From a virus (taxonomy: Duplodnaviria > Caudoviricetes): 59,795 bases of DNA. The position numbers and the translations under genes are program-made. The notes beneath the pieces are model-generated. The model saw only the letters and a program-made list of their open reading frames with translations, did no database searches and was not told the DNA's origin. The stretch spans positions 1-59,795 of the IMG/VR virus record IMGVR_UViG_3300030098_003320. One strand, given 5' to 3'. Shown piece after piece: positions 1-59,795 of the stretch; the stretch's first letter is position 1, and the number at the start of each line of letters is the position of its first letter.

Positions 1-1
1 A

Positions 2-1297
2 GGTGGTGCGTTGCCGTTTGTACCGTTGGTTGGTGGCGCATTACGCACTCGCGGGGCGCGTGGCGGCGATATTCGCCAGACTGTGCAAGAAGGAATCGAA
101 AGGCTTAGACCTAGGGACGCGAGTTTTGGCCCAGCTAGGATTGAAAGAAGAAGTCCGCGAGGGTTGCTTGATAGTGCTGATACTCAACTAGCAAATGTTG
201 GAAGAAGAAGGGAACAAGCATTTGATCAAGCACAAGGTGGATTTAAAGCGGCAGAAAAAAATTATGACGACTTTGGAGCAAGCCATCGTTTAGGTTGGGA
301 AGATGCGGACGGTTTAACGCAAGGCGGTAGTAATAATGTCAAACTTGTTGAGTGGTTAAGAAGAAATATGTTTGGCGACAACCAATCAAAGTCTGGGATC
401 GGCACAGATAGCCAGCTATCAAAAGTTTTGGGCGACGATTGGAAAAACGATCCACAGTTAGTGCAAGCAGTTAGAAACATTAGAGAGTCATTAGAAGAAG
501 GAATAACAAGGACTCAAAAAGCACTTCCACAAGACGCAGATGACATCAGATTCGGGATAGAGCAAACTTTTAGAAATGAAACAAGTTTTAACCCTAATCA
601 AGTCAAAAACCTTTCTTTTAAAGATGTTGATCAGTTGCGTAAAAACATCACGCGGCTTGAAGGGCAAGGGCTTGGTGACACCCGCACAAAAAACACCTTT
701 ACGCAACTAGTAGACAATTTGTATGGAGAAAAAGGTGTTGCGCTACGAACTAATTACTCTCGCTCAAATCAATTAAGACAAGCTTACAATGCTGGTGCTG
801 GTATTGATTTTGAGCAAATAAACTCTCCTTTGCCAATGTCCAATTTGTTTAAAGGAAACGACCCTTTTAGTACTCAAGGGTTACGAATGGCTAGGAAGCA
901 ACTTAGGCAAGATCCTAGATTTAAAAATCTTACAGCAGAGCAAAGAGCAGTCAGGTTAAAAGAAGTTGATGCTAGATTCCTTGATGGTATTTGGGACCGC
1001 TTTTCAAAAGAACTAGAGGGAAGTTTTAAAGAAGGTGGAGAAAAAGCGGGAATTGCAAAACTGTATAATTTGACAAGGGGCGAGGGCAGAGGGTGGTTAA
1101 GACAGTTCTTTGAAGAAGGTCGCTTAGGTGACAGAAAGTTCAAGCAAGCATTAACAATTATTGAAGAAGCAACGCCGTTTAATGTTAAGCACAGAAACCT
1201 CTATAACTTTATGAGAGTGGCGGCAATATTTGGATTAGCTAGAGGTGCTTTCGCTAGTGGAGAAAGCGGTCTTCTTGGAGCAATCGACCCATTCTAA
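2..1297 (+). CDS. C-terminal part of a large internal virion/DNA ejection protein (5' truncated)
   Basis: Frame open from the window start; same position (before holin) as 32842-35352 in B; call is by synteny only. Confidence 0.5.
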   Translation, partial: GGALPFVPLVGGALRTRGARGGDIRQTVQEGIERLRPRDASFGPARIERRSPRGLLDSADTQLANVGRRREQAFDQAQGGFKAAEKNYDDFGASHRLGWEDADGLTQGGSNNVKLVEWLRRNMFGDNQSKSGIGTDSQLSKVLGDDWKNDPQLVQAVRNIRESLEEGITRTQKALPQDADDIRFGIEQTFRNETSFNPNQVKNLSFKDVDQLRKNITRLEGQGLGDTRTKNTFTQLVDNLYGEKGVALRTNYSRSNQLRQAYNAGAGIDFEQINSPLPMSNLFKGNDPFSTQGLRMARKQLRQDPRFKNLTAEQRAVRLKEVDARFLDGIWDRFSKELEGSFKEGGEKAGIAKLYNLTRGEGRGWLRQFFEEGRLGDRKFKQALTIIEEATPFNVKHRNLYNFMRVAAIFGLARGAFASGESGLLGAIDPF

Positions 1298-1608
1298 AAC
1301 AACTTTTAGCTGACGAGAAAGGAAAACTTTCCGCAGCCAGAACTTTTCTTGCCGTCTGCTTGGCGTTTACGGGTTTTATTATTGTCGCAGATGCGTTGCT
1401 ATGGGCTAATGTTCCTAACGCGGCATACGCTTTACTAGGCACAATCTTTACGGGATTGTTGGGTTGGACGGCAGGGCCACGCATAGCCCAATACTTTGGT
1501 CCACAAATAGGTGCGATTGCAAAGGGTATAGGCGACTCAGTGCGTCAGCCTCGCAGACCTGATCTCTTGGACAACAATCCAAGGTTCAGAGAGAATGACG
1601 AAAGATGA
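1291..1608 (+). CDS. Holin-like membrane protein (A); probable non-canonical start
   Basis: Two hydrophobic segments, upstream of endolysin; strong similarity to 35625-35945, which extends upstream of the TTG at 1360 (LADEKGKLSAAR vs LSDEKGTLSAAR). Confidence 0.6.
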   Translation: MLKQLLADEKGKLSAARTFLAVCLAFTGFIIVADALLWANVPNAAYALLGTIFTGLLGWTAGPRIAQYFGPQIGAIAKGIGDSVRQPRRPDLLDNNPRFRENDER

Positions 1609-2041
1609 TTGGGTCGAAGTTTGCGGAATCAAACTCCGCGAACTAGGCATCACAAACTTTACGCCTCTCGAAATCTGCGACATCGGACGTAAATCTGGAG
1701 ACGCTACGCTCCAGGCTCCCTCATTAAAACAACTTGAAACAGCTATAAAGCTGATAGATATTCTATCGTGGCTTCGTAAAGAAGAAGTTACGGCTCCTGT
1801 GTTAGTTAATTCTTGGTACAGAGATCCTGACTACAATAAGGCGATAGGAGGGGTAATTACTTCGATGCACATAACTTGTGGTGCAGCAGATGTAGTTAAG
1901 GTTGGCTATACACCTGACCAGGTAGCCGACGTACTCGAAAGACACCCCAAAAGCCATTTATTTGGCATAGGGCGATACTCTACTTTTACTCATATAGACA
2001 TTCGGGGCATGATAGGTAGGCCCTCACCTGCTCGATGGTAA
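1595..2041 (+). CDS. Endolysin, peptidase M15A family (A)
   Basis: NSWYR..YN..IGG...SMH...AAD and FTHID motifs. Confidence 0.85.
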   Translation: MTKDDWVEVCGIKLRELGITNFTPLEICDIGRKSGDATLQAPSLKQLETAIKLIDILSWLRKEEVTAPVLVNSWYRDPDYNKAIGGVITSMHITCGAADVVKVGYTPDQVADVLERHPKSHLFGIGRYSTFTHIDIRGMIGRPSPARW

Positions 2042-2664
2042 AAATACCTTCGTGGGTATGGGTAGCTGTTCCTGCATCTTTGTTAGTATTCGGGTTAATC
2101 AATCAGTTAACTGAATCGGCATACTGGCGTGGTATCGCAGAAGACACAGCAATTAGGGTAGAAGAACAACAAGTTGTTATTGATTCTATTTCTGAAAGAA
2201 CAGACTCGCTTGAGATAGAGTTAGAGCGTTCAGATTCAGCTATCGTAGAAATACGGACCCAGAACCAGATTGAGGTTGCCAGGCTTAGAGAGCGTAGCCG
2301 TCAGGCACAAATGCGTTCTGAAGCTATTACAGCCAGCTTGAGAGAGTCTCTAGATTCGATTCAAGTTGTTAAGCTAGACGAAATCGTAGAAAGCTACGAA
2401 ACGCAGATTGCTGTACTAGACTCCCTGGTTATCGAAGAACAAACTCTTACCGCCGCCGAACGGCTAAGGGCTGACCAAGCTCAAGAGCTTATTTTGACCA
2501 TGCGACAAGAACTCACGGCACATAAGTTCAAGGACATAATCCAACGACGGCAACTAGAAGCCTTAGACAAAGCGATGAATCCATCCCTGGGTCTACGCTT
2601 AAAAGTCGATTGGTGGTTTGCAGCTACGGGGTTAGCTGCGGGTTATGTCATATGGGGTAGGTAG
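2035..2664 (+). CDS. Membrane-anchored coiled-coil protein, spanin-like (A)
   Basis: N-terminal TM, long coiled coil, C-terminal hydrophobic tail; follows endolysin; homolog 36722-37363. Confidence 0.5.
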   Translation: MVKIPSWVWVAVPASLLVFGLINQLTESAYWRGIAEDTAIRVEEQQVVIDSISERTDSLEIELERSDSAIVEIRTQNQIEVARLRERSRQAQMRSEAITASLRESLDSIQVVKLDEIVESYETQIAVLDSLVIEEQTLTAAERLRADQAQELILTMRQELTAHKFKDIIQRRQLEALDKAMNPSLGLRLKVDWWFAATGLAAGYVIWGR

Positions 2665-3551
2665 TGTCTACAGTCGTAGCGGTTGCTAGTGATCTGCACT
2701 GCGGATCGACTATTGGGTTGTGTCCCGACACGGGCATTGAGTTAGACGATGGTGGTTGGTACGAAGCGTCCGACGCTCAGAAATGGTTATGGAGCGAATG
2801 GAAACAGCACTGGCAAACAGTTAAGGCTTTATCCAGGAAGAAAACGCTACACCTTGTCTTGAATGGGGACATGATTGATGGCGATCACCACAGGACTCCC
2901 CAGATCGCCAGCCCACTTACAGGAATCCATATACGAACAGCGATGGAGTCTCTTGCTGTTCCGTTAGCTCTTAAACCGAAACAGGTCCATGTAGTTCGGG
3001 GGACACCTTCTCATGTCGGTCGGTCAGCAGAATCAGAAGAGGGCATAGCGAGAGCGTTGCACGGCCAAGGCTGGCCCGTAGAGCAAGATCCTGACACAGG
3101 TATGTATTCGAGCTATCGACGCAGGTTAGATATCGGCAGTGTGCGGTTGGATATCGCTCATCATGGTCGTATGGGTCAGCGAGCGAACACCAGGCGTTCA
3201 TACTCGTCGTTATACGCATTTGATGTCTGGGCTGAAAACGCACTTGATATGTGGCAGGAGATGAAAAGAGGGAATCTCCAAAAAGCGTGGGACGAAAAGC
3301 GTCCACCAGATATCGGTATCCGATCACATAATCATCAGTACATGGACAGTGGGTACGATCATCGTGGTGTCACTCGCATGATTGCGTGTCCCGCGTTTCA
3401 GCTTGCGACTGAATGGGTCCATAGAATCGCCGCCGAAAACATGGCAAGCATTGGGATACTGGTTCTTATTATTGATGACGACGGTAGCGTCGAAGTAAAA
3501 CCATTGTTGTCTAACGTGTCTCGCACGACACCGATCCAAGGCGAGAAATGA
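2664..3551 (+). CDS. Calcineurin-like metallophosphoesterase (A)
   Basis: SDLH, NGDMIDG, GTPSH, HH and SHNH motifs. Confidence 0.8.
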   Translation: MSTVVAVASDLHCGSTIGLCPDTGIELDDGGWYEASDAQKWLWSEWKQHWQTVKALSRKKTLHLVLNGDMIDGDHHRTPQIASPLTGIHIRTAMESLAVPLALKPKQVHVVRGTPSHVGRSAESEEGIARALHGQGWPVEQDPDTGMYSSYRRRLDIGSVRLDIAHHGRMGQRANTRRSYSSLYAFDVWAENALDMWQEMKRGNLQKAWDEKRPPDIGIRSHNHQYMDSGYDHRGVTRMIACPAFQLATEWVHRIAAENMASIGILVLIIDDDGSVEVKPLLSNVSRTTPIQGEK

Positions 3552-3814
3552 GCATGACCGAAGAAGACATTATCAAAGAGATTCTGGCAATACGGACGCA
3601 TGAGGGCGATCAGGATTCGTTTACAACGACAGAACTGAGTGACGCAATAGGTTTGAGTAATCCTACTGTGCGAAAAAAACTTCGGGTGCTCTGGAACGCT
3701 GGTCGGCTAGAAGCAACCCAAAAACGCATAGCAGGTATAGATGGTAGATCGTACATGAGAGCAGCGTATCGACTTCTTCCTCCGAAGGAAACCCAGGATG
3801 AAGGAACCGAATGA
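3548..3814 (+). CDS. Small winged-HTH protein
   Basis: FTTTELSDAIGLSNPTVRKKLRVL HTH pattern. Confidence 0.55.
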   Translation: MSMTEEDIIKEILAIRTHEGDQDSFTTTELSDAIGLSNPTVRKKLRVLWNAGRLEATQKRIAGIDGRSYMRAAYRLLPPKETQDEGTE

Positions 3815-4088
3815 ACTTGAACGAGTTCTCGAACAAGCTGTTGAAGCGTATCTGATCTGTCAGAAAAGAAACACGGCCCGTGGTAAACCCGTAGGCGACC
3901 TTGCCAAAGAATATCCAAACCATTTCAAAAAACTAAAGCAAAACAAGTTTCGTTGGATCGGAAAATCGCCAGATGATATCATCGAAGAGTATCTATCTGG
4001 CCTCGGTCAGCCTCGGGCCAGCTATGTATGGCACGTTTTATGTGATATCGTCGCTAACCGTGCTGAGAGGCGATCTAAGGAAGATTAG
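3798..4088 (+). CDS. Hypothetical protein
   Basis: Overlaps the upstream gene; last gene of the + strand run. Confidence 0.5.
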   Translation: MKEPNELERVLEQAVEAYLICQKRNTARGKPVGDLAKEYPNHFKKLKQNKFRWIGKSPDDIIEEYLSGLGQPRASYVWHVLCDIVANRAERRSKED

Positions 4089-4121
4089 CAGTTTAGCCTA
4101 CTGACTACACTCGTAACCGCG

Positions 4122-4706
4122 TCAAGAGTCCTTAGAACGCAACCTCGCAAGCCGTTTTTGGTTGATTTCAGACAAAATTAGCGGACTAGCTCTTTTGGGT
4201 GGTCTGGCCGATGAAATGCTCCACATATCGTCCGCATGGAGCATTATGACCCGATCATCGCGATCCCATTTCAGTCGTCGATAGATTTGTTTCTCTGGTG
4301 GTCCATCACCAAGCGGCACCCATCGGCTTTTTTCGGTCACATATTTTTTCAGGCTCACGCCATCAGTCTTCATCATCATCTCAACTAACGCGACCAGGTT
4401 GTGCCGCCAAACCACGGTAAAGCTCGTTGGGTGCATATAGGCGATGCAGTCTGCTTTTCCATAAAGCCACCCCGTAGAACCAGAAACATTCTGTAGCTCA
4501 ATCGGAAAGACTCTTTTTTCTCGGCTCCACGGTTTCAGTTCCTTTACGTCAAACCGCAACCGCTCACCAGACAGATCAGGAAAAACTCCCCTGATGTCCC
4601 AGTGGTAGTAGATGTCTTCATGCTCAGAAGCCTCTACGGGATCAAGCAGAAGTTTTGCAAACTCGTCTTGAGCAGTTTGACCTAAAGACTTGTCCACATA
4701 ACTCAC
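4122..4706 (-). CDS. PD-(D/E)XK-like nuclease-fold protein
   Basis: EDIYYHWD...FDVK...ELQNVSG.TGWLYGKAD pattern. Confidence 0.5.
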   Translation of the reverse strand: MSYVDKSLGQTAQDEFAKLLLDPVEASEHEDIYYHWDIRGVFPDLSGERLRFDVKELKPWSREKRVFPIELQNVSGSTGWLYGKADCIAYMHPTSFTVVWRHNLVALVEMMMKTDGVSLKKYVTEKSRWVPLGDGPPEKQIYRRLKWDRDDRVIMLHADDMWSISSARPPKRASPLILSEINQKRLARLRSKDS

Positions 4707-4987
4707 ACCTCGGCAGGTGAAAAATCACCCGAAATCTTTTGCCACACAGCGCACAGTCTGTCCATTTCGTCAGCCGCTATGAAGACGACCTTTTCTTCTT
4801 CGACTACTTCACCTTCAACGATAACGGGCGGTCGAGTAATTGCCCACGCATCTACTCCGCTACCAAACTGCCAATGGCACTGAGAAAGCTGGACCTGGTT
4901 ATACCCAGCCCCACCCGTACCACGAATGTCGTAAATAACCCTGTACGGACTCCACCTGCCTGTCCACTTACCCTTACCTGTCTTCAT
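4703..4987 (-). CDS. Hypothetical protein
   Basis: Overlapping start/stop coupling within the operon. Confidence 0.55.
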   Translation of the reverse strand: MKTGKGKWTGRWSPYRVIYDIRGTGGAGYNQVQLSQCHWQFGSGVDAWAITRPPVIVEGEVVEEEKVVFIAADEMDRLCAVWQKISGDFSPAEV

Positions 4988-5489
4988 TGTCTATGTCTCC
5001 TTGTGGTTCTGTTGGCGTTTCGTCAATGATTTCATAATCTGCTTCAGGTAATTCCTTTGAGCTTTCACCCTCAACTCTCTTTAGAGCGTCTAGGAAATCG
5101 CTACCGATAGACACTACGTTTACGGTTGCGTCCTGCTTGCCGTACTCTGTGCGGTTGTAACGCTCGGCCATCCATCGACGCTGTTCAGCCTTCAGCCTGG
5201 CGGCTTGCACAGATCCGTCGTCAGCTTCGTCAACAATGTTCAATCCTTCTTCGACCAAGCTAGACCCGATGATCTTTTTGTTCTGTTGCCATCGGCCCCA
5301 CCGCCCTCCGCTCTTGTCCTTGTGTAGCCACTGGTAGAACACACCGACGCTGACATGACCGATCTTAGGTTCCAGTGATTTCAGCATCTTGCGGACGTTG
5401 CGTATCTCCACATACGCCTCAAAAATCTCTGGCTCACCAAGCTTTGTCAGTGCGTTGTGAGCCGCCGTAATGATTGGTCTTCCTGGCAT
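4974..5489 (-). CDS. Terminase small subunit-like protein (A)
   Basis: FYQWL...AARLKAEQRRWMAERYNRTEYG resembles Sf6-type TerS; homolog 40188-40691. Confidence 0.55.
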   Translation of the reverse strand: MPGRPIITAAHNALTKLGEPEIFEAYVEIRNVRKMLKSLEPKIGHVSVGVFYQWLHKDKSGGRWGRWQQNKKIIGSSLVEEGLNIVDEADDGSVQAARLKAEQRRWMAERYNRTEYGKQDATVNVVSIGSDFLDALKRVEGESSKELPEADYEIIDETPTEPQGDIDNEDR

Positions 5490-5748
5490 TTCCTCTACCC
5501 CGTGGTTCGGTCCATGATGATATGATGTCCTCTAGTTTGTCGTCCAATGCTTCTCTTGATAGCCTGTTACCGTTTTTGTCAAACCTGAGCGGGTCATCGT
5601 CAGGCAATCGATATGGTGATTCAACCTCTTTTATAGCTGCCTCTATCGCACGTTCCAGGTTGGTAGCAACCCTATCTGATACGCCTTTTCTCAGGTCCAT
5701 AACCTGCAACAGACGCAACAGACGCAACACAGATTCTACTCGGGCCAT
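5434..5748 (-). CDS. Hypothetical protein (homolog of 40703-40996)
   Basis: Shared LPDDDPLRF..NG.R motif and synteny. Confidence 0.6.
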   Translation of the reverse strand: MARVESVLRLLRLLQVMDLRKGVSDRVATNLERAIEAAIKEVESPYRLPDDDPLRFDKNGNRLSREALDDKLEDIISSWTEPRGRGNARKTNHYGGSQRTDKAW

Positions 5749-6044
5749 AGGTGCTCCTCATCCCTCAAATATCTTCCATCATCAGCCCATATCTTTGTTT
5801 TGTCTAAGTTGAAGTCTTCAATAATCTTTACGAGCTTTATCGGTGACTGAGTATTATCGTATATCAGCAAATCGCAATGTTTTCTGCCTCGCTTCTCAAC
5901 GTATGCGACAACCTCTTCAATCGTCGGGTGCGAGCCATACCAAGACACCTTCCCCCTCTGCCCTTCGTGCTTGTTAATTCCTAGTGCTGAGTACCTACCG
6001 CAACCACGTGCGGCTGTGTATTCCCAATTTGAATAGCTGGTCAT
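5736..6044 (-). CDS. Hypothetical protein in a cassette bounded by 25-bp direct repeats
   Basis: Absent from B; ends in the same EEHLWPE* as DnaB. Confidence 0.5.
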   Translation of the reverse strand: MTSYSNWEYTAARGCGRYSALGINKHEGQRGKVSWYGSHPTIEEVVAYVEKRGRKHCDLLIYDNTQSPIKLVKIIEDFNLDKTKIWADDGRYLRDEEHLWPE

Positions 6045-6089
6045 GTCGGCCACATACCTCCCTTTACTCGGGCCATAGGTGCTCCTCAT
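5737..6089. repeat. 25-bp direct repeat TACTCGGGCCATAGGTGCTCCTCAT (5737-5761 and 6065-6089)
   Basis: Exact match seen in sequence. Confidence 0.9.
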
Positions 6090-6930
6090 GCGGATCACCT
6101 TCACGAACCGACAGTGTTCGGTAGTCCCACTCAATCGGAATCTCTAGAGTAGGTCCGTGGCGGTTCTTGGCGATAATTAGCCATGTTCGAGCTGTGTTCT
6201 GGTCACGTTCGTAACGACTGTGATCCAGTAAGGCGATCAAGTCGCATGAAGCCTCTAGTATCATACCGCCGAACAACCCCGTCATTCGTGGGCTTTGCTC
6301 GTAGTTTGAACTGGTCGTTCTGTTAAACTGAGACAGGCAAATAATCGTAGCGTCATTCTGCACACCCCACGCCCTCAAAGACGTTACGACTCTCTGGGTG
6401 TTGGCATATATCTCCGATTCGTTGCCGCTTGAAATAAGCTGTAAGTAGTCCAATATGTAGTAACGGCAACCCGCCACCAGACAATCATTCATATAGCGTA
6501 AACAATCGTCGTAGCTGGTCAGCAATCCTTCAGGAACCCATAGAGGCTGTGAGCCTTCCATCGACCTTCGTGCTTGCTCGAAAGCGGAATCATCGAAGTT
6601 GCCCTGCTCTAACGCCGCAATACGAGTATTCGTATGCAACGCATACATCCTCGTAGCGGTAGCTTCCGCAGACATTTCCAGATTGATCATGGCGACCCCG
6701 CCATCGATGCCGTAATTCAAGGCGGCAGACGCAAACCCCAACGCCAGAGCCGACTTCCCGCTTGCAGGGTTGCCACTGACACAGATAAAGCCTTTGATCC
6801 CAATGCCCCCGCCAGGACCGCGACTAATCGAATTAAGAGTAGGCAGATTAGTAGGAATGGCCGTGATCGGTTCGTGAACCTTTTTATGGAAATGATCCAA
6901 GAACTCAGGTGCGAGTATGTTCTGCTTCAT
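6064..6930 (-). CDS. dnaB: DnaB-like replicative helicase, C-terminal ATPase domain only (A)
   Basis: Walker A GNPASGKS, NLEMS, ILDYLQL, LSQFNR, AKNRHGP; start set at MKQNIL from the B homolog. Confidence 0.9.
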   Translation of the reverse strand: MKQNILAPEFLDHFHKKVHEPITAIPTNLPTLNSISRGPGGGIGIKGFICVSGNPASGKSALALGFASAALNYGIDGGVAMINLEMSAEATATRMYALHTNTRIAALEQGNFDDSAFEQARRSMEGSQPLWVPEGLLTSYDDCLRYMNDCLVAGCRYYILDYLQLISSGNESEIYANTQRVVTSLRAWGVQNDATIICLSQFNRTTSSNYEQSPRMTGLFGGMILEASCDLIALLDHSRYERDQNTARTWLIIAKNRHGPTLEIPIEWDYRTLSVREGDPHEEHLWPE

Positions 6931-7763
6931 CCGATTTGCGGTGTAGCCCACGCGGGAAGCTCTAGCGTGTGGATCGTATTTCCGTAGGCATCCCAAGTAT
7001 CCGTGTCGATACATTCCGCATACCGTTCCATAAGCCGTAGCACTTCATAGGCCCCTAATTGCACCAAGTCCGTCGAAAGCTCGTAAACACCACAAGCGTA
7101 AGGCGGCGTTTTTTCACAAGCTATGATTACGAACTTGTCCCTCGTGTCCTCGGGATGAGATGCGTTCCAGCAATTAAAGTAATGTGCCGCCTGTCGGTGG
7201 TATCCGTAAGAAATAACAGACCGACCAAACGCATCTGGTGAAGCGTCTGTTGTGGTCTTGAAGTCCACCAGACAGTCGTTGTACATCGACTTAATCCCAG
7301 GAACAACATCAATTCGTGCCTTACAGGACACCATGTTGTTGGTGTCACCGTCTAACGCACAGGTGTAGAATACCGATTCCTCTATGTATCCTCCTTCCTG
7401 ACCCTCGGACGCCGACTTTATCAACGTAGCCGCACTAGGGTTCGCGAGTACGCTTTCGACCATAGCAGAAATCTGGTCATAAGTTTCATGCTTTATGATG
7501 CGTTCTGGCGGGTATTGTTCAAGCATTTCTTGATGGGCCGCTTTGACAGCTTTTGTCCTCCTGTCGCCCTCTACGCCTCTGACGTAACCAGCCCACTCGG
7601 ACGGCTCTAGCAAGGCGGTGTGGGCGTAAGTGCCTAGAATCATCGCCGCAGTAGGTTCATGCGGGTTATCCAGGTAGTGCCGCAGGTGTGCAGGACTTTT
7701 GAGCAACCTGCTCATCATGCTATTCGATAGCTCTGGCCTGGCGTGGTAATCTTCTGCTTTCAT
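6927..7763 (-). CDS. RecE/exonuclease VIII-like PD-(D/E)XK nuclease (A)
   Basis: YHA..LSNS, GT.AH..LLEP, CKARID, DFKTT, YHRQAAHY. Confidence 0.85.
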   Translation of the reverse strand: MKAEDYHARPELSNSMMSRLLKSPAHLRHYLDNPHEPTAAMILGTYAHTALLEPSEWAGYVRGVEGDRRTKAVKAAHQEMLEQYPPERIIKHETYDQISAMVESVLANPSAATLIKSASEGQEGGYIEESVFYTCALDGDTNNMVSCKARIDVVPGIKSMYNDCLVDFKTTTDASPDAFGRSVISYGYHRQAAHYFNCWNASHPEDTRDKFVIIACEKTPPYACGVYELSTDLVQLGAYEVLRLMERYAECIDTDTWDAYGNTIHTLELPAWATPQIG

Positions 7764-8530
7764 GCTTCAACGCTCCATTGATTGCGGCTCACACCGTGAG
7801 CCTTTGGCTGGTGTCTTTTTTCTGATCCCTTCATCATCCAACGCTCTCGGCGTTCTTCGTTCCTGAACAGAGACTCAGGCATCTGGTATTCGCGCTTCTT
7901 AAAAAACTCGTTGTCCTTAACAGCCTTGAGGATGCTCCTGAAACTCTCTCGGTAGTCTTCTGTACCCTCTAACTGTTCCTCATAAAGAAGACTCAGCACT
8001 TGCCTTCTTTTGGCTGTCAGTGAGGGTTGCTTCCCTTTGCCACCTAGTTCGTCCAGGTAAACCGACCAGAGTTCCTTAACTTCTGCTTTAACTGTATTTA
8101 ACTGTTTACTTTGTTTCCTCTGGTCTTTCGCAGGTCTTCCAAGCTCCTTATGTGAATAGGTCGAAACGTCTTGATATACTTGGTAATTAACGACTTCCAC
8201 AAGACTTCCAAGCTGTGACCTTCCGACAACCTTTATTCTACCATCCTCTTCGAGAGCCTTCAGCATACGCATAACTTTGGACGGACCCCAACGCACCAAC
8301 TTGTTACCTGCTGAATATTGGCAATCGTCTGATATCCGTGAGTAGCTACATAGGTATTGCCCGTAACCTACCGATACGATGTTGCCTTTAAAATCGCGCA
8401 GTTCATAGACCTTATCCTTACGATAGTTGGCGTTCATCAGCAGGTATAAGAAAAGCTTCAAATGGTCGGGATCTCGATGCCAGACAGAGTTCTCCTGGAT
8501 CGCTCGCGCCAACAGAATGAACCCCCTCAC
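7760..8530 (-). CDS. Replication initiator protein (A)
   Basis: GFILLAR...W..LFLYLLMNAN N-terminus typical of phage initiators; sits upstream of the nuclease and helicase genes; internal iteron-like tract. Confidence 0.75.
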   Translation of the reverse strand: MRGFILLARAIQENSVWHRDPDHLKLFLYLLMNANYRKDKVYELRDFKGNIVSVGYGQYLCSYSRISDDCQYSAGNKLVRWGPSKVMRMLKALEEDGRIKVVGRSQLGSLVEVVNYQVYQDVSTYSHKELGRPAKDQRKQSKQLNTVKAEVKELWSVYLDELGGKGKQPSLTAKRRQVLSLLYEEQLEGTEDYRESFRSILKAVKDNEFFKKREYQMPESLFRNEERRERWMMKGSEKRHQPKAHGVSRNQWSVEA

Positions 8531-8862
8531 TGTTCAACCACATACCCATTCTCGACGAGCCAACCCCAACAGTCTTCGTCAGAACTACGCCAGACGAAGT
8601 AGTCGATTCCTGCTCGTTGACATTCAGCTTGGAACTCAAGCTGTGATGGACGTAGGGCCGAACCTTTGCGTTCTGTCTTAACCTCAACGAAAAAAAATTG
8701 CGGATCGCTGACAGGGCCGAACACCAAAAGGTCTGGGATACCACTCGTCACTAAGGGAACCCTCGGCTGTGAAGTCTTGTAAACTGAAAAACCCAAAGTC
8801 CTTAGCAGTTCGATAATCCCGCGCTCAACCTCTTTCTCGGTAGGCAGATACTTCTTTGCCAT
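8527..8862 (-). CDS. VRR-NUC domain nuclease (A)
   Basis: EKEV..GIPDL..FVEVK..LRPSQ. Confidence 0.85.
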   Translation of the reverse strand: MAKKYLPTEKEVERGIIELLRTLGFSVYKTSQPRVPLVTSGIPDLLVFGPVSDPQFFFVEVKTERKGSALRPSQLEFQAECQRAGIDYFVWRSSDEDCWGWLVENGYVVEQ

Positions 8863-9101
8863 CAGTGAGGGAATTGCTGATGAACAGCCTTCAAAGATTT
8901 GACGACCGAATTGTGAGCTTCGGACAGATGCTCTCCGCACTGGATCAGCGATACACCAAGCTCCTCATGGACAAGCTGTCTTGGGATGCGCTTGATCTTA
9001 TTCTCTGCCGATCTAATATCGTCCTGGATAGACGATAGTTCTGATTTCAGTGCAGGAAAAACCGAACCCACTAAACGCGACAGCTTAGAATGGGAGTCCA
9101 T
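8862..9101 (-). CDS. Hypothetical protein (homolog of 43828-44094)
   Basis: SKL.R.V....P.L..E...IQDD conserved in both phages. Confidence 0.6.
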   Translation of the reverse strand: MDSHSKLSRLVGSVFPALKSELSSIQDDIRSAENKIKRIPRQLVHEELGVSLIQCGEHLSEAHNSVVKSLKAVHQQFPH

Positions 9102-9342
9102 CGCCGTCGCCCCCCTGACTATCGCTACCCTCGGCAACAGGTGGCTTAACCCAAGTATCGACTTGCAGGTAGAGCTTGTTTCCTTTGGATCTCTTAATGT
9201 CCAGGTTTGTCCATTCGTCGCGTCCCTCAAGCCATGCCAGCAAAGCAGACTTCTTGATCGAAAGCCTACCCTTAACGAAATCTGGAGCCTTTTCGTGGGG
9301 TTCTTTCACAAAGATACCTTCTGGAAAAATTACTTCACTCAT
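9085..9342 (-). CDS. Small SSB-like protein (A)
   Basis: APDFVKG...W.NLDIK..VDTW with acidic DGLPF C-terminus; next to Sak. Confidence 0.6.
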   Translation of the reverse strand: MSEVIFPEGIFVKEPHEKAPDFVKGRLSIKKSALLAWLEGRDEWTNLDIKRSKGNKLYLQVDTWVKPPVAEGSDSQGGDGDGLPF

Positions 9343-9354
9343 GTTCGTTCTCGG

Positions 9355-9963
9355 TTAAAGTTGGGATTGAATGAACTCGGATGCCTTAACGATACGGGCG
9401 GTCGGCTTGTCCATATCGTCCAAGAGAGCTTTCGCAGACGCTAGAAGGTCCGCGTCGATCTCTGAGGCGTTGTCGCCTTCTACCTGCTTGATGACGGCCT
9501 CAAGCTCGGCCCGTGCTTCGTTATAAAGGTCTTCTCCGTTCGTAGGCAGATCGAAGACTTCTGCCTTGCCTGTAATCCATAGCTGAAGACCTAAGCCATG
9601 AAGACCTGACGCTTTTACGAACGCACGTTGATATGCGTCTTGGGTATTTCGAGCATCGCACTTCACTGCTTTGAAGCGGTGATCCATGACCGCAAGCTTG
9701 GCCGTCTGCGATACGCCACGAATTGTGACGGTAACGGAAACCAGACCCGTACCGTCAGGCAGGATTTCTAATGGGTGGTCTTCACGGTCGTAGTGTCCTG
9801 CATACTTCTGCATAAGGATATGATGAACGACCGACCATGGGATGTAGAGCGGATTGAACCCGCCACTACCGCCCTTACGTTGAGCGTATTCCGACACGTC
9901 TATGGCAGAGAGTTCCTGCCAGATCTCTAAACCCCAATTCTTAGCGGGCATCGGAGTCCTCAC
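9355..9963 (-). CDS. Sak/Rad52-like single-strand annealing protein (A)
   Basis: YIPWS, PDGTG.VSVTV, LAVMD.R, RAFVKA..HGLGL.L. Confidence 0.8.
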   Translation of the reverse strand: MRTPMPAKNWGLEIWQELSAIDVSEYAQRKGGSGGFNPLYIPWSVVHHILMQKYAGHYDREDHPLEILPDGTGLVSVTVTIRGVSQTAKLAVMDHRFKAVKCDARNTQDAYQRAFVKASGLHGLGLQLWITGKAEVFDLPTNGEDLYNEARAELEAVIKQVEGDNASEIDADLLASAKALLDDMDKPTARIVKASEFIQSQL

Positions 9964-10108
9964 TTTCTTTCTTATCTACTTCGTACTCAATGGTCGATTC
10001 CCGCGCAAACTTTTCCCAGTCGCGTTGGAGCACCCCGAACAATTCGTTCATCACGCGAAGCTGATAATCGTCGTTGCGGGATAGCTTCTTGATGTCGTCG
10101 TCAGTCAT
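9941..10108 (-). CDS. Hypothetical protein
   Basis: Strong RBS AGGAGA before ATG. Confidence 0.45.
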   Translation of the reverse strand: MTDDDIKKLSRNDDYQLRVMNELFGVLQRDWEKFARESTIEYEVDKKESEDSDAR

Positions 10109-10259
10109 GGCGTTTTGTCTCCTGGCGTACTCGGCGTTGAAGGGCTTCAAAAACTCTTTTGCACTGCTCTAGTTGATCTTCCAAGTCATGGACGCGCTCG
10201 GACAGAACGCGCCCTAGGTGGCTGAGATCTCGAATTAGCTTCTCCTGGTCGTCACTCAT
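10101..10259 (-). CDS. Hypothetical coiled-coil protein
   Basis: Overlapping operon packing. Confidence 0.45.
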   Translation of the reverse strand: MSDDQEKLIRDLSHLGRVLSERVHDLEDQLEQCKRVFEALQRRVRQETKRHD

Positions 10260-10437
10260 CGTCGAGATCGACCGCAGAATCAAGGTAATCGGATATCTGC
10301 TCAAAGTATTTTGAGCGCATCCGCATCGAATTTTCGTATGACCTGCCGTCGTTCGGATCGCTTTGACCCAAGCGATAGGTCCAGATGCCGTATTGAATGA
10401 TTGCCTTCATCAGCAGGTCGCGTTGTTCCTTACTCAT
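10252..10437 (-). CDS. Hypothetical protein
   Basis: Overlapping operon packing. Confidence 0.45.
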   Translation of the reverse strand: MSKEQRDLLMKAIIQYGIWTYRLGQSDPNDGRSYENSMRMRSKYFEQISDYLDSAVDLDDE

Positions 10438-10642
10438 CGGCAGTATCCTCGAGGAACCTCCACGAACCTAAAAGATATTCGCAGACGATATCTGGGATCT
10501 TACCGCCAGATAAGTAACGGTATACGGACGATGGATGCCTGACGATTCGGGTTTTCGACCATTTCTCAATAGACAATCCGCTATCGGCAATTCGTTGCCT
10601 GAGTTCGGTTCTTGCCCATTCTTGGGTATCGATTTCTGACAC
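10430..10642 (-). CDS. Cro/XRE-like HTH regulator (A)
   Basis: R.PSSVYRYLSG..IP; homolog 45462-45689; first gene after a promoter. Confidence 0.6.
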   Translation of the reverse strand: MSEIDTQEWARTELRQRIADSGLSIEKWSKTRIVRHPSSVYRYLSGGKIPDIVCEYLLGSWRFLEDTADE

Positions 10643-10663
10643 AATGTCTCCTGTTAGGGTAGG

Positions 10664-10691
10664 AATTTAACACGATATTGTCCGATATCAA
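10664..10691 (-). promoter_or_regulatory. Sigma70-like promoter with palindromic operator
   Basis: Minus strand TTGATA-16-TAAATT with extended TG; overlaps palindrome GATAT-N6-ATATC. Confidence 0.5.
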
Positions 10692-10710
10692 CTACCTATA
10701 TGATAGCGAA

Positions 10711-10905
10711 CTACCTGCCTGTCCGCCCCGCCTGGCGCGTTTTGCGTCGGGATTCTGCCTGTTTTCTCCACTTGGCGCGGGCTTTCTTTCGCGCTCGGTT
10801 TCGGCTCGAGTCCATCAGGAACTCAGCGATTGCTACCGCGACCAGGAATGTCATGGCGACAGCGTAAGCGAACGCAAGCAAGGTGACGTTATCTGTAGTC
10901 GTCAT
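10711..10905 (-). CDS. Small membrane protein with basic tail
   Basis: One TM segment followed by an R/K-rich stretch. Confidence 0.45.
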   Translation of the reverse strand: MTTTDNVTLLAFAYAVAMTFLVAVAIAEFLMDSSRNRARKKARAKWRKQAESRRKTRQAGRTGR

Positions 10906-11531
10906 ATCAAATCTCCCCATTGTACGGCCATCGCGTCAGCGATGCCTTGTGGTGTGATACTTCGCTTTTTTGCTCTATCCGCGCTTGGTCCCATTAGCCA
11001 GACTTCTTGCCTTCTGCCTTCCACAATGTCAGTGGGCACCAACGGCGGGAAACCCTTAATCCATAGTCCAGTTTTCTTTTGGGTGCCTTGTCCAAACTGC
11101 CATGGCTGTATGTACTGAGGTCGCGGTAAATCCAATCCGATCCCGCGCAATTCAGGCCATTGTTCGTAACTGTTCAGGATCCCAACGGGGTTTTCGATTG
11201 CTACCTTGTCGGCACTATCCCAAATAGCCTTCACAAACTCAATAGCTTGCCGTTGCCTACCGTCTTTCCGTTTATCTGCGAAGTACCGTGCACCACTGAC
11301 AGCTAGATGAGTGCATGGAGGAAATCCGATAATGGCTTCCCATTCTCGCGATCCAAGAACGTCTAGCAAATCACCTTGGATATGCTTGCCGTATACGTCG
11401 CCTTCACTCGGCAAAATGTCACATGATATGACGTTTAAATCGGGACGAACTCGTTGCATGGCATCTCGAACCCTACCGCTGTACTCGCAAGCAATAAGAA
11501 CCGATTTTCTCTTCGTTCGGTTCATACTCAA
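10902..11531 (-). CDS. Compact phage DNA cytosine methyltransferase-like protein
   Basis: LIACEYSG, FPPCTHL and ENP motifs. Confidence 0.75.
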   Translation of the reverse strand: MSMNRTKRKSVLIACEYSGRVRDAMQRVRPDLNVISCDILPSEGDVYGKHIQGDLLDVLGSREWEAIIGFPPCTHLAVSGARYFADKRKDGRQRQAIEFVKAIWDSADKVAIENPVGILNSYEQWPELRGIGLDLPRPQYIQPWQFGQGTQKKTGLWIKGFPPLVPTDIVEGRRQEVWLMGPSADRAKKRSITPQGIADAMAVQWGDLI

Positions 11532-11782
11532 ACTCCCATTACGGGAATAATGGATAGGTTTTTCATGTTCGTGTGGATTGCACCACCATCGTTACCTTCA
11601 TCGTCGGACGTTGGTGTCAGCCAGATTTTGTTATCTAGCTGAATCGATATTGGACGTTGGTGCCAGTAAGCTTCATCAGCTTCCGACAAACTCAGGTATT
11701 CGACGGCGGTAATCGTTCTGCCTACCAATGCTTCCGCGATTTTAGCTTCCCAAGCCTTTTCGTTCTTCTCAGCTGCGGTCAT
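11528..11782 (-). CDS. Hypothetical early protein
   Basis: RBS AGGAGA; P.SDDEGNDGGA motif. Confidence 0.6.
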   Translation of the reverse strand: MTAAEKNEKAWEAKIAEALVGRTITAVEYLSLSEADEAYWHQRPISIQLDNKIWLTPTSDDEGNDGGAIHTNMKNLSIIPVMGV

Positions 11783-11815
11783 GGCGTAATCTCCTGGATT
11801 TCAGGTTTCGTAGTG

Positions 11816-11915
11816 TTTTCGTGCAATTTCCTAGGAATCTCAAAAAAACGAAGCTCCAGGATCGCGTCTAAGACACTTCGGAAGTGTTCCGAGGGGTTTA
11901 GGTAGGGTGAAAATC
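11816..11915. promoter_or_regulatory. Conserved non-coding element (homolog at 47829-47928)
   Basis: TCGGA-N5-TCCGA palindrome overlapping CCGAGGGGTYTAGGTAGGGT, shared with B. Confidence 0.65.
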
Positions 11916-11929
11916 AGCTTAAACGCAAA

Positions 11930-11973
11930 TGGGACGGCAGGAATCGAACCCGCAACTACAGCCATTCGTCCCG
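11930..11973 (-). ncRNA. tRNA-like minihelix 1 (acceptor stem + T-arm)
   Basis: C-GGGACG-13nt-GCGGG TTCGATT CCTGC-CGTCCC-A. Confidence 0.6.
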
Positions 11974-11979
11974 TCAATT

Positions 11980-12534
11980 CTAGTATTCCCTAGCGAAAAG
12001 GTGATAGTCGTATGAGGTGTTGAGAATGTTTTCTTTCTCCATTCCCATAGTTTCGTCTGCTATAATCCTAGCAGTCTCTAAGAGTTGTTCCTCAAACAAT
12101 GTGTCGGGCTCATCGAACATTTTGATTAAAGCTTTTTCAACCGTCTCGAATTTCGTGATAAACTCTGAAAACTCATCTCCTACATGGTCATCACGAATTA
12201 GCACATTGAAGTGTGCTAGGGTTTGATCGAAGCGGTCGCCGTTCGGATAGAACGAATCGAAGTAACCGTCTCGGCTTTCTTGCCAGTATTCGTCCCGAAT
12301 GTTTTCGATAATGAATAGACCTGATGGATCGATTTCGCGGATCCGCTCAAGAATGTATTCCGCGTTTCCTTCTTCAAAATCTTTCAAGAGAATGTCAATC
12401 CAGTGCTCGTCTGGATGATCAGTCAGAAACAGAGAAGACTTTCTATGTCTCTGCTCTAGCTGAAGCTCCCAAGTATTGAACGGTAGCGATTGTGCCAACG
12501 TGGAAAGTTGGTCTTTGTCCATTGTTACTAGCAT
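11980..12534 (-). CDS. Highly acidic early protein
   Basis: RBS AGGAGACAAAACGCC-ATG; very D/E-rich. Confidence 0.65.
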   Translation of the reverse strand: MLVTMDKDQLSTLAQSLPFNTWELQLEQRHRKSSLFLTDHPDEHWIDILLKDFEEGNAEYILERIREIDPSGLFIIENIRDEYWQESRDGYFDSFYPNGDRFDQTLAHFNVLIRDDHVGDEFSEFITKFETVEKALIKMFDEPDTLFEEQLLETARIIADETMGMEKENILNTSYDYHLFAREY

Positions 12535-12546
12535 GGCGTTTTGTCT

Positions 12547-12602
12547 CCTGTTGCCTGTTGCCTGTTGCCTGTTGCCTGTTGCCTGTTGCCTGTTGCCTGT
12601 TG
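12547..12602. repeat. Microsatellite (CCTGTTG)x8
   Basis: Eight perfect copies counted. Confidence 0.95.
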
Positions 12603-12634
12603 AAAGTTCACGTCTGCGGGTTCGTAGCCCGCAA

Positions 12635-12675
12635 TGGGGTGGCGGGAATTGCACCCGCCCGATGCTATTACCCCG
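12635..12675 (-). ncRNA. tRNA-like minihelix 2
   Basis: C-GGGGT-10nt-GGCGGG TGCAATT CCCGCC-ACCCC-A. Confidence 0.55.
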
Positions 12676-12685
12676 ACTGCACTGC

Positions 12686-13081
12686 CTACCCAAGAATCCT
12701 TTGGATTTTGGTAAGCTTGTTTGTGGCCTCCATTGCTTTCGTGCGCCAGTCGTAGCGGCTCATGTCAAACCTAGACTCGGCTCGTTCAGCGCGTCCCTTC
12801 CAATACGCCACAAGTTCGTTGCCTGAAGGGAAGGCATCCCGCGCAATAACGTCATCTAGGTTCGTCGGATAGATTGAAAACCGTTCAGCCTCAGATATGG
12901 GAAGATCTCGCCATTGGGTCCCGTTCTTTCTCGGGCCTCTTCCGCGCCTCTTGAACTTTAGTTCTGGAGCGAACTCCTTGAGCATCGCGAGAAACTCCGC
13001 GCCTCTTTCGTTGTTCGGTACGTTCTCGAATAGGCTTCGCTTTTTCATCTGTCTACTATCTCCTTTTTCCGATCGGTTCAT
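12686..13081 (-). CDS. Hypothetical early protein
   Basis: RBS AAAGGAG; RRGRGPRK motif; alternative start at 13048. Confidence 0.6.
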   Translation of the reverse strand: MNRSEKGDSRQMKKRSLFENVPNNERGAEFLAMLKEFAPELKFKRRGRGPRKNGTQWRDLPISEAERFSIYPTNLDDVIARDAFPSGNELVAYWKGRAERAESRFDMSRYDWRTKAMEATNKLTKIQRILG

Positions 13082-13121
13082 GCTCTTTCTTCTCCTTTGG
13101 TTTAGGTGTCCAGTGAAAGAA

Positions 13122-13163
13122 TGGGACGGCGGGATTTGCACCCGCCTATGCTCTATCGTCCCG
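13122..13163 (-). ncRNA. tRNA-like minihelix 3
   Basis: C-GGGACG-11nt-GCGGG TGCAAAT CCCGC-CGTCCC-A. Confidence 0.6.
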
Positions 13164-13509
13164 AAGTGTTGAAGGATTCGGCGAAACTTTCCTCAAGGCC
13201 GTGCAGGTCAATGTTGTCAGTGTAGGGAATTTCGTATCTGTCGTGCCCCCAAGTGCCTATGACGGTATTATGCCGTGTGTCGATCCGAACCGTTGGACCT
13301 CCAAATGCCATCAGGTAAGAAGCACCTAAGACTTCACCTGAACGACTGACCGTATATTCAACGTCTAGAATATGTTCGGTCACATATTCTGAGCACGTTA
13401 GTGCGTCCATCTCTTCAGGTGGGTATAGGTCTCGGATTTCGTCTTGATTTCCCTCAAGCACGTTTGCCCAATGTATCACGTTGGCTTGTAACTGTTCTCT
13501 ACTTGTCAT
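13153..13509 (-). CDS. Hypothetical acidic early protein
   Basis: AFGGPTVRIDT...GTWG motif, a pattern common in phage early genes. Confidence 0.6.
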   Translation of the reverse strand: MTSREQLQANVIHWANVLEGNQDEIRDLYPPEEMDALTCSEYVTEHILDVEYTVSRSGEVLGASYLMAFGGPTVRIDTRHNTVIGTWGHDRYEIPYTDNIDLHGLEESFAESFNTSGR

Positions 13510-13521
13510 GGTCTTGGTTCC

Positions 13522-13887
13522 TTATCGTTGGAAGTATGCTCTGCCATTGTTGGCAAGCATTACGGCAGAAGCGGAGTCAATTCTCCGTCCCGCTGAATCT
13601 TGGAAGTACTGATGTCCGCGCTTCGGGTTGAAGCGGAGTTCTTCCCAATTGCTAGGAATCGCGGAAGGTGCGAGCGTGAAGCTCTCGGCTCTAATCCATG
13701 CGAAGACTGCGCGATGCCCGCCCGCTAGAGTCTGTTGGAAAGCTTTCCCACTAGGCTGTTTGAAGCTTACACCGTACGCGGTGAGCTGTCCCGTGTGGGC
13801 TACCCTCCTGGCTCCTTTCGGGTAGTAAGACCAAAGGGAGTTCTGATCTTTGGCGTTGAGGTTTCGGTGTGCTTGTCGTAGCTGCAC
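13522..13887 (-). CDS. Hypothetical early protein (first gene of A early operon)
   Basis: RBS AAAGGAG; HRNL...WS and RFNP patterns. Confidence 0.6.
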   Translation of the reverse strand: MQLRQAHRNLNAKDQNSLWSYYPKGARRVAHTGQLTAYGVSFKQPSGKAFQQTLAGGHRAVFAWIRAESFTLAPSAIPSNWEELRFNPKRGHQYFQDSAGRRIDSASAVMLANNGRAYFQR

Positions 13888-13921
13888 CTTGGCGTAGTCT
13901 CCTTTATAGGATTGATACTAA

Positions 13922-13950
13922 AACTTATCAGCCTATCCGATATAGGACAA
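13922..13950 (-). promoter_or_regulatory. Early sigma70-like promoter (A)
   Basis: Minus strand TTGTCC-17-TAAGTT with extended TG; contains palindrome CCTAT-N5-ATAGG. Confidence 0.6.
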
Positions 13951-14388
13951 GGGAGAACTCGAGAAAAATTTTAGGGACAAGGGAAGGGAAGGAGAGGGAA
14001 GGAGATGCGGAGAATCTCGGAGAATCTCGGAGAGATGCGGGGGTTCCCTCATCGGGTGAACCCCCAACGCGCATAAGAACCGAATACACAAGGAGGTTCG
14101 CTACTTTCCCGAGTCATGGGGGAAGAGGCATGGGGGTGGTTCGAGTTCGTGGGGTGCAAGAACCGAAACCGCAAAACCAAGCTTTAAGCGTCTCGAATTG
14201 CTCGAAGCTGTTAGGCATCGAATCGATTCACGAGAGAGCTTAGAGAGGCGCGTGGAGGGCGAGAGACTGACTAGCGAAGCCCCATGCAATGCCCAAGACA
14301 GACCAAGCCGATTTGACCCCCCCCTCTTGTAAAAGTAGGGGGAGGAGTAATTGTCGGTTGACACACACCAATGTCCTCAATATTTCGC

Positions 14389-14416
14389 TTGACGTATGCG
14401 GCCCGTGTGGTATCGT
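14389..14416 (+). promoter_or_regulatory. Rightward sigma70-like promoter (A)
   Basis: TTGACG-16-TATCGT with extended TG, ahead of RBS AAGGAG. Confidence 0.55.
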
Positions 14417-14436
14417 TTGCTTAACAAGGAGACACT

Positions 14437-14670
14437 ATGAGCAATATGGAACTGGTTAAAAGATTGCGATCCCGTCTAAAGTTTCTTTCGGGATTAGACT
14501 GGAAGCTGATGCGTGAATCTGCCGATGCTTTGGAGCGTTCTGGTGATATGACACCTGAGTCGGTAATGGCGTATTTTACTGAGCGTGGCATCAAGCTACT
14601 GCCCTGGCAAACCAACAAGTTGTTGGGTACATCTGTTGTCGAGGAAGAGATTGAAGGGGTGCCCATTTAG
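14437..14670 (+). CDS. Hypothetical protein (homolog of 50547-50789)
   Basis: RLKF...S.DA...G..L..Q..LG conserved. Confidence 0.65.
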   Translation: MSNMELVKRLRSRLKFLSGLDWKLMRESADALERSGDMTPESVMAYFTERGIKLLPWQTNKLLGTSVVEEEIEGVPI

Positions 14671-14780
14671 TTTCCAGTGGAAGGGGGGTATGGAAGACCC
14701 CCCTACACCCCCTAAGTCCTTATAAGGCAACGAGTTTTTTCTGTATTATTTTCTAGTTTGGAAGAGGGGCTTGGAAAACT

Positions 14781-14805
14781 AGAGGAAACAAAGTAAACAG
14801 TTAAA
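14781..14805. repeat. 25-bp exact inverted copy of 8097-8121 from inside the initiator gene
   Basis: AGAGGAAACAAAGTAAACAGTTAAA is the reverse complement of 8097-8121. Confidence 0.9.
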
Positions 14806-14834
14806 ACAAAAAGAAAGATTATAGGCTAGACAGT

Positions 14835-15038
14835 TTGGACTATCCTGAAAGCACTCCTCTGTGGATTGAGTGCGACCTGTGCGAGCGGATGTGGTGCACG
14901 TTCCATGACTGTCATGTTGATGACTGTCTGTGTCCTGGGGTCACGCAGTTTGTTACGTTTGGGATAGATCCGTACAAGACTGCGAGATCTGACCCAAAGG
15001 TTCTGCTGGCGATAGCAAGTCAATCGGGGACGAGATAG
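14835..15038 (+). CDS. Small Cys/His-rich Zn-binding protein (homolog of 50892-51086)
   Basis: PLW..CDLCE..WCT.H..HV.DCLCPG...F.TFG.DPY in both phages. Confidence 0.7.
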   Translation: MDYPESTPLWIECDLCERMWCTFHDCHVDDCLCPGVTQFVTFGIDPYKTARSDPKVLLAIASQSGTR

Positions 15039-15100
15039 GTTTCGACACCTCATAGGCGTTGAGCTTGGGGTGGACGCGAGTTCGAGTCTCGCCGTCTCCA
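15026..15100 (+). ncRNA. Mini-tmRNA: tRNA-like domain only, no mRNA-like domain
   Basis: Acceptor stem GGGGACG/CGTCTCC with G3:U70 and A73; stemless D-loop AGATAGGTTTCGA; helix CACCTCA/TGGGGTG; GAC linker; T-arm GCGAG TTCGAGT CTCGC. Confidence 0.75.
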
Positions 15101-15140
15101 TAGTTGTTGTGTTGGTCGGATCAAAAACAGGTGCGTAGCC

Positions 15141-15421
15141 CATGACACATGACACGTGTCACGAGTCATGCTCTAGACACTTTTTTTGGTAGGTGTCCAA
15201 GGTGTCCACCCGTTTTACTAAACTTTTTCTATTTCTGTGTATGGAGAGGCTTTGGTTTTTTGGATGGACAGGATGGACAGGGTGGGGATTATATATTCAT
15301 AAGTCCAGTGTTTTCGGTAGGTGGCACAGGTGGCACACGTGTTTTACTACGGTGCCCCTATAATCCTCGCGGGAGAGATCCTTACTAAAAGTGCTGTGAC
15401 AGTTGTGCCAGTTGTGTCGTC
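15141..15421. repeat. Cluster of paired short iteron-like repeats in inverted arrangements
   Basis: CATGACA x2, AGGTGTCCA x2, GGATGGACA x2, AGGTGGCAC x2, CAGTTGTG x2. Confidence 0.6.
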
Positions 15422-15496
15422 GACGGTTCATTCGCTTGGCTTCAGTTGTTGTGGTATACTTAATCAGATATCTGTACCCATAGCGAGGACAAGAGG

Positions 15497-15724
15497 ATGC
15501 CGAACATCGGTGGAAAAAAGTTTCCATACACACCCGCTGGTATAGCTGCGGCCCGCGAGGCTCTTGGTGCTCAGGTTAGCGACCAAGAAAGACGAGCAAT
15601 AGAACGTGCAGAGTTAGGTGCAGCCGTTACTAGACCAGAAAGAAGAAGGCTTCGTCGTATGCTAGGAATGACTAAACGGCCAACCAGGGCAGGAACTAGT
15701 CGTTACGGTGACGTAGAAGTTTAA
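15497..15724 (+). CDS. Small basic protein
   Basis: MP.IGGKKFPYT..G N-terminus; C-terminal motif shared with 35355-35597. Confidence 0.65.
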   Translation: MPNIGGKKFPYTPAGIAAAREALGAQVSDQERRAIERAELGAAVTRPERRRLRRMLGMTKRPTRAGTSRYGDVEV

Positions 15725-15867
15725 TGCTAAGGTTGGCAGCAGGAGTTCTTATCCTACTGATAGCCCTTGCCTGTTCAGCCAGCATGAGCAACTGTTGGTA
15801 TGGCAACGAAATTGTCGTCTGTAAAAAAAACGGGAAGTATGTAGATGCCGTATCGCCTGAAAGGTAA
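15724..15867 (+). CDS. Small putative lipoprotein/exported peptide (47 aa)
   Basis: MLRLAAGVLILLIALAC signal; TAATG coupling; below the ORF-track cutoff. Confidence 0.45.
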   Translation: MLRLAAGVLILLIALACSASMSNCWYGNEIVVCKKNGKYVDAVSPER

Positions 15868-15979
15868 GTCTGTGCAAGTGCAGCTTAGTAATGGAATTTG
15901 GCGCACACTAAAAACGCACAAGACACTGGCAATGGCGCGAAAGCATCTACGGACGCTTAGAGTTAAAACAGGCAAATAA
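15845..15979 (+). CDS. Small basic protein (44 aa), homolog of 51067-51222
   Basis: MPYR....VQVQ...W.TLK.HKT...ARKH conserved in both phages. Confidence 0.7.
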   Translation: MPYRLKGKSVQVQLSNGIWRTLKTHKTLAMARKHLRTLRVKTGK

Positions 15980-16005
15980 TTAACAGGTTTTACCTAATAC
16001 TCATT

Positions 16006-16815
16006 ATGGCCCTTCTATTCCCTAATCCCGAAAGCGATTCACTAGGCTCAGACGAGCGATATCTAAACGATCCTAGGTATCAGACAGTCAGAGAATTTAT
16101 TATTAGCCGAGAAGGGTTTACCGATACCCCACACTATGATGTGAACGAATGGAGGGCTGGCTATGGCAGTGACACAATCACTGACGAAGACGGCACGATT
16201 CGTAAAGTTACAGAAGAGATGGAGTATCCAAGAGACGCTGCCGAAAGAGATCTTGACAGACGACTGACAACAGAGTTTATACCAAAGGTTAAAAGAGCGA
16301 TTGGCGAAGAAACCTTTGACTCACTCGACCCAAACACGCTGGCTGTCTTAACATCTCTTGCGTACAACTACGGCCATGTAAAGCGTAGCGTTATTGATGC
16401 AGTACACTTTGGTGATCGCGAAGCCCTTGCAATGGCCGTACAAGAATTAAATCCCGAGCGTACAGACCTTGTGGGGCGCAGAGCAACAGAAGCAGACTTT
16501 ATTCGCGCATGGTCTCCTGACGAGGAAGTGTCGGCTATAACCGCGTTTACTGAGGCTCCCGAAAACGATGGATTTGAAGGTGTCCCCTATGCGCTTCCTG
16601 AAAATATTAAAGGTCGTCAGGATCTTGATGTGTTAAGCGGACTGCTCGCTATGAATCCCAAAGGTATGTACGGCGGTCCTCAGTTAATACCTATGGATAA
16701 TCAGTTGCAGGCTGGACCCTCGCTTATACCGATACCAGGCTTTGGCCCACCAAGCCTTGATCGCAGTGTGATAGGTCGGACACGAAGGATGAAGGGGCTG
16801 TTAGCTGACCAGTAA
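16006..16815 (+). CDS. Lysozyme-like (GH24-type) protein, probably virion-associated
   Basis: REGF...HYD..W..GYG, LTSLAYNYG and RR..EA motifs; low-complexity C-terminus. Confidence 0.7.
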   Translation: MALLFPNPESDSLGSDERYLNDPRYQTVREFIISREGFTDTPHYDVNEWRAGYGSDTITDEDGTIRKVTEEMEYPRDAAERDLDRRLTTEFIPKVKRAIGEETFDSLDPNTLAVLTSLAYNYGHVKRSVIDAVHFGDREALAMAVQELNPERTDLVGRRATEADFIRAWSPDEEVSAITAFTEAPENDGFEGVPYALPENIKGRQDLDVLSGLLAMNPKGMYGGPQLIPMDNQLQAGPSLIPIPGFGPPSLDRSVIGRTRRMKGLLADQ

Positions 16816-17093
16816 TGTCTAGCCCTGTCTCTAAGTCAAGCTCGCTGCCCGCTATATCTGTAGGATTTGCAATCAGCATATTGGTTGCAACCTGGGTTGC
16901 GGGTGCCAGATTCGAGGGCATGGAACGGGCCGACGCACAAGCTGTCGTCCTGATTCAAGACGTAGCAGACCGCCAAAGAAAATACATTGGAACTGCTGGC
17001 CTACTTACCGAACAAATCTCTGAGTTACAAAAAGCAGTTGTAGAACTCGAACGCGAAGTTGCGTTACTTAAGGCACGAATGGACATGAACTAA
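16815..17093 (+). CDS. Membrane/coiled-coil protein (homolog of 36426-36725)
   Basis: SKSSSLPAISVGFAI.ILVATWVAGARF nearly identical in both. Confidence 0.7.
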   Translation: MSSPVSKSSSLPAISVGFAISILVATWVAGARFEGMERADAQAVVLIQDVADRQRKYIGTAGLLTEQISELQKAVVELEREVALLKARMDMN

Positions 17094-17111
17094 AGGAGAC
17101 AAAACGCCAAC

Positions 17112-17318
17112 ATGATTGTGTGTCCAAGGTGTGCTATAAGTAATCCTGTAACTGAAGAGTTTTGTATTTATTGTAAGTGGGAGTTTATGTCAGGTTGGAC
17201 GCTATGCGAGGTATGCAACCAAACGCTTAAAGACGGTAAGAATTGCGACCAGTGCTCGCCCGATGATGCGTGGACAAGCAACAACTTGGATGACTGGTAT
17301 CAAGACAGGGAAGAATAA
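17112..17318 (+). CDS. Double zinc-ribbon protein
   Basis: Four CxxC pairs; RBS AAGGAG. Confidence 0.6.
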   Translation: MIVCPRCAISNPVTEEFCIYCKWEFMSGWTLCEVCNQTLKDGKNCDQCSPDDAWTSNNLDDWYQDREE

Positions 17319-17320
17319 CA

Positions 17321-18706
17321 ATGGACTTTGCTGCTTCGATTACAAGATTTCGTAAAGATCCGACGTTGTTTGTAACGAACATCCTGAACGCCGATCCTGA
17401 TGAATGGCAGTCCGAGGTTATGGCCGCAGTCGCCAGAGGAGATCGTGGTATCTCGATTCGCTCAGGACACGGCGTTGGAAAAACGAGTTGCTTGTCGTGG
17501 CTCGCTTTGTGGTGGATCAGTTGTCATTACCACGCAAAGGTAGTTATCACAGCACCTACGTCCGCTCAGTTGCACGATGCGCTTTTGCCTGAAGCCAAAG
17601 CGTGGCTAAAACAGTCACCTGACGGTTTTGCGGATATGTTTACCGTGCGAGCAGACAGGATAGAACTTGCGGCTGATCCCGAGCGAAATTTTATATCAGC
17701 TAGAACATCCAGAGCTGAACAGCCCGACGCACTCCAGGGTGTACACGCTGAACACGTTTTGCTGATTTGTGATGAGGCTAGTGGTGTGCCTGAATCGGTA
17801 TACGAAGCTGCTGGTGGTAGCATGAGTGCGCTACACGCATCAATGGTACTGGCTGGAAACCCCGTAAGAAGTTCTGGCTACTTTTACGATACGTTTCACA
17901 AACTGTCAGATCGCTGGACAAACTTTCATGTGTCTTGCGAAAAAACTGCCAGAGTTTCTAATGAATACATCGAAGAGTGCAGACTTCGATACGGTGAAGA
18001 ATCCAACACCTATCGTGTCCGTGTATTAGGGGACTTTCCTAAGGGAGATGATGACACTGTTATCAGCATGGAACTGACTGATGGTGCAATCAATCGAGAC
18101 GTTATACCGACTCAATATAGTTCAATCGTGTGGGGCGTAGACGTAGCACGATTTGGTACTGACGCATCTGCCCTATGCCGTCGCAAAGGAAACGCTGTCA
18201 CGGAACCCGTCAGGCTTTGGCGTGGACTTGATACAATGCAACTGACAGGTGCAATCAAAGCTGAGTATGATACGGCAACAGAAAAGCCAGAAGAAATCTT
18301 TGTTGATGCGATTGGACTAGGTGCTGGTGTCGCGGATCGGCTAAGGGAACTTGGATTGCCCGCCTATGCAATCAATGTTAGTGAAAGCCCTGCGATGGGA
18401 GATACCTACCTGAACCTGCGGGCCGAGCTTTGGTACAAAGCAAAAGCGTGGCTTGAGGGACGCGACGTTCGCTTGCCACGCGACGACAGATTAAAATCTG
18501 AGTTGACTACTTTGCGGTACAACTATACGTCTAGTGGTAAAGTTAAAATCGAATCAAAAGCAGACTTAAAGAAACGAGGTGTCGCCAGCCCTGATGCTGC
18601 TGACGCTTTTGTATTAACATTTGCTTCTGATGCTGGGACGGCGATGGGTGGCCGATCACGCAGAAGGCATGGTAAACTAAAAAGAGATTTAGCAGGAATT
18701 GTCTAG
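17321..18706 (+). CDS. terL: Terminase large subunit (A)
   Basis: SGHGVGKT Walker A, LICDEA Walker B, GNP, GVDVARFG.D and SPDAADA. Confidence 0.95.
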   Translation: MDFAASITRFRKDPTLFVTNILNADPDEWQSEVMAAVARGDRGISIRSGHGVGKTSCLSWLALWWISCHYHAKVVITAPTSAQLHDALLPEAKAWLKQSPDGFADMFTVRADRIELAADPERNFISARTSRAEQPDALQGVHAEHVLLICDEASGVPESVYEAAGGSMSALHASMVLAGNPVRSSGYFYDTFHKLSDRWTNFHVSCEKTARVSNEYIEECRLRYGEESNTYRVRVLGDFPKGDDDTVISMELTDGAINRDVIPTQYSSIVWGVDVARFGTDASALCRRKGNAVTEPVRLWRGLDTMQLTGAIKAEYDTATEKPEEIFVDAIGLGAGVADRLRELGLPAYAINVSESPAMGDTYLNLRAELWYKAKAWLEGRDVRLPRDDRLKSELTTLRYNYTSSGKVKIESKADLKKRGVASPDAADAFVLTFASDAGTAMGGRSRRRHGKLKRDLAGIV

Positions 18707-18785
18707 GGGGTTCGGCTTTTATTGGCGTGATGGCCTGACTTAAATAAACAATATGTCTCCTGTAACCAGGTGTTGCCCCTAGGCA
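18700..18785 (+). ncRNA. Candidate three-way-junction RNA, copy 1
   Basis: P1 TGTCTAGGGG/CCCCTAGGCA; P2 GT..AC; TTAAA; P3 CCTG/CAGG. Confidence 0.55.
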
Positions 18786-18853
18786 TCTTCTGTTGAACAT
18801 TTTATTGCATCGAAGTACGTTCGGAGGGTTCACCCTCAAAAGAGTGGCATGAT

Positions 18854-20914
18854 TTGGCATACATAGACGAAGCTGAAACCGAAGTTGGTTTGGGCATGAC
18901 CGAAGACGAGTTGCAGGTCGCAGTTCGTCAATATATCGAAGATGCTATTCAGTTTATCGACGATGACATTAGCCCGATCAGGGCCGAGTCTACTCGTTAT
19001 TACAATGGTGAACCTTTTGGTAACGAGGTGGATGGTCGTAGTCAGGTCGTAAGCCGCGATGTCCGCGACAGCGTACAGGCGATGCTTCCGTCGCTAATGC
19101 GTGTGTTTTTTGGCGCAGAAAACATAGTTGACTTTGTGCCGCGTGGACCTGAAGACGTAGCTATGTCCGAACAGGCAACAGATTACGTCAACTACATACT
19201 TCGTGAAGACAATGACGCTATAGGAATATTTTATAGCGTTTTTAAAGATGCGCTTATTAACAAAGGCGGCATCGTTAAGTGGTCGTGGGATGATTCGGTT
19301 GAGGTACATACATACAGCTTTCAGGGGTTAGACGAACCTACCCTTGGGCTTCTCTTGGAAGAGGATGGAGTTGAGGCTGTTTCTGTTGAGGGAGTACCAA
19401 ACCCTAACGTACCACCTGAGCAAGTTCAGATGATGATTGCTCAGGGAATGGAACCGCCCATGATCTACGATGCTGAGATCAAGCGTCAGCGTAGGCGGGA
19501 CAAGGTGCGTGTTGAAACAATGCCACCAGAAAACTTTTTTGTAGATGCTGCTGCGACCAGCCTTGATGACGCACAGGTCGTTGGATCCAGAACGATGGCA
19601 ACCGTCAGCGATCTGGTAGCAATGGGTTATGACAAGGATATGCTCGACAACTACTTGTCTGACGAAGTGGCATTTACAGATAACGATGAATATTGGGCGC
19701 GATATCCAGACAGAAGCGCACCAGGTCCGTTATCAACCTACAATCAACGCAGGGTCTTGTACGTTGAGGCTTATTGCTACGTTGACTACGATGGTGATGG
19801 TTTAGCTGAACTACGCCGTGTGTGTACAGTTGGAAGCAACTACCATGTTGTAAACAACGAGCCTATTAGCAGCATACCGTTTGCAGTCTTTTCATGCGAT
19901 CCAGAGCCTCATGTGTTTTTTGGTTCTGATGTCGCAGATATGACTAAAGACATACAGCGAGTTAAGTCGGCAGTCCTTCGCGGTATGCTCGACTCTTTGT
20001 CTTTTGCGCTATATCCCCGAACAGGAATTGTTGAAGGTCAGGTAGACATTGACGATGTGCTAAATCCTGAAGTCGGGTCAATTATCAGGATGCGGGCACC
20101 AGGCATGGTTCAGCAGTTAAATGTGCCGTTCCTTGGCCGCGAAGCATTTCCAATGATGGAATATCTTGACGGAATGAAAGCGTCAAGAACTGGCGTATCG
20201 GGTGCGTCCCAAGGATTAGATCCTGACGTACTTCAGTCTACGACCCGTGCCGCCGTAAGCGCGACAATGAGGGGTGCAGAACAGCGACTAGAAATGATTG
20301 CTCGCTTGTTTGCAGAAACAGGTTTCAAGCCTTTGTTCAAAGGGTTGCTTCGTTTAATTATTGAAAACCAAGACCAAGAACGAATGGTAAGGTTGCGTAA
20401 CCAGTGGACACCTATAGACCCAAGAGTTTGGGATGCTACGATGGATGTGTCTACAAATGTTGGACTTGGTTCTGGAATGACTGACGAACGGCTTGCGACA
20501 CTTGCTCAAGTTGCCGCTAAACAACAAGAAATTATGCAGCAAATGGGACCAAACAATCCTCTTGTTGGCCTGGGCCAGATTAGAAACACGTTGGCAAAGA
20601 TGCTGGAGATTAACGGCTTTAAGGACTCAAACCAGTTCTTTAATCCGCTACCTATTGATTATCAGCCGCCTCCACCCCCGCCACCGCAACCTACGCCTCA
20701 AGAACAGCTAATGCAGGTGCAGATGGCTGACATCCAGGCGCGGACTGCTATCGACCAGCAAAAATTGCAGCTTGACGCGACGAAAGCAGAAATGCTTAAC
20801 GAGCGTGAAACAACGAGAATCGCTGGCGACTTAGCATTGCGAGAAAAGAAATTTGAAGACGATGTTGACCTTGAGATTGTTCGTGGCGCGATAAAGGAAG
20901 AAACAGGTGGATAA
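18854..20914 (+). CDS. Portal protein (A), TTG start
   Basis: After TerL; GRSQVVSRDVRD..LMRVF and DYDGDG.AELRRV; strongly similar to 53038-55101. Confidence 0.9.
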   Translation: MAYIDEAETEVGLGMTEDELQVAVRQYIEDAIQFIDDDISPIRAESTRYYNGEPFGNEVDGRSQVVSRDVRDSVQAMLPSLMRVFFGAENIVDFVPRGPEDVAMSEQATDYVNYILREDNDAIGIFYSVFKDALINKGGIVKWSWDDSVEVHTYSFQGLDEPTLGLLLEEDGVEAVSVEGVPNPNVPPEQVQMMIAQGMEPPMIYDAEIKRQRRRDKVRVETMPPENFFVDAAATSLDDAQVVGSRTMATVSDLVAMGYDKDMLDNYLSDEVAFTDNDEYWARYPDRSAPGPLSTYNQRRVLYVEAYCYVDYDGDGLAELRRVCTVGSNYHVVNNEPISSIPFAVFSCDPEPHVFFGSDVADMTKDIQRVKSAVLRGMLDSLSFALYPRTGIVEGQVDIDDVLNPEVGSIIRMRAPGMVQQLNVPFLGREAFPMMEYLDGMKASRTGVSGASQGLDPDVLQSTTRAAVSATMRGAEQRLEMIARLFAETGFKPLFKGLLRLIIENQDQERMVRLRNQWTPIDPRVWDATMDVSTNVGLGSGMTDERLATLAQVAAKQQEIMQQMGPNNPLVGLGQIRNTLAKMLEINGFKDSNQFFNPLPIDYQPPPPPPPQPTPQEQLMQVQMADIQARTAIDQQKLQLDATKAEMLNERETTRIAGDLALREKKFEDDVDLEIVRGAIKEETGG

Positions 20915-21176
20915 TCTGTCGCCAGAACAGAAAGGACGAAGGGCAAAAGAAATCCTTGAAGATGAAGTGTTTCTTGACGTTCTTGAAAAAGTTAGACAAA
21001 ACATTATTGCACAATGGACACTTACAGACGTAAATGATGTAGGTGTTCGAGAAAGTTTATATATGCAAGGCAGGGGCCTTGATGAGATTGTGCGAGGACT
21101 CCGCACCTTAGTAGGTGATTGGGCTGTGGAGCAGTCTCGCAAAGTTTCAAAATCCAATAGAGGAAGAAAATCGTGA
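20907..21176 (+). CDS. Conserved small head-module protein
   Basis: Homolog of 55278-55550. Confidence 0.7.
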   Translation: MDNLSPEQKGRRAKEILEDEVFLDVLEKVRQNIIAQWTLTDVNDVGVRESLYMQGRGLDEIVRGLRTLVGDWAVEQSRKVSKSNRGRKS

Positions 21177-22216
21177 GCGAAGCTACAGTCACCAACCCAG
21201 CAGGGACGGAAGTCTCTCAAGGGAGTGAGCGCAGACGCACGAATAGTGAAATCCAAGCAGGATTAGCTGAAATGCTTCGGGCTGATTATGTGCAGCCTGA
21301 AGAGCAAGCGCAGGACGAGTTTCAGCAAGTCGTCGAAGAACACGATGACACTGAACTCGAAGACGGCTACGAAGAAGAGGCCGTCGAGTCTGAGTTTTAT
21401 GAGGACTCAGATGAAGTGGATGAGATGGACGAGGAGACTGAAGGTGAACAATCCGAAAGCGAGAGTGCATCCTACCGTGTCATAGTAGACGGCAAAGAGA
21501 TGCAAGTCCCGCTTGACGAACTCATATCAGGCTACCAGCGGGGATCGTCATTCACACAGAAGAGTCAAGCATTAGCAGATGAACGCAGAGAGTTTGAGGC
21601 TAATGCTATGGCTGTTCAGCAGGAGCGTGAGTCGTACGCGACCGTGCTCCAGCAACTTCGACAGCAAATGGATGCTGCAACGCAACCGAACGTTGATTGG
21701 GACCGCTTGGAAAGGGAGAACCCCGTTCAATGGCTAAAGCTCAAAGAACTTGAGCGAGATCGGCAAGCACACATCCAGGCAGTACATGAAGAACAAGTTC
21801 GTATGCAACAACTTTTAGAGCAGGACAACGCTACAAGATTGCAATCACAACTTGAATCTGAACGTGCTTTGGTGTTGGAGAAAATCCCTGAGTGGTCCGA
21901 TAGTGAGGTTCAAAACCATGAACAAAGGCAGTTGATAAACTTTGGTTTATCTCTTGGTTTTAATGAAGATGAACTAAGTAACATCTACGATCACAGAGCA
22001 TTGATAGCTTTGCGTGATGCGTGGAGATACAACGAGCTTGTGAATGGCAAGAAAATCAAATCGGTCAAATCGAAAATCAAAAACGCAAAACCTGGCGGCA
22101 AACAAGTGAGCCGACAGATGCGTAGTCGTAAGGCAAAAGCCCAAAGAGCAAGGCTGAAGCAAACTGGAAAGGTTGAAGATGCTGCGTCTTTGTTGGGTGC
22201 AATACTTACGCAATAA
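21173..22216 (+). CDS. Scaffolding protein (A)
   Basis: Acidic N-terminus, VDG.E..V.LDELI.GY, coiled coil; precedes capsid. Confidence 0.85.
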   Translation: MSEATVTNPAGTEVSQGSERRRTNSEIQAGLAEMLRADYVQPEEQAQDEFQQVVEEHDDTELEDGYEEEAVESEFYEDSDEVDEMDEETEGEQSESESASYRVIVDGKEMQVPLDELISGYQRGSSFTQKSQALADERREFEANAMAVQQERESYATVLQQLRQQMDAATQPNVDWDRLERENPVQWLKLKELERDRQAHIQAVHEEQVRMQQLLEQDNATRLQSQLESERALVLEKIPEWSDSEVQNHEQRQLINFGLSLGFNEDELSNIYDHRALIALRDAWRYNELVNGKKIKSVKSKIKNAKPGGKQVSRQMRSRKAKAQRARLKQTGKVEDAASLLGAILTQ

Positions 22217-22234
22217 CTTTAGGAAACTTTTACT

Positions 22235-23242
22235 ATGGCAGTCGTAACGAACACCTTTTTGACGTATGACGCAAAAGGGTTACGGGAGGACTTGTCGGAT
22301 CTGATTTCCGATATCAGTCCTACGCAGACTCCGTTCCAGAGCAACATTGGGACGCGAGATGCAGAAGCAACATATTTTGAGTGGCAGACAGATGCACTTG
22401 CCGCCGCTTCAGCAACACCCGTTGTTGAAGGTGAAGATCTGAGCAGCTTTACCGCAGTTACCCCGACCGCTCGCATGGGGAACTACTGCCAGATCAACAT
22501 GGTCGATTTCATCATTTCAGGAACGGAGCAGACCGTCCTGAAGGCTGGTCGGGCATCTGAAGTTGGTTATCAAGCAGCTAAAGCAGCTAAGGAACTAAAG
22601 CGTAATGTTGAGGTTGCTTGCTTGCTAAACGGTGTTGGTGCCGTTGCTGGTGCCACGGGAACCGCTCGCGTAACTGCTGGGTTCCCTGGCTGGATTAAAA
22701 CCAACGAAACTTCTACCAACGTAACCAAGCCTTCCTACACGGGTTCAACCCCAACAGGTGCGGCTCAGGTGTGGAAGTCTTTCGGTACGCCTACTGCGTT
22801 TACCGAAGCTATGCTTAAGACCACGATGCAGGAGTGCTTTAACAGCGGTGGTGAGCCGTCGATGCTGATGGTTTCTCCGTTTAACAAGACACAGGTAAGT
22901 GGTTTCAGCGGGATTGCCTCTAGCCGCTACAACGTAGACGGTGCAGAGCCTTCCGTGATTATCGGAGCAGCTGACATTTATGTTAGCGACTTTGGTAATT
23001 TAAGCGTTGTTCCAAATCGGTTCTTTACCACGGTAGAGGATGAGGGTGCTGGTTCGCTGCACAACGATTGGGCGTTGTTGATTGACCCTGATGAGGTCAA
23101 GCTGGCTACGCTTCGTCCGTACAGCATTGAGGCTCTCGCCAAGACGGGAGATGCTGATAAGCGTATGGCGTTAATCGAGTGGGGGCTTCAGGTCAGCAAC
23201 GAAGCTGCTCACGGTGTTGTTGCTGGTATTACCGCAGCATAA
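22235..23242 (+). CDS. Major capsid protein, SU10/DUF5309-like (A)
   Basis: REDLSD.I..ISPT.TPF, EWQTD.L, N.CQI, Y.SDFG, LAKTGD. Confidence 0.9.
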   Translation: MAVVTNTFLTYDAKGLREDLSDLISDISPTQTPFQSNIGTRDAEATYFEWQTDALAAASATPVVEGEDLSSFTAVTPTARMGNYCQINMVDFIISGTEQTVLKAGRASEVGYQAAKAAKELKRNVEVACLLNGVGAVAGATGTARVTAGFPGWIKTNETSTNVTKPSYTGSTPTGAAQVWKSFGTPTAFTEAMLKTTMQECFNSGGEPSMLMVSPFNKTQVSGFSGIASSRYNVDGAEPSVIIGAADIYVSDFGNLSVVPNRFFTTVEDEGAGSLHNDWALLIDPDEVKLATLRPYSIEALAKTGDADKRMALIEWGLQVSNEAAHGVVAGITAA

Positions 23243-23260
23243 ACCAATTAAAAACCTGGA

Positions 23261-23286
23261 GGGGTGGGGGCTTCGGCCCTCGCCCC
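23261..23286 (+). terminator. Strong hairpin after capsid gene (no U-tract)
   Basis: GGGGTGGGGGC TTCG GCCCTCGCCCC; equivalent hairpin at ~57578-57607. Confidence 0.45.
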
Positions 23287-23301
23287 GATAGGCGGGAACC
23301 A

Positions 23302-23616
23302 ATGAAAAAAATACTTGATTACGACCCGATAACTAAAACGACTCAATGGTTTCATTATGACGAGTCTACAAACCAGTATGGTTTAGAGACTAAGCAGGAT
23401 GTTACCCATATTGTTCAAGCGAACAAACGTCAGTTTAATCAAGTAGATGAACGTGCAAGTTGGAAAGGCGACCAGCACCATGTCGCTTCAATACCAATGA
23501 GTGTTTATCACCAATTAGCAAAAATTTCTAACAATTTTAAGGATCAAAAAGTAATCAAGAAGTGGCTGAACGATCCTGACAACAAGGTGTTTAGAACACG
23601 ACCTGGGAAAGTCTGA
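23302..23616 (+). CDS. Conserved virion-module protein
   Basis: Homolog of 57626-57940, which sets the start. Confidence 0.75.
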   Translation: MKKILDYDPITKTTQWFHYDESTNQYGLETKQDVTHIVQANKRQFNQVDERASWKGDQHHVASIPMSVYHQLAKISNNFKDQKVIKKWLNDPDNKVFRTRPGKV

Positions 23617-24248
23617 TGGCAATTTCGACATATGCAGAGTTGCAGACCGCAACGGCAAATTGGCTAGACAGAACAGACCTTTCGTCACGAATCCCTGAGT
23701 TTATTGACCTAGCGGAAGCGACATTTAACAGAACGATCCGCAACCACAGAATGATTACGAAAAATGATTCGTATTCATTAGGTGCTCGTTACGTCAACTT
23801 GCCTACTGACACGCTTGAGATCATTAGGATTGTATTAGATACAAGCCCTGTCATTACGCTAGAATACTTAACGCCAGAAGAAATAGCAGAACGGCGTATG
23901 GGCCTGTCTAGTACAGGCAAGCCAATATACTTCACGGTTGTCGGTGGTAGCACAAATCAGATAGAGCTTCTGCGTTCACCAGACGAAACGTACACATCGT
24001 CGATTGTCTATTACACCAAAATCCCTGCACTTAGCGATTCTGCTACAACGAATTGGCTGCTAACTAACCATCCAGATATATACTTGTTTGGCACATTGGT
24101 AGAGGCAGAGCCATATTTAAAAAACGATGAGCGTATGCCTATGTGGAGTGCTAGGTTGAGTAAGGCGTTAGAAGAATTGAAACTTCAAAGTGAAAGAGAG
24201 ATGCACACAGGGTCGTCTTTACGGATGCGATCAAGGGTACTTGGATAA
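23616..24248 (+). CDS. Head-tail adaptor / tail tubular A-like protein (A)
   Basis: TY.EL....ANWL.R.DL...IPEFI.LAE and NWLL..HPDIYL; position. Confidence 0.75.
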   Translation: MAISTYAELQTATANWLDRTDLSSRIPEFIDLAEATFNRTIRNHRMITKNDSYSLGARYVNLPTDTLEIIRIVLDTSPVITLEYLTPEEIAERRMGLSSTGKPIYFTVVGGSTNQIELLRSPDETYTSSIVYYTKIPALSDSATTNWLLTNHPDIYLFGTLVEAEPYLKNDERMPMWSARLSKALEELKLQSEREMHTGSSLRMRSRVLG

Positions 24249-24251
24249 CAC

Positions 24252-26414
24252 ATGGCGACTAGAACCACAAACCTAAATCTCTATAAGCCCGTTGTTGGCG
24301 GCGATACCGACAACTGGGGTGGATTTCTTAACAACAATGCTGCGTACATTGACGCATTGTTTACTAAGAGCGGTGCCGCTGTAACGCTTCATGTAAAGAA
24401 TCAACAGATAGATGGAACGTCGAGTTATCTGTTTGATTCTGTAAAATTTGATGACAATAGAAAAGCTTTGTTTGGCACGGGGCTAGATCTAGAAATATAT
24501 CACGATGGTTCTAACTCTTTTGTTGGAGATGTTGGAACGGGTGATTTGTATGTTTTTGGTCAAAACAACATTTACCTTGCAAACAATGCTAGTGGCTCAG
24601 AAAATTATTTAACAGCAACCAAGGATGGTGCTGTTAGCCTGTTTTACGATAATGCGGCAAAACTGGCTACTGCTTCTGGCGGTGTAAATATTACTGGTTC
24701 GCTAAACATTCTTGCTGAAGGCGATCTAAGGCTCCAAGATGCGTCAGGAGGCGAGTATGTTGGCTTCGACGCTCCAGCTACAGTTAGTGGCTCTTACACG
24801 CTTACGTTGCCAGCAGCGGTCGGCTCGTCAGGCCAGATCCTGCGGACTTCCGATGGTTCTGGAACGCTAGAATGGGTTACGGACCAGGAAGGCGATCTCA
24901 AATCTGTAGCAGATGCGACAAACGGTGGACTAACCGTTACGAACGGTACGGGTCCAGATGTAACGCTGGCTTTGAACTTCAACGATTTATCTGCTGCTGC
25001 CGTAAGCGTAGCCAACGACTCGATTGCAATTATTGATGCTTCCGACTCGAATGGTACACGCAAAGAATCTATAGCAGATTTAGCAACAGGCATGGGCGGT
25101 ACGGGCCTGACGGGTTCTTCGGGCACCCTCAACGTAGATGCAGCTCAAACGCAGATAACTTCGGTCGGTGCCTTAAACGCTGGCTCAATTACGTCTGGCT
25201 TTGGGGCCATCGATGTAGGATCAAGTGCAATTTCTGGAGGAGCAGGAACACTCAGCTCACTAAGCGTTGGTGATGGAAACATTACTAACGTCGGGGACAT
25301 AGCACTCGACAGCATTTCTAGCGATGGTAGTGCAATCGCTATTGGCGGTACAGGAGATACGGTTACTTGCAACGGTGCATGGATCTTTAACGAATCGTCT
25401 GCTGACGTTGACTTCCGCATTGAAGGCAACGGAGAGGCGAACCTTTTCTTTGTAGATGCAGGAAACGACCGCATTGGCATTAACACAAATGCTCCCACGG
25501 CCAAGCTACATCTTCTTCAGTCTGCGGCTGATTTTGATAGCGGTATTAAATTAGTAGGAAGCGACAGTGTTGTTTCAGGCCGCATATGGATGGGCGGTAG
25601 TCATCTTCATGTAGATAATGCAACAGCGGGAACTGGAACGGGTTTAACACTAGAGGATGGCGGCAACGTTGGTGTCGGCGTAGACGCTCCTCATGCCAAG
25701 CTTACCGTCAAAGACGCGACTAACATTTCAATGGACTCTAGTGGTAGTGGACAGCTTGCTGTCACTGGAAACGGTTACACGGGTGCCATTGCGTTAGACA
25801 GCGGGTACATGAACATCTACCACAATTCTTCATCTGCGGGTATAGCGTTTGGTACGAACGAAACCGCCAGAATGTACATTGACAGTGGTGGAATTGTCAC
25901 AATCGGAAGAACATCAGGAGCAGCTTTTACTGATGCAGGTCATCAGTTTTACCAAGGCGGTTTTTACTACAACGCAACCGCAGGAGGTGAAGTTGTACGT
26001 TGGTATAATGCCGACAATGGAAACGATGTAGGAAGTATTGACACCACTTCCTCTAGCACTGCCTACAACACTTCGTCTGATCGCCGTCTGAAAGAAAACA
26101 TTGAAGCGGCTGATTCTTCTGGCTCATTAATTGATGACATCGAAATCGTTAAACACGATTGGATTCCTTCAATTTCTTCAGGTGATCATGTTCGCTACGG
26201 TGTAGTCGCTCAAGATCTTTTTGAAGTGTTTCCCGAAGCAGTGTCACGGGGCACAGATGGCGACCTTGTAGACGACGATGTGTCAGATAGCGAAATACCA
26301 ACTAAGCAAGTTTGGGGCGTTGACTACTCAAAACTAGTACCGTTGCTCGTAAAAGAAGTGCAGGATTTAAGGACTCGCGTGTTAGAGCTGGAGTCTGGGG
26401 ATGACGGGGCTTGA
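24252..26414 (+). CDS. Tail fibre with C-terminal peptidase S74 chaperone (possibly an A/B chimera at 25128)
   Basis: G/S/T-rich; SDRRLKENI...GVVAQDL...VDYSKLVPLL. Confidence 0.85.
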   Translation: MATRTTNLNLYKPVVGGDTDNWGGFLNNNAAYIDALFTKSGAAVTLHVKNQQIDGTSSYLFDSVKFDDNRKALFGTGLDLEIYHDGSNSFVGDVGTGDLYVFGQNNIYLANNASGSENYLTATKDGAVSLFYDNAAKLATASGGVNITGSLNILAEGDLRLQDASGGEYVGFDAPATVSGSYTLTLPAAVGSSGQILRTSDGSGTLEWVTDQEGDLKSVADATNGGLTVTNGTGPDVTLALNFNDLSAAAVSVANDSIAIIDASDSNGTRKESIADLATGMGGTGLTGSSGTLNVDAAQTQITSVGALNAGSITSGFGAIDVGSSAISGGAGTLSSLSVGDGNITNVGDIALDSISSDGSAIAIGGTGDTVTCNGAWIFNESSADVDFRIEGNGEANLFFVDAGNDRIGINTNAPTAKLHLLQSAADFDSGIKLVGSDSVVSGRIWMGGSHLHVDNATAGTGTGLTLEDGGNVGVGVDAPHAKLTVKDATNISMDSSGSGQLAVTGNGYTGAIALDSGYMNIYHNSSSAGIAFGTNETARMYIDSGGIVTIGRTSGAAFTDAGHQFYQGGFYYNATAGGEVVRWYNADNGNDVGSIDTTSSSTAYNTSSDRRLKENIEAADSSGSLIDDIEIVKHDWIPSISSGDHVRYGVVAQDLFEVFPEAVSRGTDGDLVDDDVSDSEIPTKQVWGVDYSKLVPLLVKEVQDLRTRVLELESGDDGA
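25128..25204. repeat. 77-bp sequence identical to the window end (59719-59795)
   Basis: Exact match; preceding base differs (C vs T). Confidence 0.95.
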
Positions 26415-26619
26415 GGAAATGCTTTCGTACTTTCCCGCTTTGTTAGCAGCAGGAGCAGCTTACGGCGGGGTACGAGCGGGACTCAACGGGGCCAGGCAAT
26501 CAATCGCACAGATAGAAAGAATCGTTACCAGTTTGGATAACAAAGTTGACGATCACGGTGAGAGAATTACTGTATTAGAGGTAGAAACTCGTAATTTAAA
26601 AGAGGACAAAAAAGCATGA
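26401..26619 (+). CDS. Small membrane/coiled-coil protein
   Basis: N-terminal hydrophobic segment, then coiled coil. Confidence 0.55.
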   Translation: MTGLEEMLSYFPALLAAGAAYGGVRAGLNGARQSIAQIERIVTSLDNKVDDHGERITVLEVETRNLKEDKKA

Positions 26620-26861
26620 GCGCCACTAAAGAAGCAGAAATGTTAATTCAGCCTAAAGACAAGATCGAGCTGACAGAAGAACAGGCACAAATCTGGCGAC
26701 AGGTTTTTGCTGAACGAAAGCAAATCCAAGAACACGCCCAGGCGTTAGATCAAAAGATTCACACGATGATGGCTGCTGCGGGATGGGCAGGACAAAACAT
26801 TGTCGAGGGTGACTTAGGTGAAGAACCGTATTTTGTGCTAGAGCGTGTACCTGACGAGTGA
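26616..26861 (+). CDS. Hypothetical protein
   Basis: ATGA coupling. Confidence 0.55.
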   Translation: MSATKEAEMLIQPKDKIELTEEQAQIWRQVFAERKQIQEHAQALDQKIHTMMAAAGWAGQNIVEGDLGEEPYFVLERVPDE

Positions 26862-26865
26862 GTAG

Positions 26866-28401
26866 ATGGCTAGGCCCCAATACATCAATCTACAATTCCG
26901 GCCCGGACTGTTTAAGAATGGCACCGTTTATCAAGCCCAAGGGCGTTGGTACGATGCCGATCTTATGCGATGGAGCAATGGTGCTATTGGTCCGATCGGT
27001 GGTTGGCGTAGATGGGGTGAAAGCACTACAGCTGTAACAGGTGTTCCAAGAACAGCAGTTACTTGGATGGACAACTCCAACAACAGATGGATTGGTGTTG
27101 GGTCTGCCAGCAAGCTTTATGTGTACGATTCAGCAGCCAGTATATATGACATCACGCCTACGGGTTTTACTGCTGGAACTACTGATGCCGATCCAAACAC
27201 AGGTTACGGCGATTGGCTATACGGCAAATCGACATATGGCGACCAGCGCCCCGACTTAGGAATCCCCTCTCCGGCAACAATATGGTCGTTTGCCATGTGG
27301 GGCGAAGACCTGACGGGATGCACCCCTGACGACGGCAAGCTGTATCAGTGGGACACAAGTGTCGGCACAGGTACTAAAGCCGCCCAGGTTTCTAATTCGC
27401 CAGAATACATTACTGCTACAGTTGTTACACCTCAACGCATACAGATGTGTTTTGGAGGCGTAGCCAATGGCGGCTCAGAAGCAAACGCAGACAGGCGCAA
27501 GGTTTTTTGGTCGGATTCAGAAGACAACACTACTTGGTCTGCAACTGCTACAAACCTAGCGGGCGATCATTTGATTGAATCTACCGGAGACTTGCTAGGC
27601 GCTATTGTTGTGCGTGGTCAAATTTTGATTTTTACCACTGCTGATGCTCACACAGCGACCTTTGTAGGTCTGCCCTATGTTTATCAGTTCGACAACGTAG
27701 GCGGCGATTGTGGGCCTGTCTCGATGAACGCTGTAGCGGTTGCAAACAACACTGCTTACTGGATGGGCCGTAACGCAAACGGATTCTTTATGTACGACGG
27801 ATACACAAGAAGTATTCCGTGCGATGTTGAAGAATTTGTTATGAATAACATGAACGAAGGCCAATCAAGCAAAACGATTGCGTGGCATAACAGTTTGTAT
27901 TCAGAAATTATTTGGTTTTATCCAAGCGATTCTGAAATAGACTCGTATGTTAGTTATAACTACCTAGAAAACCATTGGTCGGTAGGAACACTTGCCCGCA
28001 CAGCAGTAACAAGCCGTGGGATTTTTGCATTTCCTATTTTGTTTGATTCGTCAGGTAATCCATATGAGCACGAAGTCGGTGGGACGTATACAGACGTTGA
28101 TGGCACTACTAAAACGCCTTATGTCGAATCTGGGCCAATACAGCTTGGCGCTGGAAACGAAGTGCTGTCAGCGACATCGTTAATTCCAGATGTTACAGCC
28201 CTGGGGGACATTACTACAACTTTTTACACTAAGCTCTACCCTACGGATAGCGACACCAGTCATGGGCCGTACACAATGACTGCGCCTACCCCTGTACGGT
28301 TTACAGGCAGAAGTGTAAGAATGCGTTGCACATCAAATTCAGCAAATTCGTGGAATGTCGGCATTCCAAGACTTGAGCTGAAACCGAACGGTAGACGATG
28401 A
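26866..28401 (+). CDS. Tail nozzle / DNA stabilization protein (P22 gp10 / tubular B-like)
   Basis: W/G-rich beta protein, WSD.ED...W and EIIWFYPS; position. Confidence 0.7.
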   Translation: MARPQYINLQFRPGLFKNGTVYQAQGRWYDADLMRWSNGAIGPIGGWRRWGESTTAVTGVPRTAVTWMDNSNNRWIGVGSASKLYVYDSAASIYDITPTGFTAGTTDADPNTGYGDWLYGKSTYGDQRPDLGIPSPATIWSFAMWGEDLTGCTPDDGKLYQWDTSVGTGTKAAQVSNSPEYITATVVTPQRIQMCFGGVANGGSEANADRRKVFWSDSEDNTTWSATATNLAGDHLIESTGDLLGAIVVRGQILIFTTADAHTATFVGLPYVYQFDNVGGDCGPVSMNAVAVANNTAYWMGRNANGFFMYDGYTRSIPCDVEEFVMNNMNEGQSSKTIAWHNSLYSEIIWFYPSDSEIDSYVSYNYLENHWSVGTLARTAVTSRGIFAFPILFDSSGNPYEHEVGGTYTDVDGTTKTPYVESGPIQLGAGNEVLSATSLIPDVTALGDITTTFYTKLYPTDSDTSHGPYTMTAPTPVRFTGRSVRMRCTSNSANSWNVGIPRLELKPNGRR

Positions 28402-28640
28402 GTACGTCAGGAGCGTCAGGCTCGTCCCGGTTGCGGTTGTCGCCGCCTACTAAGGTTTATGACGCCGTAGGAGAATCAAACCGAAATCTGGCTTTAGAGT
28501 TAGCCGATCGAGCAAACTTAAAACGATTTGAAGATGTTGATTTAGCTAATAACGAAAGATTGATCTTGGTCAGCGCTAATGGCACACGTTATAGTGTAGT
28601 AGTGTCTAATGCTGGCGTATTGAGCACGACGGCAATATGA
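28398..28640 (+). CDS. Small tail-associated protein
   Basis: LILVSANGTRY.V.VSNAG.L motif. Confidence 0.6.
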   Translation: MSTSGASGSSRLRLSPPTKVYDAVGESNRNLALELADRANLKRFEDVDLANNERLILVSANGTRYSVVVSNAGVLSTTAI

Positions 28641-29038
28641 AATCAACAGAGCAAAACGGGTTCAATGAAGCATGGGCGCGTAGTACGCCGTTTATTGAAA
28701 AAGCGTTAGCAAAAAGCGGCAGAGAATACACTGTCGAAGATGTTTTACGACAAGTGCAGGACAATCATGCAATTTTTTTCCCTGTGGAAAACGGAGCAGC
28801 CGTGTTCAAGGTTGCATTGTATCCCCAGCGAAGATTTTTGCGGATATGGCTGTATGGCGGCACAACAGACACGGGCAGGGCGAATCTAGACGCAATCATG
28901 GAGGCGGCAGATTATTATGCCGCAGAGCATGAATGTGATGGAATCGAGCTGGTCGGCCGAAAAGGTTGGGAAAAAGTTTTACGCCCTTATGGGTACAAAT
29001 ATAAGAGCGTAACGCTCGTTAAGGATTTAGGAGAATAA
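28637..29038 (+). CDS. GNAT-like internal virion-module protein
   Basis: C.GIE..GRKGW.KVL motif; precedes ejection genes. Confidence 0.6.
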   Translation: MKSTEQNGFNEAWARSTPFIEKALAKSGREYTVEDVLRQVQDNHAIFFPVENGAAVFKVALYPQRRFLRIWLYGGTTDTGRANLDAIMEAADYYAAEHECDGIELVGRKGWEKVLRPYGYKYKSVTLVKDLGE

Positions 29039-29039
29039 A

Positions 29040-30764
29040 ATGGGTGGTGGAAACAGCGATAACCCGATGGACAGCCTTGAGGTTACATCGGCAACCAAAA
29101 AAGATCCATTAACAGCGGGGCGGGAAACTCAATTATGGCAACAGGCTCAGAAATTTGCCGCTCAAAGCCCTTTCCAAGCTCAATATGGTGGAATGACTCC
29201 TGGGTTTACCCCGATGCAACAACAAGCCCAAAATTATTTAGGTACAGCAATTTTAGGCGATCAGTATTCAGCAGAAAACTTAGGGTTTACCAACTATGCT
29301 CGACCTTCAGGTGTAGGCGCGGCACCAAGTTGGTCGTGGCAAAACTCAGGTGCGGGTGACTTTATTGGTGACGGGACAGAAACGGACCCTACGCTAGGGC
29401 CTACAAACCCAACCGTGCCTCCACCACCCCCTCCGGGTGGACCAACACCCATTCCAGATCCGGCCGACCCGCCAGCAATCGGTTATGTACCCTCTCCCGA
29501 TCCAGTCATTCCAAGCCCGCCTCCAACCACAGTCAAGCCGTCACCTGGTGACGTAAACTTAGGAATGGGTGGAGCAGCAAAATCTTCTGTTGAGTACCCG
29601 GTTGGTTTAAGTATGGACGAGTACTTATCCAGACCGTCTACGACGCCAGCAGCAAAACAGGCTCAGATAGCACAGTTTGGCTATGCAAAGGCACCCGCTG
29701 GGCCAGATTTTATGCCCCAGCCGATGCCACAACCGTCACCAGACATAATGCCCCAGCCTGTCGGCCCGTCAATGCCTGAGACGCCACCAGATATAGCACC
29801 TCCGCCTCCGGGCATACCCGCACCTCCGGGCGGTGGCTACTTGGGTCCAGGTGACGTTTTTAGTGCCCAAGGTGTTGGTATGAACGAAATGGATCAAGGC
29901 GCATTAGCCACAAAAAGGATGTTGCAAGAAGAAGGAATAGAAAAAGCCGTAGCTGGGTCTATTTTTGATGACCCCAAAAGCATAGATCAGTACATGAACA
30001 AGTTAGGTACTGATGCGGCTGTAGCAGACATCACACAAGATTACGAGCGTCTTAAAAACCAAGCGATGGCAAAACAAGCTGGTGCAAGATCGTTTGGTTC
30101 TCGGAAAAGCGTAGAAGATGCTGGACTTGCTGGGGACTATTTGCGGACTGTTGCTATGGCAAAAGGCGCTGGTTACGACCGAGCAGCGGCAAGAATGGAT
30201 GACGCCGCAAAAGCAAGAACAAGTGCAAACCTAGCTAATTTGCAAGCACAGCAAGCGTTTCGTGCTCAGCAAATAGGGGCAGCAGATCAGTTGTCTGGAT
30301 TAGGAAAGAGAAGGCAGGACGCTACGTTTAATGCCGCGCAACAATTAGCTGATGCTGGCAGAGAACAGCAAATGACACAGTTGCAACAACAGGCGTTCGA
30401 TTACGAACAATGGTTGCGAGGACAACAGGGTGGCGCTGATGAATTAAGCTTTATGAAAAGCATGATTCCCGGAGGCGACCAGTTCACCTACGGACAGAAG
30501 CCAGACAGGCTGAGTCAACTAATAGGCTTAGGTGTTACAGGTGCATCATTTTTGAGTGATGCTAAAGCAAAAGAAAACATCAGGTCAGTAGGCACAAAGA
30601 ATGGCTTGAACATTTACGAGTTTAACTACCTCGGTCAGCCTACTCGATGGCGCGGTGTAATTGCCCAAGAGGTAATGAAAACACGCCCAGACGCAGTAAG
30701 AGAGCGTAATGGTGTGCTTTCAGTGAATTACGATGCGCTTGGCATTGCTATGGAGCTGGTGTAA
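29040..30764 (+). CDS. Ejection/DNA-transfer protein with Pro-rich region and C-terminal S74 domain
   Basis: MGGG start, Q/A-rich; SDAKAKENI...IYEFNY...GVIAQEV...VNY. Confidence 0.65.
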   Translation: MGGGNSDNPMDSLEVTSATKKDPLTAGRETQLWQQAQKFAAQSPFQAQYGGMTPGFTPMQQQAQNYLGTAILGDQYSAENLGFTNYARPSGVGAAPSWSWQNSGAGDFIGDGTETDPTLGPTNPTVPPPPPPGGPTPIPDPADPPAIGYVPSPDPVIPSPPPTTVKPSPGDVNLGMGGAAKSSVEYPVGLSMDEYLSRPSTTPAAKQAQIAQFGYAKAPAGPDFMPQPMPQPSPDIMPQPVGPSMPETPPDIAPPPPGIPAPPGGGYLGPGDVFSAQGVGMNEMDQGALATKRMLQEEGIEKAVAGSIFDDPKSIDQYMNKLGTDAAVADITQDYERLKNQAMAKQAGARSFGSRKSVEDAGLAGDYLRTVAMAKGAGYDRAAARMDDAAKARTSANLANLQAQQAFRAQQIGAADQLSGLGKRRQDATFNAAQQLADAGREQQMTQLQQQAFDYEQWLRGQQGGADELSFMKSMIPGGDQFTYGQKPDRLSQLIGLGVTGASFLSDAKAKENIRSVGTKNGLNIYEFNYLGQPTRWRGVIAQEVMKTRPDAVRERNGVLSVNYDALGIAMELV

Positions 30765-32842
30765 TGCCTCATATACCTGGACACTTGCCAAGGCCCTTTA
30801 ATCCCGGCGATCGTCGATTGATTGGCATGGGTGCATTTGATCCTGGCTTGGCGGCACGCCCGATAAGACGGCCATTGCCACCATTTTTGTCAGTTAACGA
30901 CCGTCTTTCTCCAATCAATACGCCAGAAGCAAACGTAAACCTTGGCGCTGACCCATCGTTACGGCAATTTCACCCTTTGTTTCGGCAAAAGCCTATTTCT
31001 GGCGAAGGGTTGCTGTCACAAAACAACCGTTTTACGCTATTTAATACGCCCGCCCAAGACTTTCGATCGCCTGTAGATTTTGAGGACTATAAGCCAACAG
31101 GACTAAGTGCTATTAGTTCGTACATACAAAGGCATGGTAGTCCCCAATTCCGCGATTTTGGCCCAACACCACCTGGCAGAAGTTTTGCGTCTGAGCGTCC
31201 GCTTAATTTAACGCCTGAGCGTGCGGCCATGTTGGCGCATGGGTCGTACCGAGGAGAGCTAGGCATAACGCCAGAACGGGCTGGTATGCTAATACATGGC
31301 GCAACAGGAGAATCACAACAAAGCTCTCAAGCACCAAGTGGGGCACAAGGCAGTGGTGAGCCAACGGTGGCAGAATTGATTGCTCGTTTGAATCCAGAGC
31401 AAACGCCGCAAAACCCCTTGGCACGGCCATTAGATCAAAAACTTCGCCCAACGCAAATGCCACAAACAGGGTCAATAGCTGGACCGCAATTAGAAGTGGG
31501 TGCGGGAATGCCAGACCAAATAGATCAAATAGATGTGCCAGAAACAGACTTTGATGCTGGTCAACCTAGCTTTTTAGATAAAATTGGCGGGTTCTTTAAG
31601 CGTCCTGGTATGCAGGATGCGTTATTGGCTGCTGGCGCGACAATGATGTCAGGCAGAGACGCTCAAGGCAACGCATACACTGATCCGCTTCAAGGTATTG
31701 GAGCTGGCTTACAAGCCGGGGCACAAGCTTACAAAGCTGATGAGCTTGACCGTCGCGTCGAAGAAGATCGAGAAGTTTTAGAGCAACGTCGCGAACAAGC
31801 AGAAGCATCTATTAAAGCATTGATGGAAGGCAGGACAGATGAAGAAATTGCTGCTGTTATGGCAATTTCAGCGGCGGGCACACCAGAAGCTCTGGCAACA
31901 GCAGTTCAATTAGCAGGAGAATATGCTGATGACCAGAAAATTCGTACCGTGTTTGGGCAGAGCGAAGGCAGGTATCTGACTCCTGAGCAGCTAGAAATCG
32001 CGTTGGTGTATGAAGGCGACGAGCGAGCAAACTACCTTGCTGGAATAGACCAAACAGAAGGCAGAGCCGCCGCAATAAGGTCAATACGTCCCGACCTTAG
32101 CGATGACGTTGTAGAGATGATAGCCAGCTCTGGTGAGCGAGTAACCGACAGGTTTATGAGCCGAAATGATGGCTATGTTGTTGTTGAAAGCGGTGATGGT
32201 CGGTCTAGACTAGTAGATACTAGATACGGTGCTAAAGACCCAGTTGGTGACCCGTTTGGGGAAGTCGATATTAACATTGGAAACATTGCTTTGCAGCGAG
32301 AGCAACTCACGCAACAAGGTTTGGGTGGTGTTTATGATGAAATTCAAGAAGAATATCGCGCCCTGCGCCCGCAGTTATTTGGATTAAAGAATTTTGAAGA
32401 CGCAATTCTAAAACTTGAAGAAGGAAACGCTTATGTAGGGTGGTTAGGTGGATGGCAGACACGGTTAGGAGAAGTATTTGACGGTGAAAGGGCTGCTACG
32501 ACGCAAGAGCTACAAAACATTTTCCTAGACCTTGGTTTTGGTTCGTTGCAAGATTTAAAAGGCTCAATCAGTGATAAAGATTTAGAATTAGCCTTAAAAC
32601 GAGCCGGAGAAACAGGCGACCTGCGTTCTGCATTGATGGACTTAATGCAAAAACGACAAGCCGCAATACGAACACAGTTAAATGCTCACAACGAAAGAGT
32701 AGATCGTTTAGAACAATACAATCTGCCAGAATGGGATTCTTGGAAATTGCAAGAAGCTGATGTTGAGCGTTGGTCTGGACGATCAACTGGTCGCGTAGAT
32801 CCAACAAGCGTAACTGTTGTAGACGCAGAAGGAACGCGCTAA
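30764..32842 (+). CDS. Internal virion/ejection protein
   Basis: Large ORF; position; KGSISDKD motif. Confidence 0.55.
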   Translation: MPHIPGHLPRPFNPGDRRLIGMGAFDPGLAARPIRRPLPPFLSVNDRLSPINTPEANVNLGADPSLRQFHPLFRQKPISGEGLLSQNNRFTLFNTPAQDFRSPVDFEDYKPTGLSAISSYIQRHGSPQFRDFGPTPPGRSFASERPLNLTPERAAMLAHGSYRGELGITPERAGMLIHGATGESQQSSQAPSGAQGSGEPTVAELIARLNPEQTPQNPLARPLDQKLRPTQMPQTGSIAGPQLEVGAGMPDQIDQIDVPETDFDAGQPSFLDKIGGFFKRPGMQDALLAAGATMMSGRDAQGNAYTDPLQGIGAGLQAGAQAYKADELDRRVEEDREVLEQRREQAEASIKALMEGRTDEEIAAVMAISAAGTPEALATAVQLAGEYADDQKIRTVFGQSEGRYLTPEQLEIALVYEGDERANYLAGIDQTEGRAAAIRSIRPDLSDDVVEMIASSGERVTDRFMSRNDGYVVVESGDGRSRLVDTRYGAKDPVGDPFGEVDINIGNIALQREQLTQQGLGGVYDEIQEEYRALRPQLFGLKNFEDAILKLEEGNAYVGWLGGWQTRLGEVFDGERAATTQELQNIFLDLGFGSLQDLKGSISDKDLELALKRAGETGDLRSALMDLMQKRQAAIRTQLNAHNERVDRLEQYNLPEWDSWKLQEADVERWSGRSTGRVDPTSVTVVDAEGTR

Positions 32843-35352
32843 TGGATCAAGAATTAGCCGTAGGAACGATCGTAAGGACTGCTGACGGCAGACGAGCGCG
32901 TGTTACTGGTTACGACGAGCAAGAACGTCTTATGGTAGAGTATTTAGATACTGCTCCTGCCGTAGATGAATCTGCTTCATTGCCGCCCGTATCGTTAGGC
33001 GCAGTTAGCGAAGGTGGCGTTAAAGATTTTGGCAGAACTGCGTTGCAAGGTTTGTCTTTTGGGTTTAGTGACGAGGCCAGAGGGCTTGGGTCTGGACTTG
33101 CTAGTTTGGCAAGGGGAGGAACTTTTGGAGAAGGCTACAGTGAAGGTGTTGAAGCTGAACGAGCAGCTTTGCAAGCATACCGAGAACGGAATCCTCTTGC
33201 CGCCCTTGCTGCCGAAGGTCTTGGTGGAGTAGCTACCGGATTTGGCGTTGCGGGTGGATTACGAGCATTGCCTGGGCTTGCTCGATTAGCTCGCGGAGGT
33301 TCCGCTACAGGAAAACTTGGTCGCGCTCAGGGGGTCCGGGCGGCGCAAGTAGGGCAGACTGGCGGCGGGACTGCTGGTCGCGCACTTGGTAGCCTTGACC
33401 CAAGAACATCCGCAGTAGCTTTAGGAGCCACTGAAGGGGGAATATACGGTTTTGGAGCTGGTGAAGACTCTCTAAAACAGAGGCTTACTGGTGCTGCAAT
33501 AGGTGGTGCTGCTGGTGGCCTAGCTGCACCTGTAATGACAGGCGCAATGGCATTGGCGGGTAAAGGTAAAGGGTTTTTAAGCGATGTCGTAGCTGGTCAG
33601 AGAGGAGTCAAAGGAGCAGCAAGTCGGCAAGCAAAAACCGATGAAATGATGGCAGAATCGCTAATGCGCGAAGCGCCAACAGAGTTCACACAAAAAGGTC
33701 AGCAGTGGTTACAGACAGCTCGCCGTGTTGTAGATGATGTAAATGCTGGCCGAACCCCCGTAAAGGCGGGAACCGGACGGCGATATACTGCTGATGAAAT
33801 AGATGCTTTTAAAAAAGGATTGCGTGATTATCAAGAATCTGGACAATCAGTAATAGTAGCTGGTTTGTTGGGCAAAGCCTCAGATGCAATCGAGCGTGAT
33901 CTTGCACCGAACTTAAACACCCCACGGTTGCTCGCTGATGTTACCGAAGATTTTTCTGCGACAGCAGCACAGGTGACGGGTCAAGGTGGTGACGAAGTTC
34001 AAAAGCTAAGAACAAAATTGAATTCCGGCCCGCGTGGAAATCAAACACAATCTAGCTTAAACGATTTAAATGAAGCGGCGCAATTAGATCGAAACATTGG
34101 CGGTGTTAGGGCAAGACGGCAAGCTATTGAAACAGAAAAGAAAAACATTGCCAAACAAGATTATGATGCTTTTTACGAGGCTCGTAACGATTGGGACACG
34201 ATTATAGCAAGTGCCGGATCTGCCGAACGGCCTGGAGTAGTAGCTATTATGTCGCGTTTACGAGATGCGACAAAACAATCTCCAGAATTGCGCCAAAGAT
34301 TAGTTAATGCTTTTGCGGGTGTAGGTGAAGCCAAGGCTGCTTCTGGTGTTGCAAGGGAGGGTGCTGAACAAGGTCTTGCAAGTGGGCGTGCTTTAGGCTT
34401 TAATGAAATTCTAGATGATGTTAGTAAGGCTAACCCTTCTGATTTCGATCAATTTAGAAGGGCTATTAAGCAAGCTAAAGACGAAGCGCATCTTGAAGGA
34501 AATTACGATCTTCGGGATAGCTTGAATCAAATTGTGGTCGCAATAGATGACGCTATTGCTGATACATCTACAGCATTTGCAGATGCCCGCAGAGGGTATC
34601 AAGCAAACATGAGAAGACTAGAGGCTTACGAAGATGGTGCGAATCTTAAAGACGTTACCACCGAAGACTTGCGGTTTTTACATGACAACCCTTGGACGCT
34701 AAGGAAATATTCTTCAATAGAAGGGCTGTCAGGCGATGAGGTGGCAGACATCCGAAAAGCGTTTAGAGAAGGGCATTTAAACTCTATTGCTGATGTTGCA
34801 GAAAAACTAGCAGAAGAATCAGACGCTAGAGGAGCAGATTTTGTTCGTCAGCAATACAAGCGCTTGTTTGAGGGTCCAGAAGCGCCATTTGCAAGACACG
34901 CAGATGCGATCAACCCCGTTGCATTAAATCGCATTGGTCAAAACTTGGATAGCCGATCGTTGTTAGCCCGCACAAATAAGCGTGCAAGCGACGTAGCAGA
35001 ACGTGGCGGTTCGATTATCAAAGACGTTACTGCTGTAGAAGGTGCAGTCCCAGCGACAGCCGCACTATATGGTTTAGCCGGACAGTTTGGCGCTATGGGG
35101 CGAACAGGCGTTGCAAGCTTAATATACGGTACTAACGCACAGGAAAAATTTGCACAAAATCTCGCCAAGCGATTAGGGCAAAAAGAATCAAAAGGTTTGT
35201 TAGACATGGTAGAAACGCTCAAGCGTACTGAACGCAACAGGGTCGGCGGTTTGTTGCGAGAGCGTGGCGCATCTGCTGGTGCCGCTGCATTAACACAACC
35301 GATGTCTGCTGATATATCAGCAACACTTCAAAACGAAAGAAGGTACAGGTAA
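32842..35352 (+). CDS. Large internal virion/ejection protein
   Basis: QGLSFGFSDE and G/A-rich hydrophobic segments; TAATG coupling sets the start. Confidence 0.6.
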   Translation: MDQELAVGTIVRTADGRRARVTGYDEQERLMVEYLDTAPAVDESASLPPVSLGAVSEGGVKDFGRTALQGLSFGFSDEARGLGSGLASLARGGTFGEGYSEGVEAERAALQAYRERNPLAALAAEGLGGVATGFGVAGGLRALPGLARLARGGSATGKLGRAQGVRAAQVGQTGGGTAGRALGSLDPRTSAVALGATEGGIYGFGAGEDSLKQRLTGAAIGGAAGGLAAPVMTGAMALAGKGKGFLSDVVAGQRGVKGAASRQAKTDEMMAESLMREAPTEFTQKGQQWLQTARRVVDDVNAGRTPVKAGTGRRYTADEIDAFKKGLRDYQESGQSVIVAGLLGKASDAIERDLAPNLNTPRLLADVTEDFSATAAQVTGQGGDEVQKLRTKLNSGPRGNQTQSSLNDLNEAAQLDRNIGGVRARRQAIETEKKNIAKQDYDAFYEARNDWDTIIASAGSAERPGVVAIMSRLRDATKQSPELRQRLVNAFAGVGEAKAASGVAREGAEQGLASGRALGFNEILDDVSKANPSDFDQFRRAIKQAKDEAHLEGNYDLRDSLNQIVVAIDDAIADTSTAFADARRGYQANMRRLEAYEDGANLKDVTTEDLRFLHDNPWTLRKYSSIEGLSGDEVADIRKAFREGHLNSIADVAEKLAEESDARGADFVRQQYKRLFEGPEAPFARHADAINPVALNRIGQNLDSRSLLARTNKRASDVAERGGSIIKDVTAVEGAVPATAALYGLAGQFGAMGRTGVASLIYGTNAQEKFAQNLAKRLGQKESKGLLDMVETLKRTERNRVGGLLRERGASAGAAALTQPMSADISATLQNERRYR

Positions 35353-35354
35353 TT

Positions 35355-35597
35355 ATGGCTGGTATAGGTGGTTACGGAAGAAAACCAACACAAAGCAGTC
35401 CGCATCTGCGTAGACAGCTCGGGATGACAATGAGTCCTACCTCAAGCAAAACCACCCAATACGGTGACGTAAACACGGCTGGTCCTGTGCAAAAAACCAT
35501 GATAGAAAAAGAAGTTGTCGAAGAATCGACAGAAGAACCGTCATGGCGTCGGGCGTTGCGTGGTATAGGTACAGAGCTGATGCGCGGACAGTTTTAG
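35355..35597 (+). CDS. Small protein sharing a motif with 15497-15724
   Basis: LRR.LGMT..PT...T..YGDV. Confidence 0.55.
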   Translation: MAGIGGYGRKPTQSSPHLRRQLGMTMSPTSSKTTQYGDVNTAGPVQKTMIEKEVVEESTEEPSWRRALRGIGTELMRGQF

Positions 35598-35624
35598 CTA
35601 ATTACCCTTAAGAGGTAAAAGCAT

Positions 35625-35945
35625 ATGCCGTTTAGAGAAGTGTTATCAGACGAAAAAGGCACGCTGTCGGCAGCTAGGTTGCTATTAGTGTGCTGTTTGG
35701 CGTTTACAGGCGTTCTAATCGTCTTTGATGCGGTCCTGTGGGCCACGGTGCCAAATGCCGCCTACGCGCTCTTAGGAACGATTTTTACGGGTTTGTTAGC
35801 GTGGACAACTGGACCCAGAATCGCGCAATACTTTGGGCCTCAAATTGGGGCTATAACAAGTGGAATTGGTGCTGCGTTGACTAGGGAGCCAAAACGTCCT
35901 TCTATGCTCGACAACTCACCGGATTACCGTGACGACGAGCGATGA
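35625..35945 (+). CDS. Holin-like membrane protein (B)
   Basis: Two TMs; upstream of endolysin. Confidence 0.65.
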   Translation: MPFREVLSDEKGTLSAARLLLVCCLAFTGVLIVFDAVLWATVPNAAYALLGTIFTGLLAWTTGPRIAQYFGPQIGAITSGIGAALTREPKRPSMLDNSPDYRDDER

Positions 35946-36433
35946 CCAAAGATGAGTGGGTTAAGACTTGTGCTACAGCTCTTGAGGCTCAGGGCATTAC
36001 CAATTTTCACCCACTTGAAATTGCAGATGTTGGGCGTGTTGCGTATGCGGTAGGACAACAAAGCGATCGCCCCAGGTGGAAGTCTGTATTAAAGCCACCG
36101 CCCTTGAGCCTGTTACCTAATGCCCTTGTCTTGTGCCAACTGCTGTTAGAATTACGCGAAGCTGATCCAGTAGGCTCAGTCCTAGTTAATTCGTGGTATC
36201 GAGACAGCCTTTACAATTACAGCATTGGTGGCGCAGGAATGTCTATGCACATGACTTGCGGGGCCGCAGACGTTGTAAAACGTGGCTGGACAACAGATGA
36301 AGTAGCAACGTGGTTTGAAGAACATTCCGACGCTAAAGACTTTGGGGTAGGTCGTTACAAGACATTTACCCACATCGACATTAGGGGGAAACTTGGAAGA
36401 CCAGCACCCGCCAGATGGGGAAGTAGTGAGTAG
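35942..36433 (+). CDS. Endolysin, peptidase M15A family (B)
   Basis: NSWYR, SMH...AAD and FTHID. Confidence 0.85.
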   Translation: MTKDEWVKTCATALEAQGITNFHPLEIADVGRVAYAVGQQSDRPRWKSVLKPPPLSLLPNALVLCQLLLELREADPVGSVLVNSWYRDSLYNYSIGGAGMSMHMTCGAADVVKRGWTTDEVATWFEEHSDAKDFGVGRYKTFTHIDIRGKLGRPAPARWGSSE

Positions 36434-36725
36434 CGCACCACTAAGCAAATCATCTTCGCTCCCCGCTATTAGCGTTGGCTTTGCTATTGCAATTTTAGTT
36501 GCGACATGGGTAGCTGGTGCTCGGTTTACAACGATGGCTCAAGCAGACTCAGCAGCAATGGTGGAGATACAGGATGTGGCTGACAGGCAAAAAAAATACA
36601 TCGGTACAAGTGGGTTGCTAACACTGCGGTTGCAAGAGATTGACGCCCGTCTAACTGCGCTAGAAACAAAACTGGCTTTGTTGCAACAACAGTTTGACCA
36701 AGCGTTTAGGCAAAATACGCCATGA
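36426..36725 (+). CDS. Membrane/coiled-coil protein (homolog of 16815-17093)
   Basis: Sequence similarity; GTG start inferred. Confidence 0.7.
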   Translation: MSSAPLSKSSSLPAISVGFAIAILVATWVAGARFTTMAQADSAAMVEIQDVADRQKKYIGTSGLLTLRLQEIDARLTALETKLALLQQQFDQAFRQNTP

Positions 36726-37363
36726 TGCTTAATCAATTCAATAGAATCCCGCCGTGGTACTGGCTGCTTATTCCTGTTTTAGCGTTTGTCATTGTCGGAA
36801 TACGGGGCGCTACCCAGGCAAGCTACTTTAAAGGCATTGCTGATGACGCAGAGGCACGTTTAGTCGTTCAGCAAGAAGTTATTGATTCTGCGTCTAGCTA
36901 CGCATTAAATCTGACAACTCAACTTGCAAAAGCCGATTCTGCGTTAGCCACACAACGCCGTGAGAGCGCCGAGGAGGTCGCCAGGCTTACCCGTAGCCGC
37001 CAAGAGGCTCGACGGCAGTCTGAGGCCCTCTCAGTGGCTCTGAGAGCATCTCTAGACTCTGCTCAAGCGACGACTTTTGATGAAGTTGTTCAGGGTTACG
37101 AAAAACAAATAGAATCGTTAGAAGAAACACTAGCTATCGAGCGATCGGTCAGTGCCGCAGAACGTCTTCGGGCAACTCAAGCAACAGAGCTGGTATTAAC
37201 CTTAGAATCTGTCATTGTAGAACAAGAAGTTCGTTATGAAATAATGGCAACAGAAATCGTTGCTCTGCGTTCTGCAATGCAACCAAGCTTAGGGTTAAGA
37301 ATTAAGGCTGACTGGTGGCTGGCAGCAGTAGGCTTTGCCGCAGGAGCGTTAGTAACTCGGTAG
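36722..37363 (+). CDS. Spanin-like coiled-coil membrane protein (B)
   Basis: Homolog of 2035-2664. Confidence 0.5.
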   Translation: MMLNQFNRIPPWYWLLIPVLAFVIVGIRGATQASYFKGIADDAEARLVVQQEVIDSASSYALNLTTQLAKADSALATQRRESAEEVARLTRSRQEARRQSEALSVALRASLDSAQATTFDEVVQGYEKQIESLEETLAIERSVSAAERLRATQATELVLTLESVIVEQEVRYEIMATEIVALRSAMQPSLGLRIKADWWLAAVGFAAGALVTR

Positions 37364-37375
37364 GAGGGTGAGGTA

Positions 37376-38587
37376 GTGGGTAGGGTTTATACGCGACACT
37401 GTAACGAATGTGGCAAGCTTTACACGGGTGCTGGCAAATCTTTTTGCAGCAAGCCCTGTGATGACAATTCGCGACGGTCAGAGGATAAGAAAAAACCTCC
37501 TGTCGATGTCAAAGACTTAGACGAAAAGATTCGCACTAAGGTTGAAGACGAAATTGCTAGTGTCGTTGTTATGGCATCAAAGGCAATTAAAACGCCAGAA
37601 GAATTGTTTGAACAAAGCGGTATGGACCCAGACGTTTGGGAAATTATACCTGACCAGGCAGTTGTAAAAACATGGCCTGTGCAAATGAAAGTAGAAGGAT
37701 ACCCGGTCACAATTCCTTGTTTCTATGTAGCCATTAAACTACGAAAACGGTGGGAGCACTCTAGGCTACCAACACCGATCATTATCGACGTACCAACCCC
37801 GCCAGCTCCTACCAAGTCGGCGGGTGTTTTTACATCGGTTCATTATTCCGATATACATTTCCCGCATCACGATCCTCGAGTTTTAACAATTCTTTACAAA
37901 ATTCTAGAAGAATTGCAGCCGGACTTGGTAGTAGATCATGGTGACTTGCTGGATTGCGAACAGTTGTCGCGCTGGCCCAAAGATCCATTTGATAGGACTA
38001 GCCTAAAAGATGAATTAAAAATGGCTGCTGAACATTGCGGGATCGTTCACAGTATTACACCGCACGCTGACCATTGGTTCTTAGAAGGCAATCACGAAGC
38101 TAGAATCAGAAAAACTATATGGGCGCTTGCCGAATCACGATCGGCTGGAGAGCTGCTTACGCTACCAGACGTAGCAGACGCTCTTAGAATCCCTAAACTG
38201 CTTGGGATTGAGGCTTTAGGCTGGGAGTATACTCCGTACCCTAAACATCGCTTGTTGTTTGATCGCTTAGTGCTGTGTCACGGCGAGACGGCAAAAAAAG
38301 ACTCGGGCGCGTCCGAAAAAGCAGAATACCAGAGGTACGGAAAAGGTGGCATAAGCGGGCACACTCATAGGGTAGGGTTTTATGGCCGTACTGATTACAA
38401 CGGGGTTCACGGCTGGTGGGGACTCGGCATGAGCGGGAAGATTAGGGATGAATACGTTTCATTCCCGGATTGGCAACAAGGATTCTTGTGCGTCACAATG
38501 AACCAGGACAAGACAGAATATCACGTTGAACGCATTAGAATCTTTGATGGTGTGGCGTATTTTAGGGGCAAGCGTTATGACGCTTAA
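37376..38587 (+). CDS. Metallophosphoesterase with N-terminal Cys cluster (B)
   Basis: SDIH, GDLLD, GNHE, HG and GHTH; CNECG...FCS..C. Confidence 0.85.
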   Translation: MGRVYTRHCNECGKLYTGAGKSFCSKPCDDNSRRSEDKKKPPVDVKDLDEKIRTKVEDEIASVVVMASKAIKTPEELFEQSGMDPDVWEIIPDQAVVKTWPVQMKVEGYPVTIPCFYVAIKLRKRWEHSRLPTPIIIDVPTPPAPTKSAGVFTSVHYSDIHFPHHDPRVLTILYKILEELQPDLVVDHGDLLDCEQLSRWPKDPFDRTSLKDELKMAAEHCGIVHSITPHADHWFLEGNHEARIRKTIWALAESRSAGELLTLPDVADALRIPKLLGIEALGWEYTPYPKHRLLFDRLVLCHGETAKKDSGASEKAEYQRYGKGGISGHTHRVGFYGRTDYNGVHGWWGLGMSGKIRDEYVSFPDWQQGFLCVTMNQDKTEYHVERIRIFDGVAYFRGKRYDA

Positions 38588-38603
38588 AAAAACCTAAAGC
38601 GCG

Positions 38604-38641
38604 TGACAAAAATGACAAAAACAATTCTGTCATTTTCGTCA
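38604..38641. repeat. Inverted pair of tandem 9-mers
   Basis: TGACAAAAATGACA-N10-TGTCATTTTCGTCA. Confidence 0.7.
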
Positions 38642-38800
38642 TGTTATTTGACTTTTTTTTTGTAGCTACTTTATGTACCTTTCCGTAGGCAACAACGCAG
38701 GATAAGAAGCGAGTAGTCCGAAGCAGTAGGCGCTAGGAGTTGCCCGACGAAACGCTCATCGTTGCCTAGCACAAGTCTCTGTGAGAGGGTGGGCAAAGCT

Positions 38801-38931
38801 AGTAAATATAAAGGGGGGTGTCTGCTGGTGGTTACTGCCACGGCGACACTTAAACAACCACAACCTATGTCCCAGCGTCGTTCTGTAGCCTTCATACCGC
38901 TTGAGTTCGCTGGTGGTGCCCCCTTTTTACT
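38801..38931 (+). ncRNA. Candidate three-way-junction RNA, copy 2
   Basis: P1 AAAGGGGG/CCCCCTTT; P2 GTGTC/GACAC; TTAAA; P3 CCAGCG/CGCTGG. Confidence 0.55.
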
Positions 38932-38982
38932 TGCTTGCTTCTGGAATGCCTGTCCCGTGGGTCTGCCCCAAAGGTCGCGCTC

Positions 38983-39195
38983 TTAGCTTCCAGTAGAGAC
39001 GACCGCTAAAAAGACGCTTCGCTTGTGGCTACGACTGGATCCGTTCTCGCTACTGCGTTTAGCGTCTTTTTTGTCGATGTGGCAATACTCGTTATTTAAC
39101 CCTTCCCAGCAATAATTACTTGTCGAAACGCAAGTGCCTAACCAGAAACACGCTCCTAGAATTACTGCCAACATCGACCACCGTTTTACTGTCAT
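38983..39195 (-). CDS. Small membrane/exported protein
   Basis: Hydrophobic N-terminus; ATGA coupling. Confidence 0.4.
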   Translation of the reverse strand: MTVKRWSMLAVILGACFWLGTCVSTSNYCWEGLNNEYCHIDKKDAKRSSENGSSRSHKRSVFLAVVSTGS

Positions 39196-39494
39196 GCGTC
39201 AGGCTCACGAAGAATCGCTACGCCTTCGGTCAAGACTTCACGTTGGCGATCGGTGAGAGGTGATGACTTCAATAGCTCCTGGGCATAATCTGTCCACTTG
39301 GTTTTGTGCAGAATCCTGCTTTGCGACAGCTCGGCAAAGTCAAACCAATGACTAGATCGGCTCGAGATCAGCCAAATTACAGCGTGCTTGTGTTCTCGGG
39401 CGTTTGGTGCGGTTGTGTTGTCAGCTCCGTAAACACACATATCGCGAACAGCCCTGAGAATGACGGCTGCTGCAAGTCGCTGATATGGATTCAT
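39192..39494 (-). CDS. Hypothetical protein
   Basis: PY.RLAAAVI.RAVRD motif common in phages. Confidence 0.6.
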   Translation of the reverse strand: MNPYQRLAAAVILRAVRDMCVYGADNTTAPNAREHKHAVIWLISSRSSHWFDFAELSQSRILHKTKWTDYAQELLKSSPLTDRQREVLTEGVAILREPDA

Positions 39495-39500
39495 AAGAGT

Positions 39501-39919
39501 TTAGGATATCTGTTGACCAATCCATTCTGCAACATTTACGGTAACGGCGTTGCCTAGCATTTGGTATCGGGTGCCTTTCCTTAAAGGCTTATTGCTTAAG
39601 CCGTAGCGAGTCCAATCGTCAGGAAACCCTTGGAGTCGTTCGCATTCAACCGGAGTCAATCGTCTTGGGGCGTTGTCGGTTGCTGTCACGTTTAAACAGG
39701 CCATGCCGTCTGTCGTTACGCCAAGGGCGGGTGAGACAGAGCCATGAATAGGGTCTTGGGAGTGCGCCACGGTCGCCAGCCAGACCGCTCCTGCGCCCTG
39801 CATCGCTATAGTCCTGGCAGGGGAACCCTCCGCAAATAACGTCAATTGATTTTGCGCTTTTAACATCTCTTACATCCTCATAGCCCGGAAAACAGGCTAC
39901 CGATCGTCAGGCTGCTCAC
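39501..39919 (-). pseudogene. Internally deleted C5-cytosine methyltransferase
   Basis: Motif I GSLFSG, motif IV DVICGGFPCQD and motifs IX-X RRLTPVECERLQGFP/GNAV, with a frame change between each block. Confidence 0.8.
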
Positions 39920-40191
39920 AGCTCTGCTATGTTGGCTGCGTAACCAGCAATGTCGATCAAACTGTCTTGGTGCCCCGGCGTGTTTGCCAAACGGGAAATT
40001 TTCTGGCAGATGTTAAACACGCAAACATCTTGTGCGTCCATTGTTGGTACGACCATGTATGGTCCATATCGCCGTTTCAAGTAGGCGCTGAACAGGTCAG
40101 CTGTGGCCCCGTGGTTCTGAGCCGGACTTCCGTAAGCATCGCGCCTGTTCTGGCTGACCAACACTTTGGCTTCATCTAAGATGTCCTTCAT
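39916..40191 (-). CDS. DUF6378-like phage protein
   Basis: IL.EA..LV...R...YG and KISR....DS..DIAGYA. Confidence 0.7.
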   Translation of the reverse strand: MKDILDEAKVLVSQNRRDAYGSPAQNHGATADLFSAYLKRRYGPYMVVPTMDAQDVCVFNICQKISRLANTPGHQDSLIDIAGYAANIAEL

Positions 40192-40691
40192 TCGGTTTTA
40201 TCCGAAAGAACCTCATAGTCAGCCTCTTCTATTTCATTTTCTTTTGTTCCCTTTTCCATTGCTCGAGACTCAACCTCTTTAAGCCCGGTTAAAAAAATTG
40301 CGCCAATGTCCCCGTTTACAGCCAACGCGGTAGTTTCGTTCTTCCCGTACGCAACACGATTTAAACGCTCTGCCATCCATCTCCTGTGCTCAACGCGCAG
40401 CCTTGCTGCCGGAATTGAACCGTCATCAGCTACATCTACGATCATTAAGCCCTCTTCAACCAAGTCAGACGCAATCATTTCCTTTACGCCCTGCCAGCGA
40501 TCCCACCTACCACCAGTCTTGTCTGCTTTGAGCCACTCGTAAAACACCCGGTTAGACATCTTGCCGACACTTTCGGGCATATTTTTTAACATATTCCTTA
40601 CAGATCGGTACTTCATGTACAGCTCAAATACTGCTGCCTCTCCGTAGGTATCTAACCGTTTGTGCGCGGCTCGCGTCAGCTTTTTCGACAT
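40188..40691 (-). CDS. Terminase small subunit-like protein (B)
   Basis: AARLRVEHRRWMAERLNRVAYG; homolog of 4974-5489. Confidence 0.55.
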   Translation of the reverse strand: MSKKLTRAAHKRLDTYGEAAVFELYMKYRSVRNMLKNMPESVGKMSNRVFYEWLKADKTGGRWDRWQGVKEMIASDLVEEGLMIVDVADDGSIPAARLRVEHRRWMAERLNRVAYGKNETTALAVNGDIGAIFLTGLKEVESRAMEKGTKENEIEEADYEVLSDKTE

Positions 40692-40702
40692 CGTCTATCC
40701 TT

Positions 40703-40996
40703 TTAAACCCAAGAGTTAATAACTGAATCAAGTAAACGTGACAGCTCTTGTTCTGGCACGCGCTCGCCATTGCCCCGAAACCGTAAAAGGTCATCTTCCG
40801 GTAACCCAAGCGAGTCCTCGTTCTGCATCTCTGTGTACTGCTCATCTAACCACCAAAAAGCAAGGTCGTCCCTCGCGCTCTGAATGTCACTGCGCCAGGC
40901 ATCAGCTTTGTCTGTAACGTCTTCAAGGGGTAGTAGGGCCACAGCCATGAGGACTCGGTCAGCCTTCTTAAAATACGCCCTACTCATGTAGGCCAC
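40703..40996 (-). CDS. Hypothetical protein (homolog of 5434-5748)
   Basis: LPEDDLLRF.GNGER. Confidence 0.6.
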   Translation of the reverse strand: MAYMSRAYFKKADRVLMAVALLPLEDVTDKADAWRSDIQSARDDLAFWWLDEQYTEMQNEDSLGLPEDDLLRFRGNGERVPEQELSRLLDSVINSWV

Positions 40997-41850
40997 ATAC
41001 CCTCCTCCTCCCTAGACGCCTCATGCACGGTCAAGGTGCGGTAATCCCAAAGAATAGGTATATCCAGAGTAGGCCCGTGACGGTTTTTCGCGCAGCACAA
41101 CCATGTCCGGGCGACATTGTCCGTTCGCTCGTAACGGCTGTGATCCAGCAATAAACACAAGTCGCTACTAGCCTCGAGGATCATGCCCCCGAATAGCCCT
41201 TGGCTCCGGGGCGTGCTGTCGTAGTTGCTTGAAGTGCTCCTGTTAAACTGCGACAAACACACGATCGTGCATTGGTGCTCCACACCCCAAGCTCTCAGCT
41301 CGGTCACGATTTTTTGCGTGGCCCGGTATATCTGATCTTCATCGCCCGTGTTCACTAGTTGCAAGTAGTCCAGAATAAAGTACCTGCATCCATCGGCATA
41401 ACAGGCTTTGCAATAGTCAACGACTGACTGCCAAGTGCTCAACAAATTTGTAGGCACCCACAAGGGTGGTGCGCCCTCCATCCCGGCAACAGCCTCAACC
41501 CAATCATCCTGTTGAAAGTGGCCTCTCTCAAGTCGGGCAATTCGTGTATGCGTGTGCAGCGCGTATAACCGTGTGGCAAGCTGCTGTGGCGACATCTCAA
41601 GCGAGATGTACCCAACGCTAGTCCCGTGGTTTAACACCGCGCTCGCAATGTTCAATGCTAGAGCCGACTTTCCGTGCCCAGGGTTGCCAGCAATCGTTAT
41701 AAACCATCCCGGCGCAAATCCACCGCCGCCACCGTCATCCCGACAAATGCGATTTAATGTGGGTATCCCCGTGGGGATGCTGACGATTTCTTCTTGTTGT
41801 TTCTGTGCGTACTGGTCTAGAAAATCCAGACTGAGAATGTCTTGTTTCAT
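40984..41850 (-). CDS. dnaB: DnaB-like helicase (B)
   Basis: GNPGHGKS, SLEMS, ILDYLQL, AKNRHGP. Confidence 0.9.
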   Translation of the reverse strand: MKQDILSLDFLDQYAQKQQEEIVSIPTGIPTLNRICRDDGGGGGFAPGWFITIAGNPGHGKSALALNIASAVLNHGTSVGYISLEMSPQQLATRLYALHTHTRIARLERGHFQQDDWVEAVAGMEGAPPLWVPTNLLSTWQSVVDYCKACYADGCRYFILDYLQLVNTGDEDQIYRATQKIVTELRAWGVEHQCTIVCLSQFNRSTSSNYDSTPRSQGLFGGMILEASSDLCLLLDHSRYERTDNVARTWLCCAKNRHGPTLDIPILWDYRTLTVHEASREEEGMWPT

Positions 41851-41854
41851 GTCG

Positions 41855-42718
41855 CTACTCTGCCCAAGCGGGCAAGCCGATCTTATGTATCTGAGTAGAA
41901 AAATTCCCGTCTACATAAGCGGGCCAGTAATTATTGAAGTAACAATTCTGCCATTTTGCTAGAAGGTGACGAAGGTGAGTCCTGCCGACAGACAATGCCT
42001 CCGCATCAAGCTCGTAAACTGCTACGCAATAAGGGGCGCTTCGCTCCACGCAGATAAATATGAAACGGTTTCTTTCCTGTCGGGTTGGCTCACCATCCTT
42101 GAAGCCCTCGAGGTAGTTCACGCCATTTAAGTAATGCGCGGCTTGGCGAAAATATCCACGCTCGTATAAGTCCCTTGAAAACGCCCGCTCCCTTGCGTCC
42201 TGTGTCGTCTTGATGTCTACGATCGCCCGCCCAAACTGACTGTTTATTTCGGGCAATGCGTCGATCCTCGCCTTGCACGCAACATCAAACGTAGGGTCAT
42301 GCCAGAATGCACTAACCTCGCTGCGGGAAACGTCCAACAGATCGGACGCGGCGGGATGATTTAGCACAGACTCGCGCATCTCTAATACAGCTCTGTGCTC
42401 AACCGCTTTGAGTATCTTGTCAGCCTTAAACGACTCTAGAAGCTCTGCGCGAGCCTCCTTCACCTCTTTGGACCTACCGTCGCCCTCCGGCAGCACGGCC
42501 CACTCTTTCTCAAAGAGAAGCGGCTCTAGAATAGCACTGTGTACCGCGCTCCCCATTATCATGGGGCGCGTTGGTATAACTGGGTTAGCCAGCGCGTGTC
42601 GCAAATGCGCGGGCGATCTCGCCAGGTGACCTAACCGAGAAGCGGAAGCTCCATCGGCTTTGTGGTAGTCCTCGGCGCTCATGTGATACAAAAGAGATTC
42701 TTCCTTGGTGGCTATCAT
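41855..42718 (-). CDS. RecE/exonuclease VIII-like nuclease (B)
   Basis: CKARID, DIKTT, Y.RQAAHY. Confidence 0.85.
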   Translation of the reverse strand: MIATKEESLLYHMSAEDYHKADGASASRLGHLARSPAHLRHALANPVIPTRPMIMGSAVHSAILEPLLFEKEWAVLPEGDGRSKEVKEARAELLESFKADKILKAVEHRAVLEMRESVLNHPAASDLLDVSRSEVSAFWHDPTFDVACKARIDALPEINSQFGRAIVDIKTTQDARERAFSRDLYERGYFRQAAHYLNGVNYLEGFKDGEPTRQERNRFIFICVERSAPYCVAVYELDAEALSVGRTHLRHLLAKWQNCYFNNYWPAYVDGNFSTQIHKIGLPAWAE

Positions 42719-43506
42719 GCTTCTACGCTCCAGTTGCGGCTTACAGCCGTTAATTGTGTTGTGGCCCTAGCTCGCGAAAGGCCACGGTGAGTCCAGCTCT
42801 CCCTTCGTTCCTCATTGCGAAACAGGCTCTCGGGTAGCTGGTACGCCCGAGTCCCCATGTGGTGCGGACTAGCTTTAACAGCCCGAAGAATCCCCCGAAA
42901 CAAATCCTCAGAGCTGTCGGCATCCGATAATTGCTCTTCATACAAAGCAGACAGAATCTGTTTTCGTTTCTTGGTAAGCTTTGGATGCGGCTTTTTAGGA
43001 GACAACTCATCCAGCCATATTTCCCACAACCGATCGACCTCTGGAGGTGTGTTAGTAGGTAATGGTTTAATGGTAGATGTATTGTTATTGTTCCTAGCCT
43101 GTTCCAAGTCTGTTCCAAGCCCCTTGCTAGAATAAGTAGAAAAGTCATTGTACGCAACGAAATTCACCACCTTTAAGTGTGTTCCATGCTTCGTGCGTGC
43201 CAAGACCTTAATACGGCCATCGCGTGCCAACGTATCCAGCATTCGTGATACCTGGCTGGTAGACCAAACGACCAGTTTGTTGTTGCCTGTGTAGGCGCAG
43301 TCGTCTGCAATCTGCCTCAAGCTCCGAAGGTATTCTCCCTGCTTAACGGTTACGGTGTCTGCACCCTGCCCGTAAGTAAACGACTTTGTGGCCGAGTGAT
43401 TTGCCTTCATCATTAGATAAAGAAACAAACGAACAAGGTCACTGTTCATTCGCCAAAGATCGTTGTCGATCAAACCTCTCGAGAGCAAGACAAATCCGCT
43501 ACTCAT
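42715..43506 (-). CDS. Replication initiator protein (B)
   Basis: Homolog of 7760-8530; internal CTGTTCCAAG repeats. Confidence 0.75.
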   Translation of the reverse strand: MSSGFVLLSRGLIDNDLWRMNSDLVRLFLYLMMKANHSATKSFTYGQGADTVTVKQGEYLRSLRQIADDCAYTGNNKLVVWSTSQVSRMLDTLARDGRIKVLARTKHGTHLKVVNFVAYNDFSTYSSKGLGTDLEQARNNNNTSTIKPLPTNTPPEVDRLWEIWLDELSPKKPHPKLTKKRKQILSALYEEQLSDADSSEDLFRGILRAVKASPHHMGTRAYQLPESLFRNEERRESWTHRGLSRARATTQLTAVSRNWSVEA

Positions 43507-43844
43507 GCGCTGACGATGTCCCCTTTCTCTTCCAAGAAGTCGTAGACATCCCTGACGTCATATGCCACAAGATAGGGAACGCCCGTGCGGTCGCATTCTG
43601 ACTGAAATCCGACCTGGCTCTCGCGCAACTTGCCGCCCGGAGCCTTAACTTCGATAAAGAAAAAAGGGACCATAGAATCGTTGCCATTGAACACCAGAAG
43701 GTCAGGGATGCCCGGCGTCTGTCTAGTGCCTCCCTTATCGCGACGGTAGCCCTGCTCAGTCGAATACACAGAGCAACCAATCATCTTTAAGAATTGCTGC
43801 ACCTCCCGGCTTACCCTTGCTTCCGGCTTAACCCTTTTTGCCAT
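43503..43844 (-). CDS. VRR-NUC nuclease (B)
   Basis: PGIPDL, FIEVK..GGKL..SQ. Confidence 0.85.
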   Translation of the reverse strand: MAKRVKPEARVSREVQQFLKMIGCSVYSTEQGYRRDKGGTRQTPGIPDLLVFNGNDSMVPFFFIEVKAPGGKLRESQVGFQSECDRTGVPYLVAYDVRDVYDFLEEKGDIVSA

Positions 43845-44094
43845 CGTTACCCTCGGGCACCGGGTAGTCACGGTGCAATTCTCTGAGGGTAACAAGGAGG
43901 TATTCCACAGCTTGGTCGATCGCGATCCTGCTCTTGAGGACACCGTCCCTGCTCCCGTTCTGTAGGAGTGTCTCAGGGACGCGGCCCAAACGTCTGCTGA
44001 CGCGCTTTAAATCGTCTTGGATCTCGCCAACTTCGTTGAACAGAAGAGGGCGCATATCCTCCACCATGCGCTCTAGCTTAGAAGGGTAGGCCAT
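43828..44094 (-). CDS. Hypothetical protein (homolog of 8862-9101)
   Basis: Similarity and synteny. Confidence 0.6.
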   Translation of the reverse strand: MAYPSKLERMVEDMRPLLFNEVGEIQDDLKRVSRRLGRVPETLLQNGSRDGVLKSRIAIDQAVEYLLVTLRELHRDYPVPEGNDGKKG

Positions 44095-44338
44095 CGTCGC
44101 TCCCCTCGGCCACTGGCTGACCAGCCTTGGGCTTCGGCTTCCAGGTATCGACCTGAGCGTACCATTTGCCCTCGCGCCCCTCCTTAATGTCTACGTTTAG
44201 CCACTCGCCTTCTTGAGTCGCAATAAACTTCGCAAAGTCGGCAATCTTAAAGCTCACGCGAGCCTTCACAAAGTCAGGTGCAGAATCTCGAGGAGCCGAC
44301 GCATACATTCCATTGGGAAATACTTTGTCATGCGGCAT
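44078..44338 (-). CDS. Small SSB-like protein (B)
   Basis: APDFVK...VDTW...DDGLPF. Confidence 0.6.
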   Translation of the reverse strand: MPHDKVFPNGMYASAPRDSAPDFVKARVSFKIADFAKFIATQEGEWLNVDIKEGREGKWYAQVDTWKPKPKAGQPVAEGSDDGLPF

Positions 44339-44358
44339 AATGTCATCGTCCTGTTGGG

Positions 44359-44793
44359 TTAAAAAAGAGACGGCTCGTTTTCTACAAGCCGCCAGAGATA
44401 TGCTTTCCTTCCACTACGGGTGTCACGCTTGCGGTCGGTGCGCTCTGCCAGACCAAGCTCTCTCAGCTCCGACAGTCTTCGCCCGGCGGTGTGATGCCCG
44501 TCAAACAACGATACATCTAATTCGTCAGCAGTTAAGTGACCACGATCACGCAATAGTCCTAGAATCTTGTCGCGCTGGCGTTGTGCGCCCCGCGTCATAG
44601 ATGCAGCGGCATCATGGCTAGTGTCGGGGTCATCGTTCCTAGCCCTTGGCTGAACAAGCGGATCGCGGGGATCCTGGAAAGCGTGTCCAGCCGGGCACCG
44701 CCACAAAGCCGTCCCGCCTCGCGTCATATGCGAAACAGTTGCCCACTGGCGGCACCCGTCTGCCGGGCACCTTTTAATGCCGGAGCTAACCAC
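44359..44793 (-). CDS. Winged-HTH protein with N-terminal Cys motif
   Basis: AR.DDPDTSH.AA, LTADEL, RRLSELRE.G. Confidence 0.65.
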   Translation of the reverse strand: MVSSGIKRCPADGCRQWATVSHMTRGGTALWRCPAGHAFQDPRDPLVQPRARNDDPDTSHDAAASMTRGAQRQRDKILGLLRDRGHLTADELDVSLFDGHHTAGRRLSELRELGLAERTDRKRDTRSGRKAYLWRLVENEPSLF

Positions 44794-45484
44794 GAAGCTC
44801 GCCCTCTAAAAACCTAATTGCATCCTCTACGCGAGCGATCGGCCCACGGTCACCTAGGTACTTCTTGGCAACATCTATTCCCTTCGTATCTATGTTGCCT
44901 TCGCCCTCGCAAGCGGTCACTAGGCTCGCAAGCTTGGCTAGAGAATCCTCAAGGTGTGCCCCCCGCTCCTTTTCCTGCTTCTTGGCAGCAGCGGCCCGCC
45001 TTTTCTTCTCGGCGGCGGTCAAAGGTTTTACGGTATTTACCTCAATCGGTTTAGGCACACCCGACCCGTCCCTGTAGAGCTGTAGGCCTAATCCCGTTAG
45101 GGTAGCAACAGCCTTAACAACGCAACGCCAGCGAGCATCGTTAATATCTCGAGACGACGGGTTTTCGATAGCGTCATAGCGGTTGTCCATTACAGCCAGC
45201 GTGCAAGCTTGCCATATAAAGTCGCCCGCCCCGTCAGGAATAGAGACGCCGCACTCAACTTCGGCGCTTCCATCCGGGTAAAAGTGCGCTGGTTTAAAAG
45301 AGTAGGTTGCAGCCGGGTAATGTTCTGTTAGAATCGCCCAGCAATCAGCCCAGGGTAGCCACGAAAGCGATCGGTTGCCAATGCTGCGGCTTTGAGTGTA
45401 GGGGGATACATCCACCCCTTTTAGGCTGTCGCGAACATCAGTCGCCGTCAGGACGGGAGAATCAGACATCAGCACTCCCTCCAT
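44786..45484 (-). CDS. Sak/Rad52-like annealing protein (B)
   Basis: LSWLPWA, YPDGSAEV, LAVMDNR, RCVVKA..GLGL.LY. Confidence 0.8.
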   Translation of the reverse strand: MEGVLMSDSPVLTATDVRDSLKGVDVSPYTQSRSIGNRSLSWLPWADCWAILTEHYPAATYSFKPAHFYPDGSAEVECGVSIPDGAGDFIWQACTLAVMDNRYDAIENPSSRDINDARWRCVVKAVATLTGLGLQLYRDGSGVPKPIEVNTVKPLTAAEKKRRAAAAKKQEKERGAHLEDSLAKLASLVTACEGEGNIDTKGIDVAKKYLGDRGPIARVEDAIRFLEGELRG

Positions 45485-45689
45485 CGGCAGTAATGCGAAA
45501 ATCTCCGACTAGCCAATCCCTGACAACTTTCGGAATTGGCTTGCTTCCGTTTAGCCAGCGGTAAGTAGTAGACGGGGGTCTAATGAGAACCTCGCGTGAG
45601 AATCTCTTCACCCCCCTGCCGTCACGCTCAATTGCATCGCTCAACGATTTAATACTCCAATCATCGGCGTGCGGGTGTCGATTAGACAT
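45462..45689 (-). CDS. Cro/XRE-like HTH regulator (B)
   Basis: RPPSTTYRWLNG..PIP; homolog of 10430-10642. Confidence 0.6.
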   Translation of the reverse strand: MSNRHPHADDWSIKSLSDAIERDGRGVKRFSREVLIRPPSTTYRWLNGSKPIPKVVRDWLVGDFRITADGGSADV

Positions 45690-45720
45690 CGGTTTGGTAG
45701 CTCCTTCCGAGGTGAGATTA

Positions 45721-45809
45721 ACGATAGCCCCGCCAGCCTACCAATGCAACAGGTTTCATAACTGCCCGGAAACACACGCCTTGTGCCACCGAGAATGTGT
45801 ACTTAGAAT
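45721..45809. promoter_or_regulatory. Divergent sigma70-like promoters (B)
   Basis: Minus strand TTGCAT-17-TATCGT (45749-45721); plus strand TTGTGC-17-TAGAAT (45781-45809). Confidence 0.6.
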
Positions 45810-45848
45810 GTCGCATAGGTAGTTTCACTAAGTCTCGGGAGCGAGATT

Positions 45849-46091
45849 ATGATAGGCAGCAATAACTTAGATGTAGCGTTTCGGTTGGTCGAAAAGCCGG
45901 AAGTGTGGGTGGCTCCGGTGTGGTCCACCAAGTCTAACGACGAGGAGAAAACCGCCTTTGTGCAGTTTTCGGTACAGGGTCAGATGGAGCTAACTATGGT
46001 CGCGCCGATTGCCACGCTAAAGAAGATAGCGAACGAAATGCTTTACCAAGCGCAGAAGCTCGAGGACAACTGGGATGAGGTAGATGACTAA
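45849..46091 (+). CDS. Hypothetical early protein
   Basis: RBS GGGAG; first gene after the promoter. Confidence 0.55.
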   Translation: MIGSNNLDVAFRLVEKPEVWVAPVWSTKSNDEEKTAFVQFSVQGQMELTMVAPIATLKKIANEMLYQAQKLEDNWDEVDD

Positions 46092-46570
46092 TGGACAACG
46101 TCCCTTCGGTTTACGACAACATTGGGTTTGAGCAGCGGTTAGTTGACCACTACATCTATGTGGCAAAAGGCGCATATGATGAGTTTGTGCGCTTGCATTG
46201 GGATTGTGCTCCAGGCCTAATTGAGGAGGGTGGTAAAGAATTCTCTCCCTTTGCGGCGGGTTTTTTTGATGGTATGCGAGAGCGGTTCAACGATACCGAT
46301 TATTCGAAAGAATCGTATGAGATTCGTTTTGGACTTAACGACAAGCGAAGTGTCCGAACATCGGCTTATGACCTCTACTGTTATGGGTACGACTCAGGGG
46401 AATATCAAGCAGAATCCGACGCCGCACTTTTACGGTTGGTAGCCGAAAAAGCTGCTGCCAAGTGCATGGCGCGACGGCCTTGGCTGCAAGAGGGAGATGC
46501 CCGCCCGGCGCGATCTATTACGATGTCTCAGGGACGCGGCCCTCTTGAAGTAAGTAACCTATGCGACTAA
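46091..46570 (+). CDS. Hypothetical acidic early protein
   Basis: TAATG coupling. Confidence 0.55.
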   Translation: MDNVPSVYDNIGFEQRLVDHYIYVAKGAYDEFVRLHWDCAPGLIEEGGKEFSPFAAGFFDGMRERFNDTDYSKESYEIRFGLNDKRSVRTSAYDLYCYGYDSGEYQAESDAALLRLVAEKAAAKCMARRPWLQEGDARPARSITMSQGRGPLEVSNLCD

Positions 46571-46606
46571 GTTCCCTGTAACGCAAACCACCAAGAGGGG
46601 GGAATT

Positions 46607-46807
46607 ATGGCCGGAGTAATTAAGAGAGAGCGGATTCTTGAGCTAGCGATGCGCTCAATGTTTGGCACCGAGAACGTGGGCATCTGCACCGCTTGCGGTT
46701 ATGAGCAGGACGGCTGCGAACCGGACGCGGAGAACTATGAGTGCGAGGATTGCGGGGAACGTAAGGTGCAGGGCGTTGAGAACCTACTACTCGGGACGGT
46801 CGCCTAA
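46607..46807 (+). CDS. Zinc-ribbon protein
   Basis: GICTACG.EQDGCEPDA.NYECEDCG. Confidence 0.7.
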   Translation: MAGVIKRERILELAMRSMFGTENVGICTACGYEQDGCEPDAENYECEDCGERKVQGVENLLLGTVA

Positions 46808-47127
46808 TGACATATGACATTACATGGGGTCTTATGTGGGGTCCGGCCAGCCCGCGAAAAGTGCATTGGACTGACGGCATATTCTGCTGTATCGAATGCG
46901 GGAAACCTTCCCGGCTTGCCGTCAGAGCCTACCACGAATGGGTCTACGAAAACCAAAGTCATGCGGTAGGTATGCCCAATGTCTATAACCATGAAAACCG
47001 ATATAGAAAATGCGATGTGCCGAGGGAGCCGGACCCGACGCCGCAAGAGGTAGCCGATCAGCTAGAGATTTGCCTTAATTGCGCTGGTCTCGAGGGTTTC
47101 GATCTACGGGGGGAACATGACTACTAG
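46807..47127 (+). CDS. Cys-containing hypothetical protein
   Basis: CIEC and CLNC pairs; coupled. Confidence 0.5.
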   Translation: MTYDITWGLMWGPASPRKVHWTDGIFCCIECGKPSRLAVRAYHEWVYENQSHAVGMPNVYNHENRYRKCDVPREPDPTPQEVADQLEICLNCAGLEGFDLRGEHDY

Positions 47128-47287
47128 GCAAGCGTGGAGCATTATCGGAAATCAGCCTAAATGGGCAATTAGGAATATGGTTAAGGCTTTAAGTATGCTG
47201 CCTTGGTTAAACAGTGACGAAGACAACAGAAGACTTGAGGCTGCTAAAATATGCCTGAGAACCCAGAACCCGAGGTTTAAATCGTGA
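47117..47287 (+). CDS. Small protein (56 aa; not in ORF track)
   Basis: [32 protein letters not shown]...; fills the operon gap. Confidence 0.55.
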   Translation: [56 protein letters not shown]

Positions 47288-47568
47288 TTGCTGACAACTG
47301 TGTGGAGTGCGGTGAATCGACCGCTCTCGGGAAGGGGCGATTCGTGAACCGGGTATCCGTTGGCAACGGCTGGCTTTGTCCTGACTGCTACGCCGAGAAA
47401 TGTGACAAGTGCGGCGAGCTTGCCTCGGAATACGAATACCAAGGGAACGGTGACACATGGTGCTGGGATTGCGTCACGAAGTATGGGAAACCGTCCCCGG
47501 ATGGTTTTTACACCGCTGTAGCGCAGTGCGCTGTAGAGGGGGGATTTGACTTGAGGAGGAAGGTATGA
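47284..47568 (+). CDS. Zinc-finger protein
   Basis: Four CxxC pairs; GRFVNR motif. Confidence 0.6.
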   Translation: MIADNCVECGESTALGKGRFVNRVSVGNGWLCPDCYAEKCDKCGELASEYEYQGNGDTWCWDCVTKYGKPSPDGFYTAVAQCAVEGGFDLRRKV

Positions 47569-47777
47569 ACCTGGGAGCGATCTTGACGGCTATGCGGAAT
47601 GCCGAAGGCGATCGCGAAGCGGTCCTCGAGATTCTGAAAAAGAATCGCTGCTCACCGGGTTTGTTCAACGCGATAGTGCGAGTTCGCATCGGCCATAACT
47701 GGATCCGGCGAAACGAGGCTTGGGCGGTCGCAGACGAAACAGAATGCACCTCGGGGTGGCGCGGCTACGGGAAATAG
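47565..47777 (+). CDS. Hypothetical protein
   Basis: RBS AGGAAGG; ATGA coupling. Confidence 0.5.
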   Translation: MNLGAILTAMRNAEGDREAVLEILKKNRCSPGLFNAIVRVRIGHNWIRRNEAWAVADETECTSGWRGYGK

Positions 47778-47801
47778 GGCCGAGCTTAGGCGGGCGTTTA
47801 G

Positions 47802-47832
47802 AGGGGAGTGGCTCCGGCTGCTTCCCTTTTTT
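47802..47832 (+). terminator. Rho-independent terminator
   Basis: GGGGAGTGGC TCCG GCTGCTTCCC followed by a T-run. Confidence 0.75.
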
Positions 47833-47928
47833 CGTGGGTTTCCGGGAGAATCCCCAAAAAACAAGCCCCGAGAATCGATTCTAAGGCGCGTCGGAGCATG
47901 TCCGAGGGGTCTAGGTAGGGTAAAAACC
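47829..47928. promoter_or_regulatory. Conserved non-coding element (homolog of 11816-11915)
   Basis: TCGGA-N5-TCCGA and CCGAGGGGTCTAGGTAGGGT (19/20 identical to A). Confidence 0.65.
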
Positions 47929-47951
47929 GGGCAAAATATGAGAATCCTCGG

Positions 47952-48054
47952 AAGAATCCCTTTAAGAATCCCTTTAAGAATCCCTTTAAGAATCCCTTTA
48001 AGAATCCCTTTAAGAATCCCTTTAAGAATCCCTTCAAGAATCCCTCTAAGAATC
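47952..48054. repeat. Tandem 12-mer AAGAATCCCTTT (6 perfect, 2 imperfect, 1 partial)
   Basis: Counted in sequence. Confidence 0.95.
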
Positions 48055-48177
48055 GGCTCGAGGCCTCGCGTGCGTGCGTGCCGCCCGGACATTAGGACCG
48101 GGACCGGAGCGAACACTTGCGCGTCCCATAGGTACCCGTTATCAATTCTTCACACTTATGATCTCGGGAGGATCAAA

Positions 48178-48387
48178 ATGATTTACTTTCTCTGTTTTTC
48201 TCTACTATGTGGAGCGCTTAGCGCCACCGCCTACTTACCGACGCCGGGCCACCGCCTGAACCGTTTTGCGTTTCGTAGGCAACTAAGAAAAGCGGCCTAT
48301 GCTTTTGCGGTTGGTTGTTGGGTGGGGTTCCTGTTCTTGTCAGTAGTGGGGGGGATGTACGCCGCAATCCTGATCAGCTCACCATGA
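48178..48387 (+). CDS. Small two-TM membrane protein
   Basis: RBS GGGAGG; two hydrophobic segments. Confidence 0.55.
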   Translation: MIYFLCFSLLCGALSATAYLPTPGHRLNRFAFRRQLRKAAYAFAVGCWVGFLFLSVVGGMYAAILISSP

Positions 48388-48692
48388 AGCGCAACGGAAA
48401 GCAGTTACGGACACTAGAGCCGGGCGACAAGCGGCGACTAGCAGACGCCCGGAATGCTTATAAAAAAATGACGCCCGCCCAACGTGATGAATTCGCGCAA
48501 TGGGTGGCAATTTTCGACGCCGCCCTATCGGAGGGCCATGACCCAAACAATGCCGCTAAATGTGCTACTTACTCATTGCGGAATGAGGTGGCGCGGAATT
48601 CGCTCAACAAGCGGAGGTTGGCAGACCCTCGGAATGTTTATATAAAGGCGGCCTGCAATGCCGCCCTATCCGAGGGCCGCGACCATGGCTAA
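48384..48692 (+). CDS. Hypothetical protein with internal duplication
   Basis: KRRLAD.RN.Y...AALSEG occurs twice. Confidence 0.55.
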   Translation: MKRNGKQLRTLEPGDKRRLADARNAYKKMTPAQRDEFAQWVAIFDAALSEGHDPNNAAKCATYSLRNEVARNSLNKRRLADPRNVYIKAACNAALSEGRDHG

Positions 48693-49452
48693 AACGAACA
48701 GCGCGGAAATATGGCGCGGCGCTAGCCGTATAGATGGCGCTCCGATTGTGTGCATCGCTTCCGGTCTTAAGACCAGCGCCAACCGGAAAACGGGCGCAAT
48801 GGTCCAAAGCTACATATTGCGCCGGGATGTGGACCCAATGGCCGCGCTTAAAAGCGGCGGGGATGTTTCCATTTGTGGCGGTTGCATCCATAGGCCGGGA
48901 AGCGCCACCGGGTCCGGTTACTCGGATCGCTCTTGCTATGTGAATGTGGGACAAGGGCCGTTGTCAGTTTGGCGGGCGTGGGAGCGTGGGAATGTCCCGG
49001 CGGTATCACTGGACGCCGTCCCCGGTCTAGTCGCTGGACGTATGGTGCGGTTGGGCACCTACGGGGACCCGGCGGCTGTACCGTTGGCCGTGTGGGATTC
49101 GTATACGGCCAACTCCAAGGGCTGGACCGGGTACACCCACCAGAGCCGCAACCGCAAGCTCCGGGACGTTTTGAAGTACTGCCAAGTATCCGCGGACACG
49201 CCCGACGATGCCGCCGCCGCACGCCGGGCGGGCCTCGGATCGTTCCGAGTGTTGCGGGCCGGAGAACGCCCGCTTGATTTTGAGACAATCTGCCCGGCAT
49301 CTGAGGAGGCGGGCCGGGTGGCAACGTGTGAGACTTGCGGCATATGCCGAGGCGTCGATGGCGCTAACGTAGCAATCGCCGCGCATGGTATTGGTGCGCC
49401 CGTCAAGATCGACCGCCGCCGCCCGATTGACTTTTCAACCTGGAGAACCTGA
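48685..49452 (+). CDS. Cys-rich phage gp88-like / radical-SAM-related protein
   Basis: NRKTG.MVQ, CGGC.H...CYV, VRLGTYGDP, WTGYTHQ, CP...TC..C..C. Confidence 0.6.
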   Translation: MAKTNSAEIWRGASRIDGAPIVCIASGLKTSANRKTGAMVQSYILRRDVDPMAALKSGGDVSICGGCIHRPGSATGSGYSDRSCYVNVGQGPLSVWRAWERGNVPAVSLDAVPGLVAGRMVRLGTYGDPAAVPLAVWDSYTANSKGWTGYTHQSRNRKLRDVLKYCQVSADTPDDAAAARRAGLGSFRVLRAGERPLDFETICPASEEAGRVATCETCGICRGVDGANVAIAAHGIGAPVKIDRRRPIDFSTWRT

Positions 49453-49455
49453 ACC

Positions 49456-49629
49456 ATGAAGACCGATATAGAAAAGGCTCTAAAAGAAGCCAGTATATCT
49501 ATTGCTTGCGCGTTAGATGAAGAGCCAACCGCCGAAGACCTTGAGCATATCCAGAGCCAGATCACGATACTAGAAAACCTACTACCAGTATATCTATTGC
49601 TTGCGCGTCATGCGATGAGGCGACCATGA
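49456..49629 (+). CDS. Small protein (57 aa) containing a 24-bp direct repeat
   Basis: RBS GGAG; MKTDIEKALKE...; ATGA coupling. Confidence 0.45.
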   Translation: MKTDIEKALKEASISIACALDEEPTAEDLEHIQSQITILENLLPVYLLLARHAMRRP

Positions 49630-49892
49630 AAACTGATAACGTAGACAAGCTACTAGCGGACCCGTGTACGCCGTACTGGATGCGGGAAGTTTCCCGGCGT
49701 TTAGGCCGCGTCGATCCGGTCGACGCCATCCACGGGCTACAGGCACTAGCCGAGGCAATGGACGCGGACCATAGGGACCACACACGGGAAAAGATCGCCC
49801 AACACTTCGGGGACAAGGCCGCCGCGATTTATGCGCTCGGGGCTGGCAATGTTCCCGGGTTGCGCGTCGTCGTGGAGGGCGAAGAACTATGA
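49626..49892 (+). CDS. Hypothetical protein
   Basis: LADP.TPYW......DPVDA motif. Confidence 0.55.
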   Translation: MKTDNVDKLLADPCTPYWMREVSRRLGRVDPVDAIHGLQALAEAMDADHRDHTREKIAQHFGDKAAAIYALGAGNVPGLRVVVEGEEL

Positions 49893-50038
49893 GCGATCTA
49901 ACCGGGGTGCTAATTGTGGCGCTTGTGGCGTTCTCATTCATTAACGCCGTTCGCGTGTGTCGATCCGAGAACCCGAGCATATGGGCGGCCATCGTGTGGC
50001 CGCTGGCTACGCTGTACTTGGTCGCGTGGTACTTCTAA
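49889..50038 (+). CDS. Small membrane protein (49 aa)
   Basis: Two hydrophobic segments; ATGA coupling. Confidence 0.45.
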   Translation: MSDLTGVLIVALVAFSFINAVRVCRSENPSIWAAIVWPLATLYLVAWYF

Positions 50039-50092
50039 CCGGGCACGGTCCCGGCGGCGTCTACTAGGCACGCCGGGATCTCTCCCGAGATC

Positions 50093-50123
50093 AGGCCGTC
50101 CCCTCCGGGGGGCGGTCTTTTTT
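50093..50123 (+). terminator. Rho-independent terminator
   Basis: AGGCCGTCCCC TCCG GGGGGCGGTCT followed by a T-run. Confidence 0.75.
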
Positions 50124-50546
50124 CGTGCCTATGCTTTCCGGGCAATGGATGCCGGGGCGCGGCTCATAAACGCGATTCAAGGCCCGGCAATGCGTTGGGG
50201 GTATGGTTACCTATGGGAACGCGCTGAGAGTCTTTAGGCGGGCGGATAGGGACCGGAGAACGTGGCACGCGCCCGCGCGGGAACACTAAACCGGAACTAG
50301 TTCGGGTTTAGGTGGTGCCACCGGAACCGGAACCGGGTCCGGGTTCGGGTTCGTGCCCGGTGGGATGCGAGGGCGTGCCTATAGCATGGAATAGCAATGC
50401 CAGAGAATCGAGGTGGGATGAGATGGCATGACCACCCCCCCCTCGAGCCAGAGCAGGGGACCAGCACTGGTACTACTCAACACAGATTCTCTTGCTATTT
50501 TTTCCCAATCCTGAAATTTTGTACTATCGCACTTCAAGGAGCCACT

Positions 50547-50789
50547 ATGGTTGACTCATCAGAATTAATCAGTCTTGCAGAAAACATTAAGGGTCGTCTC
50601 AAGTTCTATACCCATGGGAGTCCTGAGAGAATCCTTTTGCAGAGATCGCACGATGCTATTGCTGGTTTTGCGAGAGGAGTTGATGCAGAATTTGTGTATA
50701 CCTGGCTGATGGACAACGGGGTAAACCTTACGCTTCGGCAGCGTAGAATTTTGGGACTAGAGCCCGAAGCTGTGAACACCAAAGAATAA
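50547..50789 (+). CDS. Hypothetical protein (homolog of 14437-14670)
   Basis: RBS AAGGAG; similarity. Confidence 0.65.
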   Translation: MVDSSELISLAENIKGRLKFYTHGSPERILLQRSHDAIAGFARGVDAEFVYTWLMDNGVNLTLRQRRILGLEPEAVNTKE

Positions 50790-50834
50790 TGCGTTTCCGT
50801 AGTATCTAAGCCAAAAAATTTGTAATTCTTTTTA

Positions 50835-50874
50835 GGCTTGGAACAGAGTTGGAACAATAACAAACATTAAACCA
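50835..50874. repeat. Condensed inverted copy of the iteron tract in B's initiator gene (43063-43121)
   Basis: GGCTTGGAACAGA, GGAACAATAACAA and CATTAAACCA blocks match the reverse complement. Confidence 0.8.
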
Positions 50875-50891
50875 CTCTTAGTATCTATACT

Positions 50892-51086
50892 ATGTCGAAA
50901 TCAACGGAGCATTCAAAGCAAGATCCGTTGTGGGTCATATGTGACCTGTGCGAAGACCTGTGGTGTACGCTTCACGGTTCCCATGTTGCGGACTGCTTGT
51001 GTCCAGGGATCGAGGAGTTTGCTACGTTTGGTGTAGACCCTTACACAATGCCAGGAGAAGATTGCCATGCCGTATCGGGTTCGTGA
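50892..51086 (+). CDS. Small Cys/His-rich protein (homolog of 14835-15038)
   Basis: Conserved CDLCE..WCT.H..HV.DCLCPG. Confidence 0.7.
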   Translation: MSKSTEHSKQDPLWVICDLCEDLWCTLHGSHVADCLCPGIEEFATFGVDPYTMPGEDCHAVSGS

Positions 51087-51222
51087 GTCTACTGTCCAGG
51101 TCCAGCGGCCCAGCGGGTGGAAGACGCTCAAGGTCCACAAGACCAAGCAAGCCGCTAGAAAGCACATGAAAGCTTTGAACGCTAACGTGACGCACAAAAA
51201 GCCTAAGTACAAAAAGAGGTAG
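51067..51222 (+). CDS. Small basic protein (51 aa), homolog of 15845-15979
   Basis: MPYRVRESTVQVQRPSGWKTLKVHKT... Confidence 0.7.
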   Translation: MPYRVRESTVQVQRPSGWKTLKVHKTKQAARKHMKALNANVTHKKPKYKKR

Positions 51223-51226
51223 CCAA

Positions 51227-51463
51227 ATGCGTAAGTATGCCACCTACGATGAATTGCTTGCGGCACGCAGAAAACGATTGTCAAAGAATCAAGTCCTTAA
51301 AATGCTTGCTCACGATCGCATAGCGGAGACTGTTAAAAATTCTTGGGCTACCAGAAAAACCGATGCTCAGTGGGCTGACGAGTTTGGGGTTTTGCCATTG
51401 TCTGTAAGCAGGGCACGCAAGGGAATTACTTGGCAAACCCTGTATCGCGAGTACCGCGCATAA
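51227..51463 (+). CDS. Small HTH-like protein
   Basis: WADEFGV...SVSRARKGITW. Confidence 0.55.
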   Translation: MRKYATYDELLAARRKRLSKNQVLKMLAHDRIAETVKNSWATRKTDAQWADEFGVLPLSVSRARKGITWQTLYREYRA

Positions 51464-51464
51464 A

Positions 51465-52868
51465 ATGTCTTCGTTTATTGCGCCCGATCTTGTTAGAGAC
51501 ATTGAAACAATGCGGGCAGATCCCGCAATTTTTGTTAGAGATATGCTGGGTGCAGAGCCAGATGTTTGGCAGCTAGAGGTTATGGCCGCTGCCGCTAAAC
51601 AAACTCGAGGGATTAGTATTCGATCGGGTCACGGTGTAGGAAAGACCAGTTGTTTATCCTGGCTGGCCTTGTGGTTTATTTTTGTTCATTATCACGCCAA
51701 GGTCATTGTTACAGCACCTACGTCTGCTCAGTTGCACGATGCGTTGCTTCCTGAAACAAAAGCGTGGTTAAAGCAAGGGCCTACAGCGTTTCAAAAATTA
51801 TTTAATGTCAAATCTGACCGCATAGAATTAGCTGCCGACCCCGAACGCAATTTTATATCTGCTAAAACATCTAGAGCTGAACAGCCCGATGCACTCCAGG
51901 GTGTACACGCAGAGCACGTCATGCTCATCTGTGACGAAGCCAGCGGTGTGCCGGAACAAGTGTACGAGTCGGCTGGTGGCTCAATGTCTGCTCATCACGC
52001 GACAATGGTACTAGCGGGCAACCCCGTCCGCTCATCGGGATACTTTTACGACACGTTTAATAAACTAGAAGATCGGTGGGAAACATTTCACATATCATGT
52101 GAAGACACCGCTCGAGTATCGAAAGAATACATTGAAGAATGCAGGATTCGGTATGGTGAAGACTCTAACACTTACCGCGTTCGTGTACTCGGAGAGTTTC
52201 CCAAGGGTGATGACGACACAGTCATTCCGCATGAATTGGTTGCAGAAGCGATTAGCCGCGACATTCAACCGTCGTCGTTTGGCCCAACTGTGTGGGGAGT
52301 GGACGTTGCTCGTTTTGGTGCCGACGCCTCTGCGTTATGCAAACGCAAAGGCAACGCTGTAACCGAGCCAATACGATTGTGGCGAAACCTGGACACAATG
52401 CAGCTAACGGGTGCCATCAAGGCAGAATACGATATTGCATCAGAAAAACCTGTAGAAATTTTTGTAGATGCAATCGGACTTGGCGCTGGTGTCGCAGACC
52501 GTTTGCGCGAACTGGGTTTGCCAGCCTACGCAATCAACGTCAGCGAAAGCCCCGCGATGGGCAACCACTACTTGAACCTTCGCGCCGAGCTGTGGTACAA
52601 AGCAAAAGGATGGCTTGAAGGGCGCGATGTTCGCTTACCTTCCGACAATCGCCTAAAGTCTGAGTTGACCACCGTTCGCTACAATTTCACTTCCGGCGGC
52701 AGGGTTAAGATAGAATCTAAGGCTGATTTAAAACGACGAGGCGTAGCGTCTCCCGACGCAGCAGACGCTTTCGTTCTAACCTTTGCGTCTGACGCTGGCA
52801 CAGCTATGGGTAGACGGTCGGGTAAACATATGGGTAGTATTAAGAGGAACCTTGCAGGTATCGTGTAG
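51465..52868 (+). CDS. terL: Terminase large subunit (B)
   Basis: Same motifs as 17321-18706. Confidence 0.95.
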   Translation: MSSFIAPDLVRDIETMRADPAIFVRDMLGAEPDVWQLEVMAAAAKQTRGISIRSGHGVGKTSCLSWLALWFIFVHYHAKVIVTAPTSAQLHDALLPETKAWLKQGPTAFQKLFNVKSDRIELAADPERNFISAKTSRAEQPDALQGVHAEHVMLICDEASGVPEQVYESAGGSMSAHHATMVLAGNPVRSSGYFYDTFNKLEDRWETFHISCEDTARVSKEYIEECRIRYGEDSNTYRVRVLGEFPKGDDDTVIPHELVAEAISRDIQPSSFGPTVWGVDVARFGADASALCKRKGNAVTEPIRLWRNLDTMQLTGAIKAEYDIASEKPVEIFVDAIGLGAGVADRLRELGLPAYAINVSESPAMGNHYLNLRAELWYKAKGWLEGRDVRLPSDNRLKSELTTVRYNFTSGGRVKIESKADLKRRGVASPDAADAFVLTFASDAGTAMGRRSGKHMGSIKRNLAGIV

Positions 52869-52895
52869 TGTCTATTATTTAATGTTGAATAGATA

Positions 52896-53006
52896 GATGC
52901 GTTGGGGGGTAGCCCTGACTAAGCTTGGTGGCCTAACAGAGTTACTTAAATGACCAAAACTTGCGCTTCGTTTCTCCTCCCGAGACGAGGGTGCCCCCAG
53001 CCCATC
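52896..53006 (+). ncRNA. Candidate three-way-junction RNA, copy 3
   Basis: P1 TTGGGGG/CCCCCAG; P2 GTAGC/GTTAC; TTAAA; P3 CTTCGTTTC/GAGACGAGG. Confidence 0.55.
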
Positions 53007-53037
53007 AATCTGATGTGGCATAGATGAGAGGAACTTC

Positions 53038-55101
53038 GTGGCATACATAGACGAAGCAGAAACCGAAGCTGGTGTAGGGATGGATGAGGACGAACTACAA
53101 ACAGTCGTCAGCGCCTATATATCAGATGCCATTCAGTACATCGACGATGACATTAGCCCTGTCCGGGCAGAATCTACTCGATACTACCGTGGCGACCCGT
53201 TTGGCAATGAGGTAGAAGGTCGCAGCCAGGTCGTAAGTCGCGATGTGCGTGATTCCGTGCAAGCTGTCTTGCCGTCAATGATGCGCGTGTTTTTTGGTTC
53301 GGAAAAAGTTGTAGAGTTTGTGCCACGCACCGAGTCCGATGTAGCAATGGCTGAACAGGCTACAGACTACTTGAACTACATCTTGCGCCAGGACAACGAC
53401 GCAATCTCAATTTTTTATAGCGTGTTTAAAGACGCGCTAATGAACAAAGGCGGTTTTGTTAAGTGGTGGTGGGATGACAGCGTTGAGGTACATACCCACA
53501 GCTTTGAAGGTTTAGACGAAGGCTCGCTTGGGTTGCTCCTAGAAGAAGATGGCGTAGAAGCCGTGTCTGTTGAATCTGTTCCAGCGCCTGGAATTACGGA
53601 TGAGCAGATTGCCATGATGGAAGCGCAGGGTATGCCTGTGCCTCAAATCTATAATGTTGAGATTAAACGCCGTCGCAAAAAGAACCAGGTGCGCGTTGAA
53701 ACAATGCCGCCCGAGGAATTTTTTGTGGATGCCGCTGCGACAAGTCTTGATGACGCTATGGTCGTCGGGCACCGCACGATGTCTACCGTCTCCGACCTAG
53801 TTGCTCTAGGCTACGATCGGGATATGCTCGAAGAATACTTGTCTGACGAATTTGCGTTTACCGATAGCGACGAGTATTTGGCGCGGTACGCAGGAACGGA
53901 GATTCCCGATCCCGTATCTGCCTACGAGCGTCGGCGCGTGCTTTATGTTGAGGCGTGGTGCTACGTCGATTATGACGGTGATGGCATCGCAGAGCTGAGG
54001 CGCGTATGCACGGTCGGCAACAACTACACGGTAGTAAACAACGAACCAGCAGACACAATTCCGTTTACAATGTTTAGTTGTGATCCCGAACCTCATGTCT
54101 TCTTTGGTTCAGACATAGCGGATATGACAAAAGACATACAACGAGTGAAAAGCGCGGTGTTGCGCGGTATGCTCGACTCTTTGTCTTTTGCGCTTTATCC
54201 GCGCACAGGCGTTGTCGAAGGAATGGTAGATATTGACGATGTGTTGAACCCCGAAGTTGGTTCGATTATTCGGATGCGTCAGCCAGGAATGGTGCAACAG
54301 TTGAATGTGCCATTCTTAGGAAAAGAAGCGTTTCCAATGATGCAGTATTTGGATGCAATGAAAGAATCGCGTACAGGCCAAACAGCGGCGTCTCAGGGAT
54401 TAGACCCCGACGTACTACAGTCCACAACACGCGCCGCTGTTACTGCAACGATTAAGGGTGCTGAGCAACATCTCGAAATGATGGCAAGACTTTTTGCTGA
54501 CAGCTTTAAGAGAATGTTCAAAGGTATGTTGCGTTTAGTAGTAACGCATCAAGACCGGGAACGGATGGTCCGACTAAGGGACCAGTGGGTGCCGATCGAC
54601 CCGCGTGTATGGGACTCAACAATGGATTGTTCTGTTAATGTCGGTCTTGGTTCGGGTGCGACCGACGAGCGCCTTATGGTGCTGAACCAAGTAGCGTCCC
54701 GTCAGCAAGAGGCGATGGAAAAGCTAGGGCCTAACAATCCGCTGGTTGGTTTAGGCCAAATCAGAAACACGCTGGCTAAGATGTTGGAGATTAGCGGCTA
54801 CCCAGACTCGACGCAGTTTTTTAAGCAAATACCACTGGACTATCAGCCTCCCCCACCGCCGCCGCCTAAACCATCACCAGAAGAATTACTGGCACAGGCG
54901 CAGATGGCTGACATCCAAGCTCGTACTGCAATCGACCAGCAAAAGCTTCAGCTTGATGCTATGAAGCAGCAGCAGCTTGATGAACGCGAAAGCGCACGAA
55001 TCGCTGGCGACTTGGCAATCCGGGAATTCCAAGCGGAAGAAAAGTTTCAGAATGATGTAGACATGGAAGTCTTAAAGGCTAGTCTCAAGCAGGGTTTGTA
55101 A
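53038..55101 (+). CDS. Portal protein (B), GTG start
   Basis: Homolog of 18854-20914. Confidence 0.9.
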   Translation: MAYIDEAETEAGVGMDEDELQTVVSAYISDAIQYIDDDISPVRAESTRYYRGDPFGNEVEGRSQVVSRDVRDSVQAVLPSMMRVFFGSEKVVEFVPRTESDVAMAEQATDYLNYILRQDNDAISIFYSVFKDALMNKGGFVKWWWDDSVEVHTHSFEGLDEGSLGLLLEEDGVEAVSVESVPAPGITDEQIAMMEAQGMPVPQIYNVEIKRRRKKNQVRVETMPPEEFFVDAAATSLDDAMVVGHRTMSTVSDLVALGYDRDMLEEYLSDEFAFTDSDEYLARYAGTEIPDPVSAYERRRVLYVEAWCYVDYDGDGIAELRRVCTVGNNYTVVNNEPADTIPFTMFSCDPEPHVFFGSDIADMTKDIQRVKSAVLRGMLDSLSFALYPRTGVVEGMVDIDDVLNPEVGSIIRMRQPGMVQQLNVPFLGKEAFPMMQYLDAMKESRTGQTAASQGLDPDVLQSTTRAAVTATIKGAEQHLEMMARLFADSFKRMFKGMLRLVVTHQDRERMVRLRDQWVPIDPRVWDSTMDCSVNVGLGSGATDERLMVLNQVASRQQEAMEKLGPNNPLVGLGQIRNTLAKMLEISGYPDSTQFFKQIPLDYQPPPPPPPKPSPEELLAQAQMADIQARTAIDQQKLQLDAMKQQQLDERESARIAGDLAIREFQAEEKFQNDVDMEVLKASLKQGL

Positions 55102-55274
55102 TGCGAAAACCTAACAATACACAACAGCCCTTAACAAAACGGCAAACAGAAGCTTTGGCTCGCCACAAACGACATCATTCTAAAGTTCACATGAGTATAA
55201 TGAAGCAGCTAATGAGAAAAGGCGTTTCATTTACAGACGCTCATAATGTTGCCATGAATCGGGTAGGAAGGTAA
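55101..55274 (+). CDS. Small basic His-rich protein (57 aa), B-specific
   Basis: LTKRQ...L.RHKRHHSKVHM..MK.LMRKG.SFT.AH..AM..VG; TAATG coupling. Confidence 0.6.
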   Translation: MRKPNNTQQPLTKRQTEALARHKRHHSKVHMSIMKQLMRKGVSFTDAHNVAMNRVGR

Positions 55275-55277
55275 CGC

Positions 55278-55550
55278 TTGCAAATAGAATTGACGCAAGA
55301 GCAAAAAGCCCGTCGCGCTCAAGAAATTTTGGACGATCCGGTCTTTGTCGAGGTCGTTAACGAAAGCCGTAATCTGATAATGGCTGAGTGGAATTTGACG
55401 GCTTACGACCAAAGCGAAAAACGAGAAAGCCTGTATTATCAAGGCCGCGCACTTGACGAAATGTTAAGAGGCTTGCGATCCTTGATAGATAATTGGATTG
55501 TACATAAGTCAAAACAGCAAAAAGCTACCAAAAAAGGAAAGATTAAATGA
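55278..55550 (+). CDS. Conserved small head-module protein
   Basis: Homolog of 20907-21176. Confidence 0.7.
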   Translation: MQIELTQEQKARRAQEILDDPVFVEVVNESRNLIMAEWNLTAYDQSEKRESLYYQGRALDEMLRGLRSLIDNWIVHKSKQQKATKKGKIK

Positions 55551-56542
55551 GTGATACCGGAACTGTAGAACGAGCTGGTAGACGCTCTCACGGCGAAATC
55601 GAAAACGCTTTTGCCAATATGCTCGTCGGACCCGAAGAACAACCAGAAGAAGATTCCTCGATAGAGGAGCAACCTTTGATGGACTCTGAGGATGAAGGGC
55701 AGGAGTTAGATGCTGAGTTGGCCGATGACTCAGTAGTGGATGAGCAGGACGAGTATGATGCAGAGGATGAACAACTCTCTGATGGCGCTCAGACGTACAC
55801 AGTCACAATTGACGGTACGCCAGAAGAGGTGCCTTTAGACGAACTCATTGCTGGATATTCTCGACACTCAGCATTCACAAAAAAGAGTCAAGAATTAGCT
55901 GAACAACGCGAGACGTTTCACGCGGAACAGCAGACTCTAAGGCAGACGTACCATCAATATAACGAGGTACTAAGCCAACTTCAGCAACAGATGGAAGCAG
56001 CAAATCAGCCGACGAACTTGGACTGGGATGCGCTTGAAAGGCAAGATCCGGTGCAATGGCTAAAATTGAAAGAGCTAGAGCGGCAACGTGCTAGTGAAAT
56101 CGAAGCTGTAATGGCTGAACGCCAAAGAATGCAAGCAGTAATGGAGCGAGAACAATCGCAAAAGCTGCAAGAGCATTTAGCGGTTCAGCAAAGTTTGATG
56201 CTGGAAAAAATTCCTGAGTGGGCCGACAGTGATGTTCAAGCCGAAGAACAACGGAAGTTGGTGGAGTTTGGTAAACAGGTTGGGTTTTCTGACCAGGAGC
56301 TGGACACGCTATACGACCATAGAGCGTTAATTGTTTTGCGTGACGCAATGCGATACAACGAGCTAACAAACGGCGAAAAGATCACAGAAGCCAAAAGTAA
56401 AATCGGTAGTGCAAAAGGCGGCAGTAAACGGACTGCTCGTCGGACGCGCTCCCGCAAGCAGAAGGCTCAAAGACAAAAGCTGCGGAAAACTGGTAAGGTT
56501 GAAGACGCGGCTTCGTTAATGGGTCAGATTCTTGCGGACTAA
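55547..56542 (+). CDS. Scaffolding protein (B)
   Basis: Homolog of 21173-22216. Confidence 0.85.
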   Translation: MSDTGTVERAGRRSHGEIENAFANMLVGPEEQPEEDSSIEEQPLMDSEDEGQELDAELADDSVVDEQDEYDAEDEQLSDGAQTYTVTIDGTPEEVPLDELIAGYSRHSAFTKKSQELAEQRETFHAEQQTLRQTYHQYNEVLSQLQQQMEAANQPTNLDWDALERQDPVQWLKLKELERQRASEIEAVMAERQRMQAVMEREQSQKLQEHLAVQQSLMLEKIPEWADSDVQAEEQRKLVEFGKQVGFSDQELDTLYDHRALIVLRDAMRYNELTNGEKITEAKSKIGSAKGGSKRTARRTRSRKQKAQRQKLRKTGKVEDAASLMGQILAD

Positions 56543-56560
56543 CCCTGAGACAATAGAATC

Positions 56561-57571
56561 ATGGCAGTTGTAACAAACACTTTTCTCACCTACGATGCCA
56601 AAGGCATCCGTGAGGATCTGAGCGATCTGATCGCGGACATTAGTCCGACTCAGACTCCGTTTCAGAGCAACATCGGAACGCGAGATGCGTCCAACACTTA
56701 TTTTGAGTGGCAGACAGACTCGCTTGCGACGGCTTCAGCAACGCCCGTCGTAGAAGGTCAGGATCTCAGTAGCTTTACCGCAGTAACGCCAACGGCGCGT
56801 ATGGGTAACTACTGCCAGATCAATATGCGCGATTTCATCATATCGGGCACAGAACAGCGTGTAGACAAGGCTGGTCGGGCATCTGAAGTTGGATACCAGG
56901 CAGCTAAAGCAGCCAAAGAGCTAAAGCGTGATGTTGAAGTCGCTTGCTTGCTTAATGGCGTAGGCGCTGTCGCGGGTGCTACGGCTACGGCCCGTGTAAC
57001 CGCTGGATTCCCTGGTTGGATCAAAACCAACGAAACTTCCACCAACGTAACCAAGCCTTCCTACACGGGTTCAACCCCGACAGGTGCGGCTCAGGTGTGG
57101 AAGTCGTTTGGTACACCAACTGCGTTTACTGAGGCTATGCTCAAGACCACGATGCAAGAATGCTTTGTGTCAGGTGGCGAGCCGTCGATGCTAATGGTTT
57201 CCCCGTACAACAAGACTGTTGTTAGTGGGTTCAGTGGTATCGCTTCAAGCCGCTACAACGTAGACGGTGCCGAGCCTTCGGTAATTATTGGAGCGGCTGA
57301 CATTTATGTTAGCGACTTTGGTAATTTAAGCGTTGTTCCAAATCGGTTCTTTACCACGGTAGAGGATGAGGGTGCTGGTTCACTAATGAACGACTGGGCG
57401 CTGCTCATCGACACCGATGAGGTGAAGCTCGCAACCTTGCGGCCTTACAGCATTGAGGCTCTTGCAAGAACGGGTGATGCAGACAAGAGAATGGCTTTAA
57501 TCGAGTGGGGGCTTCAGGTTAACAACGAAGCTGCTCACGGGATTGTTGCCGGAATCACGGCTGCGGCGTAA
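56561..57571 (+). CDS. Major capsid protein (B)
   Basis: Nearly identical protein to 22235-23242. Confidence 0.9.
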   Translation: MAVVTNTFLTYDAKGIREDLSDLIADISPTQTPFQSNIGTRDASNTYFEWQTDSLATASATPVVEGQDLSSFTAVTPTARMGNYCQINMRDFIISGTEQRVDKAGRASEVGYQAAKAAKELKRDVEVACLLNGVGAVAGATATARVTAGFPGWIKTNETSTNVTKPSYTGSTPTGAAQVWKSFGTPTAFTEAMLKTTMQECFVSGGEPSMLMVSPYNKTVVSGFSGIASSRYNVDGAEPSVIIGAADIYVSDFGNLSVVPNRFFTTVEDEGAGSLMNDWALLIDTDEVKLATLRPYSIEALARTGDADKRMALIEWGLQVNNEAAHGIVAGITAAA

Positions 57572-57625
57572 TCTTCTGGTGGGGCAGGGGGCAACTCCTG
57601 TCCCACCATTAGGTTTGCTATATCC

Positions 57626-57940
57626 ATGAAGCGAATACTCGACTACGATCCAGAAACCAAGACTACACAATGGTTTCATTACGATGACTCTACCGGAAAT
57701 TACGGACTAGAGACTCGTCAGGATATTACCCATATCGTAGAGGCTAATAAGACTCAGTTCAGACAAGTGGACGAGCGGGCTAACTGGAAAGGCGATCAGC
57801 ACCATGTCGCGTCGATTCCAATGAGTATTTATCACGAATTGGCAAAAGTATCGAACAATTTCAAGGATCAAAAAGCTATAAAAAAATGGCTGAACGATCC
57901 TGACAACCGCGTGTTCCGAACACGGCCTGGGAGAGTCTGA
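57626..57940 (+). CDS. Conserved virion-module protein
   Basis: Homolog of 23302-23616. Confidence 0.75.
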   Translation: MKRILDYDPETKTTQWFHYDDSTGNYGLETRQDITHIVEANKTQFRQVDERANWKGDQHHVASIPMSIYHELAKVSNNFKDQKAIKKWLNDPDNRVFRTRPGRV

Positions 57941-58572
57941 TGGCGATTACAACCTATGCACAGCTAAAGACTGCGACTGCAAATTGGTTGGATCGAACAG
58001 ACCTGACAGATCGGATACCTGAGTTTATTGAGCTGGCTGAAGCAAGTTTTAACAGAACAATTCGCCAACCCGATATGGTAACGAAAAACGATTCGTATTC
58101 GATCGCAGCTCGGTACACGACATTACCGACTGACACGTTAGAAATTACCAGAATAGTGCTGGATTCATCGCCAGTTATTACGCTTGAATACCTGACGCCA
58201 GAAGAGATTGCCGAGAGACGGGCTGACATGAATAGTACGGGTCGGCCCGTTTACTTTACGGTTATAGGAGGATCGAGTAACCAGTTAGAGGTTCTTCCAT
58301 CCCCTGACGAGACGTACACATCATCTATTGTGTACTACACAAAAATTCCTGCGCTAACGGATTCAGCAACAACAAACTGGCTTTTAACCAACCATCCAGA
58401 TATCTATTTATTTGGCACTTTGGTAGAAGCAGAGCCGTACCTAAAGAATGATGAACGAGTGGCTTTGTGGTCTACAAGACTAGATGCGTCACTAGGTGCG
58501 CTTCGTTTGCAAGGTGAGCGTCAGATGCACACAGGATCATCGCTTCGCATGAGATCAAGACCGCTGGGGTAG
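57940..58572 (+). CDS. Head-tail adaptor (B)
   Basis: Homolog of 23616-24248. Confidence 0.75.
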   Translation: MAITTYAQLKTATANWLDRTDLTDRIPEFIELAEASFNRTIRQPDMVTKNDSYSIAARYTTLPTDTLEITRIVLDSSPVITLEYLTPEEIAERRADMNSTGRPVYFTVIGGSSNQLEVLPSPDETYTSSIVYYTKIPALTDSATTNWLLTNHPDIYLFGTLVEAEPYLKNDERVALWSTRLDASLGALRLQGERQMHTGSSLRMRSRPLG

Positions 58573-58578
58573 AATACT

Positions 58579-59795
58579 ATGGCTGATACAACCACTACCA
58601 ATTTAGGCTTAACCAAACCCGAGGTTGGTGGTAGCACGAACACCTGGGGCACCAAGCTAAACAGCGACTTGGATTACATCGACGCAATGTTTGCCAAAGC
58701 GTCTACATCAGTCACGTTTCATGTTAACAATCAAAACATCTCAGGCAGCAGCTACAAGCTTGACCAAATTAAAATGGGCGACGACCGCCCGCTTCAGTTT
58801 GGTGCCGCACCCGACTATTGGCTGATATACGACAGTAGCAACACGCAGTTTGAACTAAACTCTACAAACGTAGACGGCGGGGGAACTGACGGTGTTGTGT
58901 TTAGCGTTAGTGACGGGACAGATGATGTAGCCTTTACGGGTAAGATTAGTACGGCCCAAATAGACATTCTTGCTGAAGGCGATCTAAGGCTCCAAGATGC
59001 GTCAGGAGGCGAGTATGTCGGCTTCGATGCTCCAGCCACAGTCAGTGGCTCTTACACGCTTACGTTGCCAGCAGCGGTCGGCTCGTCAGGCCAGATCCTA
59101 CGGACTTCCGATGGTTCTGGAACCCTAGAATGGGTTACGGACCAAGAAGGCGACATAACTGAGGTAGTTGCAGGAGCTGGGCTAACTGGTGGCGGTGCGG
59201 GGCCTGGGGCTGTGACCCTAAATGCAGTTGGCACATCAAATCGTATTACGGTCAATGCTGACGACATTGACATTGCCTCGACGTATGTCGGCCAAACCTC
59301 GATCACGACGCTCGGCACAATCGCTACAGGTGTCTGGAACGGTACCGCAATTACTGGCGACTATATCGACGTTACGACTTCGCCGTTAGCCAACACTAAG
59401 ATCTGGATAGGCGACAGCTCCGGAGACGCTCAAGAGTTTGCGTTGTCGGGTGACGTTACCATGACTGCTGGTGGTGCGGTTACAGTTGCAGATAACGCAA
59501 TAACACTTGCTAAGCTGGAAGATGGGACACAAGGAGACGTGCTGTATTACGGCGCGTCGGGAGCACCAGCTCGACTAGGAGCTGGCTCGAGTGGGCAGGT
59601 TCTAACAAGCGGAGGAGCTGGGGCTAACCCCGCATGGGCTACCCCGACCACAGGCGACATTACGAGCGTTGTTGCAGGTACTGGCTTGTCAGGTGGCGGT
59701 ACGTCAGGCGATGTAACTCTCAACGTAGATGCAGCTCAAACGCAGATAACTTCGGTCGGTGCCTTAAACGCTGGCTCAATTACGTCTGGCTTTGG
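58579..59795 (+). CDS. Tail fibre N-terminal part (B), runs off the window end
   Basis: [25 protein letters not shown]; in frame with the 77-bp repeat, so it would continue at 25205. Confidence 0.8.

Follow-up and report, generated by a model that had tools for sequence, protein, structure and literature searches.

What stands between the large terminase (TerL) and portal genes of an uncultured marine phage, and why does the same folded segment turn up again elsewhere in its DNA? The window, by which we mean the whole 59,795-nt stretch of the tailed-phage record IMGVR_UViG_3300030098_003320 that was analysed, holds two TerL-portal pairs, and the original prediction placed an unrecognised structured RNA in both of them, with one extra copy. 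We find an uncatalogued sense-strand structured RNA of uncultured marine phages that nothing in Rfam 15 matches. The following sections describe its copies, its fold and its genomic positions, from which a role at the boundaries between cistrons can be proposed.

Three copies in the window and a wider marine family

The first TerL gene (17321-18706, + strand) gives weak Pfam matches, and it supplies, with its last codons and stop, the 5' strand of the closing helix, P1, of copy A of the RNA; relatives of copy A have the same upstream ORF, ending ..IV*. The portal gene that follows (18854-20914, + strand; Pfam SU10_portal, 2.9e-207) has a TTG start 66 nt after the RNA. The second TerL gene (51465-52868, + strand; Pfam Terminase_6N, 1.4e-7) is a paralogue of the first, and the second portal gene (53038-55101, + strand; SU10_portal, 2.1e-205) begins with GTG 32 nt after copy B and encodes a protein with 77% amino-acid identity to its counterpart.

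Searching with a covariance model returned exactly three copies, all on the + strand, at 18698-18787 (copy A), 38806-38930 (the extra copy, Bx) and 52897-53005 (copy B), a number qualified by the composite nature of the window, in which diverged phage versions add up to about 1.75 genome lengths; in each of five near-complete relatives the RNA occurs once. The relative G006 has a 127-bp terminal repeat, possibly an assembly overlap, from which we draw no inference about genome ends. A model built solely from 11 relatives of copy A recovered copy A at 92.7 bits (E 2.5e-23), the extra copy at 33 bits (4.9e-6) and copy B at 29 bits (6.9e-5), and a broader model, run with filters off, scored them at 76.9, 62.1 and 68.3 bits, respectively, with the rest of the window at or below 12.3 bits. 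The pattern GGGGG..ACTTAAA..CCCC matches copies A and B against 0.00 matches expected from shuffled sequence, while the looser GGGGK..ACTTAAA gives eight overlapping matches, only at the three sites, against 0.27 expected. Copy A has a fold z-score of -2.89, and the MFE folds of the copies converge on the same architecture. The predicted number, places and strand of the copies are thereby confirmed; the + strand reading agrees with the many G-U pairs and with the broader model, which gives copy A 76.9 bits in the sense direction and 7.7 bits on the reverse strand.

At the gathering threshold, the only Rfam 15 match in the whole window is a tmRNA at 15026-15103. Relaxing the threshold to E values of up to 10 for each copy with its flanks yielded chance-level matches to unrelated families, at 12-15 bits compared with gathering scores of 59-86. 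Ten further members of the family, searched at E values of up to 5, gave four unrelated matches, three of them off the RNA; the fourth, in L149, overlaps it at 19.8 bits against a gathering score of 50. ARAGORN found nothing in the window and the copies had no tRNA-clan match. The claim that the RNA was unrecognised therefore stands for Rfam, and we found no description of it in the main text of papers on phage structured RNAs, terminase-portal regions and ribozymes. One such paper (PMC9004378) deals with tmRNA and glutamine riboswitches, of a different phage.

In total 81 distinct family sequences were collected from marine viral and metagenome contigs. GenBank phages gave no blastn match to copy A or the extra copy, and the nearest cultured or deposited relatives (portal identity at most 49%) have genes or nothing between TerL and portal, and no match to the model. 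A pattern scan of 185,579 prokaryote species genomes found two stretches, one of which, on a 20.5-kb MAG contig, is a true member.

A three-way junction with an invariant core

The RNA measures about 90-125 nt and forms a compact three-way junction, in the revised order P1, P2 hairpin, C-UUAAA, a 3-bp helix stacked on the P3 hairpin, a lone G and P1'. P1, the closing helix, has a G-C-rich top on which the P2 hairpin stacks directly, and the 3-bp helix, ACC/GGU or, in one subtype, AAC/GUU, is continuous with the P3 hairpin. The single-stranded junction segment C-UUAAA-Y-R is invariant, and about a dozen invariant nucleotides are concentrated at the junction. In copy A, P1 (18701-18709 with 18776-18784) contains the TerL stop codon TAG (18704-18706) and is followed by the P2 hairpin (18710-18739, loop UGGC), the UUAAA (18740-18744), the 3-bp helix (18747-18749 with 18772-18774) enclosing the P3 hairpin (18759-18770), and the unpaired G at 18775. 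Copy B has P1 at 52901-52908 with 52994-53001, 31 nt downstream of the stop of its TerL gene (52866-52868), P2 at 52909-52945, UUAAA at 52946-52950, a short helix of ACC (52953-52955) with GGU (52990-52992) around its P3 hairpin, and the unpaired G at 52993. The corresponding parts of the extra copy are P1 (38810-38817 with 38919-38926, with a T5 run after it), P2 (38818-38849), UUAAA (38850-38854), a longer inner helix of ACCAC (38857-38861) with GUGGU (38913-38917) carrying a long P3 hairpin, and the unpaired G (38918). All of these elements lie on the + strand.

Several details of the original prediction take on a different meaning at the level of the family. The G run of P1 is indeed one longer than its partner C run: the additional G opens P2, where its partner is the invariant C preceding UUAAA (G-C in 53 of 53 cells). 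The UUAAA itself is kept in all 52 unique rows of a set collected blind to the motif. Within the window P2 starts with GU and ends with AC as described, but across the family this U-A pair covaries with C-G (UA 25, CG 10). The G of the 'UG' noted before P1' is unpaired and invariant; its U is instead paired with the linker in the 3-bp helix, a fourth pair of which was dropped, being unpaired in 32 of 54 cells. Complementarity between the linker and the P2 loop is present in the three window copies but is not conserved family-wide, and the pseudoknot it implied was rejected: the longest helix averages 4.15 over the whole family, against 3.61 with shuffled apices, and in the copy-A subtype the two values are 3.22 and 3.45. 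The covarying partner of the linker is the strand just before P1' (CG 41, AU 13, none broken). Pairing of the linker with the P2 apex may still form in many ACC-type members, and 26 of the 81 have at least five contiguous pairs there.

Of all cells, 91.9% are paired, compared with 77.9% after shuffling, and compensatory changes occur at 21 of 27 pairs, values to be read with the alignments having been fitted to the covariance model and being biased toward the structure. None of 500 shuffles reached the observed covariation values, and slid controls gave 32-56% pairing. The covariation is strong, and selection at the RNA level on the + strand is real. A readthrough or coding role was discarded on reading the sequences, in which the post-stop frames close within a few codons and the stems covary.

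Placement behind the upstream stop codon

Conservation of the RNA between TerL and portal was assessed in loci picked solely by portal-protein similarity, blind to the RNA. It is present in 66 of the 74 loci with enough upstream DNA, in agreement with the prediction, and its presence or absence is sporadic among close relatives. What it follows most closely is the upstream stop codon: in 59 of 81 unique members P1 contains this codon, and all others have it no more than about 31 nt away, with the sole exception of the extra copy of the window, at 221 nt. Moreover, the RNA is always sense to its flanking genes. Between the RNA and the portal start lie anywhere from 16 to 355 nt, and sometimes a small ORF.

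The family also occupies other operons, those of other marine phages or elements included. In early replication operons the order is a Sak-like annealase, an SSB-like ORF, a small RHH-like ORF, the RNA and then the SD and ATG of the next gene, with the RNA ending 10-25 nt before this strong start. In L202 it closes a primase/helicase operon at a convergent junction, and in L192 it lies on a bacterial-looking contig. The extra copy lies at the end of a late operon, between the convergent ends of the + strand late and - strand early genes, and over its 5' half it shares 80-82% identity with the RNAs of L203 and L154, both from early operons. The genes downstream of the RNA are thus unrelated (portal, small membrane-like ORFs) or missing, and since two of the operon contexts have no downstream gene on the RNA strand, a role at the 3' end of the upstream message fits better than one in a 5' leader. 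These other contexts argue against a role specific to portal or packaging. The regulator of the portal gene and the packaging RNA originally suggested are therefore weakened, the RNA being tied to the upstream stop, with a variable portal gap, intervening genes, and occurrences in replication operons and at operon ends.

Start codons and RNA-less loci bear on the same issue. Among RNA-bearing portal genes, 67 of 68 start with TTG (59) or GTG (8), and four RNA-less loci with a clear start have ATG. This pattern hints at a link to portal translation, in a comparison of sequences that rests on one or two clades and beside which four further RNA-less loci appear to retain TTG. In the RNA-less loci L262, L263, L265 and L266, a simple G-C-rich hairpin follows the TerL stop, with the same UAGGGG...CCCCU stem. 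Replacement of the RNA by a plain hairpin suggests that the role played here is that of a hairpin in general.

In 18 of 83 unique members, the extra copy included, four or more T in a row follow within 12 nt of the end of the element; the other 65, copies A and B among them, have no such run. Consensus promoter and terminator scans around copy A and the extra copy brought up nothing relevant, and no terminator at copy A. Of 24 sequencing runs listed as matching the stretch, 20 have it or part of it; a single run comes from an RNA library, and its share of words is 0.07. Mapping of four runs placed only a 172-nt contig from the RNA library, at 19045-19212, inside the portal gene, where it bears on neither transcription nor ends of the RNA.

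A candidate mRNA boundary and its alternatives

Our best guess, held tentatively and short of calling it probable, is that the RNA is a cis-acting boundary module of the mRNA, for processing, stability or termination. Placed behind the stop of the upstream cistron, it would act as a kind of mRNA 'punctuation': at the folded boundary the polycistronic transcript would be ended, cut, or shielded from 3'-to-5' decay, and the fate of the upstream cistron (TerL) would be uncoupled from that of the downstream portal gene, weakly initiated at UUG or GUG. The boundary could be made by a host RNase, by termination, by an exonuclease block or by self-cleavage. We infer this action in cis from the RNA-level selection, the sense strand, the position flush with the stop codon, the modular contexts and the variable portal gap, and additionally from the terminator-like form of a minority and the replacement by a simple hairpin. 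Nonetheless, most members have no T run, the scan showed no terminator at copy A, and the start codons of RNA-bearing and RNA-less loci leave room for a link to the portal gene. A mere barrier or terminator would not need around a dozen invariant junction nucleotides, a conservation seen more often in catalytic cores or in pockets that bind a specific ligand or protein.

Known phage elements offer partial parallels to such a boundary. In T7, RNase III sites are irregular hairpins between mRNA genes, and the hairpin left on the upstream message after processing probably protects it. Like the marine RNA, they are sense-strand structures of podovirus polycistronic mRNAs, located between a stop and the next start, but they have neither a three-way junction nor a comparable invariant junction, and cleavage at the marine RNA is putative; we know of no sequence relation between the two. 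Intrinsic terminators and 3' stabilising hairpins share the G-C-rich closing stem right after the stop, the T runs of some members and the hairpin that substitutes for the RNA in L262-type relatives. They differ in that most members have no T run and in that the 'loop' is a conserved branched structure of 80-100 nt with invariant nucleotides. The put RNAs of HK022, two stem-loops located just after the early promoters, act in antitermination. They too are cis-acting folded RNAs of phage operons, with more than one diverged copy per genome and a common fold, whereas the marine RNA is found kilobases into operons or at their ends.

The invariant junction leads to two alternatives, both of which we regard as unlikely. 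The one we rank next after the boundary is a specific binding site, either a riboswitch aptamer or an operator for a phage or host protein, that would tune translation of, or read-through into, the next gene, such as the UUG-start portal. The junction itself, a G-rich P2 loop (UGGC, GGUG or GGGG) in 43 of 81 members, and a linker able to pair with either the 3' strand or the P2 apex, making two conformations possible, would suit such a site, as would the strong start just behind the early-operon RNAs and the start-codon pattern. However, the consistent 5' leader and conserved expression platform of a riboswitch are lacking, the genes that follow have no relation to one another or are missing, the gap to the portal start is not constant, and the start-codon correlation comes from few clades. 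We give somewhat less credence to a new class of small self-cleaving ribozyme, with the three-way junction (the G-C-rich top of P1, the C-UUAAA strand, the ACC/GGU mini-helix and the lone G) as candidate active site, that would spread as an intercistronic module and cut the polycistronic phage mRNAs between cistrons. Small size, freely covarying stems around an invariant junction, the sense strand in several unrelated intercistronic contexts, and sporadic presence (including the extra window copy, against single copies in the relatives) are in its favour, together with the partly pistol-like layout and the phage neighbourhood of known small ribozymes described below, but no Rfam ribozyme matched even the short stretches searched at E values of up to 10, and two members, L255 and L229, have no P3 hairpin. 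A close alternative is that the junction may resist exonucleases and so define mRNA 3' ends.

The resemblance to pistol ribozymes raised in the original prediction extends to a limited likeness of layout. The pistol linker also reads UUAAA. The pistol description (PMC4604425) gives the pistol topology and places known small ribozymes often near phage genes. Pistol (RF02679) shares with the marine RNA its small size, its association with phages and the succession of a hairpin, an A-rich linker, a short helix, an asymmetric internal loop and a hairpin; the marine RNA has an extra closing helix, which makes it a three-way junction. The same source gives two defining features: a pseudoknot that joins the first hairpin's loop to the left junction of the next two helices, and a right P3/P2 junction of strictly 2 nt (GU), the cleavage site. 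Neither is found here. In 79 members, the P2 apex and the left junction can form a longest helix of 2.30 on average, compared with 2.23 after shuffling of the apices. Of 80 members, 65 have a right junction of 0 nt, 10 have one of 1 nt and 4 have one of 3-4 nt, while the last has no inner helix. Together with the absence of an Rfam match, this led us to reject membership of the pistol class.

Two further readings are very improbable. Action at the level of DNA, either through a structure of the single strand, such as a priming signal, or as a small mobile element with inverted repeats, would account for the P1 arms, which form a terminal inverted repeat, for the variable presence at different intercistronic sites, and for the extra copy being closest to one from another context on another contig. 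Against it, pairing survives in highly diverged copies by way of compensatory and G-U changes, and does so for one strand only, their orientation always follows transcription, and no target-site duplications were seen on reading the flanks. Least probable of all is an RNA acting in trans, associated with virions or packaging, or serving as a decoy for a host factor. The pRNA of phi29 is the obvious comparison: podovirus-encoded, with a three-way junction core, it is a separate early transcript that binds the portal, in phages that have a protein-primed genome and lack a classical terminase. The marine RNA has the three-way junction as well, its loop-to-linker complementarity could in principle act between molecules, it adjoins packaging genes in most members, and the extra copy stands about 220 nt from the nearest upstream gene and ends in a T run, as a separate small gene might. 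Yet these phages have an ordinary, classical TerL, the RNA is also found in replication operons far from packaging genes, and a consensus scan found no promoter upstream of the extra copy. Moreover, in 59 of 81 members P1 reaches into the coding end of TerL, which makes the RNA a transcribed portion of the TerL mRNA.

Catalogues of structured phage RNAs are poor, and this one is abundant in ocean metagenomes and unusually clear in its covariation. The invariant junction and the post-stop position across operons point to a portable RNA device by which phages would partition long messages. If the RNA is catalytic or binds a ligand, it would represent a new RNA class and a compact, transferable part for the control of polycistronic expression. 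If it is only a processing or stability site, it would still offer a testable way into the question of how these uncultured phages balance terminase against portal and structural proteins.

Three copies of one fold in a composite record

Sequence reading and folding gave the same architecture at all three sites of the original prediction: copy A (18698-18787), copy B (52897-53005) and an extra copy (38806-38930). Our first covariance model, trained only on 11 relatives of copy A, recovered copy A, the extra copy and copy B with E-values of 2.5e-23, 4.9e-6 and 6.9e-5, which are rough owing to a shortened calibration. A broader model, run with filters off, scored them at 76.9 (A), 68.3 (B) and 62.1 bits (extra copy) and gave no match above 12.3 bits in the rest of the window. 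With this model the reverse strand of copy A reached 7.7 bits, in agreement with the proposed reading on the + strand. Additionally, simple sequence patterns matched only the three sites in the window, where essentially none would be expected by chance.

The window, a viral record, holds two TerL-portal pairs, all on the + strand: TerL A (17321-18706) with portal A (18854-20914), and TerL B (51465-52868) with portal B (53038-55101). Both portals match Pfam SU10_portal (~1e-205) and share 77% amino-acid identity. Self-comparison, together with comparison to a complete 34.2-kb relative, indicates that the 59.8-kb record amounts to about 1.75 genome lengths, in which a phage of roughly 34 kb is represented by three diverged versions in head-to-tail order. 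The first (1-14666) comprises the end of a late region plus early genes; the second, a complete late region (16006-38587) and, after it, an early region on the - strand (38983-45484); the third, a late region from 45849 to the end. Between versions, identity is 72-76% in the TerL and portal regions and 96-99% in short stretches at the contig end. The record may be an assembly chimera rather than a real concatemer, so that a single phage may carry fewer copies than the three seen here; each of five near-complete relatives carries a single RNA copy. Contigs of two runs (X14 and X15) show 19 differences from the window in 2 kb (17800-19800) and none at 18380-19257, an interval running from the end of TerL across the RNA into the start of the portal gene. 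Elsewhere, in the divergent gap between early and late genes, an Rfam tmRNA match at 15026-15103 (+; 62.2 bits, gathering score 47) involves the model ends only. It is a 78-nt tRNA-like domain (GGGGACG...CGUCUCCA) lacking the mRNA-like part, for which ARAGORN made no call; the 680 nt around it are 74% identical in the complete relative G001.

Fold, covariation and known RNAs

Pair statistics were calculated on 54 distinct rows of an alignment of loci chosen by portal similarity, blind to the motif. Standard pairs fill 91.9% of cells compared with 77.9% in shuffles, changes on both sides occur at 21 of the 27 pairs, and none of 500 shuffles reached any observed measure. When partners were slid by 1-3 columns, pairing fell to 32-56%. 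The alignments were fitted to a covariance model and are biased towards the structure; nonetheless, the effect size and the slid controls make chance an unlikely explanation, and an earlier alignment set agrees. The closing helix P1 covaries up to its G-C-rich top (at one pair, GC 46 versus AU 6). The peculiar G-run, always one longer than its partner C-run, now has an explanation: the extra G is the first base of hairpin P2 and pairs with an invariant C before UUAAA (53/53 cells). The linker that follows UUAAA is paired to the bases immediately before P1' in a short helix, mostly ACC/GGU but AAC/GUU in members of the copy-A subtype; its middle pair is CG in 41 rows, AU in 13 and broken in none, essentially a single phylogenetic split. 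On its 3' side this 3-bp helix runs on into the P3 hairpin, with 0 nt between them in 65 of 80 members.

Counted over 52 unique motif-blind rows, the U-U-A-A-A is indeed invariant, as are two G at the top of P1 with their partners, the G-C pair closing P2, the central C-G of the short helix and the lone unpaired G that precedes P1'. In 43 of 81 members a G-rich sequence (UGGC, GGUG or GGGG) forms the apex of P2. The suggested pseudoknot between linker and P2 apex could form in many ACC-type members, but it is not conserved and is absent from the copy-A subtype. The 5' strand of P2 in the extra copy contains GCTGGTGG (38824-38831), the octamer of the E. coli Chi site; it also occurs in P2 of several relatives (e.g. 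the L030 and L151 contigs), and is not found in copies A and B.

Neither the three copies nor ten additional members match any Rfam 15 family, in line with the novelty first proposed. A blastn search against 50,697 GenBank phage records returned nothing. Among deposited relatives, the nearest ones (portal identity ≤49%) either carry genes between TerL and portal or have nothing there, and the model matched none of them. We found no description of the RNA in the main text of open-access articles. The likeness to pistol ribozymes extends to the order of some parts and no further: the pseudoknot and 2-nt junction that define pistol, according to PMC4604425, are missing here.

Distribution and genomic contexts

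Scans with a pattern carry a built-in bias (of the 103 pattern matches in viral_contigs, most were due to chance), and we therefore gathered loci by portal-protein similarity only. In this set of 80 viral loci (portal identity 67-100%), subsequently scanned with the covariance model, 68 carry a sense-strand RNA upstream of the portal gene, two of them cut by a contig end. Where at least 495 nt of upstream DNA was available (74 loci), the RNA is present in 66 and absent in 8, which bears out its conservation between TerL and portal. Of 64 stretches picked out by a metagenome pattern scan, 63 were confirmed as members, most of them from the ocean. Scanning the genomes of 185,579 prokaryote species added a single true member, which lies on a MAG contig of 20.5 kb. 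In total we obtained 81 distinct full-length sequences; family size and context diversity are lower bounds shaped by the patterns used and by portal similarity.

Between TerL and portal, the upstream ORF (~460-490 aa, ending ..(I/V)V*) has its stop codon within P1, and the gap from RNA to portal start is 16-355 nt and sometimes contains a small ORF. The upstream stop lies inside P1 in 59 of the 81 unique members and at most ~31 nt away in the others, the sole exception being the extra window copy (221 nt); for these distances the nearest ORF was used where the automated pick was a longer, more distant one. Members in early operons follow a Sak-like annealase gene, an ORF with a DGLP(F/W) tail, the mark of SSB proteins, and a small RHH-like ORF ending ..WWx, and precede a strong Shine-Dalgarno sequence with ATG. 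These Sak and DGLPF genes also occur in the early operons of the window, where the covariance-model scan found no RNA. The window ORFs at 44078-44413 (-) and 9085-9354 (-) each lie downstream of a Sak-like annealase gene and end in ..DGLPF, an SSB-type acidic tail; this gene order also flanks early-operon RNA members in other contigs.

The extra copy is flanked on one side by the last late gene, which encodes a metallophosphoesterase, and on the other by the end of the - strand early genes; a T5 run comes after it. Its 5' half is 80-82% identical to RNAs of two early-operon contigs, above its identity to the window's TerL copies. The early operon of the - strand ends about 50 nt away in a 70-aa ORF (38983-39195, -) whose start resembles a signal peptide with a lipobox (..LGAC..). 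One further member (L202) lies at the end of a primase/helicase operon, opposite convergent genes; another (L192) lies on a contig with bacterial-type genes.

Four of the eight RNA-less loci (L262, L263, L265, L266) have a plain G-C hairpin after the TerL stop with the same UAGGGG...CCCCU stem, either a reduced or an ancestral form of the three-way junction. In L262 it spans 870-915 (UAGGGGUGA...UCACCCCUG), directly on the TerL stop, and likewise in the other three. The remaining four (L277, L278, L280, L281) have different hairpins or an inserted ORF.

A possible boundary within the message

What, then, could the element do? Its strand-specific G-U pairing and its contexts fit poorly with a role at the DNA level and with packaging or a trans-acting function, all of which we consider very improbable. 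Conservation of the junction exceeds what a mere barrier requires, and this keeps two other explanations alive. A new self-cleaving ribozyme would account for it, though we regard this as quite unlikely. A specific ligand- or protein-binding site tuning downstream expression would do so as well and, while also rather unlikely, finds a hint in how the portal gene starts. Among the 68 loci bearing the RNA, 67 use TTG (59) or GTG (8), and in the 68th a TTG is present one codon upstream of the match; the four loci that lack the RNA and whose start is clear (L277, L278, L280, L281) use ATG, preceded by a better Shine-Dalgarno sequence. The correlation is phylogenetically shallow. The window's portal starts are at 18854 and 53038, and the survey loci are L206-L285.

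Our tentative preference is for a cis-acting mRNA boundary module, given that the element invariably occupies the sense strand, flush with an upstream stop codon, is portable among unrelated operon positions, in some cases lies at an operon end with no gene after it, in some has a T run behind it, and can give way to a plain hairpin. To terminate at the TerL stop, a ribosome would need to open P1, which could couple folding to upstream translation. The compact junction might mark the point at which transcripts terminate, are cleaved or gain protection from 3'-to-5' decay, and TerL expression would thereby be set apart from that of the portal and structural genes.
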